From an uncultured Candidatus Saccharibacteria bacterium (lineage in GTDB: Bacteria > Patescibacteriota > Andersenbacteria > UBA10190): a stretch of DNA of 64,000 nt. Below the pieces are notes generated by a model. It was not told where the DNA came from and did no database searches. It saw nothing but the letters and a program-made list of their open reading frames with translations. This document shows positions 1-64,000 of the stretch, piece after piece; positions within the stretch are counted from its first letter, which is position 1, and each line of letters starts with the position of its first letter. The stretch spans positions 840-64,839 of the forward strand of contig CAYJQW010000004.1 of NCBI GenBank assembly GCA_964372635.1, given 5' to 3'. The translations under genes were made by a program, and so were the position numbers.

Positions 1-1
1 A

Positions 2-1138
2 GTGTTCCGAAAGATATTTAATAATGAAACAGCTTTACTGATTCTCGCTTTTACCTTCTTTTCTCCAATTTATCTAACTCAGCAACGGTTAGGCTGGGCG
101 ATCGCCCTATTTCCGTTTTTCTCAATGCTTATATTGTGGATATGGCTCAGTAAATTTCCGGGACGTAATTTTCTGCTCGGCCTGGTGGCTGGTTTGGCCT
201 TGCATAATCATATTTTATTTCTGCCAACGCTAGCAGCTTTAACTACTGTCGGAACGATTTTAGAGTTATCAAAACACGATCGCGTTAAGCGCCTGGTATC
301 ATACTGGCCTTCGGTCATAGGGTTTGTCATCGCTTTCAGTACACAGTGGCTGGTATTACGATCAGATACCGCAGACCAAGGTGAGCCATCGACAGTGGCT
401 AGTTTATTTTGGGAGAGGGTGCACGATTTACCATCAATCATTCCACTCGCGTTGTCAGGGTCATCGTATGTGGCACGGTACACCGGGTCCGAGTTTAGAC
501 CATGGGCTATATATACAATTCTCTCTGTAGTTATAATCTTGATTGTATTGTCAGGCACAATATCACGTTATCGGCGCGCCGCGCATTTCTGGGCTCTAGG
601 ATTAGTGATTCATTTAACGGTGCTTCTCATTATGATTGATCGCTTCACCCTGCGCTATTTCGTTATATTTACCTTGGGCACATGGGTCCTAGCGTCTGTC
701 GGCGGGGCCGCACTTATTGAGAAGGCGGCCGTTCGATTACGACAGTCAGGTTTATTACAGTTTAAAGCAATAGGCGTGTCCACCTTTTTTATTTTTTTAT
801 CAACCTGGCTTGTTCTGATACCGTTCCTTAAAACAGGTGGCAGTGTGGCTTCATTCTCTTTAGGTAATCGAACTAACAGCGCCGCTGATCTCGCTGCCCT
901 GGAGCCATTAATCACTTGTTTGCGCGGCCAAAGGACGGTCTCAAGTGAGAATGTCCACATTTATAATCGCCTGCAGTTTTTATCGCACCAGTATCCCGAT
1001 TTACAATTTTTACCGGAAGATCAGCTCGAGCAAGCGAATCTGCTTGTTTATTATCGTGATCCGATTGCAGCAATTCCTGTGGATAGGCAGCCATGTCCAG
1101 ACCTTACTAATTTCATCGTTGAGCGACACGACCGCTAA
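2..1138 (+). CDS. polytopic membrane protein, 5'-truncated by the window edge; probable C-terminal part of a GT-C-type membrane glycosyltransferase
   Basis: Open frame from the window edge with no start codon. It has several hydrophobic helices (e.g. LLILAFTFFSPIYL, AIYTILSVVIILIVL) followed by a soluble C-terminal domain. The membrane-core-plus-C-terminal-domain layout matches the other GT-C-like proteins in the locus. Confidence 0.4.
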   Translation: MFRKIFNNETALLILAFTFFSPIYLTQQRLGWAIALFPFFSMLILWIWLSKFPGRNFLLGLVAGLALHNHILFLPTLAALTTVGTILELSKHDRVKRLVSYWPSVIGFVIAFSTQWLVLRSDTADQGEPSTVASLFWERVHDLPSIIPLALSGSSYVARYTGSEFRPWAIYTILSVVIILIVLSGTISRYRRAAHFWALGLVIHLTVLLIMIDRFTLRYFVIFTLGTWVLASVGGAALIEKAAVRLRQSGLLQFKAIGVSTFFIFLSTWLVLIPFLKTGGSVASFSLGNRTNSAADLAALEPLITCLRGQRTVSSENVHIYNRLQFLSHQYPDLQFLPEDQLEQANLLVYYRDPIAAIPVDRQPCPDLTNFIVERHDR

Positions 1139-1185
1139 CACCGTCGCTGCTATAAAAAAAGTGCGTTTGACGGTGAACGAAATTA

Positions 1186-3138
1186 TTATCTTAAATTCAG
1201 GCGGCGCAGGATGACGAGGAGGGCAATTAAAATCGTCGCGACTGAAATCATTAAACCGGTACGATATCCTGGTGCTTTGTACTCAAAAACTAATTCACTT
1301 TGTCCGGCCGGCAGTGTCGCGGCGATGCGCCCACTGACATCAGTCGTCGGCTCACCATTAGCCAGCCAGCCGCGAGCGTAATTATTGTTTAAGATAATGT
1401 TTGTGTTATTTGAGAGGTTAGCTTTGACATTTATCTTATTTGGAGACCAGAAAAGCAGCTCAACTTTTGCGGCCGGGTTATCGGATGAAACAAAAGATTG
1501 GTTTTCCGGCTGCTGTTTGGTTACAACTGCTGGCGACGGACCAAGGACAGTGCAATAAGAAAGTGTGCCCCAGCCCTGCACGGTAAGCGGGTAGGCGCGC
1601 GTATAGTCAGCTCCCTCATAGCGAATTGTGTTTTTATCTAGTGTAAATTGCAGTGGCTTTTGGGCCGCCTGTATAGGCTCTTCCGGATACGGTAGAACGA
1701 AAGCTTGCTGCGATAACTGATAGGAAAGTGTCATTAAATCAATTGCCAGCAGCCCGAGGACGATACTGGCAATCAATTTGAGTCCAAAGGCTGAACGTCT
1801 TTTAAATATAGTCATCAACATATTATCGAGTCCCAGACCAGAGAGCAGTGCTATCGGCATAACTGCAAACAGAACAAGACGTGAAATGTTTGAGCGCGGT
1901 AAAAAGGCTACCTGATCAAAAAGCGGCTTTAGCACCGGCCCAGCTGAAGATATTAAAAGGGCAATAACCGAGCCAAGGACGAGCAGACGAACAAGACGAC
2001 TTGTTCTAAATTTATTTAGCGCAGCTATGGCAAGGACGAGCACAAGCGGGCCTACATAGGCGCCATATTCGTGCCAGCCACCACCTTGATTGAGAATCGT
2101 ATTATCACTGCCCGGGCCGTGTAGATAACGCCCTAGCAGAACCTTGTGTAGGGAAGTTAAGGTGCTGGTCGATGACGCGTAGACTTGGTCTTGAAATTGA
2201 CTGAGCCAATAAAGAACTGGCACTAATTTAATACTGGCCAATCCTAAGGCCCAAAAGCCCGACTTCAGACATATCATAAAAGCCCGACGGTGATTTTTGG
2301 CAACCGCAACCAAGAAAACAAATGCCCCGGCGGTATACATGAGCAGGTAAATTCCGCCTTGCAGAAAAGTCAGGGCAAGGAATAGTCCGCAGAGCAATGA
2401 CCAGCGGTTAAGACTCTTTGTTGAATCAAGATCACTCGTTGTTCGGTAGGCACTTACCCACGACCACAGAATCCACGGTATCCACATCGCCGATAAAATA
2501 TTTGTATGCCCTTCAACAATTTCCAGAATGTTGACACTGCTAAATGACACGGTCACAGCAGCAAGCATTGCACCGAAGACAGAGAGTCCCAGCCGTTTGC
2601 TTAAAATCAGAGTGCCAACTGCGCCAATGATCGTACTAAAATATATTGCTAGCCTCAGGCCAAGGGGTATGCCGAACAATAGTTCTAAAATAAAGGTTGG
2701 TGTAAAAAGTGGAAATTCAGGGTCACCGATGGCTGAAGTGCCGCCGCAGATATACGGATTCCATTGGGGAATACCGTCATAAGTTAAAGTCAGATTTCGG
2801 ACAATATAGTGATACGAAAAATAATAGTCCCAATCGGATATACCAAGTTGACCAGATGAAAACCAGAATCCTCCCATAGCAAGAGGGGTTATTATGACCA
2901 GCAGAATACTGGCTGCAATCCATCGAAATTTGTTTAGTCGGCTGATACCTAAAACACCACCGAAAAAAATCAAGCCTGTCAAAATGCCTTGCCTGATGCC
3001 AAAGCCTGTTAAACTAGCTTCGAATAAACTGTCAAATAATGAAGTTGTTGTTGGTCTGCTATTAGCGAGCCACCATAAAAAACCGATTAACAAGATAACT
3101 ATTCCGCTACCAAGTAATTTTATAAATCGAGATGCCAC
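1186..3138 (-). CDS. large polytopic membrane protein with GT-C-like architecture (YfhO/ArnT-like), function unassigned
   Basis: 650-aa ORF. About 14 predicted TM helices fill the first ~480 aa. The C-terminal ~170 aa are hydrophilic and beta-rich (likely extracytoplasmic). A loop motif GGTSAIGDPEFP resembles the GSGGDPWQ motif in the 28290..30404 protein. Confidence 0.5.
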   Translation of the reverse strand: MASRFIKLLGSGIVILLIGFLWWLANSRPTTTSLFDSLFEASLTGFGIRQGILTGLIFFGGVLGISRLNKFRWIAASILLVIITPLAMGGFWFSSGQLGISDWDYYFSYHYIVRNLTLTYDGIPQWNPYICGGTSAIGDPEFPLFTPTFILELLFGIPLGLRLAIYFSTIIGAVGTLILSKRLGLSVFGAMLAAVTVSFSSVNILEIVEGHTNILSAMWIPWILWSWVSAYRTTSDLDSTKSLNRWSLLCGLFLALTFLQGGIYLLMYTAGAFVFLVAVAKNHRRAFMICLKSGFWALGLASIKLVPVLYWLSQFQDQVYASSTSTLTSLHKVLLGRYLHGPGSDNTILNQGGGWHEYGAYVGPLVLVLAIAALNKFRTSRLVRLLVLGSVIALLISSAGPVLKPLFDQVAFLPRSNISRLVLFAVMPIALLSGLGLDNMLMTIFKRRSAFGLKLIASIVLGLLAIDLMTLSYQLSQQAFVLPYPEEPIQAAQKPLQFTLDKNTIRYEGADYTRAYPLTVQGWGTLSYCTVLGPSPAVVTKQQPENQSFVSSDNPAAKVELLFWSPNKINVKANLSNNTNIILNNNYARGWLANGEPTTDVSGRIAATLPAGQSELVFEYKAPGYRTGLMISVATILIALLVILRRLNLR

Positions 3139-3177
3139 AGATTGGAGTATAACGGTATTTGCTTCTAATCTAAACCT

Positions 3178-5043
3178 ATGTGTGGCATTGCAGGAATATA
3201 TCAGAAAAACCCATTAACCCTTGACGGAGCTATATTATCCGCAATGTCGGCACAACTTGCTCATCGCGGTCCAGATGATAGCGGTCAATTTATTGATAAA
3301 TCCTGTGGCTTAGCTCACCGGCGGCTGGCTATTATCGATCTTTCCGCTGCTGGACACCAGCCTATGACCACACCTGATGGACGCTATACCATTATATTCA
3401 ACGGTGAAATCTATAATTATCGTGAGTTAAGGCAGAAATTTTTATCACACCTACCTTTTGTATCAGAATCTGATACTGAAGTATTACTTAAATTGCTGGC
3501 CCAGCGTGGTGTAAAGGCCTTACCCCTTTTACGAGGCATGTTTGCCTTTGCTTTTTGGGATGCAAACAAACGAGAGCTACTTTTGGCAAGAGATCATTTC
3601 GGCAAAAAACCTTTATTTTATAGTGATCTTAAATCAACATTTGTTTTTGCCTCTGAACCGAAAGCGTTACTGCAGCATCCAGAAGTTTCAAACCATCTCG
3701 ACCTAAAAGCTGCCACCAAATATTTTCTGTATGAATATCCACCATCACCAGCGACCGGCTATCGTGATATTGCCCAGCTTCCCATGGGAAGCTATCTGTC
3801 CTTAACATCAACAGGTTTTAAGGTAAAACCATATTGGCAGATGACCACACAACCTAAGTTAAATTCCACGGAAAAAAACATTCTAAAAAGTCTTGATACG
3901 CTTCTCAATAAAGCAGTGGAGCGGCGATTAATTTCCGATAGACCAGTAGGGCTGTTCTTAAGTGGTGGTCTAGATTCGGCAACAATAGGCTGGTATATGC
4001 GGCAGCAAACCGCGAAACCACTACATTCCTTTAATGTTTCATTTAAAGAACCTTCTTTTAATGAATCAAGTTTTGCTAGACAAGTGGCAGAATCAATTAG
4101 TTTAGAACACCATGATATTCCCTTTACGGTTAATGAGTTTCGGAGCGCTCTTGAGGAAGTTGCACCTCTACTAGATATGCCGCTAGCTGATGCATCGTTA
4201 TTGCCCTGCTTTTTAATGAGCAAAGTGGCACGTCGGCATATTACCGTGGCGCTTGATGGCGACGGTGGCGATGAATTGTTTGGAGGTTACGGCACATTTA
4301 AAGCTGCCCGCGTGGCCAGCTGGTTTTCAACTGTTCCAAAATCAATTATCAAGCATTTTATGAATCCAGCCCTTGATTTCCTACCCACAAAATTTGACGA
4401 TTTTTCCTTTGATTTCAAAGTAAAAAAGTTTGCATCTGGGCTACCATATAGTCTGGGTAGGCGTAACCAAGTCTGGCTAGGCTCTTTTACTGACGTGGAA
4501 TTAAAGCATCTCTTAACTCCAAATTTACAGTCTTACGTTTCCGAAGTATTTACTGATGTCGATGAGGTTGCTCTCAAAATAAATAATTTATCGATAAGTG
4601 ATCAGGTATCATTACTCACCATTAGGCATTATTTACATAACGATATTTTAGTAAAGCTTGATCGCGCTACCATGTTTAATAGTGTCGAGGCCAGAACGCC
4701 TTTTTTAGATCTTGATCTAGCCGAATTTGCTCTGCGTCTTCCCGATAGATGGAAACGTGATAAATACATTCTAAAAAAATTGATGCAGAATAGAATTTCT
4801 GAGGTAATAATTAGACGACCCAAAAAGGGTTTCGGTATTCCACTTGGCTACTGGCTCAAAGGCCCGCTGTATGAATGGGCTGAGAGCATTCTCAGTGAGG
4901 AAGTTATAAAAAAGCAAAATATTTTGCAACCAGCATATGTCAGACGATTGTTAGCTGAACATCACACGGGCAGAGTGGACCATCGAAAAAAATTATGGAC
5001 GTTACTCACTTGGCAATTATGGTATAACCGGTGGGCAATATAA
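3178..5043 (+). CDS. asnB: asparagine synthase (glutamine-hydrolysing) family amidotransferase, AsnB/WbpS-like
   Basis: ATG verified at 3178. The N-terminus MCGIAGIY gives the class-II glutamine amidotransferase Cys2 nucleophile. An SGGLDS PP-loop ATP-pyrophosphatase motif is present (LFLSGGLDSATIG). The 621-aa length fits AsnB. Embedded in a glycan locus, it is more likely a glycan amidotransferase (WbpS-like) than the housekeeping enzyme. Confidence 0.8.
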   Translation: MCGIAGIYQKNPLTLDGAILSAMSAQLAHRGPDDSGQFIDKSCGLAHRRLAIIDLSAAGHQPMTTPDGRYTIIFNGEIYNYRELRQKFLSHLPFVSESDTEVLLKLLAQRGVKALPLLRGMFAFAFWDANKRELLLARDHFGKKPLFYSDLKSTFVFASEPKALLQHPEVSNHLDLKAATKYFLYEYPPSPATGYRDIAQLPMGSYLSLTSTGFKVKPYWQMTTQPKLNSTEKNILKSLDTLLNKAVERRLISDRPVGLFLSGGLDSATIGWYMRQQTAKPLHSFNVSFKEPSFNESSFARQVAESISLEHHDIPFTVNEFRSALEEVAPLLDMPLADASLLPCFLMSKVARRHITVALDGDGGDELFGGYGTFKAARVASWFSTVPKSIIKHFMNPALDFLPTKFDDFSFDFKVKKFASGLPYSLGRRNQVWLGSFTDVELKHLLTPNLQSYVSEVFTDVDEVALKINNLSISDQVSLLTIRHYLHNDILVKLDRATMFNSVEARTPFLDLDLAEFALRLPDRWKRDKYILKKLMQNRISEVIIRRPKKGFGIPLGYWLKGPLYEWAESILSEEVIKKQNILQPAYVRRLLAEHHTGRVDHRKKLWTLLTWQLWYNRWAI

Positions 5044-5096
5044 TAATCGAGCAAACCTACTATCTCTTTGACTACTTTTAGCTTAACCTTCTTGCC

Positions 5097-6722
5097 GTGG
5101 CGTCATACAATAATGACATGACAACTATCAGCGGATGGCGTGTACTTATGTTAAAACTAAGAAGTTGGCCGGCTGTTGGACAAGAAAGTTCAATAAGGAG
5201 TTTCACAGAACGATTCTTACGAATTCTTATTTGGGTTTTGCCGTGGCTCGTGATAGCTGTTTTCACCTACATTTACATCTGGCTTGGTTTTTACAATGAA
5301 TTGCACTTAAGAAACGGTGTCGATCTCGGGACTTATAATCAGCTTCTCTATAATTTGTCATCAGGCCATAGCTTTCCACCGTTTAACAGTCTTAAAAATC
5401 AGATCGCCTGGGGTGATCATGCTCACTTCATTGTTATCTTGTTGACCCCGGTGTATTACCTTTTTCCAAGCTATCTGACTGTCATTGCTCTCCAGGTGTT
5501 AGCTATTACTACATCGGCTTGGGCATTATATAGCATTGCCCAGAAAACGATCAGGAACTATATATTTTCATATGTTATTCTATTCTCCTATCTTTTATTT
5601 TTTGGTGTTCAGTACGCTTTAAATTTTGATTTTCATCCCAATGTCTTAACAGCTGCTATTTTAGCTTGGAGTTTATATGCTCTTCATTTCAGAAAATGGC
5701 TGCTTTATTGGTTAGTATTCATATTAGGACTCCTAACGCGTGAAGATGCCGCAACCTTCTATGTCATGATCGGAGTTTATCTAGTGTTATTCCGACCAAG
5801 TATACCATTTGCTAAACGATGGACAGGAATAACTTGGGATAGTGTTAAAACTGTGGGGCTTGTGACCATTATCTTGGCGGGAGCATACTTCATTGGGGTG
5901 GTGTATTATCTTATGCCTCTCTGGCAACCAGATAATACAGCGCTGGCCTATTTTGATATTCCTGATAGCGCGCGTACGCCATTAGCCATCCTTTATTGGA
6001 TTGCAGGTAATCCAATTACGGTTATCCAAAACATGTTTGACACTTCCGCCAAAGTCAGCACGATCAGAAACCTGTTTCAATCATTTGGTTTTATACCCTT
6101 AATCACTCCGTTTACCTATTTAACAATCTTGCCAAACTTCCTCGCTCGATTTTTAAGTGGCGAAGAGCAGCGGCACATGACGCAGTTTCACTATGGAGCC
6201 AGCCTTGTGTCCCTACTGTCTTACGGTTCAATTCTAACAACTGTATTATTACAAAGGTCAGTCAAACATCTCTGGCAAAAAGTTATGAGGCAACAGCCGG
6301 TCTGGTCCTCTTTTATTATATCTACAGCAGTAGCAGCCTTGATATTTTTTGGTACATACACCGTGTCATTGCGTGATATTGATCTGCCTATTCACAGGCT
6401 TTATGATCGGGATTTTATTGAGCTTAAGTCTTTACCGCGCCCGGCTCGCGCCGCACTTGATGTTATGCGCCGGATCATTCCCGAAGAGGCTAGTGTGTCG
6501 GCGGCCAGCGGCTTAGTGCCAGCTCTATCTTCGCGGGAAAAAATATATAATTTTCCAGATGGACTGGAAACTTCTGTCGATTGGATCGTTTTGAGTGATG
6601 AGGGGAATACCTGGCCCTATCACAATGCTGAAATGAAAACGGCCATTAAAGAATTGCGTTTAAATTCCGACTATATTTTATCTTTTGATAACTACGGCAT
6701 TGTGGCCTTTAAGAAGAGATAA
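5097..6722 (+). CDS. DUF2079-like polytopic membrane protein (putative GT-C-type transferase)
   Basis: 541 aa with at least 10 TM helices. The N-terminal loop GVDLGTYNQLLYNLSSG resembles the DUF2079 signature DLG.F.Q..WN. The C-terminal ~120 aa are soluble. The GTG at 5097 may not be the true start; the first ATG is at 5118. Confidence 0.45.
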   Translation: MASYNNDMTTISGWRVLMLKLRSWPAVGQESSIRSFTERFLRILIWVLPWLVIAVFTYIYIWLGFYNELHLRNGVDLGTYNQLLYNLSSGHSFPPFNSLKNQIAWGDHAHFIVILLTPVYYLFPSYLTVIALQVLAITTSAWALYSIAQKTIRNYIFSYVILFSYLLFFGVQYALNFDFHPNVLTAAILAWSLYALHFRKWLLYWLVFILGLLTREDAATFYVMIGVYLVLFRPSIPFAKRWTGITWDSVKTVGLVTIILAGAYFIGVVYYLMPLWQPDNTALAYFDIPDSARTPLAILYWIAGNPITVIQNMFDTSAKVSTIRNLFQSFGFIPLITPFTYLTILPNFLARFLSGEEQRHMTQFHYGASLVSLLSYGSILTTVLLQRSVKHLWQKVMRQQPVWSSFIISTAVAALIFFGTYTVSLRDIDLPIHRLYDRDFIELKSLPRPARAALDVMRRIIPEEASVSAASGLVPALSSREKIYNFPDGLETSVDWIVLSDEGNTWPYHNAEMKTAIKELRLNSDYILSFDNYGIVAFKKR

Positions 6723-9600
6723 TTATTTTTCGGTAAAGCCATCGCCAAGGCAGTACTAGCAAGAGACATATTATTAGTGCGCTTACGGTTAAAAACTTGG
6801 CTTGAGTGATTGCTGATGATTCGTAACGGAATGAAACCACGTGTTTTCCGGAAGGCACTAGAGCAGCTTTAAAGATACTGAGGTCGGTAAAATATGGTGC
6901 TGGTTGGTCATCAATATAAGTAACCCACTGGGGGGTTGTAGCATCGGTCACGATGAGCCAGGCTACGTCGTCGGTCTCAACATCAACATCAACTTGTGTA
7001 TTTGAATAGAATGTAATCCTAGCTGTTCCTTGAGCTGGTTTTCCCTCAAGGCGCTCAACAACATCTGGCAGTCTTGTTCCTCCAATTAAGGCGATTTGGC
7101 TAGGGTCAAACTGGTCATCTTGTAATGCCGCTAAAACATGGTCAGGAGCCGGTTTGAACTTAAAATCACGCTGTAAAAAAGCCTTTGGATACGCTGCAGG
7201 ATTTTTGTAAAAACGGAATATTCGTTGATCTGATGCATATTCACCTATCGGTACGAAACCCGCATCTGGCATAAGATCCTCAATTCCCGGCGAAATTACC
7301 TGAGCCAGATGCGTCACCCCGGCGATATTAAATAATTGCCGCCGGCTTTCAAGAACGTGTTTAGAATCACCATCGTAAGGCTCACGATCATTAGCAAAAA
7401 AAGTTTCAATGAAATCTCGATAGGTGCGTATGGCTAAGGCACTAATCCAGCGAGCACTGCTGGCTTCGGCCGTGGCTTGCAAATGTCTCTCCAGCAGTAT
7501 CACATCGGCGTCAATGTCGGTCTTTTCTTGAGTAGGCAGGACAGTTACTCGTAACTCTTTTTGAGATCGGACTAATTCCACTGGACTAGGCTGATCAACT
7601 CTGACAATGTAAGCAGATAATTGACCAGGAATCTTGGTCAGAGCTAACGAGATAGCTGTCTTTTGACTACTGGTGAAAGATAAAACGTATTGTCCGTCGT
7701 CATCAATTGGCTCGCCGCTATCAAAACACAATGATAGCTTCTGGTCCACTAAGATATCTGAGGCTGTAATATTATGTGAGTCTATAGCTGGCTCAGATAT
7801 TGCCTTGTGCAACCCGACTGTAATGGCCTCGGACTTTGTGGAATCTGTTTCAGCTGGAATCGTAAAACAGGCGGGATTAGTCTTGATTTCAACTGGTTGA
7901 TAGATACTCAGATCCGGTGCAATAAATGGTGAGCGGGCAAATTCGAGACGAGGGATATCCGTTAGTAGCTCCGGACGACTGTATAACCGTGGTGGTAATT
8001 CTGATTCTTGGTTGGCCTGGCGGAGAAGTGACAAGAACGGAGAATCGAGTTGAACCGGTCGAGGTGTCAGAGGATTATAATTCCAACCAAGGTGTAGTAG
8101 GGTCACGGCGGTGACGAGCAAAACAACAACTTCGCCAAGCCTATAAAGACGGAAACTAATAAATATTATCAAGAACGGAATAACTAAGGCACCGACTATA
8201 GCCAGGAGCCAGCTTAAGTCAATAGACTGAATAATTCGTAACCATTGAATAGCGATCCGTGCATCCGTTTTGCTGAGAAAAAATGGCAAAAAAAGTAAAG
8301 CAGGCAAGGCCAAGCCTGTTAGAAAAATTCTTAACAGATGCCACCTTGACTTTCGCTTGTCACTGAAAAGATCACTTAGACCAAGACTGGCTAATAAGGC
8401 AATGCCAACATTAAAGAAAAAGACAAATCGTCCCGGATTGGCAACCGATGTTATAATTTTTTCTGCTACTAAATAGCGATAGATGGGCGAATTAACTCCA
8501 AGAGCAAACAGGATACCTATAACAACGAGAAATAAAGCCGCAATCCTCAGTGGTCTTCTAATTCGCCATGAGGCCAGGGCTGCCCCCGCCAAAAACAAAG
8601 GAAGAACGCCAACAAATGCGGCCAGCTCTTGAAAACCTTTAGCACCCCAGTAGTTATCATGATCACCAAAAAAGTAGGGCAGGACCAGCGTAATGGCGTG
8701 GCTGGGGGGGTAACTGAAATCAAACAGTTCTGATTCAGGCAGAACGTCGCTTCGTTCGGTAAACGGTAAAAATTCATACAGTGGCAAAACAGCAAAAGAC
8801 GCTGTTGCCAAAGCAATGAGCGCTGCTAATAAAACTAGAGACAAGACACGAAAGTTATATCCGTTTAAAATCCAATGGACAACAGTCGTCAATGTCTTGT
8901 TCTGCCTCAAGGCGGATTTTCCGCGATTGAAAGATTGGCCAATGAATGAAACTGAACCGATAATAGCCGCCAGCAATAGGTTGTAAAGTACTATCTGTGG
9001 TTGAGCTGATAAGGCCATCGTGGCTACCAGTAGACTCATGACAACGGCCCGGCGGATCGTGGGTCTCTCTAGAAAAATCTGAATGTTATAAAGGAGCCAC
9101 GGCAAAATCATTGTTGCGGTATAGAAGTTGACATGGTTTAAATGACCAATATTGAAACCAGAAAAAACGAATATAATAGCCCCCAAAGCGGCCGGCAGTT
9201 GTGGCAGCCTCCAGTGGCGCAAGAAAACAAACATGCCCAATAAGCCGAGCGCGAAGTAAGTCACTATAGAGATCTGCAAAACATCAAATGGAGCTATCTG
9301 TAAGGCACGAAGCACGACATGCACTGGTGTGAAAAAACCAAGTTGTCCCCAGGCAATAAGTGGTTGTCCAAATCCGAAATAATTACTCCAGACTGGCAGT
9401 TGAAGAGCCTGTTGACTTTGGGCATAAACTACTTCCAGGGGGTAGTAAATAGCCTTGAGGTCATCAAGCCAATAGGCTTGACTGCCGATTAAAACACGGC
9501 TAAAAAAAATAAACCATGTTAGTACTAGCATCATGAGGCCCCACCCATTGCCCGTTAAGTATGATTTTATTCTTGGCATTGTAATTCGCTGCCACCGCAT
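6709..9600 (-). CDS. YfhO-like large membrane protein (GT-C-like), function unassigned
   Basis: 963-aa ORF. The N-terminal ~500 aa are highly hydrophobic with many TM helices. A large hydrophilic central/C-terminal domain and a final C-terminal TM helix (ITQAKFLTVSALIICLLLVL) follow. This topology is typical of YfhO-family proteins. It overlaps the upstream pilin-like gene by ~30 bp. Confidence 0.45.
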   Translation of the reverse strand: MRWQRITMPRIKSYLTGNGWGLMMLVLTWFIFFSRVLIGSQAYWLDDLKAIYYPLEVVYAQSQQALQLPVWSNYFGFGQPLIAWGQLGFFTPVHVVLRALQIAPFDVLQISIVTYFALGLLGMFVFLRHWRLPQLPAALGAIIFVFSGFNIGHLNHVNFYTATMILPWLLYNIQIFLERPTIRRAVVMSLLVATMALSAQPQIVLYNLLLAAIIGSVSFIGQSFNRGKSALRQNKTLTTVVHWILNGYNFRVLSLVLLAALIALATASFAVLPLYEFLPFTERSDVLPESELFDFSYPPSHAITLVLPYFFGDHDNYWGAKGFQELAAFVGVLPLFLAGAALASWRIRRPLRIAALFLVVIGILFALGVNSPIYRYLVAEKIITSVANPGRFVFFFNVGIALLASLGLSDLFSDKRKSRWHLLRIFLTGLALPALLFLPFFLSKTDARIAIQWLRIIQSIDLSWLLAIVGALVIPFLIIFISFRLYRLGEVVVLLVTAVTLLHLGWNYNPLTPRPVQLDSPFLSLLRQANQESELPPRLYSRPELLTDIPRLEFARSPFIAPDLSIYQPVEIKTNPACFTIPAETDSTKSEAITVGLHKAISEPAIDSHNITASDILVDQKLSLCFDSGEPIDDDGQYVLSFTSSQKTAISLALTKIPGQLSAYIVRVDQPSPVELVRSQKELRVTVLPTQEKTDIDADVILLERHLQATAEASSARWISALAIRTYRDFIETFFANDREPYDGDSKHVLESRRQLFNIAGVTHLAQVISPGIEDLMPDAGFVPIGEYASDQRIFRFYKNPAAYPKAFLQRDFKFKPAPDHVLAALQDDQFDPSQIALIGGTRLPDVVERLEGKPAQGTARITFYSNTQVDVDVETDDVAWLIVTDATTPQWVTYIDDQPAPYFTDLSIFKAALVPSGKHVVSFRYESSAITQAKFLTVSALIICLLLVLPWRWLYRKIIISS

Positions 9601-10085
9601 ACTCGATACAAGACTCGTTCGCCGTCGTGTAAAATACGATAATAAAATTTTCTTTTCTCGTCCTCATCAAACATCCGTTCATCCGTATATTGCGCTTCTA
9701 GTTGCGCTTCCAGGTAATAACCAGAGACATTACCTGCGGTAACATCAGTTGCACAATAGACATAGGCGCGTCCTGATCTTTCACGGGTATCGTGAGGAAT
9801 AGCGTTTATATGCTGGCCCTTCAGCAGTGGCGAGTTGTTACCAAAAAGCCAGCTAGTTTGATCATCAGTGCTGGTACATATTTCACTTAAAGGCGGTGTC
9901 CCGTAGTTATCAAATTCATTGTTATATAATTCAAGGGCATGTTTTAAGTCTGTAATATCCTGACGGCGAAGATCATCGCGAACGGCAATTCTAGAGGAAA
10001 TAATACTGGGAATAAGAAATAAAAGAAGTAAGCCGAAGATCGTTGTCGCTGCCGCATACTCAAGCTGAATTCTTGTTAGATACAT
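9567..10085 (-). CDS. type IV pilin/pseudopilin-like protein with noncanonical prepilin signal
   Basis: ATG at 10085 with a stop 4 codons upstream. The N-terminal hydrophobic helix LEYAAATTIFGLLLLFLIPSII has a Glu at +5 relative to a possible cleavage after MYLT, but no Gly at -1. RDDLRRQDITDLKHALELYNNEFDNYGTPP follows, closely matching the DA.R..DL.QI..ALELYY.DNG.YP motif of CPR/Gram-positive-type pilins. Four Cys in the C-terminal part are consistent with a pilin disulfide domain. Confidence 0.5.
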   Translation of the reverse strand: MYLTRIQLEYAAATTIFGLLLLFLIPSIISSRIAVRDDLRRQDITDLKHALELYNNEFDNYGTPPLSEICTSTDDQTSWLFGNNSPLLKGQHINAIPHDTRERSGRAYVYCATDVTAGNVSGYYLEAQLEAQYTDERMFDEDEKRKFYYRILHDGERVLYRVCGGSELQCQE

Positions 10086-10557
10086 AACCCTAGATTACCA
10101 CGCGTGGTTTAGTAACGGCACGAATAAGTAGTCCTGCTACAATAAATAACCAGATAATAATTATTTGTTGGGCTCTCTTAGTTGCCGATGAATACACTAG
10201 AGTAATAGTTTGGCTGTGTTGATTAGGTATAACGAGATGAATTGAGCCATCGGCGGCCGGTAGAGCTAGGCCCTCTTGAGCTAGCCAAGATACAGTGTAA
10301 CGCTAATAAATAATAAAGGAGGATATTCCCAAATAAATGTCTGGCCGATACTCATCCCAGATGTCAAAATTAGATCCCTAGGCTGTTCGTGAGGTTCGTG
10401 GCGCTCCCCCCACTCAGGAAGCCTTGGAGAATTTAGCAACAGTATAGTCGATAAAAAGCTACCAAGTATAAATGTCCAGGATAGCAGATTCTGGTTGCGC
10501 GTTCGTCCAAAACGAGGTAGGGTCATGGGATGATTTTTATCATTATCTGCTCAACTC

Positions 10558-11652
10558 GTGAATACTAACGCTCAAATGAAAATCGGGACAGCTTCTAAAA
10601 TTTCTCGACCGGCTGATAATAAGATTTCCGGACAAGAGCGTGTTTTGGAGGCGCTGTCTCGGTTAAGTAAGGAAGTCAAAAAAATGCAAACGGAGTTTGG
10701 TTTGAGAGCGAAGCCAGCCATGAGCTCAATGATCAAAACGGAATGGGCTACTGTCAATGAGCCTGACTTATCAATTGAGACGATTTCACAGCCTGAAATT
10801 AATGCCTTATATGAGCTTCGGGCTGAATTATTAGATTGGGAATTAGAAACAGGATTTCTTGGTTTTTTTACGGATAATCCAGGTTATCGGTATGTGTTTA
10901 CGCGCCGACTGGAAATTCTTTTCGACATGCTCCCACTAAATATTAAAAATGCAGAAGTTCTTGAAATAGGCACAGCTGCCGGCATCGTGGCGAATTCCCT
11001 TGCCCCTTATGTTAGATTTTATACAGGGACTGACGTTACGCCGACTGCTCTAAAGTTTGCGGAAAACTTATCTCAGCGGCTCGGCTACTCCAATACAAAA
11101 TATAGGGTGGCTGATGGTCATTATCTCCCATTTACCAGCAATTCCTTCGATTTAATAATGTGTACTGAAACTTATGAGCATCTAGTTCGGCCAATCGAAG
11201 GCTTACGTGAAATGTGGCGAGTCTTAAAACCTGGTGGCACGGTCGCGTTTACTACACCGACAGCGCTAACACTTTCAGATTTGGCCATGAAGCTTATCCA
11301 GTTAATTAAGCGGGATATTCACGTTGAAGATACGGCTCAGTTTGATAAAAAAGCTTATTGGGCAGCCGAAAGGGAACATCGTAAGTTACCCCTGACTGCT
11401 TTTAAGCGGGTCCACTATCGCTTTGGATACGCCAAACTTGTACGTGATTTTACACAAGTTGGCTTTCAGGTTAAGAAATCCAAAGGAGCAGTATTTGGTT
11501 TGCCGCCGTATTACCTCGCGGCCTATCAACTATTACCAGGCTGGATATTGCCCGTGATTCGTCAATTTGAAGAACTTCTCAATGAGTGGGGTGTATTTGC
11601 GCGCTATGGTTCAGTGGCGACAGGATTTCAATTACTTAAACCAATAAAATAA
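10558..11652 (+). CDS. class I SAM-dependent methyltransferase
   Basis: Motif I VLEIGTAAGIVANSL and post-II motif VLKPGGTVAFTTP define a Rossmann-fold methyltransferase core at residues ~120-230. The track start at 10558 is GTG; the first ATG is at 10576. Confidence 0.75.
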   Translation: MNTNAQMKIGTASKISRPADNKISGQERVLEALSRLSKEVKKMQTEFGLRAKPAMSSMIKTEWATVNEPDLSIETISQPEINALYELRAELLDWELETGFLGFFTDNPGYRYVFTRRLEILFDMLPLNIKNAEVLEIGTAAGIVANSLAPYVRFYTGTDVTPTALKFAENLSQRLGYSNTKYRVADGHYLPFTSNSFDLIMCTETYEHLVRPIEGLREMWRVLKPGGTVAFTTPTALTLSDLAMKLIQLIKRDIHVEDTAQFDKKAYWAAEREHRKLPLTAFKRVHYRFGYAKLVRDFTQVGFQVKKSKGAVFGLPPYYLAAYQLLPGWILPVIRQFEELLNEWGVFARYGSVATGFQLLKPIK

Positions 11653-11752
11653 GTATAGTGCTACTGATCAGATGAGTGTCTGTTGGCTTACTTGCTAACA
11701 GATCACAAGTCTTAACCAGCTAAGCTTCTGCAGGCTGTGGTAGCGTATTTGT

Positions 11753-14173
11753 ATGCAAACTTTAGGGAACGCTTGGTGGAAATACATATTGCGTTGGGCA
11801 AAGCTGCCTTATTTTTGGCCAACTCTCATTTGTTTCGTTTTAGGTACGGCTTATTTTTTATCACCGGTCTATATGGAACGAGAAATACTGGCTCCTTACA
11901 ACGATGAAGCCCGCGTTGGTTTTGGCAGTACGAGGACGGTAGCCCAAGAATTTATTTCTCCCCATAAATTGCAAGCAATTGTAATTCCAATTGAGAGAGA
12001 ACCGAATATTGATGGACCACTTATACTGCACGTTCGTACGGAACTGAAAGGTCCAGATCTTATAACAAGCACCTTATTTTCTTTCACAGGTGGTCAGGCC
12101 AGATTTGACTTTAGTAAAATGTTGAATGGCGGGACTAAATATGTGTGGATTCTAGAAGCTCCAAACAATTTCGATAAAACGTCTTGGGTCTATTTGGAAC
12201 ATGATGAAACAGCCTATAATCATGGTAATTCGTACATTAAGGATACTCAATTAACTGGTAACTTTGGTTTTACTCTAATCCAAAGGAAATATCGTGGAGC
12301 ACACTTGTTTGAGCAATTATTGGCGGTAACACCATTCTGGGAATGGCGATCAGCCATTGTCGGCACAGTGGTGGCAAGTCTAGTCGCAACCTACTACAGC
12401 GCATTGAGAAAACCACACCATCGTGTTTCCTGGCTTCTCATATTGATATTAGCAACATTTGTCATTCATATTTTCTTGGCGCAGAGACTGCCAGCTGTTA
12501 CAGATGAGGGAGCATATCTTCAGGATGCCCAACAGGCGCAGCTGACATTCTTGCCCTTTCGAGATTATTTAACGAAAGGACCACTTTTTATTGGTCTACT
12601 GGCATCGTGGCAAAAATTATTTGGTTATGACTTGTTTACCGGTCGACTTCTTTCAGCTTTCATCTGGGCATTGGCTGTTTACTTAACGGCTATTTTTGGG
12701 CGCATCATTGATTTAAAAGGCTGGTATTATATCGCCGCCTTTGCGATGTCTGTACTTCCGGCAGCAGTTTCATTGACCACACCTATGCTCCTGCAAAGCA
12801 TGAGCACCGTTGTTGTGCTGGCTGGCCTCATTTTAGTCTTAAGAGGAGTCAAAGGTGATCATCTTGGCATGCTGATTTTTGGGGCATTATTACTTGCCGG
12901 TGGTTATCTTGTTCGAAGCAGCAGCCTTGTCCTTGTTATTACTGGGACAATCGCCATTATTTTGTATGGCCGACATCGCATAAAGGCCCTTATTACATAT
13001 CTTGCAACATATTTTCTATTACTCCTAATTATTTTTGCGATCAGTGTCAATGCAATTGGCATTGAACGAACCGCTATCATGTTTAATTTAGAAGCCTTTA
13101 TAATTTCTGGGCAAAGATCATCAACAGCCAGTGAGACTCGCGAACCAATCATTCGCCAGCTGACAAGTGACACTAGAACACTCTGGCGGAGCGCCCCGTG
13201 GTTTATGGCTGCGCTTGTGATGGTTCCCCCTATTATACTGCGGAAATTAGGTAAGAAGTTAAGAATAGTTGGACTAGTCGTGTGGCTTATTGTGCTCATC
13301 AATGTGTTCTTGCATCTGCGCGATATGCAATTCCTATTACCGAAATCCTTCCCTGTTACTACGGCGAGCATGGTAATTATTGTATTCGGGTTGCCAATAC
13401 TGTGGACATTATTTAGTTTTCAAGGGAAAAATCCCAATCGGCCTAAACCTGAAAAGACAATCCAGGTAAAATCATGGTTTACCAAACTGTCTTTTGACTT
13501 GAAGCTGGTCCAAAATTGGCGTGCCCTGCTTTTATTAGTTGCCTGGCTGGTCTTGCTGACAGGTCTATACTACTTTTGGCAGAATTTTCGTCAAAATTAT
13601 TTGATTGAATTTTTACCGCCACTTGCGTTACTCTCTGCTTGGGTCAGTGCTCAAGTAGCTGAAATATTTCAGTCTCTTACATTTCATAGGACCAAGAGGT
13701 TTATAACAGCTGGACTATGTGGTTTGCTAGCCATGTCAATCTATCAAGGTTATTGGCTGGCCGCTTCATATCCTCACACCGGTACCATTGATATAACTTC
13801 CCTCCAGGCTGTTTCCACTTTGGTAAGAAAACATGTCGAACCTGGTCAGGCTGTCTTTACCGCACAGCCACTTATAACTGCCGAGGCTTATCGTCCGATT
13901 GTTCTAGGTTACTCCCATCCAGGCTGGTATTTAAGTGAGCGGGTAGGTGAAGTATCATCATCGCTGCGGTCGATTTATTTTATGGAACCTCTTGCTCTCA
14001 CGTCATATCTCGAAACTACAGTCCAGTTTGTTTTGACTGATGATCGGACTCAAGAGGTATATTTTGATCAATACCCCGAACGTCAAGAAATCCTAAAGAA
14101 TAATTTTTTATTACTTGGCGAACTAAGTGATGGTCGTACGGAGGAACCGATGCGTTTATATAAAAAGATGTAA
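11753..14173 (+). CDS. GT-C-like polytopic membrane glycosyltransferase (paralog family A)
   Basis: ATG at 11753; 806 aa. It has an N-terminal soluble ~200 aa, then ~12 TM helices. The loop motif VTDEGAYLQDAQQAQLTFLPFRDYLTKGPLF and the C-terminal block FTAQPLITAEAYRPIVLGYSHPGWYLSERVG are shared with the 23525..25291 protein. Confidence 0.5.
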   Translation: MQTLGNAWWKYILRWAKLPYFWPTLICFVLGTAYFLSPVYMEREILAPYNDEARVGFGSTRTVAQEFISPHKLQAIVIPIEREPNIDGPLILHVRTELKGPDLITSTLFSFTGGQARFDFSKMLNGGTKYVWILEAPNNFDKTSWVYLEHDETAYNHGNSYIKDTQLTGNFGFTLIQRKYRGAHLFEQLLAVTPFWEWRSAIVGTVVASLVATYYSALRKPHHRVSWLLILILATFVIHIFLAQRLPAVTDEGAYLQDAQQAQLTFLPFRDYLTKGPLFIGLLASWQKLFGYDLFTGRLLSAFIWALAVYLTAIFGRIIDLKGWYYIAAFAMSVLPAAVSLTTPMLLQSMSTVVVLAGLILVLRGVKGDHLGMLIFGALLLAGGYLVRSSSLVLVITGTIAIILYGRHRIKALITYLATYFLLLLIIFAISVNAIGIERTAIMFNLEAFIISGQRSSTASETREPIIRQLTSDTRTLWRSAPWFMAALVMVPPIILRKLGKKLRIVGLVVWLIVLINVFLHLRDMQFLLPKSFPVTTASMVIIVFGLPILWTLFSFQGKNPNRPKPEKTIQVKSWFTKLSFDLKLVQNWRALLLLVAWLVLLTGLYYFWQNFRQNYLIEFLPPLALLSAWVSAQVAEIFQSLTFHRTKRFITAGLCGLLAMSIYQGYWLAASYPHTGTIDITSLQAVSTLVRKHVEPGQAVFTAQPLITAEAYRPIVLGYSHPGWYLSERVGEVSSSLRSIYFMEPLALTSYLETTVQFVLTDDRTQEVYFDQYPERQEILKNNFLLLGELSDGRTEEPMRLYKKM

Positions 14174-14176
14174 ATA

Positions 14177-15016
14177 TTATTCATTGCTGGACTTAATTTT
14201 GTGAGCTACTAGCCCCCATTCATAGCCACGTTTTAGCCGGAAAAAATGATCGAGCCGTGAGATTAGTCTTAAGAGAGGATAGACGATACGCAGATACCCC
14301 AGCAGCTGACGGTTTCCATTAACATCACCTTCAGAAGCTGGTGAAAGCGCTAAATTGTAACCCGCTGTTTTCTGTTGGCTACGATTTTTTAAAATATAAA
14401 ATCCGTTGTAAGCCAATTCAACCATCTCGGTAAAAAAGAAAGAAAATAGGTCAAAATCCTTTACTATTAGTCCGGCTGAGTCAGTTAATTTTTGTAGGGT
14501 GGACTTTGAAAATCCCTCAACAACGTGACCATGAGCAGCTTTATCAATACCGAATACATTTTCTGCAAAGTGTCTCCAGAAATATGGCCGACCATCATCA
14601 GCTGGTGTGGTTAAGATCACAACACCATCTGGGGTAAGTAATTCGGACACCCGACGCATAAAAGAGGCCGGATCTTGAACGTGCTCTATGACGTCGAAGA
14701 TGGTCACGATTTTAAAAGAACTCCGCGACAGTAAGGGATTATATATATCAATTTCATGGACCAAGCCATGAACAATCTTTCTCGTCTCGGCCGCCGCCGC
14801 GGCATCTGTTTCAGTAAATTCCCAAGTACCACCAAGACGCTCCAGAAGAACACTAAGCGTACCAACACCACTACCAATATCCAAACAAGGACAATCCTTA
14901 GCTTTCTTTTGTAGAGCTTGAAGCACCTTGGGTTTTGCCCACAACCATTTTTCTTTTTTCCTCACACTGACTGCAAAAACACGTAGCTGCCACGACTCAT
15001 TTTGTGCTGTTTTCAT
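14177..15016 (-). CDS. class I SAM-dependent methyltransferase
   Basis: Motif I CLDIGSGVGTLSVLL and LTPDGVVILTTP. Its start overlaps the stop of the upstream GT39-like gene by 4 bp (15013..15016). Confidence 0.75.
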   Translation of the reverse strand: MKTAQNESWQLRVFAVSVRKKEKWLWAKPKVLQALQKKAKDCPCLDIGSGVGTLSVLLERLGGTWEFTETDAAAAAETRKIVHGLVHEIDIYNPLLSRSSFKIVTIFDVIEHVQDPASFMRRVSELLTPDGVVILTTPADDGRPYFWRHFAENVFGIDKAAHGHVVEGFSKSTLQKLTDSAGLIVKDFDLFSFFFTEMVELAYNGFYILKNRSQQKTAGYNLALSPASEGDVNGNRQLLGYLRIVYPLLRLISRLDHFFRLKRGYEWGLVAHKIKSSNE

Positions 15017-16515
15017 AACTTATTGACTTTGAAGATCCAAACATAAGGTAGTCCGTTAATTTTAATAAGATGTTCCGGTTTTGGTTTTCCCGGGCCAAGA
15101 TAACTGGCCATCATTTCAGTTTCGGCAGCTCCAGGGCCGCGCTCAAACATGGAGCGGTACAAAATAATATAATCAGCCGAATTATTATCAGTATACGATA
15201 GTGAATCAGAAGGACCGGCATAGAAATAAGCAAAGACACGGTTATAGTAACTATGTACTTTAGCCTGTGGCGCTTGCTCAGAAATCCAAGCGGCGGCACT
15301 TTCTAAACCCTCGCCCCAGCCAAGCTTATGATCGGATTCTATTGGGTACAGTTTGTTATATTGAGCTAAATAATATGGATGGAGCCTAACATCATCAGCG
15401 GCTAACCACATTATTAATATCAGCGTAATCAGGTAGCCTACCATTCTCGACACATATAAACTATTGGCGAGCCAATGAATTATTATTCGCAAGCCGAATA
15501 CGCCTGTTAAAATAAATGTGAGTAGGGTGAGCAGTATATACCGGTCACTTTTATCGGAACTGAAGCTTAGAATGATCGCATAGACAATGCCGGCTAGTAA
15601 AAGCCAAAATACGGTTCGGCCCATTTTTTTATATCGTCGCAGACCCAAGCCAATAAGACCGAAAGGCACAAGAATGGTAGTGATCGGTGTAAGTCGGAAT
15701 AATCCATCACGGGCGTAATACCACCAGCGAGAAGTTGTCTCTAGGCTGCGTGTACCCTGGGCATGCAGAGTAAGTCTTTCTGAAACGTAGTTATACACGC
15801 TATCTGCTCCCAGCCAAAGGGCTGGCCATAAAATATACGTAGCTAAGATTATTATTGCGATCCAGAGCAGTATCATGTTGATGCCAGATCGCCAGGAAAA
15901 ACGAAGTTGTAAGAAAGTGACCGTGAGAATAACCAGAGCAGTAGGTATGAGTATAATGGCAAACATTTTTGTAAGCAGGCTCCCGGCGGCCAGGATAGCA
16001 CTGGCAGCCAGATAATGTTTATTCAAGGGTTCTTTGTGATGCAACGGTTCTAGGGCTGCCAATAAGGCAACTAGACTTGCCAGATAAAAAAGGGCAAGCA
16101 GGGCATCAGTATGCGCCAAGCGACTGTGAGCTATAAGAAAGGGGTCAAGAGCCAGGAAGAAACCGGCTGTCAAACCCCAGCGGCTGCCCCACAGCCTTGT
16201 TAGAAAATAAGTTATTATTAATATCAAAATACTGGTTGCGACAGCCACTGCTGCTTGATCTGCGGCTAAGGAGTGCCACCGATTACTTAATCCGATTAGC
16301 CAGGCTGTTGTCACGCCAGGCTGACCAGCCACGAGAGTTTTATCAAACTGGCCGGTTGAAAAAGCTTGCATAAAGCTGGCACCACGGTTTTGCCACAAGG
16401 GTTCATCGACAGTTAGAATTGATCCTAGTTGAAAGAGCCGAGGACTAAATACAGCCAAGAGAAATAGTGCTATGACGATCAGTCGATTAGACTGAGACGG
16501 ATTAGAGGCAGTCAT
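15013..16515 (-). CDS. ArnT/PMT-type (GT39/GT83-like) membrane glycosyltransferase, polyprenyl-phosphate-sugar dependent (paralog family B)
   Basis: 500 aa, 11-13 TM helices. The first extracytoplasmic loop after TM1 carries the DE motif typical of ArnT/PMT-family GT-C enzymes (LGSILTVDEPLWQNRGASFMQAF). It is paralogous to 21967..23463. The stop overlaps the upstream GT2 start (16512..16515). Confidence 0.6.
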   Translation of the reverse strand: MTASNPSQSNRLIVIALFLLAVFSPRLFQLGSILTVDEPLWQNRGASFMQAFSTGQFDKTLVAGQPGVTTAWLIGLSNRWHSLAADQAAVAVATSILILIITYFLTRLWGSRWGLTAGFFLALDPFLIAHSRLAHTDALLALFYLASLVALLAALEPLHHKEPLNKHYLAASAILAAGSLLTKMFAIILIPTALVILTVTFLQLRFSWRSGINMILLWIAIIILATYILWPALWLGADSVYNYVSERLTLHAQGTRSLETTSRWWYYARDGLFRLTPITTILVPFGLIGLGLRRYKKMGRTVFWLLLAGIVYAIILSFSSDKSDRYILLTLLTFILTGVFGLRIIIHWLANSLYVSRMVGYLITLILIMWLAADDVRLHPYYLAQYNKLYPIESDHKLGWGEGLESAAAWISEQAPQAKVHSYYNRVFAYFYAGPSDSLSYTDNNSADYIILYRSMFERGPGAAETEMMASYLGPGKPKPEHLIKINGLPYVWIFKVNKL

Positions 16516-17207
16516 TTATGGCGTGCAAAACGGCGTCCTCGTAGTCGGTAGGCAAACAACATGGCCAAGGACTTAAAGCCATCGCGGTATGTTATTTTTT
16601 TACCCTCAGCATGCGTACGAGCGCGATAATTTGTAGGCAACTCCTTAATCTTGAATCTGTGATCCAAAATCTGAAGCGTGATTTCCATATCGAACTCAAA
16701 GCCAGTTTTCTCAAGGTGTAAAACTTTTACAACTTCTTTTGTAAACACTTTGTGACCGGTTTCAACATCTGTTAATCGTTGCCCAAGTAGAATGTTCGTT
16801 AGTATTGTCATAGCTTTATTCTCTAGACGCTGAATAAAGTATAATTGGTTTTGCTGCAAAAAACGGGAACCATAAACGACACTTGTCTCGCCGCGTAAGA
16901 TGGGGCTTATCAGACTTGGAATCACTGTAGGGTCGTATTCGCAATCATCATCCTGAACGACGATAATGTCGCCGCTGACATAACGTAAACCAGTCTTAAT
17001 TGCTCCACCCTTGCCAGTATTATGATCATGCAAAATAACTTTTACGTTTTTTAAACGCTGTAAGATTTCCCGACTACCGTCAGTAGAAAAATCATCGACG
17101 GCTATTATTTCATAAGGGATAGGATATTTTACAGCCTGAATCTGATTCACGGCTTGCTCTATAAAATCCCTATCGTTGTATACGGGAATTAGAATTGATA
17201 GTTTCAT
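16512..17207 (-). CDS. GT2 polyprenyl-phosphate sugar synthase (DPM1/ArnC/GtrB-like)
   Basis: KLSILIPVYNDRDFIEQAV, IAVDDFSTDGS and VVQDDDCEYDP give the GT-A DxD signatures. The small soluble form (231 aa) resembles dolichyl/undecaprenyl-phosphate sugar synthases. It is translationally coupled to the GT39-like gene downstream. Confidence 0.75.
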   Translation of the reverse strand: MKLSILIPVYNDRDFIEQAVNQIQAVKYPIPYEIIAVDDFSTDGSREILQRLKNVKVILHDHNTGKGGAIKTGLRYVSGDIIVVQDDDCEYDPTVIPSLISPILRGETSVVYGSRFLQQNQLYFIQRLENKAMTILTNILLGQRLTDVETGHKVFTKEVVKVLHLEKTGFEFDMEITLQILDHRFKIKELPTNYRARTHAEGKKITYRDGFKSLAMLFAYRLRGRRFARHK

Positions 17208-18180
17208 GGGTTACATGCTCACGCCAATAGGACATAAGATCAGGAATAGTTTTATTAAGAAAAGATATTTTTGGCTGCCAACCAGTAGCGAGACGAAACT
17301 TAGTGTTGTCCCCAATGATAATACCACCATCAGTTGGGCGGGGTCCGGCCGGATCCAGTTTCAATTCAATCGGAGATATTTCTGATCTGACTAACATCGT
17401 CTCATATATTTCTTTAATTTTAGTGCCCCGACCTGAGCAAACGTTATAAACTTCTCCTGGCTGACAAAACTCAACTGCTGCCACATAGGCCCGAGCAATA
17501 TCACGTACGTCTGTAAAATCGCGGACGGCAGATAAATCCCTATATGTCACTTTTGCTGGTACCAGACCCTGTTCAATTAAGGCTATGGTATGGGCCAAGT
17601 GGCTGTCACCAAAGGCTGTTGGTCGACGCGGTCCCGTATGATTGAAGACCCGTAATCTAATTATATTTAGTTGGTAGGTGTGCCAGTATTGAAACCCAAG
17701 ATAATCCTGACCAATCTTTGAAACTGCGTAGGGGGAGCCGGGTAGCAACTCGGCACTTTCCTGAATCGGCAACTTGTGTCGTTTGCTTAAGCCATATTCC
17801 TCAGACGACCCCGGGATAATAATTACGGGGTTGTAGGTTATGGTTTTTAACTGACGCAGTGTTTCGAGAATATTAGCTTGCCCGAGTATATTTGTTATAA
17901 GGGTGGCTTGCGGTGATTCCCATGACGTTCGCACATAACTTTGCGCAGCTAAATGCCAAATGACGCTTGGCCTAACCATCTCAAGCAGGGAAAATACAGA
18001 CGATTCATCGGTAATATCAACCTCATGAAGTTGAATCTGATCTTTAATATGCTGAATGTTCTGAAGTGACGCCTTAGGCTTTCGCGTACCATGAATTCGA
18101 TATTCAGAGTGTTCAGATAGTAATAGTTCAGCCAAGTGACTGCCCGTAAATCCCTCAATACCAGTTATCAATATATTCAT
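17170..18180 (-). CDS. NAD-dependent nucleotide-sugar epimerase/dehydratase (extended SDR family)
   Basis: N-terminal Rossmann motif ILITGIEGFTGSHL (GxxGxxG) and catalytic YAVSK (YxxxK). The track start at 18243 would overlap the next gene. ATG is verified at 18180 (MNILITG) and is preceded by GAGAGAG. Confidence 0.75.
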   Translation of the reverse strand: MNILITGIEGFTGSHLAELLLSEHSEYRIHGTRKPKASLQNIQHIKDQIQLHEVDITDESSVFSLLEMVRPSVIWHLAAQSYVRTSWESPQATLITNILGQANILETLRQLKTITYNPVIIIPGSSEEYGLSKRHKLPIQESAELLPGSPYAVSKIGQDYLGFQYWHTYQLNIIRLRVFNHTGPRRPTAFGDSHLAHTIALIEQGLVPAKVTYRDLSAVRDFTDVRDIARAYVAAVEFCQPGEVYNVCSGRGTKIKEIYETMLVRSEISPIELKLDPAGPRPTDGGIIIGDNTKFRLATGWQPKISFLNKTIPDLMSYWREHVTHETINSNSRIQR

Positions 18181-18205
18181 AGTCTCTCTCTTGTATAAGG
18201 GAGTC

Positions 18206-19840
18206 TTAAAGCCAACGCAATGTGTGAACAGGCACAATTTCAAGAACGCCAGTGTCCCAAACTCTTTCTTTTTTTACCTCTGTCTTCACAATCGTATTGT
18301 CGACTGTCAACCGGCGGACTATCTCAAGAATACGGGGATCATCAGGTGTCTCAATTAAATAGACAATCTTGTACTGGCGTAACAGGTCAATTAGATCTTC
18401 GGGGTCCGCAGCTGGATACGTATTTAAGTAAAAACCCAGCTGCTGATTGCCTAGCTCTGTACCGGACTCTATTGTTCCAAAATAAAGAGTTGCAACAGCT
18501 TGATCAGTCGTTAAAGCAACAGGTTTAGACTCATGTGCTAAAGAAACTATCGATCGATACAAAGCATAGCCACGATAATTCTCTTCCCACGCACGTCCGG
18601 TTGCTTGTCGCATAAGGGTCTGGCTTTCCGAGCTCACTATCCAAATCGCCGCAGTCAGCAATGTTACGGCTAAGGCCTTCGGCCAAATCCAACTTTTCGA
18701 TTGAATATATAATCGATATGTCCCGGACAGTAAAGCGCTAAAGCCCGCGGCTGCAGTAAAATAATATACTGCAGATAAGGGAGCGACGTAGCGACTATAT
18801 ACCCACCACCATGACAGTAGTAATGTGTATCCAGTACCAGCGATAATAATCGGTAAACCAGCTTTTCCGTTTCTTATGATTATCCAAGGCACTCCAAGGA
18901 TCGCCAAGATGCTGAGCCACCAAGTCGTTGATAATAATATTCGGTTTGCCGCACCTGATTGCGGATTTTGACTGATCTCAAAGTTGGGGATTGACCAAGC
19001 TTTGCTGAAACCGGCACCATTGAGCATTAGTAAACCATTGATCGGGATTTGTTTAATCTCACCAAAGCCTCCATCAGCGGAGATTGCATCTGCCACATAT
19101 GGCAAATTAGTGATTGAACCGTGAATTGCAAGATGCGCTGGTATCCAGGCAATGATTGCTGCTACTGGAATCACCGACGCTCTCAAAACTTGTCGCCATG
19201 AAAGCCTGATCCACAAAAGCGGCCATAAAAGGCTGGCCACAATTAATCCTTCGTAACGTGTGAATATGAGGCAAGTAGTTACAACACCAAGCCAGAACAA
19301 CTGACGTCGGGACGATTTCGGTTTCAAAATAACTATTGTGACACAGTACACTGTGAGTACCATGAAAAAAACGAAGGTACTATCAGCTAATGGCCGAATG
19401 GCATTCAGCATTAGTAGCGGATCAAAAAGTGACAAGCCTAGGAATAGAAGTAGAGCGGCTCGATAAATTTTTAAGCGCCTACCCAGTGCATAAAGCGTTC
19501 CAACGCTAATGGCCGAGGCAGTTAGACTTATTATTACGCTCATTGGTATATATTCAATTGGGAATAATCGCGAGATTAGTATTAGAATACCGTACATTGG
19601 CAAGCGTTTCTCATGAGGTGGATATGAAAGATAGCCCAAGTTTTTGGCAATATGTTGGAAATTAAAGGCATCGCCAGCAGGCATAATACGACGTTCGAAG
19701 GCTATCGGGGCACGTACCAGCAGGGCAAAGATAATCAATAAAATTATGATTATGCTATCAATTTGGTAGGCAGTCACAGATTTAGTGTAGTTTGGTGCAC
19801 CTAACACGTACAGACGATCATAACCAGTGATGGCCGCCAA
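18206..19840 (-). CDS. polytopic membrane protein, GT-C-like, function unassigned
   Basis: 544 aa with ~12 TM helices in the first 420 aa. The soluble C-terminal ~120 aa are likely extracytoplasmic. Confidence 0.45.
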   Translation of the reverse strand: MAAITGYDRLYVLGAPNYTKSVTAYQIDSIIIILLIIFALLVRAPIAFERRIMPAGDAFNFQHIAKNLGYLSYPPHEKRLPMYGILILISRLFPIEYIPMSVIISLTASAISVGTLYALGRRLKIYRAALLLFLGLSLFDPLLMLNAIRPLADSTFVFFMVLTVYCVTIVILKPKSSRRQLFWLGVVTTCLIFTRYEGLIVASLLWPLLWIRLSWRQVLRASVIPVAAIIAWIPAHLAIHGSITNLPYVADAISADGGFGEIKQIPINGLLMLNGAGFSKAWSIPNFEISQNPQSGAANRILLSTTWWLSILAILGVPWIIIRNGKAGLPIIIAGTGYTLLLSWWWVYSRYVAPLSAVYYFTAAAGFSALLSGTYRLYIQSKSWIWPKALAVTLLTAAIWIVSSESQTLMRQATGRAWEENYRGYALYRSIVSLAHESKPVALTTDQAVATLYFGTIESGTELGNQQLGFYLNTYPAADPEDLIDLLRQYKIVYLIETPDDPRILEIVRRLTVDNTIVKTEVKKERVWDTGVLEIVPVHTLRWL

Positions 19841-19982
19841 TTAAATATCATTTAGTATGCTAATAAAACGGTCAGTGTCAAAGGAAAATTACCCTTTGAC
19901 TAGACCCATCGCGTTACATAATTATTTGTATTTCTCTTTTTTCAGTTGACGTGTCGTTATTAAGCACCGCAATCTAAAAGAT

Positions 19983-21182
19983 ATGCAATCTAAAATGAAA
20001 CGCGTTCTGATGATAGCTCCGACTCCTTTTTTTTCTGACCGAGGTTGTCACATGCACATTGCGGAGCAGGCCTACGCTTTGCAGCGTCGAGGGTTATTAG
20101 TTGAAATTGTTACCTACCACTTGGGACGAGACTTACCAGGACTATCAGTGACACGAACTTTAACGATTCCTTGGTATCATAAACGTGGGCCCGGGCCATC
20201 ATGGCATAAGTTTTACGTTGATCCATTGTTGCTAATAACCGCCTGGAGAGCCGCCCTGCGTTTTCGACCGGATGTAATTCATGCCCATCTTCATGAAGGC
20301 GCTGTGATCGGTTGGCTGTTGTCAAAGATTTTGTCAATTCCACTTATCTTTGATATGCAAGGCAGTCTAACCGGTGAGCTTATAGCTCATCGTTTTTTAC
20401 TAGTCAGACCAATGATCTTACGTCAAGCTTGGTATCGTCTAGAATACTGGATTGATCATATGGCGGACGCCATAGTCGCGCAATCTACAGAAATGCAGCG
20501 GGAGCTTTCCCATAAGTTTTTAGTGCAAAAATCCCGCATCATTATGGCTTTTGACGGAGTAAATACCAGTGTTTTTCATCCGGGCAATCGAGATAAGCTC
20601 CTGGTGCAAAGTCTTAATATTCCAGCTGACAGAAAAGTTATAGTCTACTTAGGAGGCTTGAGTCCGCATAAGGGTGTAGATATTTTACTCGAGGCTTTTC
20701 CCAAGATCATAGTAGCAGTGCCGAAAACATTTCTATTACTTATGGGATATCCGAATGAAGAATTTTATCGGAAGCAAGTCCTAACTATGGGGTTAGAGAA
20801 TGATGTAAAAATAACCGGAAAAATTCCTTATGAAGATGCGCCACGTTATTTAACTCTTGGCGATATAGCTGTGGCTCCCAAACGGTCACAAACTGAGGCA
20901 AACGGAAAAATATATAATTATATGGCATCTGGTTTACCCACTGTTGCTTTTGACACTGTCGTCAACCGTGACATTTTAGGAGACCTTGGTGTTTATGTGC
21001 ATAATCTTGATGACGTCGACGGCTTGGCTCAAGCCATCATCTCACTACTAGGGGACGATCAAACTCGTTCTCGTTTAGCAGAAGAAGTGAGGCGTAAAGC
21101 CGTGGCCTACTATTCTTGGGATGGTGTTGCTGAGCGTCTCGTTAAAGCTTACGAACAGGCCAGCCGGCAAGCAGCCCGTTAG
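19983..21182 (+). CDS. GT4 family (GT-B) glycosyltransferase
   Basis: ATG at 19983. The C-terminal half has the GT4 signature (GGLSPHKGVDILLEAF; YPNEEF...). Length is 399 aa. Confidence 0.7.
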   Translation: MQSKMKRVLMIAPTPFFSDRGCHMHIAEQAYALQRRGLLVEIVTYHLGRDLPGLSVTRTLTIPWYHKRGPGPSWHKFYVDPLLLITAWRAALRFRPDVIHAHLHEGAVIGWLLSKILSIPLIFDMQGSLTGELIAHRFLLVRPMILRQAWYRLEYWIDHMADAIVAQSTEMQRELSHKFLVQKSRIIMAFDGVNTSVFHPGNRDKLLVQSLNIPADRKVIVYLGGLSPHKGVDILLEAFPKIIVAVPKTFLLLMGYPNEEFYRKQVLTMGLENDVKITGKIPYEDAPRYLTLGDIAVAPKRSQTEANGKIYNYMASGLPTVAFDTVVNRDILGDLGVYVHNLDDVDGLAQAIISLLGDDQTRSRLAEEVRRKAVAYYSWDGVAERLVKAYEQASRQAAR

Positions 21183-21188
21183 GTTATT

Positions 21189-21926
21189 TTAAGCTCGACG
21201 CCCAACTCCTAAAATGTTTTTGGTAAAAATTGTCGTATCGGTGCGTCCGTACAATTTGAATATCAAGTACCATAACTTATTCAATAACGCCGCCGCTACT
21301 CGAGCTGTTACATTCAACAGGATGTTAGGCGTAACGTAAATATCGGTTCCATAAATTTTAACTTTGTCAAAATCGGCCATGAGTAGAGTTTGCTTCAAAC
21401 TATGCTGGTCGAAGCCAACCTCATGGGTGATATCAATATACCTACCATCATTACCCAGCAGAGGATTACCCATATTCGGCACTTTAACCAGAAAGACGCC
21501 GCCAGGTTTCAGGTTGGTTCTGATCAACTCAAGCATGTGCCACATAGTTGGCTTAACCTGATGTTCTAAGACGTCATTTAGAATGAATGCATCGACCGGG
21601 GCCGTGAGATTTTCCAGATAAGCAGTTATTTCTGACTTGAGTACAGGTAATTCTTTCCTCTGACAAAAAGCAATGACCTCACTACCCACGTCCACGCCAA
21701 GTATATTCTTATAGCCAGACCGCCTCAAAAAATAAAGAAAATGACCCAGACCGCTACCCAAATCGACAATGCGAGCATCTCGATTTGTTGGCAAATGCGG
21801 TAAATAATTCCGGCGAAAATAACGTTCCTGAATGCTAAACTCGGTATCCCCTTCACGAGCACCACCAAAATGCTGGGATAAGTATTTTGCATATGTCTGA
21901 CTTACATCCATCGGTGATTGTCGCAT
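21189..21926 (-). CDS. class I SAM-dependent methyltransferase
   Basis: Motif I IVDLGSGLGHFLYFL and LKPGGVFLVKVPN. Confidence 0.75.
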   Translation of the reverse strand: MRQSPMDVSQTYAKYLSQHFGGAREGDTEFSIQERYFRRNYLPHLPTNRDARIVDLGSGLGHFLYFLRRSGYKNILGVDVGSEVIAFCQRKELPVLKSEITAYLENLTAPVDAFILNDVLEHQVKPTMWHMLELIRTNLKPGGVFLVKVPNMGNPLLGNDGRYIDITHEVGFDQHSLKQTLLMADFDKVKIYGTDIYVTPNILLNVTARVAAALLNKLWYLIFKLYGRTDTTIFTKNILGVGRRA

Positions 21927-21966
21927 GAAGATTATTCTGACTGATTCATGCTACATTGTCGACATT

Positions 21967-23463
21967 ATGAATCGAAGCACACTGATAGTCTTGGTAGGTA
22001 TCTTTCTAGTAGCATTGGCACCTAGGACCATGCAGCTGGGTGCTTTTTTGTCCCCGGATGAACCTCGATGGCTTCTTAATACGCAGGAATTTGTGCTTGG
22101 ACTTAAGTCAGGTGATCTGTCGCGCCTTTATCAACAGCCACACCCGGGAGTTACCACTATGTGGCTGGCGTCACCAGTTATTGAATATTCATGGGCCGTC
22201 CGTCGTCTGCCCGCTGCGATCGCCATATCTTTCCTCCTGACAGCTACCACTACTCTCATGATGCAACTATGGGGGCGTGGTCTTGGTGGTAGTATCGGCT
22301 TTCTTTTGGCAATTAATCCCATCTTTATCGCCCACTCTCGCGTTCTGGCCATGGATGCCTTGCTGAGTATTTTTCTGCTCCTTTCTATTGTCGCCTTACT
22401 GCTGTGGTGGCGCGATAGAAAACAGTGGCAGCTGGCCATATCGGCTGTTAGCGGCGGGCTAGCCGTACTTTCCAAGATCGTTGGTGTTATAATTTTTCCC
22501 TATACAATAGCCATATTTACTTGGTTCTTGATTTTTCGTCAGTTATCACTCAAACGAGGTACAAAATCAGGGTTGCTTTGGCTTATTATATTTTTTCTCA
22601 CGATAATAATTGGACTGCCAACGATTGTGGTTGATTTTGAGCGTGTGGCTCAGGGCACTCAAGAATTCTTCGCAACGGAGCATTATAGTCAAACTGTGCA
22701 CGCTCTGGGCCCACTTTGGTATCCGCAAGCCCTACTAATCTGGACCACGCCACTGCACTGGCTTGGTTTACTTTTATTACCAACCCTAGTCTGGTCTAAG
22801 TGGCGCTATCGTCGCGATGTCGTATTACTTTTTCTTTTCGCTGCCGTTTTCTTCTTAACAGTTCAGTATTCTATTAAAAAAGGAGACCGCTATTTGTTGC
22901 CAGACTTTCTAATTTTTGATGTCATCACAGTTCTCTCAATTTCCGCAGCTATAAATTTTCTCTATACTCGCTTGACTTCTTTTCGCGGAAGAACATACGT
23001 CGCCAGAGGATTCTTTCTTATTATCTTTTGTCTTGTTGTTTGGCAGGTCATGATGGTAGTAACACTTCATCCTTATACCTTGGCATATCGGAACCCGCTG
23101 TGGCGCCCGATTGCCCTTGGTCGAACTATGGGTTGGGGGGAAGGTCTCGATCTAGCTGCACAGTATTTGAATTCAAAACCTCAAGTCGAGCAGATGCTGG
23201 TCGCTGCCTACTATGAAGGGCCGTTTAGCTATCGTTTTAAAGGTCACGTTACTTCGGCGGAAAGATTAGCTAAGGAGACCATATCTGATATTGGCGCTGA
23301 TTATGTTGTTTTGTATCGAACTATGATTGGCCGTGATCAGGAGCGCTGGGAAACAAAAGTTTTAGCTCAATTTTCTCATCAAGAGCCGGAGCATGTAGTT
23401 GTATTAAACGGAGAGGATTACGCTTGGATTTATAATACCAGTCAAATATCTAAAGACGACTGA
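21967..23463 (+). CDS. ArnT/PMT-type (GT39-like) membrane glycosyltransferase (paralog of 15013..16515)
   Basis: ATG at 21967 (MNRSTLIVLVGIFL). The track start at 21925 would overlap the divergent methyltransferase start. GAFLSPDEPRWLLNTQEF matches the DEP loop motif of the 15013..16515 protein. The C-terminal YAWIYN resembles YVWIFK in the paralog. Confidence 0.6.
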   Translation: MNRSTLIVLVGIFLVALAPRTMQLGAFLSPDEPRWLLNTQEFVLGLKSGDLSRLYQQPHPGVTTMWLASPVIEYSWAVRRLPAAIAISFLLTATTTLMMQLWGRGLGGSIGFLLAINPIFIAHSRVLAMDALLSIFLLLSIVALLLWWRDRKQWQLAISAVSGGLAVLSKIVGVIIFPYTIAIFTWFLIFRQLSLKRGTKSGLLWLIIFFLTIIIGLPTIVVDFERVAQGTQEFFATEHYSQTVHALGPLWYPQALLIWTTPLHWLGLLLLPTLVWSKWRYRRDVVLLFLFAAVFFLTVQYSIKKGDRYLLPDFLIFDVITVLSISAAINFLYTRLTSFRGRTYVARGFFLIIFCLVVWQVMMVVTLHPYTLAYRNPLWRPIALGRTMGWGEGLDLAAQYLNSKPQVEQMLVAAYYEGPFSYRFKGHVTSAERLAKETISDIGADYVVLYRTMIGRDQERWETKVLAQFSHQEPEHVVVLNGEDYAWIYNTSQISKDD

Positions 23464-23524
23464 TCTTTAATATGCCGCAATCATCACGATTTCAGTTATC
23501 GCCAATTTGCATCCCAGGAATCAC

Positions 23525-25291
23525 TCAGTTTTTTTTGTGATACAGAATGATCGGCTGTTTTGGTTCGTTGCTAACTGTAACTATTGGCTCAAAGTCTTGT
23601 TCAAGGAGAGTTCGCAGAGGCTGTGTCTCTTTGGCTCCGGGATTAAAATAAACATCCGTTGTTCGCCAGTCAACGACAATCCAATTTACATCGCGTGCTA
23701 CTTGAGAAGTTAAGTCAGGCAGATCTGGAAAATATATGCGGCGAATCGATGCCGGCATAAAACCGGCTCTCTCGGCCAAGTACCAGCCAGGATGAGTATA
23801 CAGTCCATATAAAGACCTGTGTCCTAAGAAGGCAAATACTGGTTGAGCGGTAAATATCGTTTCATTTTCTGCTACTAGGTTTTTAATTTGCTCGGCCATT
23901 TTCAGAGCCGCTCTTGTCGTAATCGTTCCACGATATTGTCTGTCCGATATGGCGAGGTATGGATAAGTTATTGAAAATATCAAAAACGCTGCCATTAATA
24001 TTGATAGCGGGAAAGTGCCGGGCAAACGCATGGACCAAAGTGACTTAAATAAAATAGCACTCGTAATCCCGGCGGCAATAGCTAGGGGTGGTATTGCTTC
24101 TAAGACATAATAAGGCGTTGGCTCACGGCCCCAATAATGATAAAATACCAGAACACTACCCAGCCAAATAGCTAATCTTAATATAGGTATGTTGATCGAT
24201 TTTGAGGTAGAGTCACGTTTTTGGTTTATCTTTGAACCAGAATAAGAAAGTAAAGTTAGCCCACATATAGCGAACAGGCCAAGATAAGAAATATTTGCGT
24301 ATTGACGAACCATCTTCATAGCATCACCACTCCAGTACTCTCCAATATTATTCAATACGGGGCCATACAGATAGTAGGCACCAGTTATAAGTGCAGACAA
24401 AAACGCCAGTTTTAAATACCAAGTGCCTGCCCGAAAGCTTAAACCGATCCCTCCAATTGCAAGAATCACCAATGGCAACCCTTCATACCATAGAGGAATA
24501 AACCCTCGAAAGAGCTGTTGTTGAGGACTAACCGATTCTTGGGTGTAAGCCGTCCGTTGATCATTGGCAATTAGTGTTGCATCAGCATTAAAAAAGAATG
24601 CTGTCTTAGGCCAACCATATAAAGGATAAATGATCGCTATGGTCATTGCTAGAAGGAATGCACCGACTAGACAAAACATTATCACCGAACGCCATGACTT
24701 AGTCTGAATAATCAAGACCGTTAAAATAATTGGCAAGGCCGAGATCGCCGTTGCTCTGGTCAGCGTAGCTAGAAAGAAGAAAAACGCTGCAATAATGATG
24801 TCGCGGCGGCTCACATGATTTCCGCTCACCAGCCATAAACTTAATAGTATCAGCGTTAATTCTAAGGAAAAATGCATGACGTTTGTTGTCAAGCTAACTG
24901 GTGCGGCCGATAATCCCCACAATATGGCCGCAACTATACCGACAGTTGTTGAATTAGTGAGGCGACGAGCCACTAGGTAGAGTAGCGGAATCGACATCAC
25001 GTGAAATAAACTAGAAAACAGGCGACTGGCAAAAATGGTTTGTCCGAGCAGTACTTGCCAACCTTTAAGAAGATATAGAAAAACTGGGCCTTTTGTAGCA
25101 CCAAATTCGCGGAAAGGCAGAACCTTCGCACTAGCCTGCCAAGCGTCCTGCATGTAGGCACTCTCGTCTTCGACAATATTGAGAATCGGAATGAGGTTAA
25201 TATGGATGGCCATAGCGGCCAGCATAATACCGCCAATTATTGTCGCAGAATTAGTAGCCAGTTTTATGATTGATATGGACATACGAATCAA
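23525..25291 (-). CDS. GT-C-like polytopic membrane glycosyltransferase (paralog of 11753..14173)
   Basis: 588 aa. NIVEDESAYMQDAWQASAKVLPFREFGATKGPVF and FTAQPVFAFLGHRSLYGLYTHPGWYLAERAG match the corresponding blocks of the 806-aa protein at 11753..14173. About 12 TM helices. Confidence 0.5.
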   Translation of the reverse strand: MIRMSISIIKLATNSATIIGGIMLAAMAIHINLIPILNIVEDESAYMQDAWQASAKVLPFREFGATKGPVFLYLLKGWQVLLGQTIFASRLFSSLFHVMSIPLLYLVARRLTNSTTVGIVAAILWGLSAAPVSLTTNVMHFSLELTLILLSLWLVSGNHVSRRDIIIAAFFFFLATLTRATAISALPIILTVLIIQTKSWRSVIMFCLVGAFLLAMTIAIIYPLYGWPKTAFFFNADATLIANDQRTAYTQESVSPQQQLFRGFIPLWYEGLPLVILAIGGIGLSFRAGTWYLKLAFLSALITGAYYLYGPVLNNIGEYWSGDAMKMVRQYANISYLGLFAICGLTLLSYSGSKINQKRDSTSKSINIPILRLAIWLGSVLVFYHYWGREPTPYYVLEAIPPLAIAAGITSAILFKSLWSMRLPGTFPLSILMAAFLIFSITYPYLAISDRQYRGTITTRAALKMAEQIKNLVAENETIFTAQPVFAFLGHRSLYGLYTHPGWYLAERAGFMPASIRRIYFPDLPDLTSQVARDVNWIVVDWRTTDVYFNPGAKETQPLRTLLEQDFEPIVTVSNEPKQPIILYHKKN

Positions 25292-25432
25292 GCATAGGTT
25301 GTTCTATTAGATTGAGTCTAGCATTATTAAGAGAATTCAATTTCAAACTAAATCACTAAAATAAGCATAGAGCTAAATTAAAATTTAACCGATGATTAAA
25401 AGAGTCCGGCAAAACTTTAGATCAGATATGGC

Positions 25433-26173
25433 ATGTTAAATCATATGATTGAATCCAAAAAAAATGTCATTTTAATACCAACATTTAATGAGGCACCCAA
25501 TATCGTTCTCATGCTTCAGGCGATCTCCCGGGTCGATCGGGATTTGAATATTCTGGTAATTGACGATGCTTCTCCCGATGGAACAGCCGATCTTGTCTCG
25601 GCCATGAAAAAAAATCACTTTGGAATAATGATCTTGCATCGAACAAGCGACCCCGGTTTCGCGCAATCCTATATTAATGGTATCAAGCTGGTTTTGGAGC
25701 AAGGTAAGTATGATGTTATTACAACTATGGACGCGGATTTCTCTCATGATCCAGCCGAAATCCCGCCTATGATGCGCTTAATATTTAACGGCGCTGATGT
25801 TGTGATCGGATCTCGCTATGCCAAATTACAGGATTTTTCGCACATCCCACTCTGGCGTAGACTGCTTAGCCGCTTTGCAAATTTTTATGTCCGATCAATC
25901 TTACGATTGCCAATTAGAGATTGTACTTCAGGATATACGATGTGGCGAGCTTCAGCCCTGGCAAACATTAATCTCAAGACAATACGAACGGAAGGATATG
26001 GTTTTTTATTTGCCCTAAAATATCAAGCTTATCGTCAGGGATTGCAGGTTGTTGAGCATCCGGTTAAATGGCCTGATCGTCATCTCGGTGCCTCAAAAAT
26101 GAATTTCAAAAGAATCTTCGAATCCGCATTACTACCTTGGAAAATTATTTGGAATAGTGCCAACGATAAATAA
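25433..26173 (+). CDS. GT2 polyprenyl-phosphate mannose/glucose synthase (DPM1/Ppm1-like)
   Basis: ATG at 25433. VILIPTFNEAPNI, VIDDASPDGTADLV and TTMDADFSHDP are classic DPM1-like motifs. Soluble, 246 aa. Confidence 0.75.
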   Translation: MLNHMIESKKNVILIPTFNEAPNIVLMLQAISRVDRDLNILVIDDASPDGTADLVSAMKKNHFGIMILHRTSDPGFAQSYINGIKLVLEQGKYDVITTMDADFSHDPAEIPPMMRLIFNGADVVIGSRYAKLQDFSHIPLWRRLLSRFANFYVRSILRLPIRDCTSGYTMWRASALANINLKTIRTEGYGFLFALKYQAYRQGLQVVEHPVKWPDRHLGASKMNFKRIFESALLPWKIIWNSANDK

Positions 26174-26179
26174 TAGCCT

Positions 26180-27550
26180 TTACTCTGCTCCGATAACGCG
26201 AAACTTTGGCAAGGGAACTATAAATTTACCTCCATTTTCCAGATATTGACTTTCTCGGTTTTTGAATTCAGCTAGAAAGTGCCAGGGCAGTATTAAAAAG
26301 TAATCTGGATTGTCATCTCGAGCCTTTTTTTCAGAGATAATTGGAATGTTTGTTGATACCGTACGCTTACCCCATTTTGCCGGATTACGCTCCGCGGCAG
26401 CAGTGATAACCTTATGGTTAAGATTAAAATATTGTAAGAGCGTATTTCCTTTTGTTGATGCCCCATAAACATAAATAGTTTTACCTGTAGATTTTTCTTG
26501 AACGATGAAATCAACAACTTGCCTTTTAATCTGGGCGACACGATCCCTAAACAATTGATAGGGAATAGTTGTTGCCAGATGCATTGCATTTTCTTTAAAT
26601 CTGAGTTGAGCCAGACGCTCTGATGCACCGGAACGAGGTGGCAGCTTACTTCCCTTATGGGTAATAAATGTTCGATAGCTGCCACCATTAACATTGTTTA
26701 ATTCAACGTCAATAACTTTTAGATCATGTCTTTTGAGTAGAAATTCAAGTGAACTGAGCGAATAGTATTCCAAATGTTCATGACAAATATTATCAAAGAT
26801 GTTATCGGCTAGCATCACCGGTAAATAGGCCATCTGAATTATCCAAAGTCCATCCGGTGCCAAAATTTCTCTAATATCAGCTACAAATTCATTAGGTTGC
26901 TCGAGATCATAAAACATAGCAATACTAGTTACAGCCTGAGCCTTTACTTTTTTACCTACCTTATCTTTAAATAAGTTTGCCGTGAAGAAATCGTTGATGA
27001 TAGTTGCTGATGTATTCTTCGCATAGGGCATCAGATTTATTGCTGGCTCAAATCCAACTTTATTTAAATCTCGCACCTGATATGAATTTAGTAATGTGTT
27101 GTCATTGCTACCCGTGTCCACCACGATACTATTCTTTGTTAGGGGAATTAATTCAGCTACACTTTTTGTAATATCAGCCAGAGCAACGCGCATAGTTTGG
27201 TTAACGCCTGAACGATACCAGTAATTACGATACATATACTGCTGATCTACAGTATGTTTAAGCTGAAGTAATCCGCAGCCGTTTCGACTCGGATCGCACA
27301 AGATAAGTTCCAAAGGTGCACTGGGAGTCAGACTATTCTTAGAAACGAAATCTGAAATACTTTGTACTCCCAATGACAGCACAGGCACAAGCATAGTCCC
27401 GCCACAAACGCGGCAGTTTGTGCGTGTAGTCACAGACAGATTAGTCTTGTGAGTAAGACTTACTGAGGACGTTTTGAGTTGTGGAGCAGCCGTTGTTATA
27501 GTAATCGACAGTATACTTATGAACACGCCAGTCGTAAAATCAGCGACCAA
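26180..27550 (-). CDS. SAM-dependent C-methyltransferase-like protein with N-terminal Cys-x2-Cys zinc-ribbon (TylCIII/NDP-hexose C-methyltransferase family)
   Basis: CRVCGGTMLVPVLSLGVQSISDF matches the N-terminal putative zinc-binding domain of the TylCIII-type family. The methyltransferase motif VVDTGSNDNTLLNSY follows, with a C-terminal methyltransferase extension domain (FIVPLPKFRVI). The track start at 27550 is TTG and overlaps the divergent gene. A GTG at 27433 would give M-TTRTNCRVCGG, matching family N-termini, so the true start is uncertain. Confidence 0.55.
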   Translation of the reverse strand: MVADFTTGVFISILSITITTAAPQLKTSSVSLTHKTNLSVTTRTNCRVCGGTMLVPVLSLGVQSISDFVSKNSLTPSAPLELILCDPSRNGCGLLQLKHTVDQQYMYRNYWYRSGVNQTMRVALADITKSVAELIPLTKNSIVVDTGSNDNTLLNSYQVRDLNKVGFEPAINLMPYAKNTSATIINDFFTANLFKDKVGKKVKAQAVTSIAMFYDLEQPNEFVADIREILAPDGLWIIQMAYLPVMLADNIFDNICHEHLEYYSLSSLEFLLKRHDLKVIDVELNNVNGGSYRTFITHKGSKLPPRSGASERLAQLRFKENAMHLATTIPYQLFRDRVAQIKRQVVDFIVQEKSTGKTIYVYGASTKGNTLLQYFNLNHKVITAAAERNPAKWGKRTVSTNIPIISEKKARDDNPDYFLILPWHFLAEFKNRESQYLENGGKFIVPLPKFRVIGAE

Positions 27551-28226
27551 TCACAAATGGGAACGTATTTGGGATGATGTTTGGCGAACAGGAGCTGCCG
27601 GCCGCACCATTTCGTGGTTACGTCAAAGGTATAGTGCGATGCTTTTGCATGTTATCAAGCCTTACTTAAAGTCTCAGGCACATGTACTTGAACTTGGATC
27701 AGGAACGGGGACATTACTACTTTCCTTAGCAGAAGATATAACTGAAGGAGTAGGTCTAGATATTTCCAATGAGGCCATTGCCATTGCTAACAAGAACCTG
27801 CAAAAAAAACTAGTTAAGAATATAAGTTTCATTAAGGCTGACTGCCGCCACGTACCTTACCAAGGACGATTTGACGTAGTGTACAGCGCTGGCCTGATTG
27901 AACATTTTTTTGCGCAAGACATTGAAATTGTTCGGCAGCATCTTAAGGCAGCAAAACCGGGAGGAACTGTTGTAATCAGTGTGCCTTATGCCTATTCCTT
28001 ACACAGTTTGCATTATATGCTGACACGGCCACGTTTATCACGATGGCTTTGGCCTTGGTCACGCGAGCGCAATTTTCAACTTTTTTATTCTCGTCAGCGT
28101 CTGCGCCGACTAGCACTAAATGTTAGCCACTCCCACAGAATTTTCCTGCTTCCACCCTGGCCTGTCGGTTTGTTATTGGGAATTATTGTTCTTGTCATCA
28201 ATAAAAAAGAAAATATTCAGGTGTGA
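27519..28226 (+). CDS. class I SAM-dependent methyltransferase
   Basis: ATG verified at 27519 (MNTPVV); the track start at 27474 is TTG. Motif I VLELGSGTGTLLLSL and AKPGGTVVISVP. A C-terminal hydrophobic segment (LLPPWPVGLLLGIIVLVI) suggests a membrane anchor. Confidence 0.7.
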   Translation: MNTPVVKSATNHKWERIWDDVWRTGAAGRTISWLRQRYSAMLLHVIKPYLKSQAHVLELGSGTGTLLLSLAEDITEGVGLDISNEAIAIANKNLQKKLVKNISFIKADCRHVPYQGRFDVVYSAGLIEHFFAQDIEIVRQHLKAAKPGGTVVISVPYAYSLHSLHYMLTRPRLSRWLWPWSRERNFQLFYSRQRLRRLALNVSHSHRIFLLPPWPVGLLLGIIVLVINKKENIQV

Positions 28227-28289
28227 CAATACCAGATTTATTTTATACGTCAAGTTTTTAGTGTAAGTAAATCATCATATAGTACGAAC

Positions 28290-30404
28290 ATGTCTAAAAT
28301 ACTTAAAAAGCACATTTCTGTGCTGATTTTGTATACAGCCCTAGTTCTGTTAATGACATTGCCAGTTGTCTTGAAGCTTACAACGCATGTCGCCGGATCA
28401 GGTGGCGACCCCTGGCAGACTATGTGGAGATTTGAAGATCGTCTGTCAGCGGCACAAGCAGCACGCGATAATTCTCAATTAGGACCATTTATCTTCCGAG
28501 AATTTCTTGGTGGTGGCGAACCGCGTCTAATCAACAATTCAGTTTGGCCATGGATGGGTCTTCATACGACCCTTGGAGAGCCCTTGGCTTATAATGTTGT
28601 TTGGTTGCTGTCTTATATCATGTCTGGATTCACCATGTGGCTGCTGACTAGATGTCTGATTCCGGCAAATAGGACATTTTCAATCCTAAATTTTAAATTG
28701 GCAAATAATGACATTGCAGCCATTATGGCTGGAATATTATATATGTTTGCCCCATATCATACCGCCCATTCCTTTGGTCATTTCGGCGCCATGCAAACTC
28801 AATGGCTGCCGCTGGCTATTCTTCTAACTCTTCTTTTCAAGGAGCGTCAGACATTTATACGTGCGCTTGGTTTAGTTGTCGTGTTGACGATCCAATCATG
28901 GAGTGAGCACCACTATCTGCTCTGGTATGCCCTGTTTGTTAGTCTTTATCTTGCTTGGCATTGGCAATATTTTCGACAGTTGACACTTAAACGCTCTAAA
29001 GTACTCCTTCAAACTTCATTCGTCATACTCTTACTTATATTAGTTCTACTGCCATGGTGGCCAACCGCTCGTCTGGCTTTTTCCGGGCAATCATCGCTTG
29101 TGTTAGGTAGTGATCAGACCATTCGATTTTCAGCTGATCTTTTTTCATATATTATTCCTGCTTCATTTCATCCCATATGGGGAGATGCTGCTAACACTTT
29201 ATTTGCTAAAAAATTTACTGGCAATGTTAGTGAAGCGACGCATTTTCTGGGCTGGGTGCCCCTCCTATTAGTTTTGTTCTTTCATCAGCGTATTCCAAGA
29301 AAGCATAAGATCTTTTGGGGTGTGGCGACATTAATATTCGGAATTATAAGCCTAGGACCACGATTGCATATTATCGGCCATATTTTGCCAATACCGCTCC
29401 CGTGGGCATTAATTGATTCCTGGCCCGTATTTAATGCAGTGCGCGCCGTTGGGCGAGCTAGTGTAATTGTTTTAATAGCCTTTTGTATATTATTCGGATG
29501 GGTGGTAGCGACTCAAATAAAACGACCTATAATATTCATACTGATAGGCACTGTCATTTTGCTTGAATTTCTCTTTATGCCCGTACCTTTGCAGTCAGCT
29601 ATATTGTCCGATGTTTACAAGACTGCAGCCAAACTTCCAGGATCAACCATAATTGAGTTGCCGGCTGCGACCAATTATACAGCAGCGTCGCGTGCGCTCT
29701 ATGCAGAAGGTATCCACCGCAAGTCTGTTATTGGGAATATTGCTCTCGAGCGATCTCTGGGCAACGATATTCTTGAAGAAATTCGCTCAATGCCGGCTCT
29801 GCGGCAACTCTTATATCTCCGGACGACTGATTTACAAGCACGGCGACCTGACTTTTTTAACCAAGAACTTAAAGAATCATTAGCCGATACTTTACGTAAA
29901 CTTGATGTTGGCGGTATTATTATTCATCTAGATTCATTATCGGCCTCGCAGGTTAGAATTACCCGAGACTTTCTTGAGCAAGATATAGGTTTTAGGCCAC
30001 AACCTTTTCAAGATGCCATTTTATATGAAGTACCTCAATCTTTTCGTGACAGTGGTGATGGTATTTTCATCAGTCGCGATAACCAGTGGGTCAATGTTCG
30101 ATCTGACATTGAACGTGGCACAGAGGCTTCGGTCGTACATGAAGCCTCGATTCGGCTTTTTAATACTAAAAACAAAGTAACTACGGTTGATTTGTCATAT
30201 ACTGTTGATTCTTCTTTGTCAGATCCACTTAATATCAGTGTCGGCAATAATGGCGGTAGTGATGTTTATTTAAGAAAGGATAATTCAGGCAGGTATGATT
30301 TTAGTATTGCAATCCCGGCTAACTCAAGAGTCATAATTTCATTTAGAAACAACATGACCCAGCCTGCTACTATTTTTGATCCACGCTTTATTGTGGCCAG
30401 ATAA
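28290..30404 (+). CDS. large polytopic membrane protein with C-terminal extracytoplasmic domain (GT-C-like), function unassigned
   Basis: 704 aa. About 13 TM helices fill the first ~430 aa. A first-loop motif HVAGSGGDPWQTMWRFED is present. The C-terminal ~270 aa are hydrophilic and beta-rich. Confidence 0.45.
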   Translation: MSKILKKHISVLILYTALVLLMTLPVVLKLTTHVAGSGGDPWQTMWRFEDRLSAAQAARDNSQLGPFIFREFLGGGEPRLINNSVWPWMGLHTTLGEPLAYNVVWLLSYIMSGFTMWLLTRCLIPANRTFSILNFKLANNDIAAIMAGILYMFAPYHTAHSFGHFGAMQTQWLPLAILLTLLFKERQTFIRALGLVVVLTIQSWSEHHYLLWYALFVSLYLAWHWQYFRQLTLKRSKVLLQTSFVILLLILVLLPWWPTARLAFSGQSSLVLGSDQTIRFSADLFSYIIPASFHPIWGDAANTLFAKKFTGNVSEATHFLGWVPLLLVLFFHQRIPRKHKIFWGVATLIFGIISLGPRLHIIGHILPIPLPWALIDSWPVFNAVRAVGRASVIVLIAFCILFGWVVATQIKRPIIFILIGTVILLEFLFMPVPLQSAILSDVYKTAAKLPGSTIIELPAATNYTAASRALYAEGIHRKSVIGNIALERSLGNDILEEIRSMPALRQLLYLRTTDLQARRPDFFNQELKESLADTLRKLDVGGIIIHLDSLSASQVRITRDFLEQDIGFRPQPFQDAILYEVPQSFRDSGDGIFISRDNQWVNVRSDIERGTEASVVHEASIRLFNTKNKVTTVDLSYTVDSSLSDPLNISVGNNGGSDVYLRKDNSGRYDFSIAIPANSRVIISFRNNMTQPATIFDPRFIVAR

Positions 30405-30468
30405 TTAAACGCCATTGTTGGACATTTAACCTCTTTCATGTTCAGATGCGGTATTAGCAAATCATGAT

Positions 30469-31626
30469 ATGAAAATACTAATTTTTAACTTTGAATATCC
30501 GCCTCTCGGCGGCGGCGGCGGCGTGGCGACGAAACAATTAGCGGAAGAATTGGCCAAACGTCATGATGTGATGGTTGTCACCAGTAGTCATAAAGGGCTT
30601 GCAACCAGTGAGAATATTGCTGGTGTCGAAATTAGAAGGGTGTCAATTTATCCACGTCATGAACTAGCAACCGCCACACTTCTTTCCATGATCAGCTTTG
30701 TACCGATGGCCTTTTTTGCGGGATTACGAATCATTCGACAGCATCGGCCAGATGTTATCAACGCTCAGTTTGCCATTCCATCAGGATTGCCAGTCGCTTG
30801 GTTGGCGAGACTGTATCATCTTCCTTTTGTCTTAAGCTTTGTGGGTGGCGATTTATATGATCCAACTAAAGGCATTTCCCCACATCGCCATTTTACTTTA
30901 AGAATGCTGGTGCGGCATGTTGCAGCTGCGGCAACTATTTGTACGGCAATATCTAGTGACACTAAAAAACGAGCGAAGGATCTTCACTTGGTGAAAAATA
31001 AGATTATTGTTACACCTTTGGGTTTAATTCCTAAACTAGAAGCTAACTCTTTAAGGACACCCCAGCAATTGTCTTCGCCTCTTCCAGCTTTTGTGTCCAT
31101 TGGACGTCTGATTCATCGCAAGGGGTATGAGCAGCTCTTAGATGCCTGGCAGCAAGTAACAGGTGCTCAGCTCGTTATCGCTGGGCAAGGGCCATTACAT
31201 AAACGACTTCAAGGGCGAGCGCACGAACTAGGTATTTCTGACAGAGTGAATTTTTTAGGATTTGTGTCAGAAATTCAGAAACAGCGCTTACTAGCCGAGA
31301 GTTTTGGTTATGTCTCAGCGGCACGGCATGAAGGCTTCGGTATCGTGTATTTAGAAGCAATGCAGGCTGGTTTGCCGATTGTCTCAACCAATGATGGTGG
31401 CCATAACGATTTTCTGATTAATAATAAAAACGCACTTCTGGTTGCGCCGAACGACACAGCAGGACTAGCTAAGTCTGTAAATTGGCTTCTCAAAAATCCA
31501 GAGCAAGCCAAAGCGATGGGTAATATTAATCGCGTCAAAGTGAAAGATTTTTATATTCAGAAGACCACTGCTCGGTTTGAGGAAGTTCTTGTTCAGGCTA
31601 TCCGTAGTCCCATTCTCGCCCCATGA
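30469..31626 (+). CDS. GT4 family glycosyltransferase
   Basis: ATG at 30469. The N-terminus MKILIFNFEYPPLGGGGGVATKQL is typical of GT4. The EX7E motif is ARHEGFGIVYLEAMQAGLPIVSTNDGG. Confidence 0.85.
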   Translation: MKILIFNFEYPPLGGGGGVATKQLAEELAKRHDVMVVTSSHKGLATSENIAGVEIRRVSIYPRHELATATLLSMISFVPMAFFAGLRIIRQHRPDVINAQFAIPSGLPVAWLARLYHLPFVLSFVGGDLYDPTKGISPHRHFTLRMLVRHVAAAATICTAISSDTKKRAKDLHLVKNKIIVTPLGLIPKLEANSLRTPQQLSSPLPAFVSIGRLIHRKGYEQLLDAWQQVTGAQLVIAGQGPLHKRLQGRAHELGISDRVNFLGFVSEIQKQRLLAESFGYVSAARHEGFGIVYLEAMQAGLPIVSTNDGGHNDFLINNKNALLVAPNDTAGLAKSVNWLLKNPEQAKAMGNINRVKVKDFYIQKTTARFEEVLVQAIRSPILAP

Positions 31627-32714
31627 TCAAAGTCGCGCTTGAAGCTCGTGCCTTGCGGCAGCCTGGGGGAGGAGTGCGCAGCTACGTTGAACATCTTTAT
31701 AAGGGTCTTCAAGTAAACCCAGACATTACCGTTAATGTTTTCAAAGATACAAGATTCAAAAAAATGATTCCCTTCTGGCTTAACTGGTATATTCCTTGGC
31801 AAGTGAAGAAATTGCAGCCTGATGTGGCCCATTTCACTAAGGCGGCCCTACCCAGTCGGTTAGCCTGTCCATCGATTGTGACAATCTATGACATCATTCC
31901 TATTTTGTTTCCTCAGTCGCAAAAGATCCTGGCCAGAATGTATTGGCCGCGAGCCTTACGGCATGCAGCACAAGCGAGCGATCATATTATTACTATTTCG
32001 GAAAGAAGTAAGGCCGACATCATCAAGTATTTAGGTGTCACAGCTCACAAGGTGACCGTTATACCACTCGGGATTGATACATCCTTCTTTAAGCCGGCAT
32101 CTGAAGAAGATATAGCGTTAATCAAAGATCGCTTTCGACTACCTAAAAAATACATCCTTTACGTTGGCACTATTGAGCCACGCAAGAATATCCCCGCATT
32201 AATCAGAAGTCTGGCCCAGATTGCGTCTGACATTCCGCATAAACTTGTCATTGCCGGCAGAAACTATAAGGGATTAGAAAGTATCAAATCTGAAATCAGG
32301 CGTCTTGATCTGTCGGATCGCGTGATATTTCTTAATTTTGTTAAGTCCGAGTATTTGCCGGCACTTTATTCAGGAGCCGAGCTCTTTATGTGGCCGTCTA
32401 TCTATGAAGGGTGGGGATTTCCACCGCAGGAAGCCATGGCTTGCGGCACACCGGTTATCGTCAGCGACGGCGGGTCGCTACCAGAGGTTGTGGGTAATGC
32501 TGGTATTATTCAAAAGTTTACAGTTAATGCGCTAAATGATCGTCTTTGTGACAGTGTCTTTGAAAATATGTTTGCCAGGGAAGTACAACTATTACTTAGC
32601 GACACCGCGCGACGAAAAGATATGAGTGCTCAAGGATTGAAGCACGTTACAAAATTTTCATGGCAGGAAGTTATAGACCGCACGATTGGAGTTTATAAAA
32701 AAATAATTGTTTAA
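31623..32714 (+). CDS. GT4 family glycosyltransferase
   Basis: YEGWGFPPQEAMACGTPVIVSD is the EX7E motif. A 4-bp ATGA overlap with the upstream GT4 indicates translational coupling. Confidence 0.85.
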   Translation: MIKVALEARALRQPGGGVRSYVEHLYKGLQVNPDITVNVFKDTRFKKMIPFWLNWYIPWQVKKLQPDVAHFTKAALPSRLACPSIVTIYDIIPILFPQSQKILARMYWPRALRHAAQASDHIITISERSKADIIKYLGVTAHKVTVIPLGIDTSFFKPASEEDIALIKDRFRLPKKYILYVGTIEPRKNIPALIRSLAQIASDIPHKLVIAGRNYKGLESIKSEIRRLDLSDRVIFLNFVKSEYLPALYSGAELFMWPSIYEGWGFPPQEAMACGTPVIVSDGGSLPEVVGNAGIIQKFTVNALNDRLCDSVFENMFAREVQLLLSDTARRKDMSAQGLKHVTKFSWQEVIDRTIGVYKKIIV

Positions 32715-32728
32715 GTATTTGTTGAACT

Positions 32729-33868
32729 ATGAAAGTGGCTTATCTTAGTAATGCAGACCGTAATACCGGCATTGGACTACGTGTTAGTGAAATTGGCCAC
32801 CGTCTGCAGGCAAATAAGCATATATCCTTGGATCATATTCATTTGAACGGGGAAATGGGCGTAGTTCAGACAGACTCGTCAGTTATAGTTGCGAAAAAGA
32901 CTTGGCCGGGACCGCTGCGGGCTAAGTCAGTAATGTGGGTGCGTCTGGGTAGAGCCATCTTGCCAAGGCTACGTTCATATAATCTTATCCACTTAACCAG
33001 TCAGAATCTTAGTTTTTTGGCCAGAAAAGATATTCCGACAGTTATCACTGTCCATGATTTAATTGAAATCATGGAGCCCCAGGATTGGCGAGCGGCGCTG
33101 CTTAATAATTATCTCTACAGCGGATTAAAGCGGGCCAAACATATAATTGCGGTTTCTCAATATACGAAACAAACAATCACTGAACGATATGGAATCAGTA
33201 AAGAAGACGTTTCTGTGATATATAACGGTGTTGGCCAAGAGTTTTATCATATTAAACATTTTGACCAATCTGTTAGTCGTCAGACCCTACGGCATGAGCT
33301 AAAATTGCCGGACCAGGCCATGGTCGTCTTATATGTTGGTTCTGAACATGCCCGCAAGAACATTTCGACCGCGCTGCAAGCCTTCTTACAGGCAAGCGAA
33401 TCAATCGGAAAAGACAAACTCTGGTTCATTAAAGTTGGCAATCCTGGTTTGGCCGCTGGGCGTGCTCAAACGCTGTCAGAAATCGAACGACTAGGGATTA
33501 AAAGGCAAGTAATCTTACTCAGAGCAGTCTCAGAGCAGCGTCTCAATGAATTGTATAATCTCGCCGACGTGTTAGTTTACCCATCACGTTTTGAAGGCTT
33601 TGGATTACCACCACTGCAGGCGATGGCAGCTGGAACCCCAGTTATTACTTCTAATGTAACCTCATTACCAGAAGTTGTTGGTGGTGCTGCTATTACGCAC
33701 GATCCGGACGATACATCTGCCTTCGCCAAGTCAATTATCGAGGTATTATCAGATAAAGATAAAGCATCAATTTTAAGAAAAAAGGGTCTAGTTAGAGCTC
33801 GCCAATTCTCCTGGGATAGGGCGGCTCAAGAAATTGCTGCCCTATATCACCATTTATCTGGTATTTGA
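32729..33868 (+). CDS. GT4 family glycosyltransferase
   Basis: [22 protein letters not shown]; 379 aa. Confidence 0.8.
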
Positions 33869-33941
33869 TAATAATTTACAGTTTTTACATTAAACGAAAG
33901 ATTATTGACATTCAACTAATCGTCATGCAACTGTCAACGCA

Positions 33942-35186
33942 ATGAGGATTTTATTTTTATCGTCTCTGTATCCGCCAGTGACCAAGGGTGGTGGAGAGAT
34001 TTCGACACATCTTATTGCGCAGGGTTTAATCATGCAAGGGCATGATGTTTTAGTTGCAACAGAGGGTAAAATGCATGAAAAAAAGATCATCAACGGTGTG
34101 CCCGTTGAGAATTTTGCTGTTCCGTTGACAGCTAAGCCTCTTTTTGAGAGAGCTCACGCTCGTCGCGTTGCGGCGAATTTAGAAAAGGCAATAAATTGGA
34201 AATCGTTTGATATAATACATGCCCACGACTTACGTACAGCTCAGATTATTTCTGAGTTAATTGCGGATGGCATAATTCAAGCAAAGCGATCATTAGTGAC
34301 TGCCCGAGACTATGGACAAATCTGCGGCTCACCCAACAATTTGATGTTTAACGGCACAACATGTCCTGGTTGCGAGCAGCTTCGTAGCGTTATTCGTAAC
34401 CAAGCAGTTGTTGAGGCACCGCTTTATCGTAAACCGTTTCGAATTTGGCAATACTGGCACAATATTGACTACAGGTTAAGCTCCTTTAGATCTTTTCCCC
34501 GGCAGATTTTTATTTCGAGCGCACAACGAACGGAAATTTCCCGTCGTCAAGATTTATCAAAGACTCAAACTCATATTATCTATAATCCAGTTCCGCCGTC
34601 ATACCTAAATACCCCGCTACAACAAGGAGATCAAAAAATATTATTATACGCGGGAAATCTTAACTCTTATAAAGGCACAGATATTCTCCTTGAGGCTTTT
34701 AAGGAGATCGCTCATGATGATAAAGAAATTCAGTTAATTATGGTTGGTGATGGATCTAGCCGCTATCGATATGATCAATATGTTGCTCAAAACGGTTTGA
34801 ACGGGCAAGTCAGATTATATGGACATGTGGCATGGGCCGATATGATGGCCTTGTATGATTCCGCCCGTATTGTTGTCGCCCCGCATGTTTGGGTGGAGCC
34901 TTTCGGCCGGACTGTAGCTGAGGCCATGGCACGGGGAAAATTGGTTATTACTTCCCGTAGCGGCGGACCGGCCGAAATGATTATCGACAACGAGCGAGGT
35001 TTTCTCGTTAAGCCTAATCACGTTAAAGACTTAACATCTAAAATTCGCTTGGCGCTTGATTTGCCTCAAAATAGAGCGGTTACCATTGGTCAAGCAGCTC
35101 AGACCTGGGCAGCTGGCCATCTTTCGGTATATAAGATCACGCATCAACATAAAAACGTTTATCAAGAAATGCTAACTAAGTTATAA
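33942..35186 (+). CDS. GT4 family glycosyltransferase
   Basis: N-terminus MRILFLSSLYPPVTKGGGE; VEPFGRTVAEAMARGKLVITSRSGGPAEMI; 414 aa. Confidence 0.8.
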   Translation: MRILFLSSLYPPVTKGGGEISTHLIAQGLIMQGHDVLVATEGKMHEKKIINGVPVENFAVPLTAKPLFERAHARRVAANLEKAINWKSFDIIHAHDLRTAQIISELIADGIIQAKRSLVTARDYGQICGSPNNLMFNGTTCPGCEQLRSVIRNQAVVEAPLYRKPFRIWQYWHNIDYRLSSFRSFPRQIFISSAQRTEISRRQDLSKTQTHIIYNPVPPSYLNTPLQQGDQKILLYAGNLNSYKGTDILLEAFKEIAHDDKEIQLIMVGDGSSRYRYDQYVAQNGLNGQVRLYGHVAWADMMALYDSARIVVAPHVWVEPFGRTVAEAMARGKLVITSRSGGPAEMIIDNERGFLVKPNHVKDLTSKIRLALDLPQNRAVTIGQAAQTWAAGHLSVYKITHQHKNVYQEMLTKL

Positions 35187-35231
35187 AAAACCGCGCTCTA
35201 GATACGCGGTATGCCGGTACGTTAGTTTTTT
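35185..35231. terminator. intrinsic terminator-like hairpin between convergent genes
   Basis: aaaaaACCGCGctctagataCGCGGTatgccggtacgttagtttttt: a 6-bp GC stem with 9-nt loop, an A-run upstream and a T-run downstream. It could act bidirectionally for the + GT4 gene and the - 125-aa ORF. Confidence 0.45.
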
Positions 35232-35247
35232 AAATCTCGATTGACAA

Positions 35248-35625
35248 TTAATCCAAGTTCAATCGATCGAGCCACGATTTTGCGGATAGAGAAAAAAAGA
35301 TATTGTGAACCAAATATCCGAGCAATTTTTTAGCTGATAGCGGAGGAGGATCATTTCTAGAAAACGAGTATTCAATTCTAACTCTTTCCGCATGCCCAAT
35401 CGGGAATTCTGCGAACAATTTCTTGGCAGCCAACCAGCCTTCATTTTGAATATCAGGATCGTCCGTTAAAGTGGACCGGCCGATATTTTCAATGTCGGTA
35501 CAAAGCTGATCACAGTCATAGTCGAGTCCTTGACGTCGCATTTCGTCAACCACTGATAATGCTAATTGACACAATTCACCGACAATGTTAAGCAATCTTT
35601 TTTCAGCAGAAGATGAATTTAGCAT
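35248..35625 (-). CDS. hypothetical acidic cytoplasmic protein
   Basis: 125-aa ORF immediately downstream of, and co-oriented with, the GT9 gene. It has no TM helices and I recognise no motif. Confidence 0.4.
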   Translation of the reverse strand: MLNSSSAEKRLLNIVGELCQLALSVVDEMRRQGLDYDCDQLCTDIENIGRSTLTDDPDIQNEGWLAAKKLFAEFPIGHAERVRIEYSFSRNDPPPLSAKKLLGYLVHNIFFSLSAKSWLDRLNLD

Positions 35626-35684
35626 TAGACTAGCCTCCCTAATTTTCTAAAGGACAAATCAAGTATCGGACAACTAGAATCTTG

Positions 35685-36746
35685 TTATAGTGTTTTAGAG
35701 ATTATGTCAAGTACTTGGCTTGCCGACAGGCTCAGTAAAGTTTCGTGTGTTGTAGGGCCAAGATCAAAATTATTTTCTGTGTCGTAAACCGGGTTCGTGC
35801 CGGACGCTCGTATAATGTGGCTGTCTTTGCCACGCGGACCAGTCTTTCTTTCATCGGTTGGACCGAATAGACCGTAGGTTTTTACACCGACTGCCGCCGC
35901 CAAATGCATCAGACCTGAATCATTAGATAGAAATAGTCTGCAGCGTTGCATCAGGCTGGCCGTGGCTAAAAGGTCAGCTGAAACAACAGTAGAATTAACG
36001 CCCAGAGCAGTTTTTGCTGTCCGTTTCAACCCGTTTTCGTGAAGTCCGCCGAACAACAGAATGTGAGCGTTATTCTTGGTAATTAAACTTTGTCCCACCT
36101 CAATAAACCGTTGAATCGGCCAGCGTTTAAATAACATGTTAGCTGCACAGCCCATATGAAACCCAATAACCATTTTATCAGAAGGGATTGCAAACGTTTT
36201 ATAGAGATGGTCTGCTTGTTGTCGTTTAGTTTCAGGGATAATTATTTCATACCGTAATGGATATTTTTGATGCTGTATTCTATAGTCAAGTAAAGACAAT
36301 AAGTTAAGATTTTGTTCAACATCATGTAATTTTGCCTGCTCATTTATCGCCTGTGTGAACAAAAATTTACTGTGGCTATTCCCGCGCCATGGATAGGTGT
36401 GCCCCAGACGTTGTCTAATGCCAGCTAAGAACATGTAGGCTGCACTTTTCCAGCGCTGCCCCGGCGATAATACAATACCTGTGTCAAAACGTTGTCGAAG
36501 TAATTTCCAGCACAATTGAATATGATCCAACCAGGATTGCTTCAGTGATGCCTCGATCACCTGATCTACCCATGGATTAGCCTCAGCTATAACCTTTGTA
36601 CCGCGAGGGGCTACCCACAATGTGATGTGACTCTCAGGGAATGCGCGCCGAATCTGATTAATTGCCGGCGACTGCATGAGCAAGTTTCCAATTCCAGACA
36701 GAGCAATGATAAGGATTTTATGTGGTGTTTTTAGTTTGCTTGACAT
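35685..36746 (-). CDS. GT9 family glycosyltransferase (ADP-heptose:LPS heptosyltransferase-like, RfaF/WaaC family)
   Basis: ATG verified at 36746 (MSSKLKTPHKILIIALSGIGNLLMQSPAINQIRRAFPESHITLWV), the typical GT9 N-terminus. FLSNDSGLMHLAAAVGVKTYGLFGPTD matches the conserved GT9 C-terminal motif. The track start at 36839 is probably too long. Confidence 0.8.
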   Translation of the reverse strand: MSSKLKTPHKILIIALSGIGNLLMQSPAINQIRRAFPESHITLWVAPRGTKVIAEANPWVDQVIEASLKQSWLDHIQLCWKLLRQRFDTGIVLSPGQRWKSAAYMFLAGIRQRLGHTYPWRGNSHSKFLFTQAINEQAKLHDVEQNLNLLSLLDYRIQHQKYPLRYEIIIPETKRQQADHLYKTFAIPSDKMVIGFHMGCAANMLFKRWPIQRFIEVGQSLITKNNAHILLFGGLHENGLKRTAKTALGVNSTVVSADLLATASLMQRCRLFLSNDSGLMHLAAAVGVKTYGLFGPTDERKTGPRGKDSHIIRASGTNPVYDTENNFDLGPTTHETLLSLSASQVLDIISKTL

Positions 36747-36851
36747 AAAGATAATATTAAGTGACTGTATAAGTATCAATATTGTACCTTCATAAACGAA
36801 TACCAACACTTTTTTAAATTGCATTGTGCCTGATAGCACAAGGAGGCGACA

Positions 36852-37256
36852 ATGAATCTGGAACTGAAAGCAGTGCTTGTGTCCAATGCGCCTGAGGGTA
36901 TTGCGGCAGTGTTTGCAAGGGAAGGGTTCAGCATCATGTCAATAAATCGATGTGATTGGAACCAGCACTTAGTTGCGCTTACCTTGGCCGACGTAGTGGT
37001 GATTGACGAAATTGGTGGTGTCGCAAATACGGATGACACTACTGATATCGAAGATTGGCTTTGCCAATTCTCACAAGAATGGCAAGGTCCTATGATCGTC
37101 ATACTTGAACAAGACAACGACCAACACTTCGAGAAGCGCCCAATACGACCGAGATCGTCGATTGTTCATCACCAATCGGCACCTCTCTCCCCGCTGGTTG
37201 AGGAATTAAAAGGAGCCTGCCAGGGACGTCACGCCAAATTTTCCGCTTTGAGGTAA
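36852..37256 (+). CDS. hypothetical protein, possibly a degenerate CheY-like receiver domain
   Basis: Strong Shine-Dalgarno AAGGAGG 5 nt upstream of the ATG at 36852. KAVLV...ADVVVIDE...PMIVIL has the alternating beta-alpha pattern of a receiver fold but lacks the canonical DD pair. It is divergent from the GT9 gene. Confidence 0.35.
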   Translation: MNLELKAVLVSNAPEGIAAVFAREGFSIMSINRCDWNQHLVALTLADVVVIDEIGGVANTDDTTDIEDWLCQFSQEWQGPMIVILEQDNDQHFEKRPIRPRSSIVHHQSAPLSPLVEELKGACQGRHAKFSALR

Positions 37257-37261
37257 GTTTA

Positions 37262-38419
37262 TTAGTTTTGCCTCAACTGACCCAGCTCTAAGTAAAGCTC
37301 GGTCAGTTTTTTTATTGTTTTATCCCAGGAGAAGTTGTGCATTACATAGCTTTGACCATAATTACCAAGCTGACGCCGCTGGTTTGCATTAGTTAGCAGA
37401 GTGTGCAGAGCCGCCAGCAACTCATCCTTAGTCTGAAAGAGGAGACCAGCCCTTTTATCAGGTACAACGTATGGTATGGCTGAGGCATTACGGGCAACCA
37501 CAGGTGTGCCGCAGGCTAAACTTTCAGCCAGGACAATACCAAAGGCTTCAAAGTGAGAGGTATGAAGTAATAACTTGGCATGCTGATAAGCACCAATTAA
37601 CTCGTTGTTAGACAGCCTCCCGAGAAAATGCACGTGTTGTCCTAGATCAAGGTGTTTGACCAGTTGTATAAGGCTGTTCTTGCCACCGAAATCCTCACCG
37701 ACAATTACGAGACACGCGTCGGGCACTGTTTTTCGTAAGTCTGGCAAAATCTCAATAGCCTCGGCGACTTTCTTGGCTTTACTAATGCGGCCAACTGTCA
37801 GTATGACCTGGCCCTTGATCCCACGTTTCAGATATGGATTGTCTTGTTTACTGACGAACTTATCAACATCAATGCCAGGTGGTAGAAGCTCAAATCTTTT
37901 TACCGGCAGTCCTGCGTTTTCAATCAACTGCTGCTCAAACGGTGAGATGACTGCCACCACCGCAGCCTGGGCAAAAGTAAACCGTCCCACAGTTTTTTGA
38001 TAAAGCTTCCAAAACATTTTACGCCGATTTCCATGGTCGTAGTAATAAGGATTAAAGATTAAAGGTATATTATGCTTAGCTGCATAACGCGCTGCTACGT
38101 CCGCTGGTTGATACCAAAAGCTGTGGCTATGAATAATATCAGGCATATGATGCCCTAGGTAGTAGTTTAGCGCTTGTAACCTTGGATATGACACTAATGG
38201 TGTTCTGGCAAAGTGCAGACGCTGAAGATATATCGGATCATCAAGCAAAAGATTCGGAGCAAGCTCAGTGATCGGTCCATGTGTGCGCATTTTACTGGCC
38301 AGAACTCGAACGTCCCGCTTATTCTCGATGCTACGAGTCTTCTCAACAATTTCTTGTACGTAGTGCTCAACGCCTCCAGTGGCCGGAGGATAACGCAAAC
38401 AAATGTGGATTATTCGCAT
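37262..38419 (-). CDS. GT4 family glycosyltransferase
   Basis: ATG verified at 38419 (MRIIHICLRYPPATGGVEHYVQEI). HTSHFEAFGIVLAESLACGTPVVARN is the EX7E motif. Confidence 0.8.
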   Translation of the reverse strand: MRIIHICLRYPPATGGVEHYVQEIVEKTRSIENKRDVRVLASKMRTHGPITELAPNLLLDDPIYLQRLHFARTPLVSYPRLQALNYYLGHHMPDIIHSHSFWYQPADVAARYAAKHNIPLIFNPYYYDHGNRRKMFWKLYQKTVGRFTFAQAAVVAVISPFEQQLIENAGLPVKRFELLPPGIDVDKFVSKQDNPYLKRGIKGQVILTVGRISKAKKVAEAIEILPDLRKTVPDACLVIVGEDFGGKNSLIQLVKHLDLGQHVHFLGRLSNNELIGAYQHAKLLLHTSHFEAFGIVLAESLACGTPVVARNASAIPYVVPDKRAGLLFQTKDELLAALHTLLTNANQRRQLGNYGQSYVMHNFSWDKTIKKLTELYLELGQLRQN

Positions 38420-38532
38420 AGCACTGACAAACGATTTAATTCCAGCCCACAATTTATTCCAACGACAAACCTAATCGCTAAATATTCTGACATACTTGTT
38501 TTTAAATTCTTAATCATCGTACATAAAAATAA

Positions 38533-39345
38533 TTAAACCCCACTATTTTGTCTGGCCAGTATCAGGAATTTTCTTCCCATCTCGTATTCGTAATATGAAG
38601 ATAAAATACACCAAAGCCAGCCAGCTAGGCCGTCTAGCCAGCCAGATCGATAGATATAAAGTTTCAGAAATTGCCGCAAAGCCAGGTATTGCGGTAAAAA
38701 CTGGAAGGGCTTTATTATTCGGCCGGAACGATGCATCTTCCTCTTCCACATTTCATTAGCATCCAGTGTTGTATAACGATGCATTCTCCTAAGATAGGAA
38801 GAAATATTTTGATGAGAGTGATGAACCAACGTCCCAGCTAGAATAAGTGAGCTGTCGTCACCCAGTTTGATTGTCGTCTCATTTCTTGGGATGGTTTTTA
38901 TAACTTGCTCATGCACACTGGCATTAGTCCAGCGGCCATAAGATTTGCGAAACAAGCGTAGGTTATGTCCGGATAAATGATTAAGCGGCTTATTGAGAAA
39001 AGTGGTTACAACTTGAAGCCAATAAAAACTGCAGTTTGCGTTTACTCCTTGACCAGAGACAACTTTATTAATTGAGCGTATAAGGGTTGGTGTAAGCTCT
39101 TCATCGGCATCAACAAATAAAAGCCATTCGCTGCTGGCGATGTCTCGGCCCAAGTTCTTCTGCTGGCCATATCCCGACCAGGCATTAGTCACTACCTTGG
39201 CACCAAAAGCACAGGCGATAGCAGCGGTCTGATCATCACTCTTCGCATCAACAACAATGATTTCATCGGCGAAGGCAACGCTCTGTAAAGCCCGAACGAT
39301 GGTCTTTTCCGCATTCTTAGTAATAATTATGGCCGATAGATTCAT
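38533..39345 (-). CDS. GT2 family glycosyltransferase (WaaE/KdtX-like small GT-A)
   Basis: MNLSAIIITKNAEKTIVRALQSV, IIVVDAKSDDQT and LFVDADEELTP give the DxD motif. Soluble, 270 aa. Confidence 0.8.
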   Translation of the reverse strand: MNLSAIIITKNAEKTIVRALQSVAFADEIIVVDAKSDDQTAAIACAFGAKVVTNAWSGYGQQKNLGRDIASSEWLLFVDADEELTPTLIRSINKVVSGQGVNANCSFYWLQVVTTFLNKPLNHLSGHNLRLFRKSYGRWTNASVHEQVIKTIPRNETTIKLGDDSSLILAGTLVHHSHQNISSYLRRMHRYTTLDANEMWKRKMHRSGRIIKPFQFLPQYLALRQFLKLYIYRSGWLDGLAGWLWCILSSYYEYEMGRKFLILARQNSGV

Positions 39346-39350
39346 AGTCG

Positions 39351-40007
39351 CTAGTTCATATTACTAACAACATCCTGAATAGTTTTAACGCTTACTGGCA
39401 AATTATTTATAAAAGACAAATGTCGTTTAAATTCTCTTAAGGGTACATGGTGCATTAGGTTTACTTCGGAATCGCTCAACATATGGTATGTCTCTATAAT
39501 CCAGGAATTGGCTAGCATAGCCCACACCACCCTCGCATTGGCTTTGGCTAGTGACCAATTCCGGCGGGAGTAATTAAACGATTTAAGTTCAAAGGCATTT
39601 TTTGGTGGCACCGTTTCAAAACCACTATTAACAGTACGGCCGGCCTGGTAGTAATAGCGAGCAGCTTGTCTAACCCTTTCATTATTACTACCCCCAGGGT
39701 AGACAACTGTGGTCGCACCGAGACGCTCGTGAGGTTCTCGTAATTCACGGTCCAGCGCCTGATCCGAAATTTCTGTGAGGTTACAATGAGTTAAAGTGTG
39801 GGCGGCAATTTCATGTCCACTATCTTTTAGAGTTAACCACTCTGACCAAGATTGAACTGACAAGTCTTCCGTGCTCTCGATATTTTCTCCATCAATACAA
39901 ATCGCAAATACTCCCGGGACTTGAGTTTTTTGCAGCAGCGGCACAATGTTTTGCCACACGGCCATGTAGCCGTCATCAAAGACGAATGTAACTGTACCTC
40001 GTGTCAT
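39351..40007 (-). CDS. polysaccharide deacetylase (CE4 / NodB homology domain)
   Basis: VTFVFDDGY is NodB motif 1 (TFDDG). AAHTLTHCNL is motif 2 (H-S/T-xxH). VVYPGGSNN is motif 3. 218 aa. Confidence 0.8.
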   Translation of the reverse strand: MTRGTVTFVFDDGYMAVWQNIVPLLQKTQVPGVFAICIDGENIESTEDLSVQSWSEWLTLKDSGHEIAAHTLTHCNLTEISDQALDRELREPHERLGATTVVYPGGSNNERVRQAARYYYQAGRTVNSGFETVPPKNAFELKSFNYSRRNWSLAKANARVVWAMLANSWIIETYHMLSDSEVNLMHHVPLREFKRHLSFINNLPVSVKTIQDVVSNMN

Positions 40008-40015
40008 ATCAGAAA

Positions 40016-41236
40016 TTACACTTTAGCTATTTCTTTTACGTAGTCAAGTAGTCTCTGGCTGGAAGAACCGTCGGTGAAAGTCAACAGGCTTCTTGCCGTG
40101 GTCCTGCGCTCCTCCTTTTTGATCTCAGGATGAGCTAAAGTATTATTGATTTCCAAGATAAGTTCTCTTTTATTCTTTACGATTGAGGTCCCGCCGCAAT
40201 TAGTAATATAGCGGTAATGCTCCCGAAAATCGCGATAAACCATAGAATGGCGCCAGCGCCACCAGTCTAATGACCGACCAAACTTGACATTAATCACCGG
40301 TGTATCGGCTCTCACTGATTCAATGGCCACGGTAGACGATTGGTTTATTAGCACATCACTGTGTTGGAATAAGGAAACCAATAAATAGGCCTCCTCATCG
40401 GTGGGCAGGTAGGCAAAATCTGGGTGTAGTGCGTTTGCTCTTCGACCAAATGAATGTCTAGTAATAACGCCGAAGCGTTCATATTTATGGTTCTTTAGAT
40501 TTCCGCCAGGATGTACTGAGGCGTACAAATTAAGTGGCATCACGATTTGTTTTTTTGATCGTGCTCGATCAATGGCCCGAAATACATAATCGAAAGGATA
40601 TAGCTCCGTTGTTGCCCCATGGATAATTTTTGCGGGGCTGTCATTTGCAAAGCCAAGATATGTCAGAAGCTCCTGTTTTGCCGGTATTTTTTCAAGATGT
40701 GAGAAATAGTCGAATCTAGGAGAACCGGTTATTTTTATATGATCAGGTCGTATTTCCGGAAAGGCCTGATGCAAATGACTCATATTCAGTTGATTCCAGA
40801 CAGCTAAGTAATCTGGCAATTCATAACCGATGGCAGCATTCTTAGCGGAACCAGAGTGCCCATATTTCTTCAAGCGCTCCATCTTGAACACATTGTCCCA
40901 ACTGGCAATAAAAGTTAAGACAGGGATGTCGTTCTTCTTGGCTGCTCGGATGATTGGCGTATCATTTACGTCTAGTCCGACTGTCGGTGTTAGAACAACA
41001 TCCGGTTTTTGCCGAGCAAATAAGTCATTATGACTAGGTTGGCCAGAGGGATTTTCAAGGAAAATAAATTTATGCCCAAAATTTCGAAATATTTCTGCAT
41101 GATAGCGTGCGGCTGGAGTAATTACCAAAACCTCACTTATCGTATTATCGATTTCTAGATGCTGTCTTAAAGGCAATAATATCTCTCTACTGTTGTAACC
41201 AGAGGGTGCCGAGATGGCCAAGCGTAATCCTTTCAC
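40016..41236 (-). CDS. hypothetical GT-B-fold transferase-like protein (possibly a capsule/teichoic-type glycosyl- or glycerophosphotransferase)
   Basis: 406 aa, soluble. It has alternating beta-alpha predicted segments and a C-terminal block (VLINQSSTVAIESVRADTPVINV) reminiscent of GT-B C-terminal domains. The family assignment is not secure. Confidence 0.3.
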   Translation of the reverse strand: MKGLRLAISAPSGYNSREILLPLRQHLEIDNTISEVLVITPAARYHAEIFRNFGHKFIFLENPSGQPSHNDLFARQKPDVVLTPTVGLDVNDTPIIRAAKKNDIPVLTFIASWDNVFKMERLKKYGHSGSAKNAAIGYELPDYLAVWNQLNMSHLHQAFPEIRPDHIKITGSPRFDYFSHLEKIPAKQELLTYLGFANDSPAKIIHGATTELYPFDYVFRAIDRARSKKQIVMPLNLYASVHPGGNLKNHKYERFGVITRHSFGRRANALHPDFAYLPTDEEAYLLVSLFQHSDVLINQSSTVAIESVRADTPVINVKFGRSLDWWRWRHSMVYRDFREHYRYITNCGGTSIVKNKRELILEINNTLAHPEIKKEERRTTARSLLTFTDGSSSQRLLDYVKEIAKV

Positions 41237-41265
41237 AGCAGGTTTTCCTAAGTATAAAACTTGAG

Positions 41266-41988
41266 CTATTTACCGTATATGCGCAGGCGCCATACCAGCC
41301 AAATTGCTTCACGGACAATTTGTTTACTCATTTTTGACTGCCCATTTCGTCTCTCGGTGAAAATTATAGGAACTTCAGAGATCGAGAGACCACTTTTCCA
41401 GGCGCGAAAGAGAGTAGTGATTTGAAAACCATAACCATCGGTAGTAACACTTGAAAGATCAATTCTCCTAAGAGCCTCCGCTCGCCAGGCGCGAAACCCA
41501 CCAGTGGCATCTTTAAACGGAAGACCGGTGACAAAACCTGCATACACGTTGCCGGTGATGCTTATCAGTAATCTTTTAAGAGGCCAATTAATAACGCTGA
41601 TGCCGTTACTGTAACGTGAACCCACAACTACATCGTGAGTAGATAGCTGAGCAAGTAATCGAGGCACATCAAGTGGATTATGTGAAAGGTCGGCATCCAT
41701 CTGCACGATTTTGGTCGCACCACGATCTAGAGCATATTGAAAGCCGTGCACGTAAGCCTTGCCTAAGCCTTCCTTACGATCTCTAATTAACAATTGAAGT
41801 AATGGATACGATTTTCTTAGTTGCTGCACTGCCTCAGAGGTTCCATCGGGTGAATTGTCATCGACAATCAACAAATTGAGCCCTGGTATTTTTTGCGAAA
41901 ATATTTTATCGATCACACTCTCAACATTTCCCCTTTCATTATAGGTGGGGATTACAACCCAAGTTGTCGCATGTGAAGTTGACACCAT
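41266..41988 (-). CDS. GT2 polyprenyl-phosphate mannose/glucose synthase (DPM1-like)
   Basis: WVVIPTYNERGNVESVIDKI, LIVDDNSPDGTSEAV and QMDADLSHNP closely parallel the 25433..26173 protein. Confidence 0.8.
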   Translation of the reverse strand: MVSTSHATTWVVIPTYNERGNVESVIDKIFSQKIPGLNLLIVDDNSPDGTSEAVQQLRKSYPLLQLLIRDRKEGLGKAYVHGFQYALDRGATKIVQMDADLSHNPLDVPRLLAQLSTHDVVVGSRYSNGISVINWPLKRLLISITGNVYAGFVTGLPFKDATGGFRAWRAEALRRIDLSSVTTDGYGFQITTLFRAWKSGLSISEVPIIFTERRNGQSKMSKQIVREAIWLVWRLRIYGK

Positions 41989-42127
41989 TTTAACCGCTAG
42001 AAATAAACATTTAAATCAATATTTCAATATTCTTGTTACGTAACTCGTACCATATTTAATTAGCGGCAATCAAACTGACGAGCATTTTAATCCGTAATCA
42101 ACACTAAAGAATATAATGCAATGGTGC

Positions 42128-43180
42128 CTAATCTACCGGCAAAATATCGCGCAAAACGGTCATTATCTCTGAAGGAGTAATCGCAGCTAGGCACGATTTA
42201 GTCATCTGCTCACCCGGGCGAGTCCAGTTTCGAAAGTGTTGCTTGTCACTCTCAAGTTGAGTCAATTGGCTGGAGACTGATTTCGGTTTTAATTGATCGG
42301 GCACCTCAGGTGATGGCCCGAGAACAGTGCGATGTAATTTTTTGGAATCATAAATATGAGAATTTAGGAAAAAAGCTGGGGCTGCTCGTTTAAGAGGAAG
42401 ATCACAATATAATGTAATAGTTGGCAGAGAAACGGCAGCGGAAAAATGAAGAGGACCTGAGGGTGGTCCTATGGCAACGTCGCAAAGCTGAAGAGTGGCA
42501 ATGTTCTCACGAAGTGTTAGTTGGCGTCCGTGGTATTCGGGAACGAAGCGCCCGCCAAACCATATTGGTGCCACACCGTATATTTTTTGAATCAACCGCG
42601 ATAAAACTTTGGCTTTTTTTGAAACCCATTCTCGAGTGGTCGGACCGCTTAAGGCTTCCAATAATACAATGCGAGGGTGGGGGGCATCTGCCATAACCTC
42701 TGCTGCAACGTGACGATCATGATCTGTAAAATAAAGTTGATACTTGCTGTAATTTTCATCAGGTAAACCCACCGCTTCATACATTCGTTGCAGTGGATTG
42801 TCAGTGGGATTAATTCCAAAGTCAAGTTCGAATATGCCGTCGAATAAATCTGATTTTCTTTGTGCGTCAAAGTAAGCTCTATTCCAAGTTGGAAAGTGTT
42901 TCCCTTCCTCAATACATGTATTTGCGGCGAGATCCAAAATTTGGTCGTGCCAATGTACCAGTTGGTCAATATGCGGGTTTGTCATCATTAGGCTTATACA
43001 AAATCCGCCCTGATTCCTTTTACCCCATCGACTTTTTTTATCTTTAAAGCCCCAGCCAACAACTAGGGTAATATGGCAGTTTGGATACCTATTTTTCAAA
43101 GTCTCAAGCACAGGCGGAATAAAAAAAACATGATCACCCATATTGCCAACGTGTTTAATTAAGAAACGCTTGCGCTGCAT
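42128..43180 (-). CDS. GT9 family glycosyltransferase (heptosyltransferase-like)
   Basis: FLIKHVGNMGDHVFFIPPVLETLKNRYPNCHITLVVG matches the GT9 N-terminal motif. DVAIGPPSGPLHFSAAVSLPTITLY matches the GT9 C-terminal motif NDSGPMHLAAA. Confidence 0.65.
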   Translation of the reverse strand: MQRKRFLIKHVGNMGDHVFFIPPVLETLKNRYPNCHITLVVGWGFKDKKSRWGKRNQGGFCISLMMTNPHIDQLVHWHDQILDLAANTCIEEGKHFPTWNRAYFDAQRKSDLFDGIFELDFGINPTDNPLQRMYEAVGLPDENYSKYQLYFTDHDRHVAAEVMADAPHPRIVLLEALSGPTTREWVSKKAKVLSRLIQKIYGVAPIWFGGRFVPEYHGRQLTLRENIATLQLCDVAIGPPSGPLHFSAAVSLPTITLYCDLPLKRAAPAFFLNSHIYDSKKLHRTVLGPSPEVPDQLKPKSVSSQLTQLESDKQHFRNWTRPGEQMTKSCLAAITPSEIMTVLRDILPVD

Positions 43181-43394
43181 AGAATGCTAATAGGCAGTTT
43201 CAGTGATGAAATAAATTAAGGTCAGACAAATCATTTTTTGACCTTTAGCGGATTTAGTCAAGTTCAGTATCACTGAGCTATTGTTCAACATAGTGTTAGC
43301 GTACCGTATGCAAAAATAAATCCCAGTCCGAGACGATACTTATCTTAAAATCACGGCCTTCGCTCTTTATAAGTAAATCGTCTCAAACTAGGAA

Positions 43395-43473
43395 TGGAGA
43401 GGGCGGGAGTTGAACCCGCGATTTGTCGCCAATCAGCTTAGCGATGGTTCTCCCAGCTGACCTCATCCTCCCC
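43395..43473 (-). tRNA. tRNA-like gene with noncanonical D/anticodon region (anticodon unresolved; possibly CUG/Gln with a G33, or an enlarged anticodon loop)
   Basis: Reverse complement is GGGGAGGATGAGGTCAGCTGGGAGAACCATCGCTAAGCTGATTGGCGACAAATCGCGGGTTCAACTCCCGCCCTCTCCA. The 7-bp acceptor stem GGGGAGG/CCTCTCC has one G-U pair and discriminator A. The T-arm GCGGG-TTCAACT-CCCGC is canonical. The D-loop AGCTGGGAGA is identical to many bacterial tRNAs. The body is ~6 nt longer than standard and I cannot fold a canonical 7-nt anticodon loop with U33. Confidence 0.55.
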
Positions 43474-43562
43474 TAAAAACATTTTTATTTTACAAGATCT
43501 CAAATTCAACGATTTAGCATTTTTACCTGTTATGAATAATTTCGTCAAGTTTTTTGTTGGTG

Positions 43563-44732
43563 CTAATTACGATTCAGTGAAGATCGTGTCATGGGCTGTG
43601 ATTTTTTCGTTAACAAAATAAGACGCGCAGCTGATTCCTCATAGTCATATTTTTTTAGCCGATCAGTCGCGTAAGTCGTAGTGGCTGCGTAATAACCGTT
43701 ATCAGTCAGAAGGCGCTCGCCTAGCGCCAATAGTTTTTCCGTATCTGAATTTCCGTCCGAAGTAAGCTGTGGAAAAAGATCCACAGCGCCATCAGAATTT
43801 CCGCCTAGGCTTGGAGTACCAACGGCCGCGCAGTCAGTCTGGACACGTCCGCGCGTCTTCGTATAGTCCGTGTTTATGACTAGGGTTGTTCGGGCTAACG
43901 TTTCTAAGTGCTGCCGCCATGGCTCAAACGCCAGTTGCTGAAAATTTGCTCCAGCTAGATTAGTCGTGTCGTAATTCATACCGGCGACATTTGGCACGAG
44001 AATCCGAAATTCTGGGAACTTCTTCTGTAAGGCTAAGGCAACGGCTTGACCCTGCCTAATATTATCGCGCTGAGTGACACCAGCCACTAGCATTGTCTTG
44101 TCCTTTTTTGAGCGCGGCAGATAATAACGCGATGCAAAAGCAGCTGGGTATGGCTGCGGTAAATAAGTAATCGGAGTTTGCGCGATATTTTTATACCAGC
44201 CGACAGTGTTTTCGACTACACTTATAAAGACATCACAGGCATTTATAAAAGAAATTAGACTTTGACGGGTATCGTTATTATTTTCAGTCGCTGGGCGCAG
44301 CAAACCATATGGCTGGGTAGGAACGCCAATAATAAACGGACGTGGCGACATTTCCTTGAGACGCTTCAATAATGCCACTAATTCGTGAGCGTCGCTAAGC
44401 TGGTGAACGACCATTAGGATATTAAATTCTTGTAGGTATTTAAGCGAATAAATGGGCCAAAAACCAGTAAGTCGTTTCAGCCCGCGGCGCCAAATTTTGT
44501 CCGCACTGGCGATCTTAGTCAACGGAATATGTTCTCCGGCCAAGGCGGAGACATAGCAGCCAAAACTAGTTGGGTCTATTTCCGTTTGTGGGTCTGCTAA
44601 GTAATTTGGTTTTTCCTTCGTATGCCGCCAAATATTTCCGGATTTACTTGTGTATTCAAGAACGGCAAATCTCATGGCATGACAGTGCCAGACATAATTG
44701 ACCGATGCAAGCATTACCAGTAAACTTTTCAT
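43563..44732 (-). CDS. hypothetical protein (possible GT-B-like transferase), N-terminal signal-like hydrophobic segment
   Basis: 389-aa ORF. The N-terminus MKSLLVMLASVNYVW is hydrophobic. I recognise no catalytic motif. The gene is co-oriented with the tRNA downstream. Confidence 0.35.
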   Translation of the reverse strand: MKSLLVMLASVNYVWHCHAMRFAVLEYTSKSGNIWRHTKEKPNYLADPQTEIDPTSFGCYVSALAGEHIPLTKIASADKIWRRGLKRLTGFWPIYSLKYLQEFNILMVVHQLSDAHELVALLKRLKEMSPRPFIIGVPTQPYGLLRPATENNNDTRQSLISFINACDVFISVVENTVGWYKNIAQTPITYLPQPYPAAFASRYYLPRSKKDKTMLVAGVTQRDNIRQGQAVALALQKKFPEFRILVPNVAGMNYDTTNLAGANFQQLAFEPWRQHLETLARTTLVINTDYTKTRGRVQTDCAAVGTPSLGGNSDGAVDLFPQLTSDGNSDTEKLLALGERLLTDNGYYAATTTYATDRLKKYDYEESAARLILLTKKSQPMTRSSLNRN

Positions 44733-45043
44733 GCTGTAGCAAAAAACTAGACTTGCTCTTTAAAACCTGTTAGCGGCTGTCTAAATATTTTGCTTAGATG
44801 CGTTGGTGAAGTTGTCTCTAGACGAGGTTTGTATTGCATCTAAAATTTCTTGCATTTGACGTTTCGTTTAAAAAGGCGGCGCGAAAAGATAGCCTGGATC
44901 AAGTAGGCACGTATTTAGGTTTGCCTTATAAAGCGCTCAGTAAGCCATTTAAAGGCGCGATCTTAGCAGTGTCAAAAATGACGAGAGAATTGATGCGCCT
45001 AGATTATTAGTTCATTAACTTACCTACGGCTAACTTGAGTGCT

Positions 45044-45076
45044 AATCCGACTTTACAATAGAAGTCGGATTTTTTT
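45044..45076 (+). terminator. plus-strand intrinsic-terminator-like hairpin
   Basis: aatCCGACTTtacaatagAAGTCGGatttttttgcgc: a 7-bp stem with 8-nt loop and a 7-T run on the plus strand. Both flanking genes are on the minus strand, so it would terminate an unannotated plus-strand transcript from the 44733..45052 gap. Confidence 0.35.
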
Positions 45077-46627
45077 GCGCATAAGGGCTGCAGCTTCATT
45101 TATTTCTTTAATATCAAATAGCCAAGCGCCGCCAAAGTATACGGTGCACCCAACTAGCGCCGGAACCATGACCTGTATAATCAACATTAAATCTCGGGGC
45201 AGATCATAAAAGTGTATTAAAGGTCGCGTCAGATTAATAACCAATATAAGAGCAATGGCCAACAATGAAGTTTTTAAGTAAACGGGATGCCAAAAAATCA
45301 TATATAGCTTGTCAATAAAACGGGACAAGTAGAGAAAATATAGCAAGGCAATCGCGAGCGGTACCAAAGATGAGCCAAGGGCGAGTCCGGCATGACCCAT
45401 GGTGGGAACAAGCAGCACAAACAGGAAAATGGCAATAGCTTGGGAAGAAATAGTCACGGCGGCTGAAGCGCGAGTTTCTTGCAAGGCTAGGGTAGCATAT
45501 CCCAAGACTGCACTGATGCCATTAATAGTTAGTCCAATGACAAAGAATAGTAGAGCAATGCTTGTTTGAGCAGAATCCAGCGCAGAAAATGAGCCGCGCT
45601 CATAAAGGAGAGAGATTAGTGGATTACGCAGAAGAGCAATACATATAATCACTGGAACTGTCACAAAGGTAATTAACCTCATGGCGTTACTGATCGTTGT
45701 CCGCATACCTCGATAGTCTCTATGACCTGCTTTTTCAGATAAGAGAGGATAAACAACGGTTGTCACCGAGGTCAGAAACATTATGGTCACAAGCTGCGAT
45801 ATTTTTTCTGCGAATTTGAGCGATGACAGACTACCCGCTGATAAGTCAGAAACCAATATACGATAAACAATGCCGGCCGCCTGGGTTACGGCGACTGAGT
45901 AGATGAAAGGATAAACGAGCATTGCCAAACGCCTGATTTTGGGATCAAACGGTCTTAGCACAAAGTGGTATTGAAAGCCGTTTCTGCGCAAGGTATATCC
46001 GACCATTATAAATTGAAACAAAGAACCGATGAGGGCTCCATAAGCCAGCGAGCTAATACCCAGTGTATCTATGGTGAGTACCAAAACTACGATAGATGTT
46101 AAGGGAGCGATAATGCGCAGTAAGGCAGGTACTAAAAAATGTTTAACCGAATGCAACATTGCGGTTGCCAAATCGGCCAGGAAAAGAAACAAAAATGACG
46201 GTAGCAGAACACGCAATAGTATAATTGTCTGAGCTGTTGTTGCCTGGTCAAAACCTGGAGCAATGAAATTAATAAATGGATCTGCGAATATGCCAATGGT
46301 AAGAATTAAAATAAGAAAAGCGATCGAGGTGAGGTGAAATATGTTTAAACCAAGTGTCCAGGCTTCATGTTTTTGACCACGCGTCAGGTATTTGACAAAC
46401 ATTGGCAAAAATACAGACGTTATTGATCCACCCATCAGGAGTTTACTAACTAATTCTTGAGCTGATTGGGCCATGAAGAAAGCATCCGTGTCTTGACCTG
46501 AACCAAAGTAAAATGCGACAAGCAGTTGCAAAAAAAATCCGGCCAAGGCACCGCCAAGGGCACTGGCCGCTATTAATCCAGCTGAGCCTAATGTTGCCTC
46601 TGATTCAGTTCTCATCACCGTTATCAA
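45053..46627 (-). CDS. murJ: MOP-superfamily flippase, MurJ/MviN-like (lipid II or lipid-linked oligosaccharide flippase)
   Basis: 524 aa with ~14 TM helices. The N-terminal motif FGSGQDTDAFFMAQSAQELVSKLLMGG...TSVFLPMF matches the MurJ signature G.G..TDAF.VA...P.L......G......F.P. Confidence 0.55.
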   Translation of the reverse strand: MITVMRTESEATLGSAGLIAASALGGALAGFFLQLLVAFYFGSGQDTDAFFMAQSAQELVSKLLMGGSITSVFLPMFVKYLTRGQKHEAWTLGLNIFHLTSIAFLILILTIGIFADPFINFIAPGFDQATTAQTIILLRVLLPSFLFLFLADLATAMLHSVKHFLVPALLRIIAPLTSIVVLVLTIDTLGISSLAYGALIGSLFQFIMVGYTLRRNGFQYHFVLRPFDPKIRRLAMLVYPFIYSVAVTQAAGIVYRILVSDLSAGSLSSLKFAEKISQLVTIMFLTSVTTVVYPLLSEKAGHRDYRGMRTTISNAMRLITFVTVPVIICIALLRNPLISLLYERGSFSALDSAQTSIALLFFVIGLTINGISAVLGYATLALQETRASAAVTISSQAIAIFLFVLLVPTMGHAGLALGSSLVPLAIALLYFLYLSRFIDKLYMIFWHPVYLKTSLLAIALILVINLTRPLIHFYDLPRDLMLIIQVMVPALVGCTVYFGGAWLFDIKEINEAAALMRKKIRLLL

Positions 46628-46790
46628 AAAAAAGATAAACAGTTAACAAGATAAATCCTGCCGCGTACGTTAAGACTTCAGTCTCAAAATTAAAGACCGC
46701 CGGATGCAACCAGCGAGCAAAAGACACCATTACGCCGGTTAACAGAAACATACTGGCCAATATTGGCCCTAGACTAAGCAAAATCTTCAT
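46605..46790 (-). CDS. small membrane protein (61 aa), hypothetical
   Basis: Two hydrophobic segments. It overlaps both neighbours by a few bp in an apparently co-transcribed minus-strand block. It could be spurious. Confidence 0.25.
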   Translation of the reverse strand: MKILLSLGPILASMFLLTGVMVSFARWLHPAVFNFETEVLTYAAGFILLTVYLFFDNGDEN

Positions 46791-47455
46791 AGAGCTCGTT
46801 CTCTTAGCACAATACTTAGAACGTAATCTATAATACGAACCTTATCTCGAAAACCTGTCAGGGGTGAATTAACAATGTTAGCCTTAAGGTCGTGCAACTC
46901 CCAATAACTTGTATCGTCTGCTCTGTTCATCAACCAGGTTTGAACTGCAGCCAAATCAACCTGGTCATCCTTAATTAGTGAGTAACTAAGCTTCTCAGTC
47001 GAAGAAAATTGATTCAGGCTCGGGGTCGCAAAAAACATAACATCAATGGATTGATCTTCAGCCTGTATTTTATCAGTCAGCGGAATCACGACGGTCTTCG
47101 TTAATCTATTTGCTGTCGTCTTGGTTGATTTTTGGTACAGAACTTCTGGACGATAACTAAGCCAAAAGCTGTTTTCTCGCACGCCAACAGATAGTTGATC
47201 CAATATACGGGGTGTAAATGTAATCGTTAAAACAAGATTTTTTCCCATGACTGGCTGATCAATATTAATGTCAGCATGGGCAATCTGCTCTGTAATATGG
47301 GTCGTTTCTTGGCGGATAGGATAGGTAATACCGTCAATATTTTCTAGATTACTCACCTGTCGAACCCCTTGCGGCCAAATAGAAATTATATAAATACCAC
47401 TGGTTATAATAATGGAACCGATGATCGTAATAATTACTTTGCCGATGGTTTTCAT
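46787..47455 (-). CDS. bitopic membrane-anchored protein with extracytoplasmic domain, hypothetical
   Basis: The N-terminal TM helix MKTIGKVIITIIGSIIITSGIYIISIW is followed by a ~190-aa hydrophilic domain. It lies between two flippase genes with 4-bp overlaps. Confidence 0.4.
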   Translation of the reverse strand: MKTIGKVIITIIGSIIITSGIYIISIWPQGVRQVSNLENIDGITYPIRQETTHITEQIAHADINIDQPVMGKNLVLTITFTPRILDQLSVGVRENSFWLSYRPEVLYQKSTKTTANRLTKTVVIPLTDKIQAEDQSIDVMFFATPSLNQFSSTEKLSYSLIKDDQVDLAAVQTWLMNRADDTSYWELHDLKANIVNSPLTGFRDKVRIIDYVLSIVLRERAL

Positions 47456-47457
47456 CT

Positions 47458-48924
47458 TTATTTAGCAGTTATCCAGCGTAAAGACGGGTGCAGACTGGCA
47501 ATATATGTTCGATCTTTGGGAGTAATTTCCTGCAAAGCTAAAAGAACGACGATGTAGATACAGCCCGATAGTAAATATTGAGGAATAAGAGTTAGAGGCG
47601 AAGCAATCCAAATATATGTAGGCGCAACAGCAAAGGCACTTGCTGCCAGAATATTGATGGTACTACGCAGCGGTAGCGGAATGGCGAAGGATTTAAAAGT
47701 GTAATAAGAAAGTAGACTAAGACCGATTAAACCTGAAATCGTTGTTTGTAAACTGGCACCCAATAAGCCTTTTGATGGAATCAGAAACCAACCAAATGTG
47801 GCGCTACTAATTATCAGGATACAAGTAATCACTAAAGCAACTTTTGCTTTACCGGCACCAGCCACTATATTGGCAAGTAGGAGATAGAATGCTAATGCTC
47901 CCAAACCAATCATAAGAATCGTCAATGATGGTGCCGCTGGAATGTATTCCCGAGAGAAGAATAAAATGAGAAGTGGCTTACTAGTTGCCGAGGCAAGAGC
48001 AACACCTGGTACTATCAACATTATCAAATAACGAATAGTTTCAGCAATAAATGTGACGGCAGCCTGACGTGACTCCCGGGATGAAGTCAGTTTTGAGACA
48101 CTGGGTAAAAGGATAAAACCGATGGCTTGCAGCAATAGGTATGGAATACGTGACAGTGTTACCGCTGCGTTATAATAGCCAGTTTGAACATTATCGCGAA
48201 GCAATGCTTTGACCATGAAGAGGTCTAGGCTAATTAAAACTTGCAAGCCAACAAGTGTCAGGGTGTAAGTTCCAGCAAAGGCCATGAATTTCTTAAGAGA
48301 TAGTTTCTTTTCTCCACTGCCGCCAACCCTTTGTGTCCAATACCAACCGATAACCGCGGCTATAATTCCACCTAAGGCAAAGCCGGCAAAAGCTCCATAG
48401 ACACCAATAAAGTAAATCAACACCAGGGCGCCCGCTAACTTGATGATCGCATATATGGCCGTCAATAAAGCCTGCCGACTGAAAAGATGCATGCCGCTAA
48501 AGAATTGGACGTACATTGGGTATAGCGACTGCACAAAAATAACCAAGGCTACAAACCAGATAAGCGGTATCAAACTTAAGTCACCAAGTAGTCGACTCAC
48601 AAGCGGAGCGGTACCGAGAATAATAATTACGATCGCCAAGGCAACGTAAATCTGAAGACGAACGGCCTGTCTTAAGATACTGCGGGCATGATCATGATCA
48701 CGGGCAACGAACCGAGATATAGCGGCGGGCACGCCAAGAGACAAAACCAAACCAAATATTGATTGAATTGACAGCACCACGCCGTAAATACCATATGGAG
48801 CTGGACCAAGAACACGACCAATCCACAAATGGGTAGCATACCCTAAGATCAATACGAGAGCCTGGGCCATGGTGACTACCATGGCACCAGTAAGACGTGA
48901 TTGTGGCTGATAATCTTTTTTCAT
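47458..48924 (-). CDS. Wzx-like oligosaccharide flippase (polysaccharide biosynthesis protein, MOP superfamily)
   Basis: 488 aa, 12-14 TM helices, no soluble domain. The length and topology are typical of Wzx/PST-family flippases. Confidence 0.55.
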   Translation of the reverse strand: MKKDYQPQSRLTGAMVVTMAQALVLILGYATHLWIGRVLGPAPYGIYGVVLSIQSIFGLVLSLGVPAAISRFVARDHDHARSILRQAVRLQIYVALAIVIIILGTAPLVSRLLGDLSLIPLIWFVALVIFVQSLYPMYVQFFSGMHLFSRQALLTAIYAIIKLAGALVLIYFIGVYGAFAGFALGGIIAAVIGWYWTQRVGGSGEKKLSLKKFMAFAGTYTLTLVGLQVLISLDLFMVKALLRDNVQTGYYNAAVTLSRIPYLLLQAIGFILLPSVSKLTSSRESRQAAVTFIAETIRYLIMLIVPGVALASATSKPLLILFFSREYIPAAPSLTILMIGLGALAFYLLLANIVAGAGKAKVALVITCILIISSATFGWFLIPSKGLLGASLQTTISGLIGLSLLSYYTFKSFAIPLPLRSTINILAASAFAVAPTYIWIASPLTLIPQYLLSGCIYIVVLLALQEITPKDRTYIASLHPSLRWITAK

Positions 48925-51248
48925 AACGTAGAAACAAGGCCCAAGGCGATAATATCAAGACTGATAGGAGCAGAATAAGGGTTAAGCAGTGTCAGTCTAA
49001 TAAATCCGTCATTAGATATCGGAACATCGTGCGCTGCTATCGTCACCGAATTTTGACCAGATGCAAATTCATAGCGCGCCCCTGTCTCTGTCAGCACCTC
49101 TAAACTGTCACTAGGATTTTTTCTAGTCACAAGAAAACGAACATCAGTATTAGGATAACCTGTTTTTTCTTTATCCCATAAAATGGAAACATAATCGCCG
49201 ACGTTGAAACTCGTGGTTATATAAGGAGAGGTTGTCGTGCGATAGGTACACGTCCCGTCAATCTCAGGGCTTGTTAGTCTTGATACCCGCAGGCTGGCTG
49301 GTAAATGTTCAAACGTATCCTCTTGATCGCCGATATCGTTTACTAGTGTACTGGCCCGAAGCATGAAAATTTGATCGTTTTCCGATAGACTGGATGTTGC
49401 ACATATCACATCTGGAAACCTTGACGTAAAAAGCGTTATATCCTGGTCAGACGTCTCTGCTGTTAAAGCTGGATTAAATGCAAAGTTATCTGAACTCTTC
49501 TCGTTAATTCCAGCCAGCCATCTAATGCTATGCTTTTGCAAAAGATCCGAAATAATTTGATTATTTCCCAGCGAAAATATTTTTTCATAATCAAGTTGAC
49601 GCAAGTACAGCTGATAACGGGTCTCAGATTGATTTGCTTCCAGCATTTGGCGCTGTAAATCTGCGGCTAAACGGTTAAACTGTGATCGGCCTGATAGCGC
49701 AAGCCAAGAACTACTGCGGCGATTAAAGTCGTCGGTTAACACGGCCCCTGGTCCGACCTGTCGTTGCAAATAGTCGGATAAAAGGAGTTGCCCTGTCGAG
49801 AGCGTTGAGTTCGTCCTGACAGTATGTGATAAATGAAATGCCTGTACTGTTGTTACCCAGCCACTAGCGCCCACCAGGCCGATTAAAGCCAATATTAGAC
49901 TGCGACGCCAACTGACCTCAACTAAACTGGATATTTTCTTACCTAAGATAATAACAAAATAAGCGCCGCTTATACTCAAAGGTAGAGCTGTATAAAATAA
50001 TGCACGAACCGGTGGAATATCGATAAATATTCGGGGACCCTGTGAGAGTAGAAGTAGAACGATAGTACTCAATCCAAAAGTCAAAATAAGCGGCTCTCTT
50101 GATCTTTCTATCAAACCTTTCCTAAGTATCAAGAGTAAGCCAGAAACGCCTACAAGCAGCCAAATATGTCCCATCAAACGGGGGTAATCAAATAATCGTG
50201 GTAACTGGTCAATTAAATGAGGTGTAGTTGTAAATATATCGCCCAGCTTAGTTTGTAAATTGAGTGCTAGACCACCTACAAATACCAAAGAAAAAAGTAA
50301 TATAATTAATGTGGTGACTTGAGGCGTTAATAGATTTTTAACGCCTCTATTGCGAATAAAATATACAGCAATGACTGGCATCATTATAAAAAAGGCTAAA
50401 AAGGCGGAAAACTGATGGGTAAGTGCCAGAGAAATAGCCGTTAGAACCATTAGGACCATATCGGATGATCGCCATTTAGCAATTAAGGATAGACCAAGTA
50501 AGAGCAAGCCAAATAAAAAGAATTCACCGATTATGTTTTGATAGTGGTAGCCTGGTTCACGGATGTAACGAAGGAAACGAACCTGCGTCAATAATAAAAA
50601 AGCAATGGCTATAGCAAATGATAATTGTGAATATCTAGGAAATATTTTTCTCGCGATGGCGATTCCAATGACGGTGGTTGCCAGCGTCATGGCAATTGAC
50701 ATAAAGCCGATTGATGTCAGCGAACCGTTCGCTAATTCAAGTACACTAGCCGTCATTGTGTGCAACCCAGGAGTAAAAAAATCAACGCGATCCCTATTCA
50801 ATAGTTCGGATGCAACAGTGTAATCAGCCAATGCATTGTTTTTGATAATGCTTTGTGCCCACAAAATAGCCTTCTGGCTGTCACCAGTTGGCAGACCATG
50901 ATGGAAGCGAAGATACGGAATACTGAAAATAGAAAAAATAACAACAAATGAAGCACTCAGCATTAAAATATATCGACCGTCTTGGCGATGCTTTTGAGAT
51001 TTCTTAGGAAGTAGAAAGCAGAAAAGCGTTAAACAAGAAGCAAATAATACAACAAGCAGTCCCGGTAAATGCAGCGCAGCAGCGACCAGTGTTCCAATGA
51101 TTACAAAGTTAAGGCTCCAAAGAATAATACGGGCAGCCTGGGCCCAAACATCATGATTTCGACTGAATCTAGAAAATCCCAAACCGGGCACAATGATATG
51201 CAGAAGAGGAGAGAGAACAACCATCACGGCGTTAAAAAAAAGACTCAT
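48921..51248 (-). CDS. large polytopic membrane protein with C-terminal soluble domain (GT-C-like or Wzy/ligase-like), function unassigned
   Basis: 775 aa. About 14 TM helices fill the first ~480 aa. The C-terminal ~290 aa are hydrophilic. It is first in a minus-strand block with two flippases. Confidence 0.45.
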   Translation of the reverse strand: MSLFFNAVMVVLSPLLHIIVPGLGFSRFSRNHDVWAQAARIILWSLNFVIIGTLVAAALHLPGLLVVLFASCLTLFCFLLPKKSQKHRQDGRYILMLSASFVVIFSIFSIPYLRFHHGLPTGDSQKAILWAQSIIKNNALADYTVASELLNRDRVDFFTPGLHTMTASVLELANGSLTSIGFMSIAMTLATTVIGIAIARKIFPRYSQLSFAIAIAFLLLTQVRFLRYIREPGYHYQNIIGEFFLFGLLLLGLSLIAKWRSSDMVLMVLTAISLALTHQFSAFLAFFIMMPVIAVYFIRNRGVKNLLTPQVTTLIILLFSLVFVGGLALNLQTKLGDIFTTTPHLIDQLPRLFDYPRLMGHIWLLVGVSGLLLILRKGLIERSREPLILTFGLSTIVLLLLSQGPRIFIDIPPVRALFYTALPLSISGAYFVIILGKKISSLVEVSWRRSLILALIGLVGASGWVTTVQAFHLSHTVRTNSTLSTGQLLLSDYLQRQVGPGAVLTDDFNRRSSSWLALSGRSQFNRLAADLQRQMLEANQSETRYQLYLRQLDYEKIFSLGNNQIISDLLQKHSIRWLAGINEKSSDNFAFNPALTAETSDQDITLFTSRFPDVICATSSLSENDQIFMLRASTLVNDIGDQEDTFEHLPASLRVSRLTSPEIDGTCTYRTTTSPYITTSFNVGDYVSILWDKEKTGYPNTDVRFLVTRKNPSDSLEVLTETGARYEFASGQNSVTIAAHDVPISNDGFIRLTLLNPYSAPISLDIIALGLVSTL

Positions 51249-51281
51249 ATGTTTAGTGCGAAATACTTAGTAATGAAGCTG

Positions 51282-52469
51282 TTAAACGAGTAGTTTTTCA
51301 TATTTACTCCCCAGGTACTCCCAGGAATTTTTTCTAGCATGGGCCCTCATGGCAGCTTGATCCGCCGGGCTAAGAGGATGACTAATTAAACTGCGAATAA
51401 CATTAGCATAGCTTTGTGGATCAGCAGGTTCGGCAAAAAATCTCGGATGTAAATTTTCCGGTATCAAATATGGTCTGATACCAATGTTACTGGTCACTAT
51501 AGGTAAGCCTGACGCAACCGCGAGGGCGACTCGAAAACTGCTTTTGGCACGATTGACTAGTTTAGCATCGATTGGATCGACAAAGATTGAGGTCTGCGTT
51601 AATAACATTGGAACCTCAGACATAGTAAACCGGCCATGCCAGATTACGGCATGGCTCAGTTTAGTATTATCGAACAATTTCTTAAGAGAATCCTGGTCAT
51701 GGCCGTCGCCGGCAATGAGAAGTTGGACATAGATATTATGTCTGAACAACTCCTGCAAAATTTCGGGTAGTAAATCAATCCGGTGACCAGAAGAAATAGA
51801 AAGACTGCCGACATAGGTGATGGTTAATTGTGAATTCACCGCCATTTTACTTTTCCCATATACCGTTGAAACCTCAAATGGCAATGTTATACCGGTTGGA
51901 ATCATAGAAACGCTTTTACGCTCATTGGAAAGTTGCCGAAAATGATCGGTGAGGAACGGGGTTGCGGTAACAATGATGTCTGCCAGTCTAGTTGCTGTTC
52001 GTTCTGACCAATGAAGCGCAGCCCGTTGAGCAAGTGAAACCAGTCGATTAGCAGTTAGTTCAAAATCATCAACATCGAGCACTATTTTGGTGTGAGAGGA
52101 AAACAGTAAATAAAACCAAACTCCAAGAACATTGGATGGAAAAGGCTTAACTATAAAGATGAAATCAGGTCTAAGTTTTAGGAGCCGCCAAAATGTCAGA
52201 ATAGATGTAATAAGCATTGTTACCAGGAGAGCAGCGCCATGTTGACGTCGTTTACCGGAGAGAGAACGAGTGAAAGGTTCTCGTCCCACATAATGGAATC
52301 TAAGGTCAGAAACGGTTTTATTTACATTTTTTTGCCTGCCACTAGCTGGCTTAAGTATAAGTAGGTGGCACACATGTCCGCGTCGGGAGAGCTCAGACGC
52401 AAAAGGCACAATCCGTCCAATAAGTGTTGACGAATTAACCGAAAGCGGAGTTGCAAAAACTAAACGCAT
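51282..52469 (-). CDS. GT-B-fold glycosyltransferase (GT4-like, degenerate EX7E)
   Basis: 395 aa, soluble. The C-terminal block SSFRVALAVASGLPIVTSNIG resembles the GT4 EX7E region with substitutions. Confidence 0.5.
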   Translation of the reverse strand: MRLVFATPLSVNSSTLIGRIVPFASELSRRGHVCHLLILKPASGRQKNVNKTVSDLRFHYVGREPFTRSLSGKRRQHGAALLVTMLITSILTFWRLLKLRPDFIFIVKPFPSNVLGVWFYLLFSSHTKIVLDVDDFELTANRLVSLAQRAALHWSERTATRLADIIVTATPFLTDHFRQLSNERKSVSMIPTGITLPFEVSTVYGKSKMAVNSQLTITYVGSLSISSGHRIDLLPEILQELFRHNIYVQLLIAGDGHDQDSLKKLFDNTKLSHAVIWHGRFTMSEVPMLLTQTSIFVDPIDAKLVNRAKSSFRVALAVASGLPIVTSNIGIRPYLIPENLHPRFFAEPADPQSYANVIRSLISHPLSPADQAAMRAHARKNSWEYLGSKYEKLLV

Positions 52470-52523
52470 GCATTTTATTATGAATCAGAAATTATGATGG
52501 AATAAATGTCGCTTGGCAAGTCT

Positions 52524-53270
52524 CTACTTCTTACACCCGTTTCTTTCTCGCTTTTTGATCTTTTTCAGGAGTGGCCAAATATTAAAAGCGGATTTCAATA
52601 ATGTGATTATGTCAAGCTTACTGCCGTCCATACTTGTCCAATTGATGGGGAAATTACTGACGGAGTAGCCCCGACATACCGCTTTATAGGCGATTTCGCT
52701 GTCAAAAAGCCAACGTTTCTCGAGAAGATCACTAAATAAATTTCGAGCAGCAGCCCGTCGATAACCTTTAAAACCGCACATAGTATCAACATCTCCAAGC
52801 CCATATAATCCCATATATCTTCGGTAGATGTGACCTGATAAGCGACGAAGAATTGAGTGACGCTCTGTCTTGGCGCCTAACATCCAGCGGTTACCAACAC
52901 CGATATCAGCTTTCGCCAAGGCCTGAATCATGATAGGTAGGTCACTGATTGGCGTTGCCCCATCAGCATCCATGAAAATAATGAGATCACCCTGAGCTGC
53001 CATGACACCAGTCTGAACCGCCGCGCCTTTACCTTGATTACTTGCATGCTTAATGACTTTAAGTTTTGGCAGGCGGCCCAAGAAGCTATAAGCAACTTCG
53101 GATGTTTTATCAATACTGCCATCATCTACGATTATTAATTCTGAAATTAACGCCTTCGTTTCTGACCACTCAGCCACCGATTTTAAAAATAGGTCCAAGC
53201 GCCCCACTTCATTATAGGCAGGAATGATTAAACTAACATTTCTACTCTTTGTCTCATAAAAGTGGTTCAC
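52524..53270 (-). CDS. GT2 polyprenyl-phosphate sugar synthase (DPM1/GtrB-like)
   Basis: VSLIIPAYNEVGRLDLFLKSV, IIVDDGSIDKTSEVA and FMDADGATP; 248 aa, soluble. Confidence 0.8.
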   Translation of the reverse strand: MNHFYETKSRNVSLIIPAYNEVGRLDLFLKSVAEWSETKALISELIIVDDGSIDKTSEVAYSFLGRLPKLKVIKHASNQGKGAAVQTGVMAAQGDLIIFMDADGATPISDLPIMIQALAKADIGVGNRWMLGAKTERHSILRRLSGHIYRRYMGLYGLGDVDTMCGFKGYRRAAARNLFSDLLEKRWLFDSEIAYKAVCRGYSVSNFPINWTSMDGSKLDIITLLKSAFNIWPLLKKIKKRERNGCKK

Positions 53271-53425
53271 ACTTTTACGCTAATACTGTTACAAATTAAT
53301 TACCAATTATTGATGGCTAATTTCACGGCAGAGTTATGCGAAATACTTACTTAAAGACGCCCTGTAATTATCCGAGCATACTTGTGACCAAAAATAAATC
53401 GAGGTAGCGTTGAATAAGCATAATT

Positions 53426-55231
53426 ATGACATTACTTCTTGTTATTTTAGCGGCAAGTTCGTTGATTGCTGCTGGTATTATTTTTAAGCATAAACGGCTA
53501 TTTAGTTTTATAGCCTCAGCTCTAATCATTTTTGAAGCTCATTGGCTCCTCCTTACAATAATTGATCGGACAATTGCTTTGGCGAGCAAAACATCAAATA
53601 TCTATTTGGGCGGTTCAATTATTTTACTTCTCTTCTGGATGGCACAGTGGCGACTCTGGACGTTTCCGAGATGGTTAAATTTTAAAGACGTGATAAAAGA
53701 TATTGGACCTGGTCTTATTCTCGTTGTAGTTTTGGCATCGGCGGCCGGCATCTCGTTCGCTAACGGTTGGCAGCCTGACGGTACTTTTATAACACATGGT
53801 TTTTTTAACGGCGACACGGCCACTTTTACCTCATTGGTTCAGAAGTCAATGGGTAGCGTAGGCCTAGTGAACAATAACCCCTTTGCCGGGAATGGATATT
53901 TGGAATATCCGACTCTACTTCATGCCGGTGTGGCCGAGTTTTTAACTGCTGTCTTACCGTCGGCAATATTGGGAAGTGGGTGGTTTGCCTTTCTGCCGCT
54001 CATGAACTACGTCTTTATTCTTGCCAGTGTGCCTCTTTTATTTTTACTTTGGGATGTTGCAATCCCAGAGCCAAGTGAAGCGTGGCAGGCTTGGCTTGGA
54101 ACCAAGTCACGACTAAAAGCTAACTTTCTGCAAACAATAATCGTTTTGTATATATTATCTTTGTCCTGGGAAAGCTTTGTATATCCACAAGGCCATTTTT
54201 TCTTAATGGGCTTGTTTTTCCTTCTCGTGGCGCTCCTCCTCAAAAGCCAAAATGCTCGAGGGGCTCAACATTGGTTACTGATCGGATTAGCCCAGGTTAT
54301 TACTCTTGAATTACTAATGTCTAATGCCGTCACGGGAACAGCCGCGGTCGTATTGACTACATCATTTTGGCTACTGGGTTCAAATAGTAAAAAACTTCAA
54401 GTTCCTGAGCGAGCACTATCATTATTAGCCGCTTTATTTTGGATTGGTCTGTTTCTTGTTAACGTGCCTGGTGAAAGCGCGTTCGGCCGTCCTGGTTTTT
54501 CATATACTGCGGCTCTTGATATGTTGCGGCTGGCACCAGTCCTACTATTGATTTTTATTGGACTTTTACAGAACGTCTCCAAACACACTTTAATGGCTGT
54601 TATGGTAACAGCATTAGTATCAGTTTCATATATAACTTTTATTTTTTCGAGTCGAGATATAATTGTCGCTAACGCTTCTCGTTTTCTCTATCACGCCATA
54701 CTGGTTGGCTTCCCTTTAGCTATTTATCCACTGACACGGGGAATATGGTGGTTGCGGCGGGAACTTCTTCAGACATCACACACCTTAGCGGAGCTTATAA
54801 CGGGATGGGCCGTTGTTACGGCAGTGGCCGGATTCTATTTATTGCCAGCTTTGGCCAGTGTTGCTAGCACCTTTGACAATTTACTTTGGCAGGACGAGCA
54901 GCGTATTTCGTCCCTTGAGCAGGGAGCATTGCAGTGGATCAATAATAACACTTCGGCTGACGCCATTTTTCTTGCATCGCCGGATGCCCCTTGGAGTATT
55001 CCGATTTTCACAGGTCGAGCAATCGTCCGCACTAATTATTGGCTATCACCAAAAGATGCTTTACTTGATGATATTCGGCTTGCCTATACTGGAAATAGTA
55101 CGGCTCAAAAAAAAGTACAGTCAGAGGCTGACTACTTATACTTGCGAGCTCAGGATAAAAACTGGAAAATCTATCCAGCCACACAGCCGGTATTTAAGAG
55201 CGCCGCCGTGACGATTTGGAAACTAAATTAA
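53426..55231 (+). CDS. polytopic membrane protein (601 aa), function unassigned, possibly GT-C/polymerase-like
   Basis: About 14 TM helices across most of the length, with a C-terminal ~130-aa soluble segment. Confidence 0.4.
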   Translation: MTLLLVILAASSLIAAGIIFKHKRLFSFIASALIIFEAHWLLLTIIDRTIALASKTSNIYLGGSIILLLFWMAQWRLWTFPRWLNFKDVIKDIGPGLILVVVLASAAGISFANGWQPDGTFITHGFFNGDTATFTSLVQKSMGSVGLVNNNPFAGNGYLEYPTLLHAGVAEFLTAVLPSAILGSGWFAFLPLMNYVFILASVPLLFLLWDVAIPEPSEAWQAWLGTKSRLKANFLQTIIVLYILSLSWESFVYPQGHFFLMGLFFLLVALLLKSQNARGAQHWLLIGLAQVITLELLMSNAVTGTAAVVLTTSFWLLGSNSKKLQVPERALSLLAALFWIGLFLVNVPGESAFGRPGFSYTAALDMLRLAPVLLLIFIGLLQNVSKHTLMAVMVTALVSVSYITFIFSSRDIIVANASRFLYHAILVGFPLAIYPLTRGIWWLRRELLQTSHTLAELITGWAVVTAVAGFYLLPALASVASTFDNLLWQDEQRISSLEQGALQWINNNTSADAIFLASPDAPWSIPIFTGRAIVRTNYWLSPKDALLDDIRLAYTGNSTAQKKVQSEADYLYLRAQDKNWKIYPATQPVFKSAAVTIWKLN

Positions 55232-55947
55232 GCATCGCCCTACTAATCACAACGCTAGCTATGTTAGATTCGTTACTTGAGTCTGTTGACCCAAGCCTTA
55301 ATAAAGTCGACACGATCCAATTTGGTAGCTGGGTAATCAAATTATTTATCATATCCGAATGGCCGAATAACATCCCAACAATACGGCAGGTTCACGGAAG
55401 TTATATTATTTCAGCTGATGATATTTCAGGAAATCTTCAGGAAGCTGATGGTATAGGTATTAGGTTGAGCCACGATAAAAGATCAAGTAATCCTCTGATA
55501 AAAGAAGTCGGTATCAAGACGGCTGATTGCCTGCCATTGGTCTTAATGACTGAAACGGTAGCCCTACTTCTGCATACCAGTCGCAAAACTCTTATCCATG
55601 GTTTGCTAAATCAAGTCACTAGGTGGCTTGATCCCGCCATGATTAAGCACGTGTATGTTGGACCGCATATCTGTCCTGAGCACTTCACATTTGAATGGGT
55701 AGGTCCGGATTTGGCGAGATTCATCGAACTATTTCCTGCGGCAGTTGATGAATATAAAGGAATCTACTCGCTATCGCTACGCGATGCGGTACAAGAATAT
55801 TTCAACACTTGGCGTGTTCGCGAAGAAATTATAGAGGAGGATTTACGTTGTACTTTTGAAGCTTCAGAGTTGGCGTCTTATGTCCGCAGTCTTCGCAGTG
55901 GTGAAAAACTTAACTCTCATTTGGCAACAGTTGTTGCAAAGAACTAA
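55216..55947 (+). CDS. hypothetical protein, weak similarity to the YfiH/PgeF (DUF152) family
   Basis: QVHGSYIISADD and KTADCLPLVLMT resemble the conserved His and ADC.PV motifs of the YfiH family. The downstream HAGWRG motif is degenerate (HTSRKTLIHG). The start overlaps the upstream gene by 16 bp. Confidence 0.3.
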   Translation: METKLSIALLITTLAMLDSLLESVDPSLNKVDTIQFGSWVIKLFIISEWPNNIPTIRQVHGSYIISADDISGNLQEADGIGIRLSHDKRSSNPLIKEVGIKTADCLPLVLMTETVALLLHTSRKTLIHGLLNQVTRWLDPAMIKHVYVGPHICPEHFTFEWVGPDLARFIELFPAAVDEYKGIYSLSLRDAVQEYFNTWRVREEIIEEDLRCTFEASELASYVRSLRSGEKLNSHLATVVAKN

Positions 55948-56989
55948 TAAAAGCCTCAGCTTGCTTTGGCCAATTAAAACGTTCGAGTGTAAAACGTCGA
56001 GCCTGAAGATTTGGTTTTGGATTTTGTAAAAATTCTTTCAAAACGCTAATCCAAGCCGGAGCATCTTGCGGATTTAGTAACGTTCCATTCTGACCGTCAT
56101 GGATAGCGTCAACGATGCCGTCAACTCGACTGGCAAAAATCTGCCGGCAACAAACAGCTGCTTGAAGTAGTACTAGCCCAAACCCCTCAGCATCATTTTC
56201 TGTAAAATTATTCGGCTGTATAAAAGCATCCACCGTGTTATAAAGAATACTGAGATCATTCTCTGAGACTCGACCGAGCATAATAACACGTCTACCTGAG
56301 CTAAGTATTTGTTGCTGAAGCGCCTCTTTTTGGGGACCATCACCAGCAATGACGTATACGACATTGCTGGACATAGCCGGTAATATTTTCTGGATAAACC
56401 AGGCATGTCCCTTTCTTTTAATTAGACGTCCAGCGGTGAGTAAGACAAGATCTCGGGACAGTAATTGGTAACCAGCAACATGCATGAGTAGTTTAGTCAG
56501 CTTGTCACGACTAGTTGAGGGTTGATAATAAGTGTCATAAATGCCAGGATTCAAAACCAAAACTTCAGATTTTGTTTTACTAAACTTGGTTTTAAGAAGA
56601 CCACTCACATAACCGCTGATGGCTAAATAGAGATCGAAATTTCTGAAAAATAATTTTAAATAAAGCTGATATATTGTTAGATCATAAAGAATGTCCAGAC
56701 CATGAACGGTGACAGTGATTGGCTTCTTATAAATCTTTTTAATAAGCCAGCCAATTAGGGCAAGAGTTGGATCACCTAAATGCACTACGTCTACTTGTCG
56801 GGAAGCCATCAGTGCGCGAGGTATTGTAAACAATACAAAAAATAGCGCCGTGGCTCTCGAGCCAGCGTGCGTAATCGTCTTGACTATTACACCAGGTTGC
56901 TTTTTAACCTCACTAATTAGCTCAAAGCTCAGCCGTTCCATTCCACCGCTGTTAGTTCCATAGGCGCGGGTGATAAACAAAATTATCAT
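55910..56989 (-). CDS. GT4 family glycosyltransferase
   Basis: MIILFITRAYGTNSGGMERLSFEL is a GT4-type N-terminus. ENDAEGFGLVLLQAAVCCRQIFASRVDGI is EX7E-like. Confidence 0.75.
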   Translation of the reverse strand: MIILFITRAYGTNSGGMERLSFELISEVKKQPGVIVKTITHAGSRATALFFVLFTIPRALMASRQVDVVHLGDPTLALIGWLIKKIYKKPITVTVHGLDILYDLTIYQLYLKLFFRNFDLYLAISGYVSGLLKTKFSKTKSEVLVLNPGIYDTYYQPSTSRDKLTKLLMHVAGYQLLSRDLVLLTAGRLIKRKGHAWFIQKILPAMSSNVVYVIAGDGPQKEALQQQILSSGRRVIMLGRVSENDLSILYNTVDAFIQPNNFTENDAEGFGLVLLQAAVCCRQIFASRVDGIVDAIHDGQNGTLLNPQDAPAWISVLKEFLQNPKPNLQARRFTLERFNWPKQAEAFISSLQQLLPNES

Positions 56990-57038
56990 ATAAGACTTAC
57001 TTAAAAAGTGGAGTCAAATTTTCGTGAAGACTAATGGT

Positions 57039-58052
57039 TCAACTTTGTGATTTGTCCTTAGAATATGCCTGCTCTCTAGCGTAATAAACTGCCTCTTCGG
57101 CAATCAGGCGGTTACGATGCAGCATATCGGCCAGCATAGATAGAAATAACAACAAAAAACCAACAATAATAAAAATACCCGAGACTGACACTAAGGAGCG
57201 ATAGGGGGCGGTTTGGCCGGTCTGGATATAATGTGTTAGTAAAAATATACCACTGACAATACCAATCATAAAAAGTGTGAGTCCTGGGATGCCAAAGAAA
57301 TAATGAGGTAAATAATCTCGGGCAGTGCGAAAAATTATGGTGCTGGTTTTAAGACCGAACCGCCACAAATTACCAGCGACCCGGGATTCACCAAATTCCC
57401 GCTCGCCGCGAACCATTAGTGACACTTCGGCCATAGTGATGTTTTTAAAAGCGAGGTCAATAAATGTCTCCTGTGTATATGTAAAATGTCCGAAAAGAGT
57501 TAGGCGCAACGCCGCCTCTCGCGAGTAAGCTCGAAAGCCGCATGAAACATCAGTAAAATTCTTTTGAGTAATAAGATTAATGATTCTGACCATCCATTTA
57601 TTACCCCAACGTTTTATGCCGGGCATAACCGGCTCGAACTTCGCACTGGCGAAGCGTGTAGCCGTAACAAAATCAGCCCGTTCTTGTTGAATAGGCTTAA
57701 TTAAGGAAGCGATATCCTGGGGATTGAATTGACCATCGCCGTCGATGTTAACGATTATTTCAGCTTGTGCCATCAAAGCCTCACGTAACCCAGTATGAAA
57801 AGCGGCGCCGACGCCGAGATTATCGGCATGACTTACGACTCGGGCGCCCGCCTCACGAGCAGTCTGGGCAGTTGAGTCGTTTGAGCCATCGTCAATCACA
57901 ATAGCCTCGACCGATGAAACTCCTGGCAGGTCACTTGGAATGGCACGAATAACGGACGCTATAGTTTGTTCCTCATTAAGTGCTGGAATAATTACAACCA
58001 TTTTTCTATTTTGAGCAATCGATTGTTTACCAGTCGAGTGATTCATAGTCAT
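57039..58052 (-). CDS. GT2 polyisoprenyl-phosphate glycosyltransferase with C-terminal TM helices (GtrB/ArnC-like)
   Basis: MVVIIPALNEEQTIASVI, AIVIDDGSNDSTAQTA and NIDGDGQFNP. Two C-terminal TM helices (TLFMIGIVSGIFLLTHYI and IFIIVGFLLLFLSMLADML) are the hallmark of GtrB/ArnC-type lipid-phosphate sugar synthases. An alternative ATG lies at 58001. Confidence 0.8.
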   Translation of the reverse strand: MTMNHSTGKQSIAQNRKMVVIIPALNEEQTIASVIRAIPSDLPGVSSVEAIVIDDGSNDSTAQTAREAGARVVSHADNLGVGAAFHTGLREALMAQAEIIVNIDGDGQFNPQDIASLIKPIQQERADFVTATRFASAKFEPVMPGIKRWGNKWMVRIINLITQKNFTDVSCGFRAYSREAALRLTLFGHFTYTQETFIDLAFKNITMAEVSLMVRGEREFGESRVAGNLWRFGLKTSTIIFRTARDYLPHYFFGIPGLTLFMIGIVSGIFLLTHYIQTGQTAPYRSLVSVSGIFIIVGFLLLFLSMLADMLHRNRLIAEEAVYYAREQAYSKDKSQS

Positions 58053-58137
58053 AGTCTAACACTAAATTGCATTGAAACTGCAGAATAAATCAAACAAATG
58101 AATTGTCAATGGCTGGCATCAATGTTACTCTTCCCCA

Positions 58138-59568
58138 ATGAAATTGAAACTGATATTTTTTATCGTCTTTATTATTGGCATTGGGCTAGTTCTTTCTGGT
58201 TCGATCGAGGCAGCTGGCTTGAATTCGAGAATTAACGAAGCATTCTCCGCTGTGTTTGGTAGAAATCCGACGGCGACTGAGAATTTATATTGGACGACGA
58301 GAACTGTTGATCGAAAAAGTTTTGCGGCATTGCAAGACACTATGCGGTTTTACAAAAGCCAAAATAAGACAGTTGGCGCTGCAGCTAAAGATTCTAGAAG
58401 TATATCGCAAGCCGTTAGGGCTTCTACTAAGCAGCAGTTAATCCGAGATGTATTACCTCTCTTTGTCCAGATTTATGGTAAGGACCCCTCAAATGCAGAT
58501 AAAATATGGTGGCGTAAGCGAATCTCTTGTGATGAAATTAAAGACAAGAAACAACTTGAATCATCAATGAGATTTCACAAAAACAAAGGTGTGAGTAAAG
58601 GCGCCAATACAATCTGCGGGCAAAAAGCTACGACGCCCAGCGGAGTAACAGCTCGTTCGGTGACTGGTTTTTCAGACCACCCTCTGGGCGATACTGTCCG
58701 CGTTGGTATATATAATGCAGGGAGTAAACCGGTCGTCATAGCTGCCAGCGGCAGATACCAAGTTAGAGAAGGTTCTGACACGAAAGCTACACTTAGCGAA
58801 GGGGACGCAGTGACAATTACCTATTCGGGTGGTCTCTATCATGTTCGAGGAGCTGTTGAAATAGAGGCAACAGAACCGATTCGGCTAGTACCGGTAGGTG
58901 GAACAATCATGCAGGTGAAGAGCTATAATGACCCCTCCGCCACGATACCAGGTAAAAATTATAATCGTTTTCGCGATACCATTGTTGTTACTAAATGCAC
59001 TAATTGTAGTGATGTGTGGGTGGTTAATGACGTTCGGGCTGAACATTACGCCAAGGGCCTCGCCGAAACGTCGGCGTCTGATGCGGGAGCAACCGAATTT
59101 TATAAAGCCTTAGCTATAGCTGCTCGTAGCTATGCCCTTTATCATCGCAACGTCACGGGCGGTCGTAGGCCAGCAAAAGGCTATGACATTGGTCGAACAG
59201 CTGATGATCAAATCTACCGTGGCTATGAATATGAAATTCTGGTCCCTCGCCTGGCGTCTGCAGTTGATCAAACACGCGGCGTTATTGTGACGGATAAAGA
59301 CGGCGATAAACCTCTCATTACGACATATTTTTCAGATTCTGGCGGAAAGACAAAAACTGCCCAAGAGGTATGGGGGACAACTGCTTCACGTTTCAGCCAC
59401 CTTCAAAAAAATGTTGATGATCCTCATCACGTTGCTGCCACCTGTCGCGGTCACTGTGTTGGCATGAGTGCGCAAGGAGCATTTGGGTTCGCTAAAAAGG
59501 ATGGCTGGAGTTTTCAAAGGATTCTGCAGCATTACTACCAAAACATTCGTTTGGTTAAAGCATATTGA
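58138..59568 (+). CDS. SpoIID/LytB-domain protein with N-terminal signal anchor
   Basis: N-terminus MKLKLIFFIVFIIGIGLVLSGSIEAAG (signal/TM). C-terminal TTYFSDSGGKTKTAQEVWG and CRGHCVGMSAQGAFGFAKKDGWSFQRILQHYYQNIRL match the SpoIID/LytB amidase-enhancer/lytic transglycosylase signature (YF.S.GG.TE..E.VW; GHG.GMSQ.GA...A..G..Y..IL.HYY). Confidence 0.65.
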   Translation: MKLKLIFFIVFIIGIGLVLSGSIEAAGLNSRINEAFSAVFGRNPTATENLYWTTRTVDRKSFAALQDTMRFYKSQNKTVGAAAKDSRSISQAVRASTKQQLIRDVLPLFVQIYGKDPSNADKIWWRKRISCDEIKDKKQLESSMRFHKNKGVSKGANTICGQKATTPSGVTARSVTGFSDHPLGDTVRVGIYNAGSKPVVIAASGRYQVREGSDTKATLSEGDAVTITYSGGLYHVRGAVEIEATEPIRLVPVGGTIMQVKSYNDPSATIPGKNYNRFRDTIVVTKCTNCSDVWVVNDVRAEHYAKGLAETSASDAGATEFYKALAIAARSYALYHRNVTGGRRPAKGYDIGRTADDQIYRGYEYEILVPRLASAVDQTRGVIVTDKDGDKPLITTYFSDSGGKTKTAQEVWGTTASRFSHLQKNVDDPHHVAATCRGHCVGMSAQGAFGFAKKDGWSFQRILQHYYQNIRLVKAY

Positions 59569-59647
59569 TACGACCAATACTGCCCAATATTGCCGCTTGT
59601 GATGACTTCTGATAAAACGTCAGTTGGCATCTTAAGATATTTGGATA

Positions 59648-59676
59648 TTTGGTAAATTAGATTCGACCCGTATAGT
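59648..59676 (+). promoter_or_regulatory. sigma70-like promoter candidate giving a leaderless transcript for the GT4 gene at 59683
   Basis: TTTGGT at 59648-59653, a 17-nt spacer, then TATAGT at 59671-59676. The ATG at 59683 lies 7 nt after the -10 element, at the expected transcription start. No Shine-Dalgarno sequence is present. Confidence 0.3.
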
Positions 59677-59682
59677 AAAAAA

Positions 59683-60834
59683 ATGAAGCTAACCCTCATC
59701 ACTGAGTATTGGGGAGAGCGCGGTGGAGCGGAAAACTACCTTTGGAATATAGGTCACTTTCTTGCACCAGGCAGCCTAACAGTTATCGCGCCTCGCTCTG
59801 GCCATAGTAAATTGCCTATTGGTAGTGGCATCAATAACATCTCTATTCAGCGTTTACGCTGGCCGCTACTTTGGCCTAGTTGGTTGCCACTGTTTTTACA
59901 TCTTTATCGTCAAGCTCGCCAGGGTGAGCTGGACGTTTTGCTTTGTGGCAAAACATTATTTGAAGGACATCTTGGATATTTCTTGAAAAAATATGCCGGT
60001 GTGCCCTATATAGTTTTTACTTATGGTATGGAGATTGAATATTGGAACCAGCATAGACGGTCCTTTAAGAAAATGTTGAAGGTGTTGCGCCGAGCTGATC
60101 TTATAATCTACATCAATGAAGTAACCAAGAAGAAACTCATTGAATTTGGTATCGCCCAAGATCAAATAATCAAGATACAGCCTGGTGTTACTGCGAGACA
60201 TCTGAACAAAACAAGCCGGCCAATGATTGAATCACGGCTGCGCTACTATAATATTAAACAGCCTTATGTCCTGGCAGTAGGTCGGCTGATTGCTCGTAAG
60301 GGGTTTGATGTTTTAATCGAGGCTTTCGCTGGTCTTGATCAAACTATATTTAGCCAGCACCGACTGGTGATTATCGGTGATGGTCCCGACCTTCGGCATC
60401 TCCAATCTGTTGCCGAGAGAAATTTTATAGGTACCAGCATTACCTTTTTGACAAAGGTACCTGATAAAGACTTACCATCCCTGTATGCCGGCGCGGAAAT
60501 CTTTGCACTCACCCCATGTGAAATTAGTGGTGAGCTAGAAGGCTTCGGTATTGTTTATTTGGAAGCAGCCGCCCATGGTATACCAGCTATTGGTACAAAA
60601 ACTGGCGGTGTTCCTGAAGCAGTCCTCGACAATAAAACAGGTTTAATTATAATGCCAGCTGATACTTCGGGGTTAACTAGGGCTCTAAAGCGATTACTGG
60701 TAGATGCCGAACTTCGAGCTAATTTTGGTCTTGCCGGACAACAACGTGTGTTAAAGCAATTCCAATGGGAGACAAAAAGTGCTCAATTGCAAACAGCTAT
60801 TGAAAAGATCCTCGCGCACACGCAGAGTTATTAG
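59683..60834 (+). CDS. GT4 family glycosyltransferase
   Basis: EGFGIVYLEAAAHGIPAIGTKTGGVPEAV is the EX7E motif; 383 aa. Confidence 0.85.
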   Translation: MKLTLITEYWGERGGAENYLWNIGHFLAPGSLTVIAPRSGHSKLPIGSGINNISIQRLRWPLLWPSWLPLFLHLYRQARQGELDVLLCGKTLFEGHLGYFLKKYAGVPYIVFTYGMEIEYWNQHRRSFKKMLKVLRRADLIIYINEVTKKKLIEFGIAQDQIIKIQPGVTARHLNKTSRPMIESRLRYYNIKQPYVLAVGRLIARKGFDVLIEAFAGLDQTIFSQHRLVIIGDGPDLRHLQSVAERNFIGTSITFLTKVPDKDLPSLYAGAEIFALTPCEISGELEGFGIVYLEAAAHGIPAIGTKTGGVPEAVLDNKTGLIIMPADTSGLTRALKRLLVDAELRANFGLAGQQRVLKQFQWETKSAQLQTAIEKILAHTQSY

Positions 60835-60848
60835 CTAGTTATTTAATT

Positions 60849-63503
60849 ATGGACCTGGCGCGTACACAACTCTTATCTCTTATTACCAAGGCGGTCACAA
60901 CGTCATTTGGCATTATCCAGTCGATTATTATAATTCGGCTGCTTACTCCTGCTGATTACGGTTTGGTTGGATTAGTATTGTCGATCGGAGGCGTCATTGG
61001 TGTAACGCAGCATCTTGGCATAGTTGATGGGGTAATTCGTGAAATTGCTATTCTCAAAAACAAAACGGAAGCCGGTAAAGTATTTTGGGTGTCACACTTA
61101 GTTCGTCAGGCAGTAACTATTCCGCTTTCAAGCGCTTTATTTATGGCAGCACCATTCGTGGCAACAAAGCTTTACGATCGTCCGGAGATTATCCCATATA
61201 TTCAACTCTTCGCGGCCGTACTCGTTTTGCAGGGTTTGCAGGATGTACTGGGAGCAACGTTAACTGGCATTAAGAAATTCGGGGCTTTGTATATAACACA
61301 AATAGCGACGGCAATTATAAATATTATTGTTTTTGGGTATCTGACCTGGCAATTTGGCATCAGCGGTTTTTTTATCGCCATCATCGTTACTACCTGCCTC
61401 ATGGTGGCGATAATGTATTTAATACTTTCTAGACACAGCATTGAGTTTGCGCCGCGGAGCATCAGCAAAATTGGCCTTGATAGTATTAAAAAATATTTAA
61501 GGCGTGTTATGAGGATCGGCGCCTACATGTACGTGGCGCGAATATTTTTTGTTGTCTGGCAGCGTCTGCCACTACTCATATTAGGTGCTGTTGTATCTGC
61601 CGAGGAACTTGGCTACCTCAACGTGTCGCTAACTTTCGGTTCGCGTCTAACTATTATTGCGATGGCATTATCGGAAGTAAATTTATCTTGGATGAGTTCT
61701 TTGTACTTAGATAAACGCCCAGAATTTAGTCGCGTTGTTACTCGTAACATGCAGCGAGTGCTTGTTGTCATGTCTTTTCTGACACTTATTTTATTGTTCT
61801 TTACTCCAGAAATCCTGCGCTATGTTATCGGTTCAGAATATCTTCCAGCCAAACACATTATATTGCTGATGACGTTGGCATTTTTTCTGTATTCGCTTAT
61901 GGATATCGGCACCAGTAGCGTTTTCGTGCCAGCGGATAAACCACGATCGCGTGCTCAAATTTACGCCGTGATGCTTAGCATTACAGCGCTTCTCACCATC
62001 TGGCTAGTCAAGACACGCCCGGATGCCTTACTCGCCTCCCTCGCAGTACTTTTTGGGGCACTGGTCGCCTACGTCTGTATGGTTATTTTAGTAAAACGTC
62101 AGTTTAACATTTCTCTTTTAACCAGGCCTCTATTAATTGTTCTCTTAGCCCTGTTTACTTCAGCTGCTTGGTTATTTACCGACCCGCCGGCTGAACAAAG
62201 AACTCTAATCTTTCTCGGTCTAATAGCCTACACCTTTTGGGTAGCGCGACGCAGTCAGCTATTGCCCTCATTTAATTTAGCTATTGATCACCAGCCAAAC
62301 AGTTTATTGCCACGTCGAATAATTTGCTTTTCCGGTGCTTCATATGACGCGCCAAGCTGGACTAACCGTCAACACATAATGAGCCGAGTTTCTAAGCGAA
62401 TGCCGGTTTTATACGTCGAACCTAGAGTATGGATTATGCGATATTTCTGGCAAAATTGGCGTCATCCTAAAAGACTGGCCAACTTTCTTTGGCGTCTCAT
62501 CGGATATGAGAAAAAACATAGTAAGCTGATTATTGTTTCTCAGTGGAACCTTTTACCAGGATCACGCGAAAATAAACTTGTTGCCTGGTGTAACCATTGG
62601 TTACTTAATCGTTGGCGGATTATTCTTCTCGCTAAACTGCTTGGTTTTTACCCACCTGGCAAGTTTAACAAGCATCTTATTGTTTGGATCTACGACACTG
62701 AAGCTGCCGAATACCTATCGGCCTATCGAGATAATTTTGTTTTGTACGATTGCGTCGACGACCACGCGGCTCAGGCTGGACCAGACAGAAATCCGGCGAA
62801 AGTACGTGCCGAAGAAAAAGCCATATTACGCCAAGCTGATCTTGTGACAGTAACAAGTCAGAAATTATACGAGCAAAAAAAGTCTTGGAACAAAAACGTC
62901 AACCTAGTTATCAACGCAGGTGATGTTGCTTTATTCATACAGCCATCAAAATACAAGCCAGCCTTTGATTTCGCTGACGGCAGGCCGATCATTGGAACAG
63001 TTGGCGCCCTTGACTCTTATAAAATTGATTTCGATTTATTGCAAACCGTAGCTACTAAGAAACCGACATGGCATTTTGTCTTTGTCGGTGCGCCGGTTGT
63101 CGAGCGTATGAGTCGGGAGTTATGGGCAATCATGAAATTGCCAAATGTGCATATATATCGCGAAGTGCCTCGTGAAGATGTACCGGATTATGTATACAAA
63201 TTCGATGTGTGTATGATTGCTTATAAAAATAGCGCTTATAATGCGGCCAGCTTTCCCTTAAAATTCTGGGAATTTATGGCGACAGGCAAGCCTATAGTTG
63301 TCTCCGGAGTACCAGAACTAAAAGTTTACTCACATTTGATCACATATACTGAAACGGATGAATTATTTATAAATGGCATTGAAGCTGCTCTGCAGTCACC
63401 GGACTTGAGCAGTTTAGCGCGGCGAACGGAGGCACGTATCCACTCATGGGATAATAGGGTAGAGCAACTTTTTGAATTAATAAACATTAAAGTTGTTCAA
63501 TAA
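60849..63503 (+). CDS. fusion protein: N-terminal Wzx-like MOP flippase domain plus C-terminal GT-B glycosyltransferase domain (TuaH/GT4-like)
   Basis: 884 aa. Residues ~1-480 are 12-14 TM helices resembling a PST/Wzx flippase. Residues ~490-884 are soluble and have GT-B features (ICFSGASYDAPSW...LYDCVDDH...HFVFVGAP...SFPLKFWEFMATGKPIVVSG). I see no internal stop or frameshift in the sequence. Confidence 0.55.
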   Translation: MDLARTQLLSLITKAVTTSFGIIQSIIIIRLLTPADYGLVGLVLSIGGVIGVTQHLGIVDGVIREIAILKNKTEAGKVFWVSHLVRQAVTIPLSSALFMAAPFVATKLYDRPEIIPYIQLFAAVLVLQGLQDVLGATLTGIKKFGALYITQIATAIINIIVFGYLTWQFGISGFFIAIIVTTCLMVAIMYLILSRHSIEFAPRSISKIGLDSIKKYLRRVMRIGAYMYVARIFFVVWQRLPLLILGAVVSAEELGYLNVSLTFGSRLTIIAMALSEVNLSWMSSLYLDKRPEFSRVVTRNMQRVLVVMSFLTLILLFFTPEILRYVIGSEYLPAKHIILLMTLAFFLYSLMDIGTSSVFVPADKPRSRAQIYAVMLSITALLTIWLVKTRPDALLASLAVLFGALVAYVCMVILVKRQFNISLLTRPLLIVLLALFTSAAWLFTDPPAEQRTLIFLGLIAYTFWVARRSQLLPSFNLAIDHQPNSLLPRRIICFSGASYDAPSWTNRQHIMSRVSKRMPVLYVEPRVWIMRYFWQNWRHPKRLANFLWRLIGYEKKHSKLIIVSQWNLLPGSRENKLVAWCNHWLLNRWRIILLAKLLGFYPPGKFNKHLIVWIYDTEAAEYLSAYRDNFVLYDCVDDHAAQAGPDRNPAKVRAEEKAILRQADLVTVTSQKLYEQKKSWNKNVNLVINAGDVALFIQPSKYKPAFDFADGRPIIGTVGALDSYKIDFDLLQTVATKKPTWHFVFVGAPVVERMSRELWAIMKLPNVHIYREVPREDVPDYVYKFDVCMIAYKNSAYNAASFPLKFWEFMATGKPIVVSGVPELKVYSHLITYTETDELFINGIEAALQSPDLSSLARRTEARIHSWDNRVEQLFELINIKVVQ

Positions 63504-63507
63504 AGAA

Positions 63508-63547
63508 GAAAGGCTCCACCGCAATGCGGTGAAGCCTTTAGTTTTTT
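63508..63547. terminator. bidirectional intrinsic terminator between convergent genes
   Basis: aaAGGCTcCACCGCaatGCGGTGaAGCCTTtagtttttt: a GC-rich stem of about 12 bp with one bulge, followed by a T-run on the plus strand and by an A-run complement on the minus strand. Confidence 0.5.
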
Positions 63548-63947
63548 AGTGGCGCAAGTTATCGAGAATAGTCCTAAATTGCTCCACTCCTGGGTCGACA
63601 GATTCAGGTATGAAGATGATATACAAAGGTTTTTTTCCATCTTCATCTACAATCGTACAAGTCCACCGAAGTTCGATTTTGGCGTTCTTGTAAGACGGCA
63701 TCCCTATCTGTGGTACGACCACGACTTGGCAACCAAGCTGCTGAAAATCTTTTATTCCGACTTTCAATTTTTCGTAGGAAGTAAATTTCATATTACACCC
63801 TGGGTATCTGATCGGATAGAGACGAGGTGGATCAGTTCGGTTATCTCGGCCATAACCCGTCCAGACATGCTTGGCTTTTAGACCGGTGAATTCCGCCTGC
63901 AACGAAGTCCAAGCGGCCTCTCCGTACCTGGTCTTAAATTCCCTCAT
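63546..63947 (-). CDS. hypothetical protein, 5' end beyond the window (frame stays open upstream to position 64000)
   Basis: The minus-strand ORF ends at the bidirectional terminator. The frame upstream of the ATG at 63947 has no stop before the window edge, so this is the C-terminal part of a longer gene. I recognise no motif. Confidence 0.35.
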   Translation of the reverse strand: MREFKTRYGEAAWTSLQAEFTGLKAKHVWTGYGRDNRTDPPRLYPIRYPGCNMKFTSYEKLKVGIKDFQQLGCQVVVVPQIGMPSYKNAKIELRWTCTIVDEDGKKPLYIIFIPESVDPGVEQFRTILDNLRH

Positions 63948-64000
63948 GGAAACAACCTCACCAGCTTTCAGTTCAGATCCATTTGTTTTATCTGACTTCA

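Follow-up and report, generated by a model that had tools for sequence, protein, structure and literature searches.

A conserved glycan island dense in GT-C-type membrane proteins, probably a cell-envelope glycan factory, in Candidatus Andersenbacteria

Results

The window, by which we mean the whole 64-kb stretch of DNA that was analyzed, comes from a Candidatus Andersenbacteria (Patescibacteria/CPR) bacterium; a single glycan island takes up all of it (Table 1; ORFs are named by their first coordinate). GT-C ORFs occupy 52.7% of its first 35.2 kb and outnumber every other class. Farther along, two polytopic proteins (48921-51248 and 53426-55231) received no class from the searches run.

Table 1. 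Features of the glycan island
Feature	Position	Strand	Evidence or remark
C-terminal part of PMT_2-type GT-C	2..1138	+	N-terminus beyond window edge
YfhO/PTPS_related-like GT-C, 650 aa, large loop before last TM	1186..3138	-	homologs
AsnB-type glutamine amidotransferase	3178..5043	+	Asn_synthase 1.5e-89, GATase_6/7
DUF2079 polytopic membrane protein, GT-C-type	5097..6722	+	PF09852 2.3e-46, 159 bits vs cutoff 28.2
YfhO-family GT-C, 963 aa, ~430-aa extracytoplasmic loop before last TM	6709..9600	-	orthologs
Type-IV-pilin-like protein, 172 aa, conserved, between two GT-Cs	9567..10085	-	profile A3
Class-I SAM methyltransferase, start probably further downstream	10558..11652	+	Methyltransf_11/31/25/23
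PMT_2-type GT-C, 806 aa, extra ~200-aa N-terminal domain	11753..14173	+	orthologs, paralogy
Class-I SAM methyltransferase, last gene of five-gene operon	14177..15016	-	Methyltransf_23 3e-16
PMT_2/ArnT-like GT-C, invariant DEP loop	15013..16515	-	PMT_2 35.2 bits vs cutoff 26.1
Short TM-less GT2, candidate polyprenyl-phosphate sugar synthase	16512..17207	-	Glycos_transf_2 2.6e-34
GDP-sugar SDR (Rmd / GDP-heptose 4,6-dehydratase-like)	17170..18243	-	GDP_Man_Dehyd 1e-66
GT-C, 544 aa, divergent PMT-like family	18206..19840	-	PMT 21.1 bits, sub-cutoff
GT4 (GT-B) glycosyltransferase	19983..21182	+	most conserved gene of block, 66-71% identity in relatives
Class-I SAM methyltransferase in conserved GT4-MT-GT-C triad	21189..21926	-	profile match
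PMT-type GT-C with DEP loop, paralog of 15013	21925..23463	+	PMT 29.4 bits vs cutoff 22.7
PMT_2-type GT-C	23525..25291	-	PMT_2 2e-10, 41.5 bits vs cutoff 26.1
Short TM-less GT2, candidate polyprenyl-phosphate sugar synthase	25433..26173	+	profile matches, hydropathy
Predicted NDP-hexose 3-C-methyltransferase	26180..27550	-	Methyltransf_14 1.4e-45 + Methyltransf_13
Class-I SAM methyltransferase, C-terminal TM anchor, likely start 27519	27474..28226	+	TM at 223-241
GT-C, 704 aa, Pfam-uncovered family, C-terminal beta-sandwich	28290..30404	+	
Four tandem GT4 glycosyltransferases	30469..35186	+	profile matches
Island continuation	35685..63503	.	GT9 x2, GT4 x5, GT2 x4, polysaccharide deacetylase, TagF-like
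Island continuation, further	35685..63503	.	MurJ, two Wzx-like flippases (one GT4-fused), two unclassified polytopic proteins, PgeF-like, SpoIID

An earlier, sequence-only reading had described the first 35 kb; the locus is no isolated case but a conserved core feature of Andersenbacteria that spans all 64 kb. Many Andersenbacteria MAGs carry the syntenic block with one-to-one orthologs at 35-70% protein identity (the relative loci compared include L001-L005, L009 and L014), and GC content is even along the locus, with no compositional anomaly. Uniform composition together with syntenic one-to-one orthologs therefore argues for a conserved core structure and not for a variable serotype island. 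The block 28290-GT4x4-GT9-GT4 is kept in L009, and related clusters with AsnB, methyltransferase and GT-C genes occur in Chloroflexota.

The same reading had counted at least 10 polytopic membrane proteins of GT-C architecture, and ten are there, with GT-C evidence for each; they belong with GT-C enzymes and not with transporters. They appear to span at least five subfamilies: PMT_2/ArnT-like enzymes with DE(P) loops, YfhO-like enzymes, DUF2079, a divergent PMT-like family, and a new family that Pfam does not cover. The PMT/PMT_2 gathering score was passed by 15013, 21925 and 23525 and by orthologs of 11753 and 2-1138, and was missed by 18206; PMT_2 also covers ArnT-like enzymes, so a pass is no proof of GT39 membership. 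The truncated 2-1138 has a full-length ortholog (L014:9839-11269, 45% identity) whose PMT_2 match (E 2.6e-8) lies at N-terminal residues 60-192, the part missing from the window. ORF 11753 matches PMT_2 weakly itself, three of its four orthologs pass the cutoff, and it is 27% identical to its paralog 23525 over 607 aa; 21925 and 15013 are 30% identical. Orthologs of 18206 have no Pfam match, and hhalign of the 18206-family profile (A4) against the 15013-family profile (A1) gave a probability of 95% and an E value of 2.4e-8 over 363 columns. The DUF2079 family, to which 5097 belongs, we take to be placed in the GT-C clan. As for the YfhO-type members, 1186-3138 itself has no Pfam match, YfhO included, and 6709 itself no YfhO match; many homologs of the former (46-53% identity) carry precomputed PF09586 YfhO or PF10131 matches, and orthologs of the latter (39-43% identity) score 53, 41 and 30 bits against a YfhO cutoff of 28.5. 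By hydropathy, 1186 has a 157-aa loop preceding its C-terminal TM and 6709 a ~427-aa loop ahead of its final one, which is the architecture given for the YfhO family (PMC5836110).

AF2 models of 15013 and 28290 show the architecture expected of GT-C enzymes, a polytopic core of ~8-13 TM helices with an extracytoplasmic domain, and resemble solved GT-C enzymes in structure, the best matches being catalytic. For 15013 (pLDDT 91), all top 37 Foldseek PDB matches are GT-C, ArnT (5f15/5ezm) among them, and STT3 and ArnT rank above Pmt4; for 28290, the best matches include AftD and AftA. A sequence search with profile A1 found no solved GT-C (Pmt, ArnT, STT3), and subfamily assignment therefore rests on Pfam and fold; 15013 scores 17.8 bits for PRK13279 ArnT against a cutoff of 567. 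The analogy drawn earlier with actinobacterial Ppm1/Pmt protein O-mannosylation goes no further than family level. Crude hydropathy, a rough predictor, gives each of the ten GT-Cs a soluble domain of 100-430 aa, either C-terminal or penultimate.

The DEP motif, which had been reported in two membrane ORFs, occurs in exactly two, 15013 (residue 37) and 21925 (residue 45). D37 and E38 of 15013 are invariant across 27 homologs, D40 of 28290 (GGD40PW) is invariant in its family alignment, and the first-loop acidic motif is invariant in alignments A1, A2 and A4. All nine full-length GT-C ORFs have an acidic residue right after TM1, be it DE in 11753 (residue 251, after core TM1) and 23525 (residue 42), DD in 6709 (residue 46), or the loop sequences GDAF in 18206, GVDLG in 5097 and SDWDY in 1186. 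In relatives, a cytoplasmic GT2 is fused to the N-terminal end of the GT-C, which places that end inside the cell and therefore the DEP loop outside; from the fusion and from homology, the acidic loop is probably extracytoplasmic.

Where would the donors of such enzymes come from? The two short GT2s were proposed to be polyprenyl-phosphate-sugar synthases and are good candidates for that role: their nearest relatives are polyprenyl- and dolichyl-phosphate synthases, at sub-cutoff scores, and one of them is fused to its neighbor GT-C in relatives. Their best NCBIfam matches (AglJ, PpgS, Dol-P-hexose transferase, ArnC) all fall far under equivalog cutoffs, and every NCBIfam score among the GT2s and GT4s is likewise below its cutoff. 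One of the pair, 16512, belongs to a five-gene operon, 18206-17170-16512-15013-14177, whose ORFs abut or overlap; L001, L002 and L005 have the same genes in the same order, on one strand or the other. In this shared syntenic slot, the window and L001 have distinct GT2 and GT-C genes, and L002 and L005 have a single fused GT2(N)-GT-C(C) gene; such fusions are seen in P0006/7/12/15/20/21 and others, and the N-terminal domain of P0021 shares 66% identity with 16512. The fusion suggests that donor synthesis may be coupled to transfer outside, and the adjacent or fused synthase-like GT2s make the GT-Cs putative users of lipid-phosphate sugars. A look through the window's ORFs of 55 aa or more, in which three intergenic ORFs were translated and judged by eye, gave no GtrA-type flippase candidate; the related locus L002 has a GtrA_DPMS_TM gene fragment.

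Also borne out by the profile searches are four class-I methyltransferases, one C-methyltransferase (Methyltransf_13/14), two TM-less GT2s and an AsnB. The AsnB (TIGR01536, 453 bits, over cutoff) sits alongside methyltransferase and GT-C genes in CPR as well as Chloroflexota loci. The SDR 17170 is predicted to be a GDP-6-deoxy-sugar enzyme (2pk3, 4e-56; 7us5, 2e-55), and 26180 is predicted to be an NDP-hexose 3-C-methyltransferase: it matches 4rv9 over its full length (3e-53), TcaB9 over residues 39-452 (1.5e-39) and KijD1, and it combines an N-terminal zinc-binding domain, a class-I methyltransferase domain and a C-terminal Methyltransf_14 domain (PF08421, PF13489, PF08484). In its full-length match and both signature Pfam domains it is like TcaB9, KijD1 and the mycarose C-methyltransferase; unlike them, it lies in an envelope glycan island and not in an antibiotic gene cluster.

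This homology, together with fusions of the 14177 family to GT4 (five proteins), GT2, an NDP-sugar SDR, LpxK and LPG_synthase_TM, agrees with the view that the methyltransferases act on glycans and not on rRNA or tRNA; the profile matches of the four class-I enzymes are generic only, those of 10558 in NCBIfam being all sub-cutoff. The best-matching methyltransferase ORFs for 10558 in related loci have 235-256 aa (32-37% identity). A recurrent pairing of methyltransferase with GT-C genes, on which the sequence-only reading had laid weight, fared less well. The five neighbor edges are no more than chance allows (3.2 would be expected with gene order shuffled; P = 0.16), and the fusions join methyltransferase to GT4 19983, a cytoplasmic enzyme, and not to a GT-C: in P0364, an ortholog of that GT4 (59% identity) is joined to an ortholog of 14177 (50% identity), which suggests that methylation may belong among the cytoplasmic steps. 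Of the adjacent pairs, 14177/15013 do overlap (4 nt, same strand; the sole overlap), but 10558/11753 lie 100 bp apart and 21189/21925 are divergent; two pairings are conserved in relatives. The GT4-MT-GT-C order around 21189 is kept in L002-L005, the order MT-CMT-GT2 in L003, and GT2-CMT also in L004.

Discussion

We think it probable, while remaining well short of certain, that the locus is a core cell-envelope glycan factory working by polyprenyl-phosphate-sugar/GT-C logic. From the observed folds and families, the synteny and the fusions, we infer donors, an order of steps, a site of methylation and an acceptor. In the cytoplasm, GDP/NDP-sugars would be tailored by the SDR 17170, the 3-C-methyltransferase 26180 and the AsnB-type amidotransferase; GT4, GT9 and GT2 enzymes would assemble a lipid-linked glycan or glycolipid, on a primer that may be a glycolipid or polyprenyl-PP; and the class-I methyltransferases, acting alongside the GT4s, would O-methylate it at that stage. 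The TM-less GT2s 16512 and 25433 would load single sugars onto polyprenyl phosphate, and, after flipping, the ten GT-Cs would transfer these at the outer surface of the membrane. The same island supplies possible flippases in MurJ and two Wzx-like proteins. The acceptor is most likely a surface molecule, whether wall-associated polysaccharide or lipoglycan, and possibly the adjacent pilin-like protein too.

The logic of such a factory is supplied by three-component systems (PMC11127046), CsbB/YfhO (PMC5836110) and the PPM-dependent GT-Cs of mycobacterial LM/LAM (PMC3485146). In three-component systems (GtrA/GtrB/GtrC, CsbB-GtcA-YfhO, pentofuranose), a GT2 makes a polyprenyl-P-monosaccharide that a GT-C transfers outside, and modification of the sugar before transfer has precedent (PMC11127046, PMC5836110). 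The island shares with them a co-operonic GT2/GT-C pair (16512/15013) and YfhO-type members, but its GT-Cs number ten and its candidate donor synthases two to five, its GT2s lack GtrB-type TM helices and are GT-C-fused in relatives, and the window has no GtrA gene. It also looks like a conserved core assembly line and not like an optional decoration. Mycobacterial and corynebacterial LM-LAM and arabinogalactan synthesis (PimA/B GT4s, Ppm1 and many GT-Cs; PMC3485146) offers cytoplasmic GT4s, a TM-less Ppm1-like GT2, many GT-C paralogs sharing few lipid-linked donors, and AftD and AftA as structural kin of 28290. That resemblance is one of inventory: the searches brought out no orthology to Pim, Mpt, Emb or Aft, and every NCBIfam equivalog cutoff is missed. 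The host belongs to another phylum and has a tiny genome, and its island intersperses methyltransferases, a C-methyltransferase and an amidotransferase among the other genes. The Arn (L-Ara4N) lipid A operon, ArnA-ArnT, likewise combines an SDR, a GT2 (compare the ArnC-like matches), a tailoring enzyme and an ArnT-like GT-C, but no ArnB, ArnD, ArnE or ArnF was found in the island, the tailoring role there falls to a methyltransferase, and CPR cells, presumably monoderm, are not known to have lipid A.

Could the main purpose instead be protein O-glycosylation, with PMT/TfpW-like GT-Cs that use polyprenyl-P donors to decorate the pilin-like protein and perhaps S-layer proteins or other pilins as well? 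In Pseudomonas, the pilin of the pilA-tfpW locus is glycosylated by the GT-C TfpW, and, as in that system and in actinobacterial Ppm1/Pmt, the island places PMT/PMT_2 enzymes with a DE motif near a polyprenyl-P-sugar-synthase candidate and a pilin-like gene beside GT-Cs. Pilin glycosylation has, moreover, been predicted in Patescibacteria (PMC11623550). Five ORFs or their orthologs pass PMT/PMT_2 cutoffs, and the pilin-like gene adjoins a GT-C in 13/13 loci carrying it, in most cases with the 806-aa PMT_2-type enzyme on one side and the YfhO-type enzyme on the other. Its product has an N-terminal hydrophobic helix, an invariant Glu, four conserved Cys and, after the helix, a conserved Cys-Thr-x-Ser/Thr stretch; profile A3 matches pilin N-terminal helices (9egp at E 4e-4, 2m7g, 7tgg, 6xxd), aligning residues 7-61 with the alpha-1 helix of 9egp, 2m7g and 6xxd and the invariant E9 with the pilin Glu. 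The protein is noncanonical, however: the G-1 prepilin cleavage motif is absent, and eight of eight orthologs have no conserved Gly ahead of the helix. Pfam finds no MIR or other protein-binding domain in the GT-Cs, the PMT_2 family also holds the lipid A-modifying ArnT, and the related Chloroflexota clusters lack the pilin-like gene. Ten GT-Cs, some ten GT4/GT9 enzymes, a TagF-like protein, a deacetylase and Wzx/MurJ far exceed what a pilin system needs, and we regard this explanation as doubtful.

An ordinary variable O-antigen- or capsule-like Wzx/Wzy island, in which the GT-Cs would be side-chain decorators of the seroconversion type, is an improbable description of the locus. In its favor, decoration is the classical role of three-component systems (PMC11127046), and the window also encodes two Wzx-like flippases, a deacetylase and numerous GT4/GT2 enzymes; some unclassified membrane proteins, 48921-51248 and 53426-55231, could be Wzy-like polymerase or ligase. 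Against this, neither Wzy_C, Wzz nor a Bac_transf/MraY-type initiating phosphoglycosyltransferase has a Pfam match anywhere in the window, in keeping with the original judgment that this is not a standard Wzy-type cluster; GT-Cs, at 53% of 35 kb, are the commonest class; and composition is uniform. Serotype loci are not expected to keep one-to-one orthologs and gene order across many genomes, as this locus does. That several GT-C-fold proteins are not transferases but accessory, flippase-associated or lipid-carrier-handling proteins (Agl23-like, PIG-U-like), which would leave fewer catalytic GT-Cs, is very improbable: the missing GtrA and a weak match of 15013 to TIGR03663 (Agl23, flippase activity-associated; 21.6 bits vs cutoff 126) speak for it, and the invariant first-loop residues, their presence in 9/9 full-length ORFs and the catalytic nature of the best structural matches speak against it.

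We return, then, to the envelope glycan factory. Most likely its logic is a known one, and what is unusual is its scale and its uncharacterized enzyme families. A bolder version, speculative and on balance unlikely, is that Andersenbacteria, ultra-small and presumably monoderm, build a lineage-specific lipoglycan or glycosylated pilin-like filament bearing O-methylated and 3-C-methyl-branched 6-deoxy sugars, with at least ten GT-Cs working outside. The GT2-GT-C unit itself would pass the lipid-linked sugar across the membrane, and, with donor synthase coupled to transferase and the two fused in many relatives, such a cell would need no dedicated GtrA flippase.

Contents of the island

Densely coded by ORF calling and uniform in composition (GC 0.40-0.46, with no skew break), the window is an envelope glycan island, genuine, conserved and rich in GT-Cs. 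Positions 1-35200 hold 25 genes, ten of which encode large polytopic membrane proteins that fill 52.7% of the 35.2 kb; five GT4s and the enzymes tabulated below (named in the text by their start coordinates) lie among the others. The island continues past 35200 to the rest of the window, with five GT4s, four GT2s and two Wzx-like flippases, of which one is joined to a GT4, in addition to the other genes tabulated.

Features of the island, by position in the window
Feature	Position or start	Strand	Size
Polytopic membrane ORF	2-1138	+	partial
Polytopic membrane ORF	1186-3138	-	650 aa
AsnB-type amidotransferase	3178
Polytopic membrane ORF	5097-6722	+	541 aa
Polytopic membrane ORF	6709-9600	-	963 aa
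Pilin-like protein	9567-10085	-	172 aa
Class-I SAM methyltransferase (MT)	10558-11652	+
Polytopic membrane ORF	11753-14173	+	806 aa
Antisense ORF	12904-13371	-	155 aa
Class-I SAM MT	14177
Polytopic membrane ORF	15013-16515	-	500 aa
Short GT2	16512
SDR	17170
Polytopic membrane ORF	18206-19840	-	544 aa
Class-I SAM MT	21189
Polytopic membrane ORF	21925-23463	+	512 aa
Polytopic membrane ORF	23525-25291	-	588 aa
Short GT2	25433
C-methyltransferase (C-MT), Methyltransf_13/14	26180-27550	-
Class-I SAM MT	27474-28226	+
Polytopic membrane ORF	28290-30404	+	704 aa
GT9	35685-36839	-
Polysaccharide deacetylase	39351-40007	-
TagB/TagF-like glycerophosphotransferase-family protein	40016-41236	-
GT9	42128-43180	-
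MurJ	45053-46627	-
Polytopic protein without class	48921-51248	-	775 aa
Polytopic protein without class	53426-55231	+	601 aa
Cu-oxidase_4/PgeF-like protein	55216-55947	+
SpoIID	58138-59568	+
Wzx-type (Polysacc_synt_3) flippase with C-terminal GT4 domain, one ORF	60849-63503	+	884 aa

Three methyltransferase ORFs (10558, 26180 and 27474) begin, as longest ORFs, at GTG or TTG codons, and their real starts probably lie further downstream. In related loci, the MT ORFs that match 10558 best are 235-256 aa long (32-37% identity), the PDB homology of 26180 starts only at about residue 40, and the likely start of 27474 is the ATG at 27519; with downstream starts taken for these last two, their apparent overlap vanishes. 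The antisense ORF lies wholly within GT-C 11753 and is most likely spurious.

The two GT9s are LPS heptosyltransferase-like, in a CPR host that presumably has no outer membrane; 35685 scores 117 bits with TIGR02195 against a cutoff of 134.6, and the Glyco_transf_9 match of 42128 spans only 47 residues and scores 25.1 bits (cutoff 22). Read from sequence, this pair and the likeness of the SDR to a GDP-heptose 4,6-dehydratase hint at heptose-containing glycans, and the TagB/TagF-like and deacetylase genes suggest that the same island also makes a teichoic-acid-like or phosphodiester-linked component. Peptidoglycan-related genes (MurJ, PgeF-like and SpoIID) are embedded among the glycosyltransferases, so the AsnB-type enzyme could also serve peptidoglycan amidation. 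As for the two unclassed polytopic proteins, which could be Wzy/ligase-like or extra GT-Cs, 48921 is translationally coupled to a Wzx-like flippase, and the sole family signal in 53426 is a short, sub-threshold DUF6798 match; hhalign of both against A1 and A2 (the family profiles of 15013 and 28290) was negative, as was a PDB search with 48921.

Identity of the membrane proteins

What, then, are the ten membrane proteins? All ten prove to be GT-Cs, as the sequence-only reading had proposed, on evidence that ranges from Pfam through orthologs and profile-profile comparison to fold. Four score above the Pfam gathering threshold: 15013 and 23525 (PMT_2), 21925 (PMT) and 5097 (DUF2079). For 11753, which shares 27% identity with 23525 along 607 aa, three of four orthologs pass the PMT_2 cutoff; the full-length ortholog of the partial 2-1138 matches PMT_2 in the N-terminal part that lies outside the window; and the 18206 and 15013 families align profile to profile (probability 95%, E 2.4e-8, 363 columns). 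Even at E values up to 10, Pfam had no match for 1186, 6709 or 28290, and NCBIfam was of no help with the membrane ORFs. These three were classed via orthologs, profile comparison and fold, with YfhO scores of 53, 41 and 30 bits (cutoff 28.5) in orthologs of 6709 and precomputed YfhO or PTPS_related matches in many homologs of 1186. Neither A1 nor A2 picked up a solved GT-C in sequence searches. The idea that these ORFs are transporters was rejected on structural matches of the fold.

An acidic residue follows soon after the first TM helix in every full-length GT-C ORF. The DEP motif, previously noted in two of them, is present in exactly two, 15013 (residue 37) and 21925 (residue 45); the first loop carries DE in 11753 and 23525, DD in 6709 and D40 in 28290. 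Our hydropathy script over-splits TM helices and was taken for gross architecture only.

Fusions, neighbors and sugar chemistry

GT2 16512 and GT-C 15013, encoded separately in the window and in locus L001, form one 705-729-aa protein in the same slot in many relatives. In the related protein P0021, residues 1-222 are 66% identical to the GT2, and the match to the GT-C runs at 50% identity over 98% of the query. Such a fusion, so far as primary structure can tell, ties donor synthesis to the transferase, and since a GT2 domain sits in the cytoplasm, it puts the N-terminus of the GT-C on the inner side of the membrane and its DEP loop on the outer.

For the methyltransferases, the earlier reading had stressed their pairing with GT-Cs. 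MTs and GT-Cs do stand side by side, though not more often than chance could explain: there are 5 MT-GT-C neighbor edges against 3.2 expected in 100,000 shuffled gene orders (P = 0.16), and 4/4 MTs have a GT-C neighbor against 2.6 expected (P = 0.17), as is to be expected where 40% of genes are GT-Cs. An exhaustive HMMER search with MT 14177 hit 5708 representatives at E <= 1e-3, of which 130 remained at E <= 1e-10, and its multidomain relatives comprise GT4-MT (five proteins), MT-SDR, MT-GT2, LpxK-MT, LPG_synthase_TM-MT and MT-MT forms; one protein, P0364, joins an ortholog of GT4 19983 (59% identity) to an ortholog of MT 14177 (50% identity). These fusions argue that the class-I MTs belong to glycan or glycolipid biosynthesis, with a cytoplasmic GT-B enzyme as the closest partner. 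Given the chance-level P and fusions that point to GT4, we rejected adjacency as a mark of functional MT/GT-C pairs. The triad GT4-MT-GT-C is conserved in the window and in loci L002-L005; the operon of GT-C 18206, SDR, GT2, GT-C 15013 and MT 14177, with its ORFs abutting or overlapping, is also conserved.

Along its whole length, the C-MT resembles NDP-hexose 3-C-methyltransferases (mycarose C-MT 4rv9, 3e-53; TcaB9; KijD1), and the SDR is nearest to GDP-6-deoxy-D-lyxo-4-hexulose reductase (2pk3, 4e-56) and GDP-heptose 4,6-dehydratase (7us5, 2e-55). The short GT2s, without a TM segment by hydropathy, are nearest in NCBIfam to AglJ, PpgS, Dol-P-hexose transferase and ArnC, far below equivalog cutoffs. 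Hydropathy gives MT 27474 a C-terminal TM anchor, and PDB sequence searches with MTs 14177 and 21189 matched nothing beyond UbiG and methyltransferases that were generic or came from structural genomics. The order MT/C-MT/GT2 around 27474 is conserved in L003, and GT2/C-MT also in L004. Together, the C-MT, SDR, GT2 and MT matches make methylated, possibly branched, 6-deoxy sugars plausible components of the glycan.

How the island may work

On balance, and by analogy, the locus probably works as three-component systems do (PMC11127046; CsbB/YfhO, PMC5836110) and as LM/LAM is made in mycobacteria, whose GT-Cs draw on polyprenyl-phospho-mannose (PMC3485146); that is, it would assemble a glycan outside the cytoplasm. 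From the observed folds, families, synteny and fusions, we infer donors, step order and acceptor. GDP/NDP-sugars would be tailored in the cytoplasm; GT4, GT9 and GT2 enzymes would build a glycolipid or a glycan linked to lipid, which would be methylated at this stage; and the short GT2s would make polyprenyl-P-sugars. Flipping may fall to the island's MurJ and Wzx-like genes (no GtrA gene was seen in the window among ORFs of at least 55 aa, of which three intergenic ones were translated and read by eye), and transfer outside, to a conserved surface acceptor, would be the work of about ten GT-Cs from five or more subfamilies. The logic would be that of known lipid-phosphate-sugar/GT-C systems; yet because the glycosyltransferases miss all NCBIfam equivalog cutoffs and A1 matches no solved GT-C by sequence, the locus is no demonstrated member of a characterised pathway.

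One might instead imagine a machine dedicated to O-glycosylation of pilins or surface proteins, which we consider unlikely, if worth keeping in mind.

The conserved pilin-like protein, with an N-terminal hydrophobic helix and four conserved Cys, may serve as acceptor or subunit, and its gene directly adjoins a GT-C in 13/13 loci that have it. The profile of eight orthologs aligns to type IV pilin alpha-1 helices (9egp, E 4e-4; 2m7g, 7tgg, 6xxd), with its invariant Glu on pilin Glu5; the Gly-1 prepilin cleavage motif is absent from the eight-ortholog alignment.

An ordinary, variable Wzx/Wzy polysaccharide locus with GT-C decorators seems improbable to us.

A genome scan with a single protein found nothing; an alignment-based scan gave loci, and 81 were fetched, their ORFs called and compared with the window proteins. 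The best named matches are Candidatus Andersenbacteria/Patescibacteria MAGs. In Andersenbacteria MAGs, the block runs GT4 19983, MT 21189, GT-C 21925, GT-C 23525, an MT, GT-C 18206 and SDR 17170, and then GT2 16512, GT-C 15013, MT 14177, GT-C 11753, the 172-aa protein and the YfhO-type 6709, with proteins 35-70% identical; L009 repeats the block of 28290, four GT4s, a GT9 and a GT4. After these MAGs, 15013 has its nearest relatives in Chloroflexota (25-30% identity), where tandem GT-Cs are common: Caldilineaceae locus L070 (918-13846) has an AsnB gene, two MTs, two 28290-like and two PMT-like genes, and Chloroflexaceae locus L036 (7309-17995) has a similar cluster of MT genes, tandem 28290-like and PMT-like GT-Cs and a DUF2079-like gene. 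The combination of MT, tandem 28290-like GT-C and PMT-like GT-C is thus common to Chloroflexota and CPR. The block conserved across MAGs and the related Chloroflexota clusters argue for a vertically conserved core feature rather than a strain-variable island; we rejected horizontal acquisition in view of the uniform composition and conserved synteny. That the GT-C-fold proteins are partly non-catalytic is the reading to which we give least credence, and their first-loop acidic residues are invariant in A1, A2 and A4 (the 18206 family).

Significance

Much of bacterial diversity belongs to CPR/Patescibacteria, and to our knowledge almost nothing is known of their cell-surface chemistry. Cultivated members live attached to other microbes (PMC11623550). 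If the genome is about 1 Mb, a size hinted at by the longest contigs among relatives, the 64-kb island would take up several percent of it, and the product of the proposed extracytoplasmic assembly would be central to lifestyle. What is unusual is the number and diversity of GT-Cs in a genome of probably about 1 Mb, along with relatives in which GT2 is fused to GT-C and GT4 to MT, a GT-C family that Pfam does not cover, a 3-C-methyltransferase in an envelope context and an embedded pilin-like gene. The island genes are already deposited and auto-annotated in databases; within the limited literature searched, we found no paper on such GT-C clusters in CPR. Tractable handles are the GT2/GT-C and GT4/MT pairs, each fused in relatives, as well as the Pfam-invisible GT-C family, the sugar 3-C-methyltransferase and the pilin-like candidate acceptor, and the similar AsnB, MT and GT-C clusters in Chloroflexota bear on the shared envelope biology of two monoderm lineages.

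Follow-up and report, generated by a model that had tools for sequence, protein, structure and literature searches.

A pilin-like gene and its neighbours

The window, by which we mean the whole 64-kb stretch of DNA that was analysed, carries on its reverse strand a gene for a leaderless pilin-like protein of 172 residues (9567..10085, ATG start, stop codon at 9567-9569). This open reading frame had been singled out in an earlier note as a pilin-like protein with a degenerate class III signal peptide. The features described there are all present, and the homologues and profile matches presented below rule out a chance reading frame. An in-frame TAA lies four codons upstream of the ATG, so that there is no hidden upstream leader. 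The degenerate signal region comprises residues 1-9 (MYLTRIQLE; 10059..10085) and was delimited with family statistics, Thr4 occupying position -1, Arg5 position +1 and Glu9 (codon 10059-10061) position +5. It is followed by the hydrophobic α1-N segment (residues 10-31; 9993..10058), a predicted membrane anchor according to the AlphaFold (AF2) helix, the alignment with pilins and the column composition, in which Pro26 is the equivalent of pilin Pro22. The amphipathic α1-C segment (residues 32-58; 9912..9992) has invariant R36, D37, K48, E52 and N56 and carries the pilin/GspG-type motif R-x3-RDD-LRRQDI-x2-LK-x-ALE-x-Y-x-N, which reads RDDLRRQDITDLKHALELYNNEFDNYGTPP in the window protein and is also carried by canonical pilins.

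The remainder of the protein (residues 59-172; 9570..9911) is assigned to a globular head on the basis of the modelled secondary structure, conservation and homology to pilin heads. An α-β loop (C70...C111) leads into five β-strands, and the head bears an invariant threonine, Thr113 (9747-9749), on its outer face, an acidic motif, D140-E-D-E143 (9657-9668), and a C-terminal RVCGGxExQC. The last of these contains C163 and C170 (9576-9599), the C-terminal cysteines remarked on previously and two of the four in the protein (C70, C111, C163 and C170). The AF2 model has a pLDDT of 95.1, with all residues at about 89 or above, and follows the helix-loop-sheet order of pilins, a single unbroken helix (residues 5-58) preceding the five-stranded sheet.

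Immediately downstream, on the same strand, lies the gene for a probable YfhO-family GT-C glycosyltransferase (6709..9600), whose longest open reading frame encodes 963 residues and whose NCBI call, starting at 9534, encodes 941. Depending on which start is used (9600 or 9534), the junction between the two genes (9534..9600, reverse strand) is a 34-nt overlap or a 32-nt spacer; no terminator-like site was found in it. The enzyme has a DD motif (D46 D47), around 13 transmembrane helices, a β-rich extracytoplasmic C-terminal domain and a final transmembrane helix. The two aspartates fall in an 'FLDDLK' motif in the first extracytoplasmic loop, where D47 is invariant and D46 nearly so. The YfhO-like protein of the window itself has no Pfam match at E <= 1, and PF09586 is found in around 90% of its full-length orthologues (40-48% identity), some of which are named 'YfhO family protein'. 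Foldseek searches with its AF2 model (pLDDT 91.5, pTM 0.91) retrieved AftD (E 2e-8), EmbA/B, PglB, AglB, STT3 and Pmt4. AftD and the Emb proteins have CBM-like domains, and this modelled resemblance is consistent with an enzyme acting on a growing glycan.

On the other side, and divergently transcribed, are a SAM-dependent methyltransferase (10558..11652, forward strand; Pfam Methyltransf_11, E 1e-20) and an 806-aa GT-C-like membrane protein (11753..14173, forward strand) with a weak match to PMT_2 (Pfam E 0.0086). The methyltransferase gene is inserted between the genes for the pilin-like protein and the 806-aa GT-C, and is absent from that position in related loci. In most of the related loci an orthologue of the 806-aa protein is found on the upstream side of the pilin-like gene, with 31-35% identity over around 790 residues in tblastn comparisons with L001, L005 and L007-L014. 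The window locus also holds small GT2 enzymes and a TagF-like gene.

Obligate linkage to GT-C genes

The flanking by GT-C genes that had been pointed out in the window recurs in all the related loci that were analysed. Counting the window and 18 related loci, the pilin-like gene is embedded among GT-C genes in 19 of 19 distinct cases and is the first of an operon running into either a YfhO-family GT-C of around 950 residues or a GT-C of PMT_2 type; a co-oriented GT-C gene is present downstream, in some form, in all of them. The YfhO-like gene follows directly in the window and in L001, L003, L005, L006, L015, L017, L018 and L024, and with a pair of epimerase genes in between in L007/8, L011 and L013, while a PMT_2-type GT-C follows directly in L009, L012, L020 and L022. 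Where the linkage is to a YfhO-like gene, that gene is always downstream of the pilin-like one. The reading frames often overlap or nearly abut (-34 to +60 nt at the junctions of related loci). One further locus, L021, has a YfhO orthologue with no member of the pilin-like family within 6 kb. No type IV pilus gene (PilB/C/D/M), prepilin peptidase or other class III motif was found within the 64-kb window, nor do any of these appear in the tables of related loci. Across these loci the pilin-like gene is obligately linked to GT-C genes and never to pilus machinery.

Pilin descent and the loss of processing

Database searches retrieved 51 homologues of the 172-aa protein, down to E 1e-58. They make up a conserved family that lacks annotation and is confined to Patescibacteria (Andersenbacteria-like) MAGs. 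The pilin-like character claimed for the protein is borne out by three kinds of comparison. A profile match to Geobacter PilA (PilA-N, E 1.3e-4) places the family Glu9 on pilin Glu5. An exhaustive profile search shades into canonical pilins of the form 'KGFTLIELLVVIAIIG...ARDAKR..DL..ALELYY'. Finally, hhalign comparison of the family profile with canonical Patescibacteria pilins, which carry Pfam N_methyl (PF07963) and T2SSG (PF08334) domains, gives 99.8% probability (E 2.4e-28, 131 columns), and the aligned region runs from Glu5 into the head, including 'ARD..R..DL...ALE.Y.N...YP', 'IP.DP', and the 'Y.Y' and 'Y.L.A.LE' strands. Homology with the pilin head reaches β2-3 and the C-terminal third is specific to the family. 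By these sequence comparisons the protein is a type IV pilin/GspG derivative, the homology starting at Glu5 and covering the greater part of the head.

The kinship with GspG and T2SSG is remote, being visible solely by profile-profile comparison. The window protein has no match to N_methyl (PF07963/TIGR02532) at E <= 1 in Pfam or NCBIfam and no Pfam match to T2SSG (PF08334), and its score against the GspG model TIGR01710 (14.7 bits, E 0.023) is below the cut-off of 88.85. Foldseek searches with the AF2 model found no similar solved pilin, the best E-value being 0.33. The canonical relatives, by comparison, score 31-40 bits with the N_methyl HMM and match solved GspG/PilA structures. The family shares with these canonical pilins and GspG pseudopilins the Glu5-to-head homology and, in the AF2 model, the helix-then-sheet architecture, but differs in having no basic leader, Gly(-1), Phe(+1) or N_methyl match, in its own C-terminal third (FDEDExRKF, YRVCGGxExQC), in the invariant Thr113, in its high conservation, and in its location in GT-C operons rather than pilus loci.

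The differences at the N-terminus were quantified using 44 family members and 38 canonical pilins. Glycine occupies position -1 in 35 of the 38 canonical sequences and in none of the family, where the residues are Thr (22), Ser (6), Pro (4), Asn (3), Ala (3), Lys (2), Gln (2) and Leu (1). Phenylalanine, found at +1 in all 38 canonical pilins, never occurs there in the family, 26 of whose 44 members have arginine. Only six to eight residues precede the glutamate in 36 of 44 members, and the would-be leader, one to three residues long, has a consensus of Met-Thr and nothing more. The degeneracy of the class III signal is thus conserved family-wide and is no artefact of start codon choice. It had been left open whether the protein is an uncleaved pseudopilin or is cleaved by a prepilin peptidase of unusual specificity. 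The Met-Thr leader, the invariable absence of Gly at -1, the Arg at +1 and the lack of linked pilus machinery all favour the former, which is by far the better fit. The sequences therefore support the view that the protein is no longer a substrate for prepilin peptidase.

Could it nevertheless still be a filament subunit? Such a protein might be a minor pilin or pseudopilin, remaining uncleaved in a priming or anchoring role or being cleaved by a peptidase of unusual specificity, with the pilus machinery encoded elsewhere in the genome. Alternatively, it might self-assemble, Glu(+5) pairing with Arg(+1) instead of with the N-terminal amine. The glutamate is indeed kept in 42 of 43 members, with a Lys or Arg no more than four residues before it in 39 of 44, and both the putative C-terminal disulfide loop and the full pilin architecture appear to be retained. 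There is also a precedent in Saccharibacteria, where a role in priming pili has been suggested for PilX1/X2, two pilins in which no PilD signal is predicted, and type IV pili have been reported to be well conserved in Patescibacteria. Nevertheless, we consider a filament role improbable: the gene is found in GT-C operons and never with pilus genes across the 19 loci, the position -1 residues and minimal leader are as described, and the family is far more conserved than Patescibacteria pilins are reported to be, with a coverage of only 10-25% from one phylum to another. Furthermore, leader removal is reported to be required for pilus assembly, unprocessed prepilins remaining in the membrane (PMC8546353).

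Slightly more improbable still is an ordinary Sec signal peptide, with signal peptidase I cutting at a consensus A31-R32-A33 to release a soluble secreted head. Alanines are frequent at these positions (A31 in 30 of 44 members, A33 in 28 of 44), directly after the hydrophobic stretch and with Pro26 a few residues before. However, the corresponding residues of the window protein are S31-R32-I33, which would put an unsuitable residue at -1, and the 'SAR..ARD' stretch is also seen in canonical pilins, where it lies within the uncut α1 helix. The hydrophobic segment of around 21 residues and the conserved acidic residue preceding it are both atypical of Sec signals, and the modelled helix runs across the supposed site without a break.

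A possible acceptor or partner of the GT-C enzymes

We consider it likely that the protein is an uncleaved, membrane-anchored pilin derivative associated with GT-C enzymes. It would be inserted as prepilins are, with the N-terminus in and the head out, and would stay in the membrane, the unprocessed α1-N helix acting as a permanent anchor. The conserved head, probably stabilised by disulfides, would then be carried on a helical stalk some 4-5 nm long, where it would most plausibly serve as a dedicated protein acceptor, or an anchor, for the adjoining GT-C enzymes. The small GT2 enzymes of the locus may make polyprenyl-phosphate sugars from which the GT-Cs would build up a glycan on the protein; priming would fall to a PMT_2-type enzyme and extension to the YfhO-like one, which has CBM-like domains. 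Thr113, family-specific, invariant and on the outer face, would be the best single candidate for the glycosylation site. The long-form members have further candidates among the Ser and Thr residues of the α-β loop, represented in the window protein by T71, S78 and S85. The C-terminal tail, by contrast, carries Ser or Thr in only 31 of 44 members, the window protein not being one of them, which counts against an acceptor role.

That the protein is a glycan acceptor of the neighbouring GT-Cs, rather than an accessory to them, is a plausible reading, already put forward in the earlier note, that has precedents and that we offer tentatively. An accessory or scaffold subunit, a bitopic GT-C partner and not a substrate, is doubtful when taken alone but nearly as likely. 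Its head might bind either GT-C enzyme (YfhO-like or PMT_2-like) at the extracytoplasmic domain, or else the wall polymer or glycan that these enzymes act on, and the protein might help to place the acceptor or to determine chain length, as Wzz does with Wzy. Conservation speaks for such a role. In matched contigs the pilin-like protein has around 46-55% identity compared with 40-44% for the adjacent enzymes and its invariant residues, mostly charged or aromatic, lie on helix and sheet faces, alongside the DEDE motif, a pattern more like that of a binding partner than of a simple acceptor. With overlapping or abutting frames, the 'substrate' and the enzyme are likely to be expressed at equal levels, again a point against an acceptor. 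Similarly, a short-form subfamily (133-140 residues) has no Ser/Thr-bearing α-β loop but keeps the GT-C linkage. AftD, an arabinofuranosyltransferase, and the arabinosyltransferases EmbA and EmbB act on glycans, not proteins. They are structurally the nearest to the YfhO-like enzyme and appear in solved complexes with a small partner (the Emb entry being EmbA-EmbB-AcpM2), and the TagF-like gene in the window makes a teichoic-acid-like polymer plausible as an alternative acceptor.

Equally, there are points against the accessory role. The putative partners belong to two GT-C families, YfhO-like and PMT_2-like, which a shared acceptor explains more easily than a specific subunit. Apart from Glu9, conservation is weak in the transmembrane segment. 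The YfhO orthologue of L021, with no pilin-like gene nearby, sits poorly with either role. Finally, we know of no GT-C subunit with a pilin fold.

Comparison with known systems and implications

[quoted passage not shown] The pilA-tfpW (group IV) and pilA-tfpO (group I) arrangements likewise have a pilin-type gene that is followed at once by the gene for a large polytopic glycosyltransferase, an enzyme with a DDx motif whose C-terminal domain is large and extracytoplasmic. However, P. aeruginosa PilA is a cleaved, polymerised major pilin of proven glycosylation, whereas the present family has neither cleavage site nor linked pilus genes, and the enzyme is of the YfhO family with CBM-like β domains rather than TPR-containing. 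The streptococcal YfhO-family proteins PgtC2 and PgfM1/PgfM2 use Und-P-sugars to O-glycosylate membrane proteins in their extracytoplasmic parts, and in the pgf cluster the genes for the enzymes and for their substrates (Cnm/WapA) occur together. The acceptors there are Ser/Thr-rich disordered regions, while the pilin-like protein is fully folded in the AF2 model, in which no such segment is found, a point against an acceptor. An unprocessed prepilin is still glycosylated in Synechocystis delta-pilD. It keeps its N-terminal extension, is membrane-anchored and cannot assemble, a condition that the family may share; the difference is that delta-pilD is a mutant, toxic state, whereas lack of cleavage in the family seems to have evolved and to be conserved throughout it.

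A role of the YfhO family in LTA glycosylation has also been noted. The YfhO (GtlB) teichoic-acid systems of Bacillus subtilis and Listeria combine GT2, GtcA and YfhO; our locus shares GT2s and a YfhO-family GT-C with them, and has a TagF-like gene, but in those systems the acceptor is a polymer, not a protein. To our knowledge, they contain no pilin-like component. According to many reports, Patescibacteria cannot synthesise membrane lipids of their own. More speculatively, and with correspondingly little confidence, an uncleavable pilin might have become a surface-glycopolymer anchor in these organisms, primed at Thr113 and extended by the GT-Cs as a functional analogue of LTA or lipoglycan. 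In a variant of this glycopolymer-anchor reading, it may form glycosylated fibres through Arg(+1)-Glu(+5) contacts, without prepilin peptidase.

PilFind- or N_methyl-based searches miss the pilin-like family, and the JGI label of one member (P0037) as a 'PulG pseudopilin' wrongly suggests a role in secretion or pili; rather than a pilus subunit, the protein is in all probability anchored in the membrane as a target of sugar-transferring enzymes or as a helper to them. With its cleavage site lost and GT-C operons joined, this would be a clear reuse of the type IV pilin scaffold outside filament systems. If the protein is an acceptor, protein O-glycosylation by YfhO- and PMT_2-type GT-Cs would extend to folded pilin domains in Patescibacteria; if an accessory, no GT-C enzyme subunit with a pilin fold would have preceded it. 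In either case, one small protein and two to three adjacent enzymes would offer an entry point to the nearly unexplored glycobiology of the Patescibacteria cell surface.

Descent of the family from pilins

The gene at 9567..10085 on the minus strand begins with ATG and encodes a protein of 172 aa (N-terminus MYLTRIQLEYAAATTIFGLLLLFLIPSIISSRIAVRDDLRRQDITDLKHALELYNNEFDNYGTPP..., C-terminus ...LYRVCGGSELQCQE); the position and features that the earlier note listed for this ORF were all confirmed in the sequence. A word-indexed search retrieved 51 homologs, with E-values down to 1e-58 and identities of 34-57%, all from Patescibacteria MAGs, mostly labelled Candidatus Andersenbacteria and some carrying an automatic 'Saccharibacteria' label. 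None of the 51 bears a Pfam domain, and direct Pfam and NCBIfam scans of the protein itself gave nothing above threshold, the best match being to GspG (TIGR01710, E = 0.023). We found neither a Pfam or NCBIfam model for the family nor a literature description of it or of a pilin-fold partner for GT-C enzymes.

With profile methods the pilin-likeness claimed in the earlier note is clear, and the family can be said to have descended from pilins. The profile of 44 family members (A1) matches Geobacter PilA-N in the PDB (E = 1.3e-4), with the Glu and Pro of the family aligned to pilin Glu5 and Pro22, respectively. When 1.8 billion cluster representatives were searched exhaustively by profile, 3158 matches at E <= 1e-3 were obtained, of which ranks 1-40 all lack a class III motif, while from rank 41 on canonical 'KGFTLIELLVVIAIIG...ARDAKR..DL..ALELYY' pilins appear, aligned from profile position 7 to ~135. 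Proteins of this canonical kind from Patescibacteria, collected in a second profile (A2), carry the Pfam domains N_methyl and T2SSG, and that profile matches solved GspG, PilA and PilE structures, head domains included. When the two profiles were compared with hhalign, they matched over 131 columns with 99.8% probability (E = 2.4e-28), the match spanning Glu5, alpha1, the alpha-beta loop ('IPHD' on 'IP.DP'), 'Y.Y' and 'GYYLEAQLE' on 'Y.L.A.LE'. An AlphaFold2 model built on A1 (pLDDT 95.1) has a single helix at 5-58, a loop region and then five strands, in the same order as in pilins.

The profile search also brought up a 755-aa protein (P0078) with a hydrophobic, non-class-III N-terminus, in which the family/T2SSG head module is matched six times in tandem; a single polypeptide thus seems to carry a series of repeated pilin heads.

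Loss of the processing site

The degenerate class III signal noted for the window protein proves to be a trait of the whole family of 44 members. A longer leader hidden by a wrong start codon is ruled out, since an in-frame TAA lies four codons 5' of the ATG, and the start position is common to most homologs, which argues against its being misplaced. Signal positions were counted back from the conserved Glu in the 44 family members and in 38 canonical pilins. Gly(-1) and Phe(+1) occur in 35 and in all 38 of the canonical set, respectively, with 8-16 residues before the Glu. Among the family, in contrast, Gly is never found at -1 (T22 S6 P4 N3 A3 K2 Q2 L1) nor Phe at +1, where Arg is present in 26 of the 44, and the stretch before the Glu is just 6-8 residues long in 36/44. 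The N-terminal consensus is M-T-R-A-Q-x-E-Y, with Lys or Arg no more than four residues before the Glu in 39/44 members; remoter members have longer, basic N-terminal tails, yet these too are without a G-F junction. The features that define membership of the class III signal / N_methyl family are absent from the window protein, which lacks Gly(-1), a hydrophobic +1, a match to the HMM and linkage to machinery, and we therefore call it pilin-derived rather than a pilin or pseudopilin.

Pilus assembly is reported to need leader removal, and unprocessed prepilins to stay anchored in the membrane (PMC8546353). The simplest reading is therefore that the protein is anchored permanently, the head lying outside and the N-terminus inside; its four conserved Cys would fit an extracytoplasmic head. 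That it is instead a filament subunit with unusual processing, or none, seems unlikely, the conserved Glu5 being the main point in favour. Less probable still is a secreted protein cleaved by the Sec/SPase I route: a family consensus A-R-A does follow the hydrophobic stretch, but the window protein has a poor version of this motif, and canonical pilins, which are not cut there, have it too.

Linkage to membrane glycosyltransferases

The flanking of the gene by glycosyltransferases, pointed out for the window, holds there and across the 19 distinct loci examined, the window included. Linkage to GT-C genes is obligate for the family gene, and pilus genes are never linked: no locus table contains pilus or secretion components, and motif and Pfam scans of the 64-kb window found no second pilin, class III motif, PilD or pilus gene. 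Upstream of it and in divergent orientation, the window encodes a methyltransferase and a PMT_2-like GT-C of 806 aa (11753..14173, plus strand), the ortholog of which is kept in that position in most loci. The directly downstream neighbour, YfhO-like in the window (6709..9600, minus strand), is a YfhO ortholog in nine loci, with junctions of -34 to +60 nt. Elsewhere two sugar epimerase genes and then the YfhO ortholog lie 3' of the family gene (L007/8, L011, L013), or a ~740-aa PMT_2-type GT-C, here X, comes between the two with all frames overlapping (L009 8474-10717; L012 8414-10615). The distance to the downstream YfhO-like gene is 7.8 kb in L014 and, for a diverged one, ~1.9 kb in L019; L023, a contig of 2.9 kb, carries a divergent PMT_2 gene. 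In two further loci a diverged short form of 136-140 aa ('...AKREY...YDAEEGHNFWYRY...ICGGGPSCD') is followed directly, with a 4-nt overlap, by a 670-aa PMT_2 GT-C (L020 9452-11883 and L022 10938-13360, both minus strand), the YfhO ortholog being 2.6-4 kb away. Here the PMT_2 enzyme replaces the YfhO-like partner, so that the family has at least two GT-C pairings.

A second conserved pair was also seen, in which a PMT_2-like GT-C of the X kind (610-750 aa) lies directly 5' of the YfhO ortholog with overlapping frames (L020 4169-6004; L021 3858-5996; L022 3923-6004; also L009 and L012, where X follows the pilin-like gene). Around the YfhO ortholog in L021 no family member occurs within 6 kb, so the converse linkage is not universal.

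About 90% of full-length orthologs of the YfhO-like neighbour carry PF09586, some being named 'YfhO family protein'. Its AlphaFold2 model (pLDDT 91.5, pTM 0.91) matches AftD, EmbA/B, PglB, AglB, STT3 and Pmt4, with CBM-like matches for the beta-rich C-terminal domain, and 'FLDDLK' is the conserved DD motif. The same-strand ORF is 963 aa long, whereas the NCBI call is of 941 aa starting at 9534; with the former the gene overlaps the pilin-like gene by 34 nt, with the latter it follows after a 32-nt spacer. As the NCBI start is 22 codons later, the case that the overlap proves translational coupling is weakened. In the long ORF, codons 1-12 (MRWQRITMPRIK, 9567-9600) overlap, in another frame, the codons of the invariant CGGxExQC, and their apparent conservation in tblastn is thus a by-product that provides no evidence for the upstream start. 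A Shine-Dalgarno-like stretch, GGGTGGGG, lies 5 nt upstream of the NCBI start. Promoter-like sites show no excess over shuffled expectation; terminator-like sites do, and none falls in this junction.

The window as a whole (GC 43%, no match in tRNA and Rfam scans) is an envelope-glycan island containing a single member of the pilin-like family. It encodes at least seven GT-C-like membrane proteins (5097-6722, with DUF2079; 6709-9600; 11753-14173; 15013-16515; 18206-19840; 21925-23463; 23525-25291), five small GT2s, around nine GT4s, two GT9s and six SAM methyltransferases, together with a TagF-like protein (40016-41236), MurJ and Wzx-like flippases (45053-46627 and 47458-48924, respectively), a polysaccharide deacetylase, AsnB and SpoIID. 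A protein of 884 aa (60849-63503, plus strand) is an unusual flippase-transferase fusion, its N-terminal domain being Wzx/Polysacc_synt_3 flippase-like and its C-terminal domain a GT4. The 650-aa product of 1186-3138 (minus strand) has no Pfam match and is 42% identical to that of a 781-aa gene between two YfhO-like genes in L003; it probably represents a further uncharacterised family of glycosyltransferase-like membrane proteins in these loci. The 470-bp gap upstream of the pilin-like gene (10086-10557) holds broken minus-strand ORFs at 10281-10526 (81 aa) and 10090-10302 (70 aa, hydrophobic), neither with homologs in related loci, which may be remnants of a decayed gene or non-coding sequence.

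Candidate role

The pilin-like protein would be anchored in the membrane and would partner, on the extracytoplasmic side, GT-C enzymes with polyprenyl-phosphate sugars as donors. Its most likely role, which we put forward tentatively, is as acceptor or anchor for the glycan. We favour this because all other members of the conserved cassette, which has two to four GT-Cs, are enzymes, because the family pairs with two different GT-C families, because the gene order mirrors pilA-tfpW, because protein O-glycosylation is proven for YfhO-family enzymes, and a cluster that encodes such enzymes can also encode their substrates, and because a prepilin can still be glycosylated without processing. The YfhO-like enzyme may extend the glycan, as its AftD/Emb-like, CBM-bearing architecture suggests, and the PMT_2-type enzyme may prime it.

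On matched contigs where both genes are present, identity to the window copy is 46-55% for the long-form pilin-like protein, 40-44% for the YfhO ortholog and 31-35% for the 806-aa GT-C; for Patescibacteria pilins, in contrast, poor conservation between phyla has been reported. Apart from the near-invariant Glu9 the transmembrane stretch varies, and the head has many invariant charged or aromatic residues, the family-specific FDEDExRKF and a C-terminal YRVCGGxExQC. Invariant in all 44 sequences are R36, D37, K48, E52, N56, Y61, Y108, T113, A127, E130, D140, D142, R161, C163, G164 and G165. Such high conservation, an invariant surface rich in charge, reading frames that abut and the lack of a Ser/Thr-rich disordered acceptor region all favour the main rival to the acceptor role, an accessory or scaffold subunit, which we consider possible, though slightly less probable.

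For an acceptor, the conserved Ser/Thr are T45, T71, S78, S85 and T113. The short forms (133-140 aa) are missing residues ~63-106, including T71, S78 and S85, and retain the GT-C linkage; the invariant T113 is kept in them and in the L020/L022 variants, and from residue alternation in strand 109-116 it should point away from the helix.

Among known systems, the gene works most like a pilin and dedicated glycosyltransferase pair or like a membrane protein permanently in the 'prepilin state'. The newly described CPR 'Pam' pilus, built of Ig-like donor-strand pilins, is unrelated, and we found no literature report on cyanobacterial hps pseudopilin and glycosyltransferase loci. The pilin-like and GT-C genes form a clean, conserved and testable three-gene module, of putative function, in a poorly understood group.

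Follow-up and report, generated by a model that had tools for sequence, protein, structure and literature searches.

The 64-kb window, by which we mean the whole stretch of DNA analysed, is a surface-glycan gene island of an Andersenbacteria-like (Patescibacteria/CPR) genome. Four of its genes encode membrane glycosyltransferases of the GT-C fold (PMT_2/ArnT-like) which belong to two subfamilies, A-type and B-type. Gene A (11753..14173, plus strand) specifies 806 amino acids comprising an N-terminal extension of ~225 residues, a GT-C core and a C-terminal domain; its relative A' (23525..25291, minus strand; 585–588 aa) has the core and the C-terminal domain of the A family and lacks the extension. 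B (15013..16515, minus strand) encodes a PMT_2-type protein of 500 aa, and B' (21967..23463, plus strand) one of 498 aa if translated from the ATG at 21967, the longest open reading frame starting at 21925. All reading frames lay where an earlier note on this DNA had placed them, and the peptide blocks which it quoted as common to the members of each pair were recovered in the proteins.

Pfam matches were above the cutoff for B (PMT_2, 35.2 bits) and B' (PMT, 29.4 bits); A' matched PMT_2 with 41.5 bits, and A gave a weak PMT_2 match below the cutoff (16.7 bits). An invariant D-E stands after the first transmembrane helix (D251/E252 after the first core helix of A, E41/D42/E43 in A', D37/E38 in B). 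The AF2 model of A' (pLDDT 87.4) resembles AglB, STT3, ArnT, PglB and ALG12, and that of B (pLDDT 91.9) STT3, ArnT, ALG9 and Pmt4; comparison of both models with ArnT, STT3, PglB, AglB, ALG9/12 and Pmt4 yielded a probability of 1.0 at TM values of about 0.5. Only a distant relationship links the two subfamilies (hhalign probability 84%, E 8e-6). Functions of A, A', B and B' are putative throughout, being read from homology.

BLASTP with compositional adjustment aligned A with A' at 27% identity over 607 aa (E 7e-39) and B with B' at 30% over 519 aa (E 5e-51). Within each pair the two proteins are each other's sole match in the window at E≤1e-3, and a profile-profile comparison of A with the A' family gave a probability of 100% (E 2e-85, 563 columns). 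The earlier description of both pairs as old, diverged paralogs is borne out. Nothing except the low identity (27–30%) would favour a chance likeness in composition between unrelated multi-pass membrane proteins, an explanation that is refuted by nearly full-length, compositionally adjusted alignments, by the profile match and by conservation of the arrangement in about ten genomes, and to which we give practically no credence. Paralogy and opposite orientation of the pairs are real and well outside coincidence: reverse-complementing the convergent pair A> <B gives B'> <A'.

All four genes have orthologs in about ten other, Andersenbacteria-like genomes at 32–57% identity (32–41% for A, 38–51% for A', 41–57% for B, and 45–52% for B', whose orthologs measure 485–498 aa), whereas identity across paralogs stays at 25–31%. 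Since each of the four has its own orthologs in about ten genomes, the splits are older than that radiation, and A/A' and B/B' had, on this comparison of proteins, already separated before the sampled Andersenbacteria diverged.

The genes surrounding the two pairs show a different relationship. Each B-type gene neighbours a class I SAM methyltransferase, as had been observed earlier. MT1 (14177..15016, minus strand; Methyltransf_23, E 3e-16) lies downstream of B and overlaps it by 4 nt; its orthologs (59–62% identity) occupy the same position in four loci (L003, L084, L085, L086), and the gene is missing in L004–L007, where B abuts A. MT2 (21189..21926, minus strand; Methyltransf_23, E 9e-13) is divergent from B', and its orthologs (58–76%) stand directly beside B' in L001, L005–L007 and L084–L086 and three genes away from it in L002. 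Likeness between MT1 and MT2 (27% over 116 aa, E 2e-4) is limited to the generic SAM-binding region; judged by this, MT2 is not a specific paralog of MT1. The two GT2 genes, GT2a (16512..17207, minus strand; DPM1/ArnC/AglJ-like; Glycos_transf_2, E 3e-34) and GT2b (25433..26173, plus strand; DPM1/ArnC-like; Glycos_transf_2, E 3e-24), share 25% identity, and the best paralog of GT2b in the window is a different gene at 41266-41988 (35%, E 9e-49). In NCBIfam both come nearest to AglJ, PpgS, dolichyl-P-hexose transferase and ArnC, with every one of these models below the cutoff for GT2a. Thus, the methyltransferase and GT2 genes of the two arms are not duplicates of each other. The proposal that a polyprenyl-phosphate-sugar synthase flanks each arm holds as far as resemblance goes; placement is not mirrored, with GT2a abutting B and GT2b abutting A'.

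These findings bear on the idea, put forward in the earlier note, that one head-to-head inverted segmental duplication of A-MT-B(-GT2) created the mirror order and that the copies were then sub-functionalised. In its favour are the paralogy and opposite orientation of A/A' and B/B', the similar ratios of paralog to ortholog distance in the two families (about 1.95 and 2.2), and a mirror order common to four genomes including the window. However, the arms share no nucleotide similarity, and no direct or inverted repeat longer than 27 nt links them. The mirror image A-MT-B...MT-B'-A' holds for the orientation of A/B versus B'/A' and breaks down for the remaining genes: MT1 lies between A and B and MT2 outside B', and neither the methyltransferases nor the GT2 genes are duplicated partners. 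Orthologs of GT2b (54–60% identity) are found beside a PMT_2 gene, X, and CMT in L001, L002, L005, L006, L085 and L086, not beside A'. Identity to orthologs in other genomes exceeds that between the paralogs, five relatives with the same flanks carry the two pairs in tandem, and B has nearer relatives than B'. We therefore rejected inverted duplication as the origin of the mirror order and regard it as very unlikely.

The tandem order of these relatives (L005, L006, L007, L085, L086) reads p172<, A>, (MT1<), B<, (Epi<, GTC3<), MT<, followed by A'>, B'<, MT2>, GT4< and then X<, GT2b>, CMT<; among them MT1 is restricted to L085/L086 and Epi-GTC3 to L007/L085/L086. The window, L084, L001/L003 and L002/L004 show the mirror order, their flanks being collinear. 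A single inversion, of the four-gene block [GT4-MT2-B'-A'], separates the window from the tandem relatives; within this block GT4 (19983..21182, plus strand; Glycos_transf_1/Glyco_transf_4) encodes a cytoplasmic GT-B glycosyltransferase with orthologs (66–71%) beside MT2 in L005–L007 and L084–L086. The two genes that flank the block in tandem relatives are absent from the window. At the left breakpoint (19841..19982) L085, L086 and L007 have a methyltransferase gene (235–237 aa), and at the right one (25292..25432) X (528–555 aa; 15017-16624 in L086) separates the block from GT2b in relatives. The A' clade splits into a mirror half and a tandem half, so the tree does not set the direction of the inversion; we suppose that the block was inverted relative to a tandem layout and that its two flanking genes were lost. 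With its collinear flanks and one internal block reversed between two sub-lineages, the case resembles ordinary local-inversion polymorphism of gene order and shows nothing unusual, neither repeats common to both breakpoints nor mobile elements at them being detected.

On the left, the small single-pass membrane protein p172 (9567..10085, minus strand; one N-terminal hydrophobic helix, no Pfam match) is a conserved divergent neighbour of A. Its orthologs (41–57%) adjoin A in L003–L010, L022 and L085–L087; only in the genome of the window does MT0 (10558..11652, plus strand), a class I SAM methyltransferase (Methyltransf_11/31/25), stand between them. The right flank (26180..28226) consists of the C-methyltransferase gene CMT (26180-27550, minus strand; Methyltransf_13/14) and the class I methyltransferase gene MT4 (27474-28226, plus strand), whose orthologs (55–64%) keep this order in L001, L002, L085 and L086.

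We consider A/A' and B/B' to be ancient paralogs held in a conserved glycan island, with the mirror layout secondary. To the reading as a whole, in which the region of the four genes is central to a conserved island for surface-glycan biosynthesis, the paralogs are ancient, GT-C/GT2 chemistry operates and the mirror layout is secondary, we assign a probability of roughly 0.6. In seven of eight B-ortholog loci the gene directly downstream of B is a convergent A ortholog, and further A-like and B-like neighbours occur in L010, L011, L014, L015, L017, L018, L020 and L026. At least four paralogous lineages have such genes as near or immediate neighbours, in three relative orientations, and A-type and B-type genes may thus be kept as two-gene modules. 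The two modules of the window most likely stem from one convergent A> <B unit that was duplicated long ago, probably in tandem, a step for which we see about even odds.

Trees of both families (neighbour-joining, with saturated distances of about 1.8–1.95) bear unequally on this step. A groups with A' and with a further clade, C3, at 99% bootstrap, and within this group A+C3 reaches 64% versus 31% for A+A'; A' is thus specifically related to A, yet C3 is at least as close, so that the two copies are closer than random family members and still not each other's demonstrable nearest kin. B' forms a separate clade (100%) that is not sister to B and falls loosely with Chloroflexota homologs; B+B' received 0% and B+T2+B' 7.5%. 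The B–B' profile score (536) is the lowest of all B comparisons (649 for B–Chloroflexota, 581–637 for B–Bii), and the shared blocks DEPxW, GWGEGLE, YxVLYR and YxWIY are family-wide in B-type proteins, Chloroflexota included. By these measures Chloroflexota homologs are at least as near to B' as B is. Both results count against the preferred reading, because with B' outside the B group the B tree lends no support to a single co-duplication of the pair, unless B' represents a long branch.

Alternatively, only A' would derive from a duplication in the A lineage, B' having been recruited separately, possibly by transfer, from a broad ArnT/PMT_2-like family common to Chloroflexota, and its adjacency to A' assembled or kept by selection for co-expression. 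This fits BLAST scores of B' of up to 208 bits with Chloroflexota homologs versus 156–194 for B, the narrowness of the A family (242 representatives among 1.84 billion proteins) as compared with the B family (>150 loci in Chloroflexota and other phyla), and the Chloroflexota B-family loci, in which no A-like neighbour was seen. It would, however, have to rebuild A/B adjacency repeatedly, in at least four lineages and three orientations. Moreover, the (A,C3) grouping parallels (B,T2) in the B tree, C3 lying one gene from T2 in L014, and the low profile score of B' against every group looks like a long branch. We hold separate recruitment to be possible though doubtful.

Under the preferred reading, donor supply can be sketched from the minus-strand operon GTC3-Epi-GT2a-B-MT1, which begins with GTC3 (18206..19840), a third GT-C-like membrane protein (weak PMT match, 21.1 bits). 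Epi (17170..18243; GDP_Man_Dehyd, E 1e-66; gmd/LegB/RmlB-like in NCBIfam, below cutoffs) is an NDP-sugar 4,6-dehydratase/epimerase of the SDR type. Orthologs of Epi (59–64%) lie upstream of GT2a, and those of GTC3 (42–45%) in the matching position, in L001, L007, L085 and L086. GT2a and B overlap by 4 nt and form one polypeptide of 699–741 aa in 13 database orthologs as well as in L007, L085, L086 and L087, a fusion suggesting that a GT-C transferase is fed by a polyprenyl-phosphate-sugar synthase. GT2a is probably such a synthase supplying B: Epi would process the nucleotide sugar and GT2a make the polyprenyl-phosphate donor, most likely for B.

Extracytoplasmic glycosylation of the ArnC/ArnT and Gtr types has three components, a GT2 polyprenyl-phosphate-sugar synthase, a flippase and a GT-C transferase. 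By analogy, A, A', B and B' may move sugar from a polyprenyl-phosphate carrier, at the outer face of the membrane, onto a cell-surface acceptor. Citrobacter provides a recent three-component case in its GT136 pentofuranose system (PMC11127046). The island resembles these systems in having a DPM1/ArnC-like GT2 beside a GT-C enzyme and, in one operon with them, an accessory NDP-sugar epimerase/dehydratase, and the GT-C models match the fold of ArnT (TM about 0.5). It differs by the fusion of GT2 and GT-C in many orthologs, by the pairing of two GT-C types and by a sequence identity to ArnT of about 13%, the GT-C proteins having no sequence matches in PDB or NCBIfam. Moreover, no GtrA- or SMR-type flippase is encoded beside the arms or elsewhere in the window, and no dedicated MATE flippase beside the arms.

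Protein O-mannosyltransferases (PMT, CAZy GT39) share with the window's proteins the PMT/PMT_2 matches and the D-E motif in the first outer loop, and the B model matches Pmt4 with a TM of 0.55. Unlike PMTs, the proteins have no MIR domains, their C-terminal domains differ, and they carry the motifs GWGEGLE (B-type) and FTAQ...HPGWY (A-type). Yeast Pmt1-Pmt2 is an obligate PMT heterodimer, which the two distinct family members kept together here may recall; the Pmt1-Pmt2 entry, PDB 6P25, is among the structural matches of the A' and B models. Mycobacterial envelope-glycan loci likewise contain several GT-C paralogs relying on a polyprenyl-phosphate sugar made by a GT2, and EmbA-EmbB is a paralogous pair that is encoded by adjacent genes and forms a heterodimer. 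The EmbA-EmbB entries PDB 7BVC/7BVF are among the matches of the B model; the likeness is at fold level only (TM about 0.4), and EmbA and EmbB are close paralogs whereas A-type and B-type proteins are not. The mycobacterial polyprenyl-phosphate-mannose synthase is Ppm1 (PMC3485146).

The two pairs of membrane-protein paralogs consist of A (11753-14173, + strand; 806 aa) with A' (23525-25291, − strand) and B (15013-16515, − strand; 500 aa) with B' (21925 or 21967 to 23463, + strand). Profile matches, architecture and an acidic motif place them among the GT-C fold glycosyltransferases (CAZy GT39/GT83-like), and their GT-C fold can be regarded as shown. A' and B exceed the Pfam cutoff of 26.1 bits for PMT_2 (PF13231) with 41.5 and 35.2 bits, respectively, and B' matches PMT (PF02366) with 29.4 bits (cutoff 22.7). 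A stays below the Pfam threshold at 16.7 bits and was joined to the A' family profile by hhalign (E = 2e-85, 563 columns). When AF2 models of A' (pLDDT 87.4) and B (pLDDT 91.9) were compared with the PDB using Foldseek, the top matches were GT-C enzymes only, at a probability of 1.0 (AglB, STT3, ArnT, PglB, ALG9/12, DPY19, AftA/D and Pmt4). Hydropathy prediction yielded at least nine transmembrane segments, and the acidic motif straight after the first core transmembrane helix is invariant (D37-E38 in B, E41-D42-E43 in A', D251-E252 in A), the D/E motif being kept in all clades. The relationship between A-type and B-type proteins is remote (hhalign probability 84%, E = 8e-6). B and A' had no match among PDB sequences, no NCBIfam family was assigned to A, A' or B', the single NCBIfam match of B (Agl23) stayed below threshold, and a literature search found no paper that pairs Patescibacteria with glycosyltransferase family 39. 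The longest reading frame of B', starting at 21925, would overlap the start codon of its divergent neighbor MT2 by 2 nt; the ATG at 21967, chosen in the earlier note, is favored by the lengths of the orthologs (485-498 aa). The database entry for A', P0001 with 585 aa, begins three codons inside a TTG-initiated reading frame.

The GT2 gene GT2a (16512-17207, − strand) overlaps B by 4 nt, the two genes together spanning 15013-17207 of the window, and 13 database orthologs (e.g. P0045, P0060 and P0072) are fused GT2+GT-C proteins of 699-741 aa. Fused GT2-B genes are located at 9317-11461 in L007, 4437-6626 in L085, 4424-6613 in L086 and 6019-8169 in L087. Given the overlap and this classic fusion (Rosetta-stone) evidence, GT2a probably synthesizes the lipid-linked donor for B, just as ArnC supplies ArnT. 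Three-component systems in which a synthase makes the lipid-linked donor have been reviewed (PMC11127046), and the encoding of a GT2 together with a GT-C protein conforms to extracytoplasmic glycosylation systems of the Gtr, Arn or CsbB-YfhO type. Both GT2a and GT2b (25433-26173, + strand) encode short GT2 proteins whose nearest NCBIfam models (AglJ, PpgS, Dol-P-hexose transferase and ArnC, all below cutoff) are those of polyprenyl- or dolichyl-phosphate sugar synthases. The operon GTC3-Epi-GT2a-B-MT1 also comprises a third GT-C-like gene (GTC3), an NDP-sugar 4,6-dehydratase/epimerase gene (Epi) and a methyltransferase gene (MT1). In a putative pathway, Epi would modify the nucleotide sugar, GT2a would load the sugar onto polyprenyl phosphate, the lipid-linked sugar would be flipped across, and B would transfer the sugar to an acceptor on the extracytoplasmic side; A, A' and B' may work likewise with other donors or acceptors. 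No GtrA-like flippase was found among the small ORFs of the window. Wzx/MurJ-like proteins are encoded 20-40 kb away, and GtrA_DPMS_TM genes are located near A'/B' in the relatives L085 and L002. GT2b was rejected as donor synthase of A or A' because in relatives it adjoins the PMT_2 gene X and a C-methyltransferase gene (CMT), not A'.

The earlier note had described the two arms as mirror images, suggestive of an inverted segmental duplication. All genes that it assigned to them are indeed open reading frames with the coordinates that it gave, and the peptide blocks that it quoted were found in the translations. BLASTP confirmed the paralogy of A and A' (27% identity over 607 aa, E = 7e-39) and of B and B' (30% over 519 aa, E = 5e-51); when the 49 long ORFs of the window were all compared with one another, the four proteins had no other matches. 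The paralogs form two convergent pairs (A> <B and B'> <A'), each the reverse complement of the other, and at its core the observation is therefore real. The mirror image holds for the opposite convergent pairs but not for the positions of the methyltransferase and GT2 genes. MT1 (14177-15016, − strand) sits between A and B, and MT2 (21189-21926, − strand) outside B'; GT2a adjoins B, and GT2b adjoins A'. Gene content is thus not mirrored, the order being A-MT1-B-GT2a in arm 1 and MT2-B'-A'-GT2b in arm 2. MT1 and MT2 have only the SAM-binding region in common (27% over 116 aa, E = 2e-4), a similarity typical of any two class I methyltransferases of the island, and they differ in the side of their B gene on which they lie and in their strand relative to it. 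A methyltransferase beside each B-type gene was therefore rejected as a member of a duplicated unit. GT2a and GT2b are 25% identical, the best paralog of GT2b within the window being the gene at 41266-41988 (35%, E = 9e-49). A search of positions 10500-27600 for residual nucleotide similarity between the arms returned only inverted repeats of at most 26 nt and direct repeats of at most 27 nt.

Comparison with loci from other genomes, all oriented with A and the divergent gene p172 for a small membrane protein at the left (p172< A>), accounts for the mirror layout. Five genomes (L005, L006, L007, L085 from Andersenbacteria JACPWQ01, and L086) have two convergent pairs in tandem, in the order p172< A> (MT1<) B(~GT2a)< (Epi< GTC3<) MT<, then A'> B'< MT2> GT4<, then X< GT2b> CMT< MT4>. 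Among them, MT1 is present only in L085 and L086, and Epi-GTC3 only in L007, L085 and L086; L087 resembles this order in part. The mirror order, in which the block A'> B'< MT2> GT4< is reversed and the flanks are collinear with those of the tandem genomes, is that of four genomes (the window, L084, L001/L003 and L002/L004). Missing from the window, in addition, are the two genes that flank the block elsewhere, the methyltransferase gene and gene X. In L002, X is still in place, which positions the right breakpoint between A' and X. The A' clade consists of two halves, the mirror genomes and the tandem genomes. The mirror layout is an inversion polymorphism, whichever its direction; orientation is labile either way and is not readable as the trace of a duplication mechanism. 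Likewise, GT2b came to adjoin A' in the window through the inversion and the loss of X. No repeats or mobile elements were found at the inversion breakpoints.

Further differences between these loci concern individual genes. Gene X encodes a PMT_2 GT-C protein of 528-555 aa and is located between the A'/B' block and GT2b in relatives (15017-16624 in L086, 15775-17394 in L085, 8400-9986 in L001, 8340-10004 in L002 and 2355-4022 in L005); it is absent from 25292-25432 of the window, the exact inversion breakpoint. An asparagine synthase (AsnB-like) gene separates A' and B' in two mirror relatives (L001 11719-13593, L002 12721-14598). Its counterpart in the window (3178-5043) is 18 kb off, a sign that the island has been rearranged further. 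In one relative (L003 7985-9904, also L001 19565-21484) the GT4 ortholog carries a fused methyltransferase domain (614-639 aa) and has been relocated to a site between GT2a and B, separating two genes that other genomes have as a fusion.

That the paralogs are old and diverged, as the earlier note had proposed, is borne out. Named homologs come from Candidatus Andersenbacteria and other Patescibacteria. Identity to orthologs amounts to 32-41% for A, 38-51% for A', 41-57% for B and 45-52% for B', far above the cross-paralog identity of 25-31% seen in every genome, and the splits must therefore be older than the divergence of all sampled relatives.

The A family is small: an exhaustive HMMER search of 1.84 billion proteins yielded 242 representatives (E<=1e-3). 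A and A' are united at 99% with a third A-type clade (C3, 800-866 aa), and in this group the pairing of A with C3 (64%) is favored over that of A with A' (31%); hhalign scores are 870 for A-C3, 655 for A-A' and 561 for A'-C3. Thus, A' is specifically related to A, yet C3 is no less close to A, and the specific pair proposed earlier is only partly upheld. Residues 1-225 of A (11753-12430) represent a conserved N-terminal extension of about 225 aa with the motifs GPLILHIR, WILEAPH and GNFGF; it has no Pfam match, is missing in A' and is present in C3.

The B family is broad. B as a single sequence found nothing, whereas a pattern scan of genome contigs with the B ortholog alignment uncovered more than 150 loci, mostly of Chloroflexota and at 25-31% identity, the same level as between B and B'. 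With Chloroflexota proteins, B' scores as much as 208 bits, compared with 156-194 bits for orthologs of B. In a neighbor-joining tree of 97 sequences over 477 columns with 200 bootstraps, B and a second Patescibacteria clade, T2, group together at 100%; bootstrap values are 0% for B+B' and 7.5% for B+T2+B', and B' is placed loosely with Chloroflexota sequences. The profile-profile score of B with B' (536) is the lowest of the B comparisons (T2 976, Chloroflexota 649, the further B-type group Bii 581-637). Moreover, the shared blocks cited in the earlier note (DEPxW and C-terminal motifs) are conserved family-wide. Motifs, tree and profile scores all argue against B and B' being specific duplicates. 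Several Chloroflexota loci (L024, L027, L033, L052, L063 and L081) carry arrays of three to five tandem B-like GT-C genes. The genes of these arrays often encode 800-1090 aa with extra C-terminal regions and have no A-like neighbor, and the family is expanding independently in that phylum. An inverted segmental duplication, which finds neither nucleotide similarity, mirrored gene content, closest-relative copies nor consistently mirror relatives, is not demonstrable for these old and diverged paralogs.

Common to many loci is the neighborhood of an A-type and a B-type gene. A convergent A ortholog is located directly downstream of B in seven of eight B-ortholog loci, A' and B' are adjacent or one to three genes apart, and a single gene separates C3 and T2 in L014. 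A set of further A-like and B-like genes, Epi> A''> B''>, occurs in L015, L017, L018, L020 and L026, and in L010 and L011 a 762-aa A-like gene is divergent to a B copy. The recurrent neighborhood, together with the congruence of the pairings (A,C3) and (B,T2) across the two trees, favors duplication of a two-gene module; the tree position of B' gives no confirmation. Five genomes keep MT1 downstream of B, and eight keep MT2 directly beside, and divergent from, B' (three genes off in L002), so that each B-type gene has a methyltransferase partner of its own, unrelated to the other.

The recurrent pairing suggests a two-enzyme unit. It is tempting, if rather unlikely, that A-type and B-type proteins are obligate partners, either in a hetero-oligomer, for which Pmt1-Pmt2 and EmbA-EmbB would be models, or in consecutive steps on one acceptor, and that their module was duplicated repeatedly in Andersenbacteria and related Patescibacteria. 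The copies A/B, A'/B', C3/T2 and A''/B'' could then diversify a surface glycan or glycoprotein, with the p172 protein as a possible acceptor. p172 (9567-10085, − strand) encodes a protein of 172 aa that has a single hydrophobic helix at its N-terminus and Cys in its soluble part, and that belongs to no Pfam family. The gene is conserved (41-57% identity) as the divergent neighbor of the A-type gene in every relative examined, and hence its product may act with A as a partner or serve as its acceptor.

The mirror geometry, being a rearrangement polymorphism, and the paralogy, which reflects old GT-C family structure, matter little in the form first put forward. The main value, a modest one, lies in the GT2-GT-C fusions as a clean link between donor synthase and transferase, and in the recurrent A/B pairing. 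The whole 64-kb window represents a glycan-biosynthesis island with many GT4, GT2, GT-C, methyltransferase and Wzx/MurJ-like proteins. Also of modest value is the large investment that candidate-phyla bacteria with very small genomes thus make in envelope glycosylation, the conserved island extending over 64 kb or more and including five or more GT-C enzymes. Its inventory comprises at least five GT-C-like genes, about five GT2 and nine GT4 genes, six methyltransferases and three Wzx/MurJ-like proteins, along with YfhO-like, DUF2079 and DUF6311-like membrane proteins. The block at 28290-38452 is also syntenic in L011, L017, L018 and L084.
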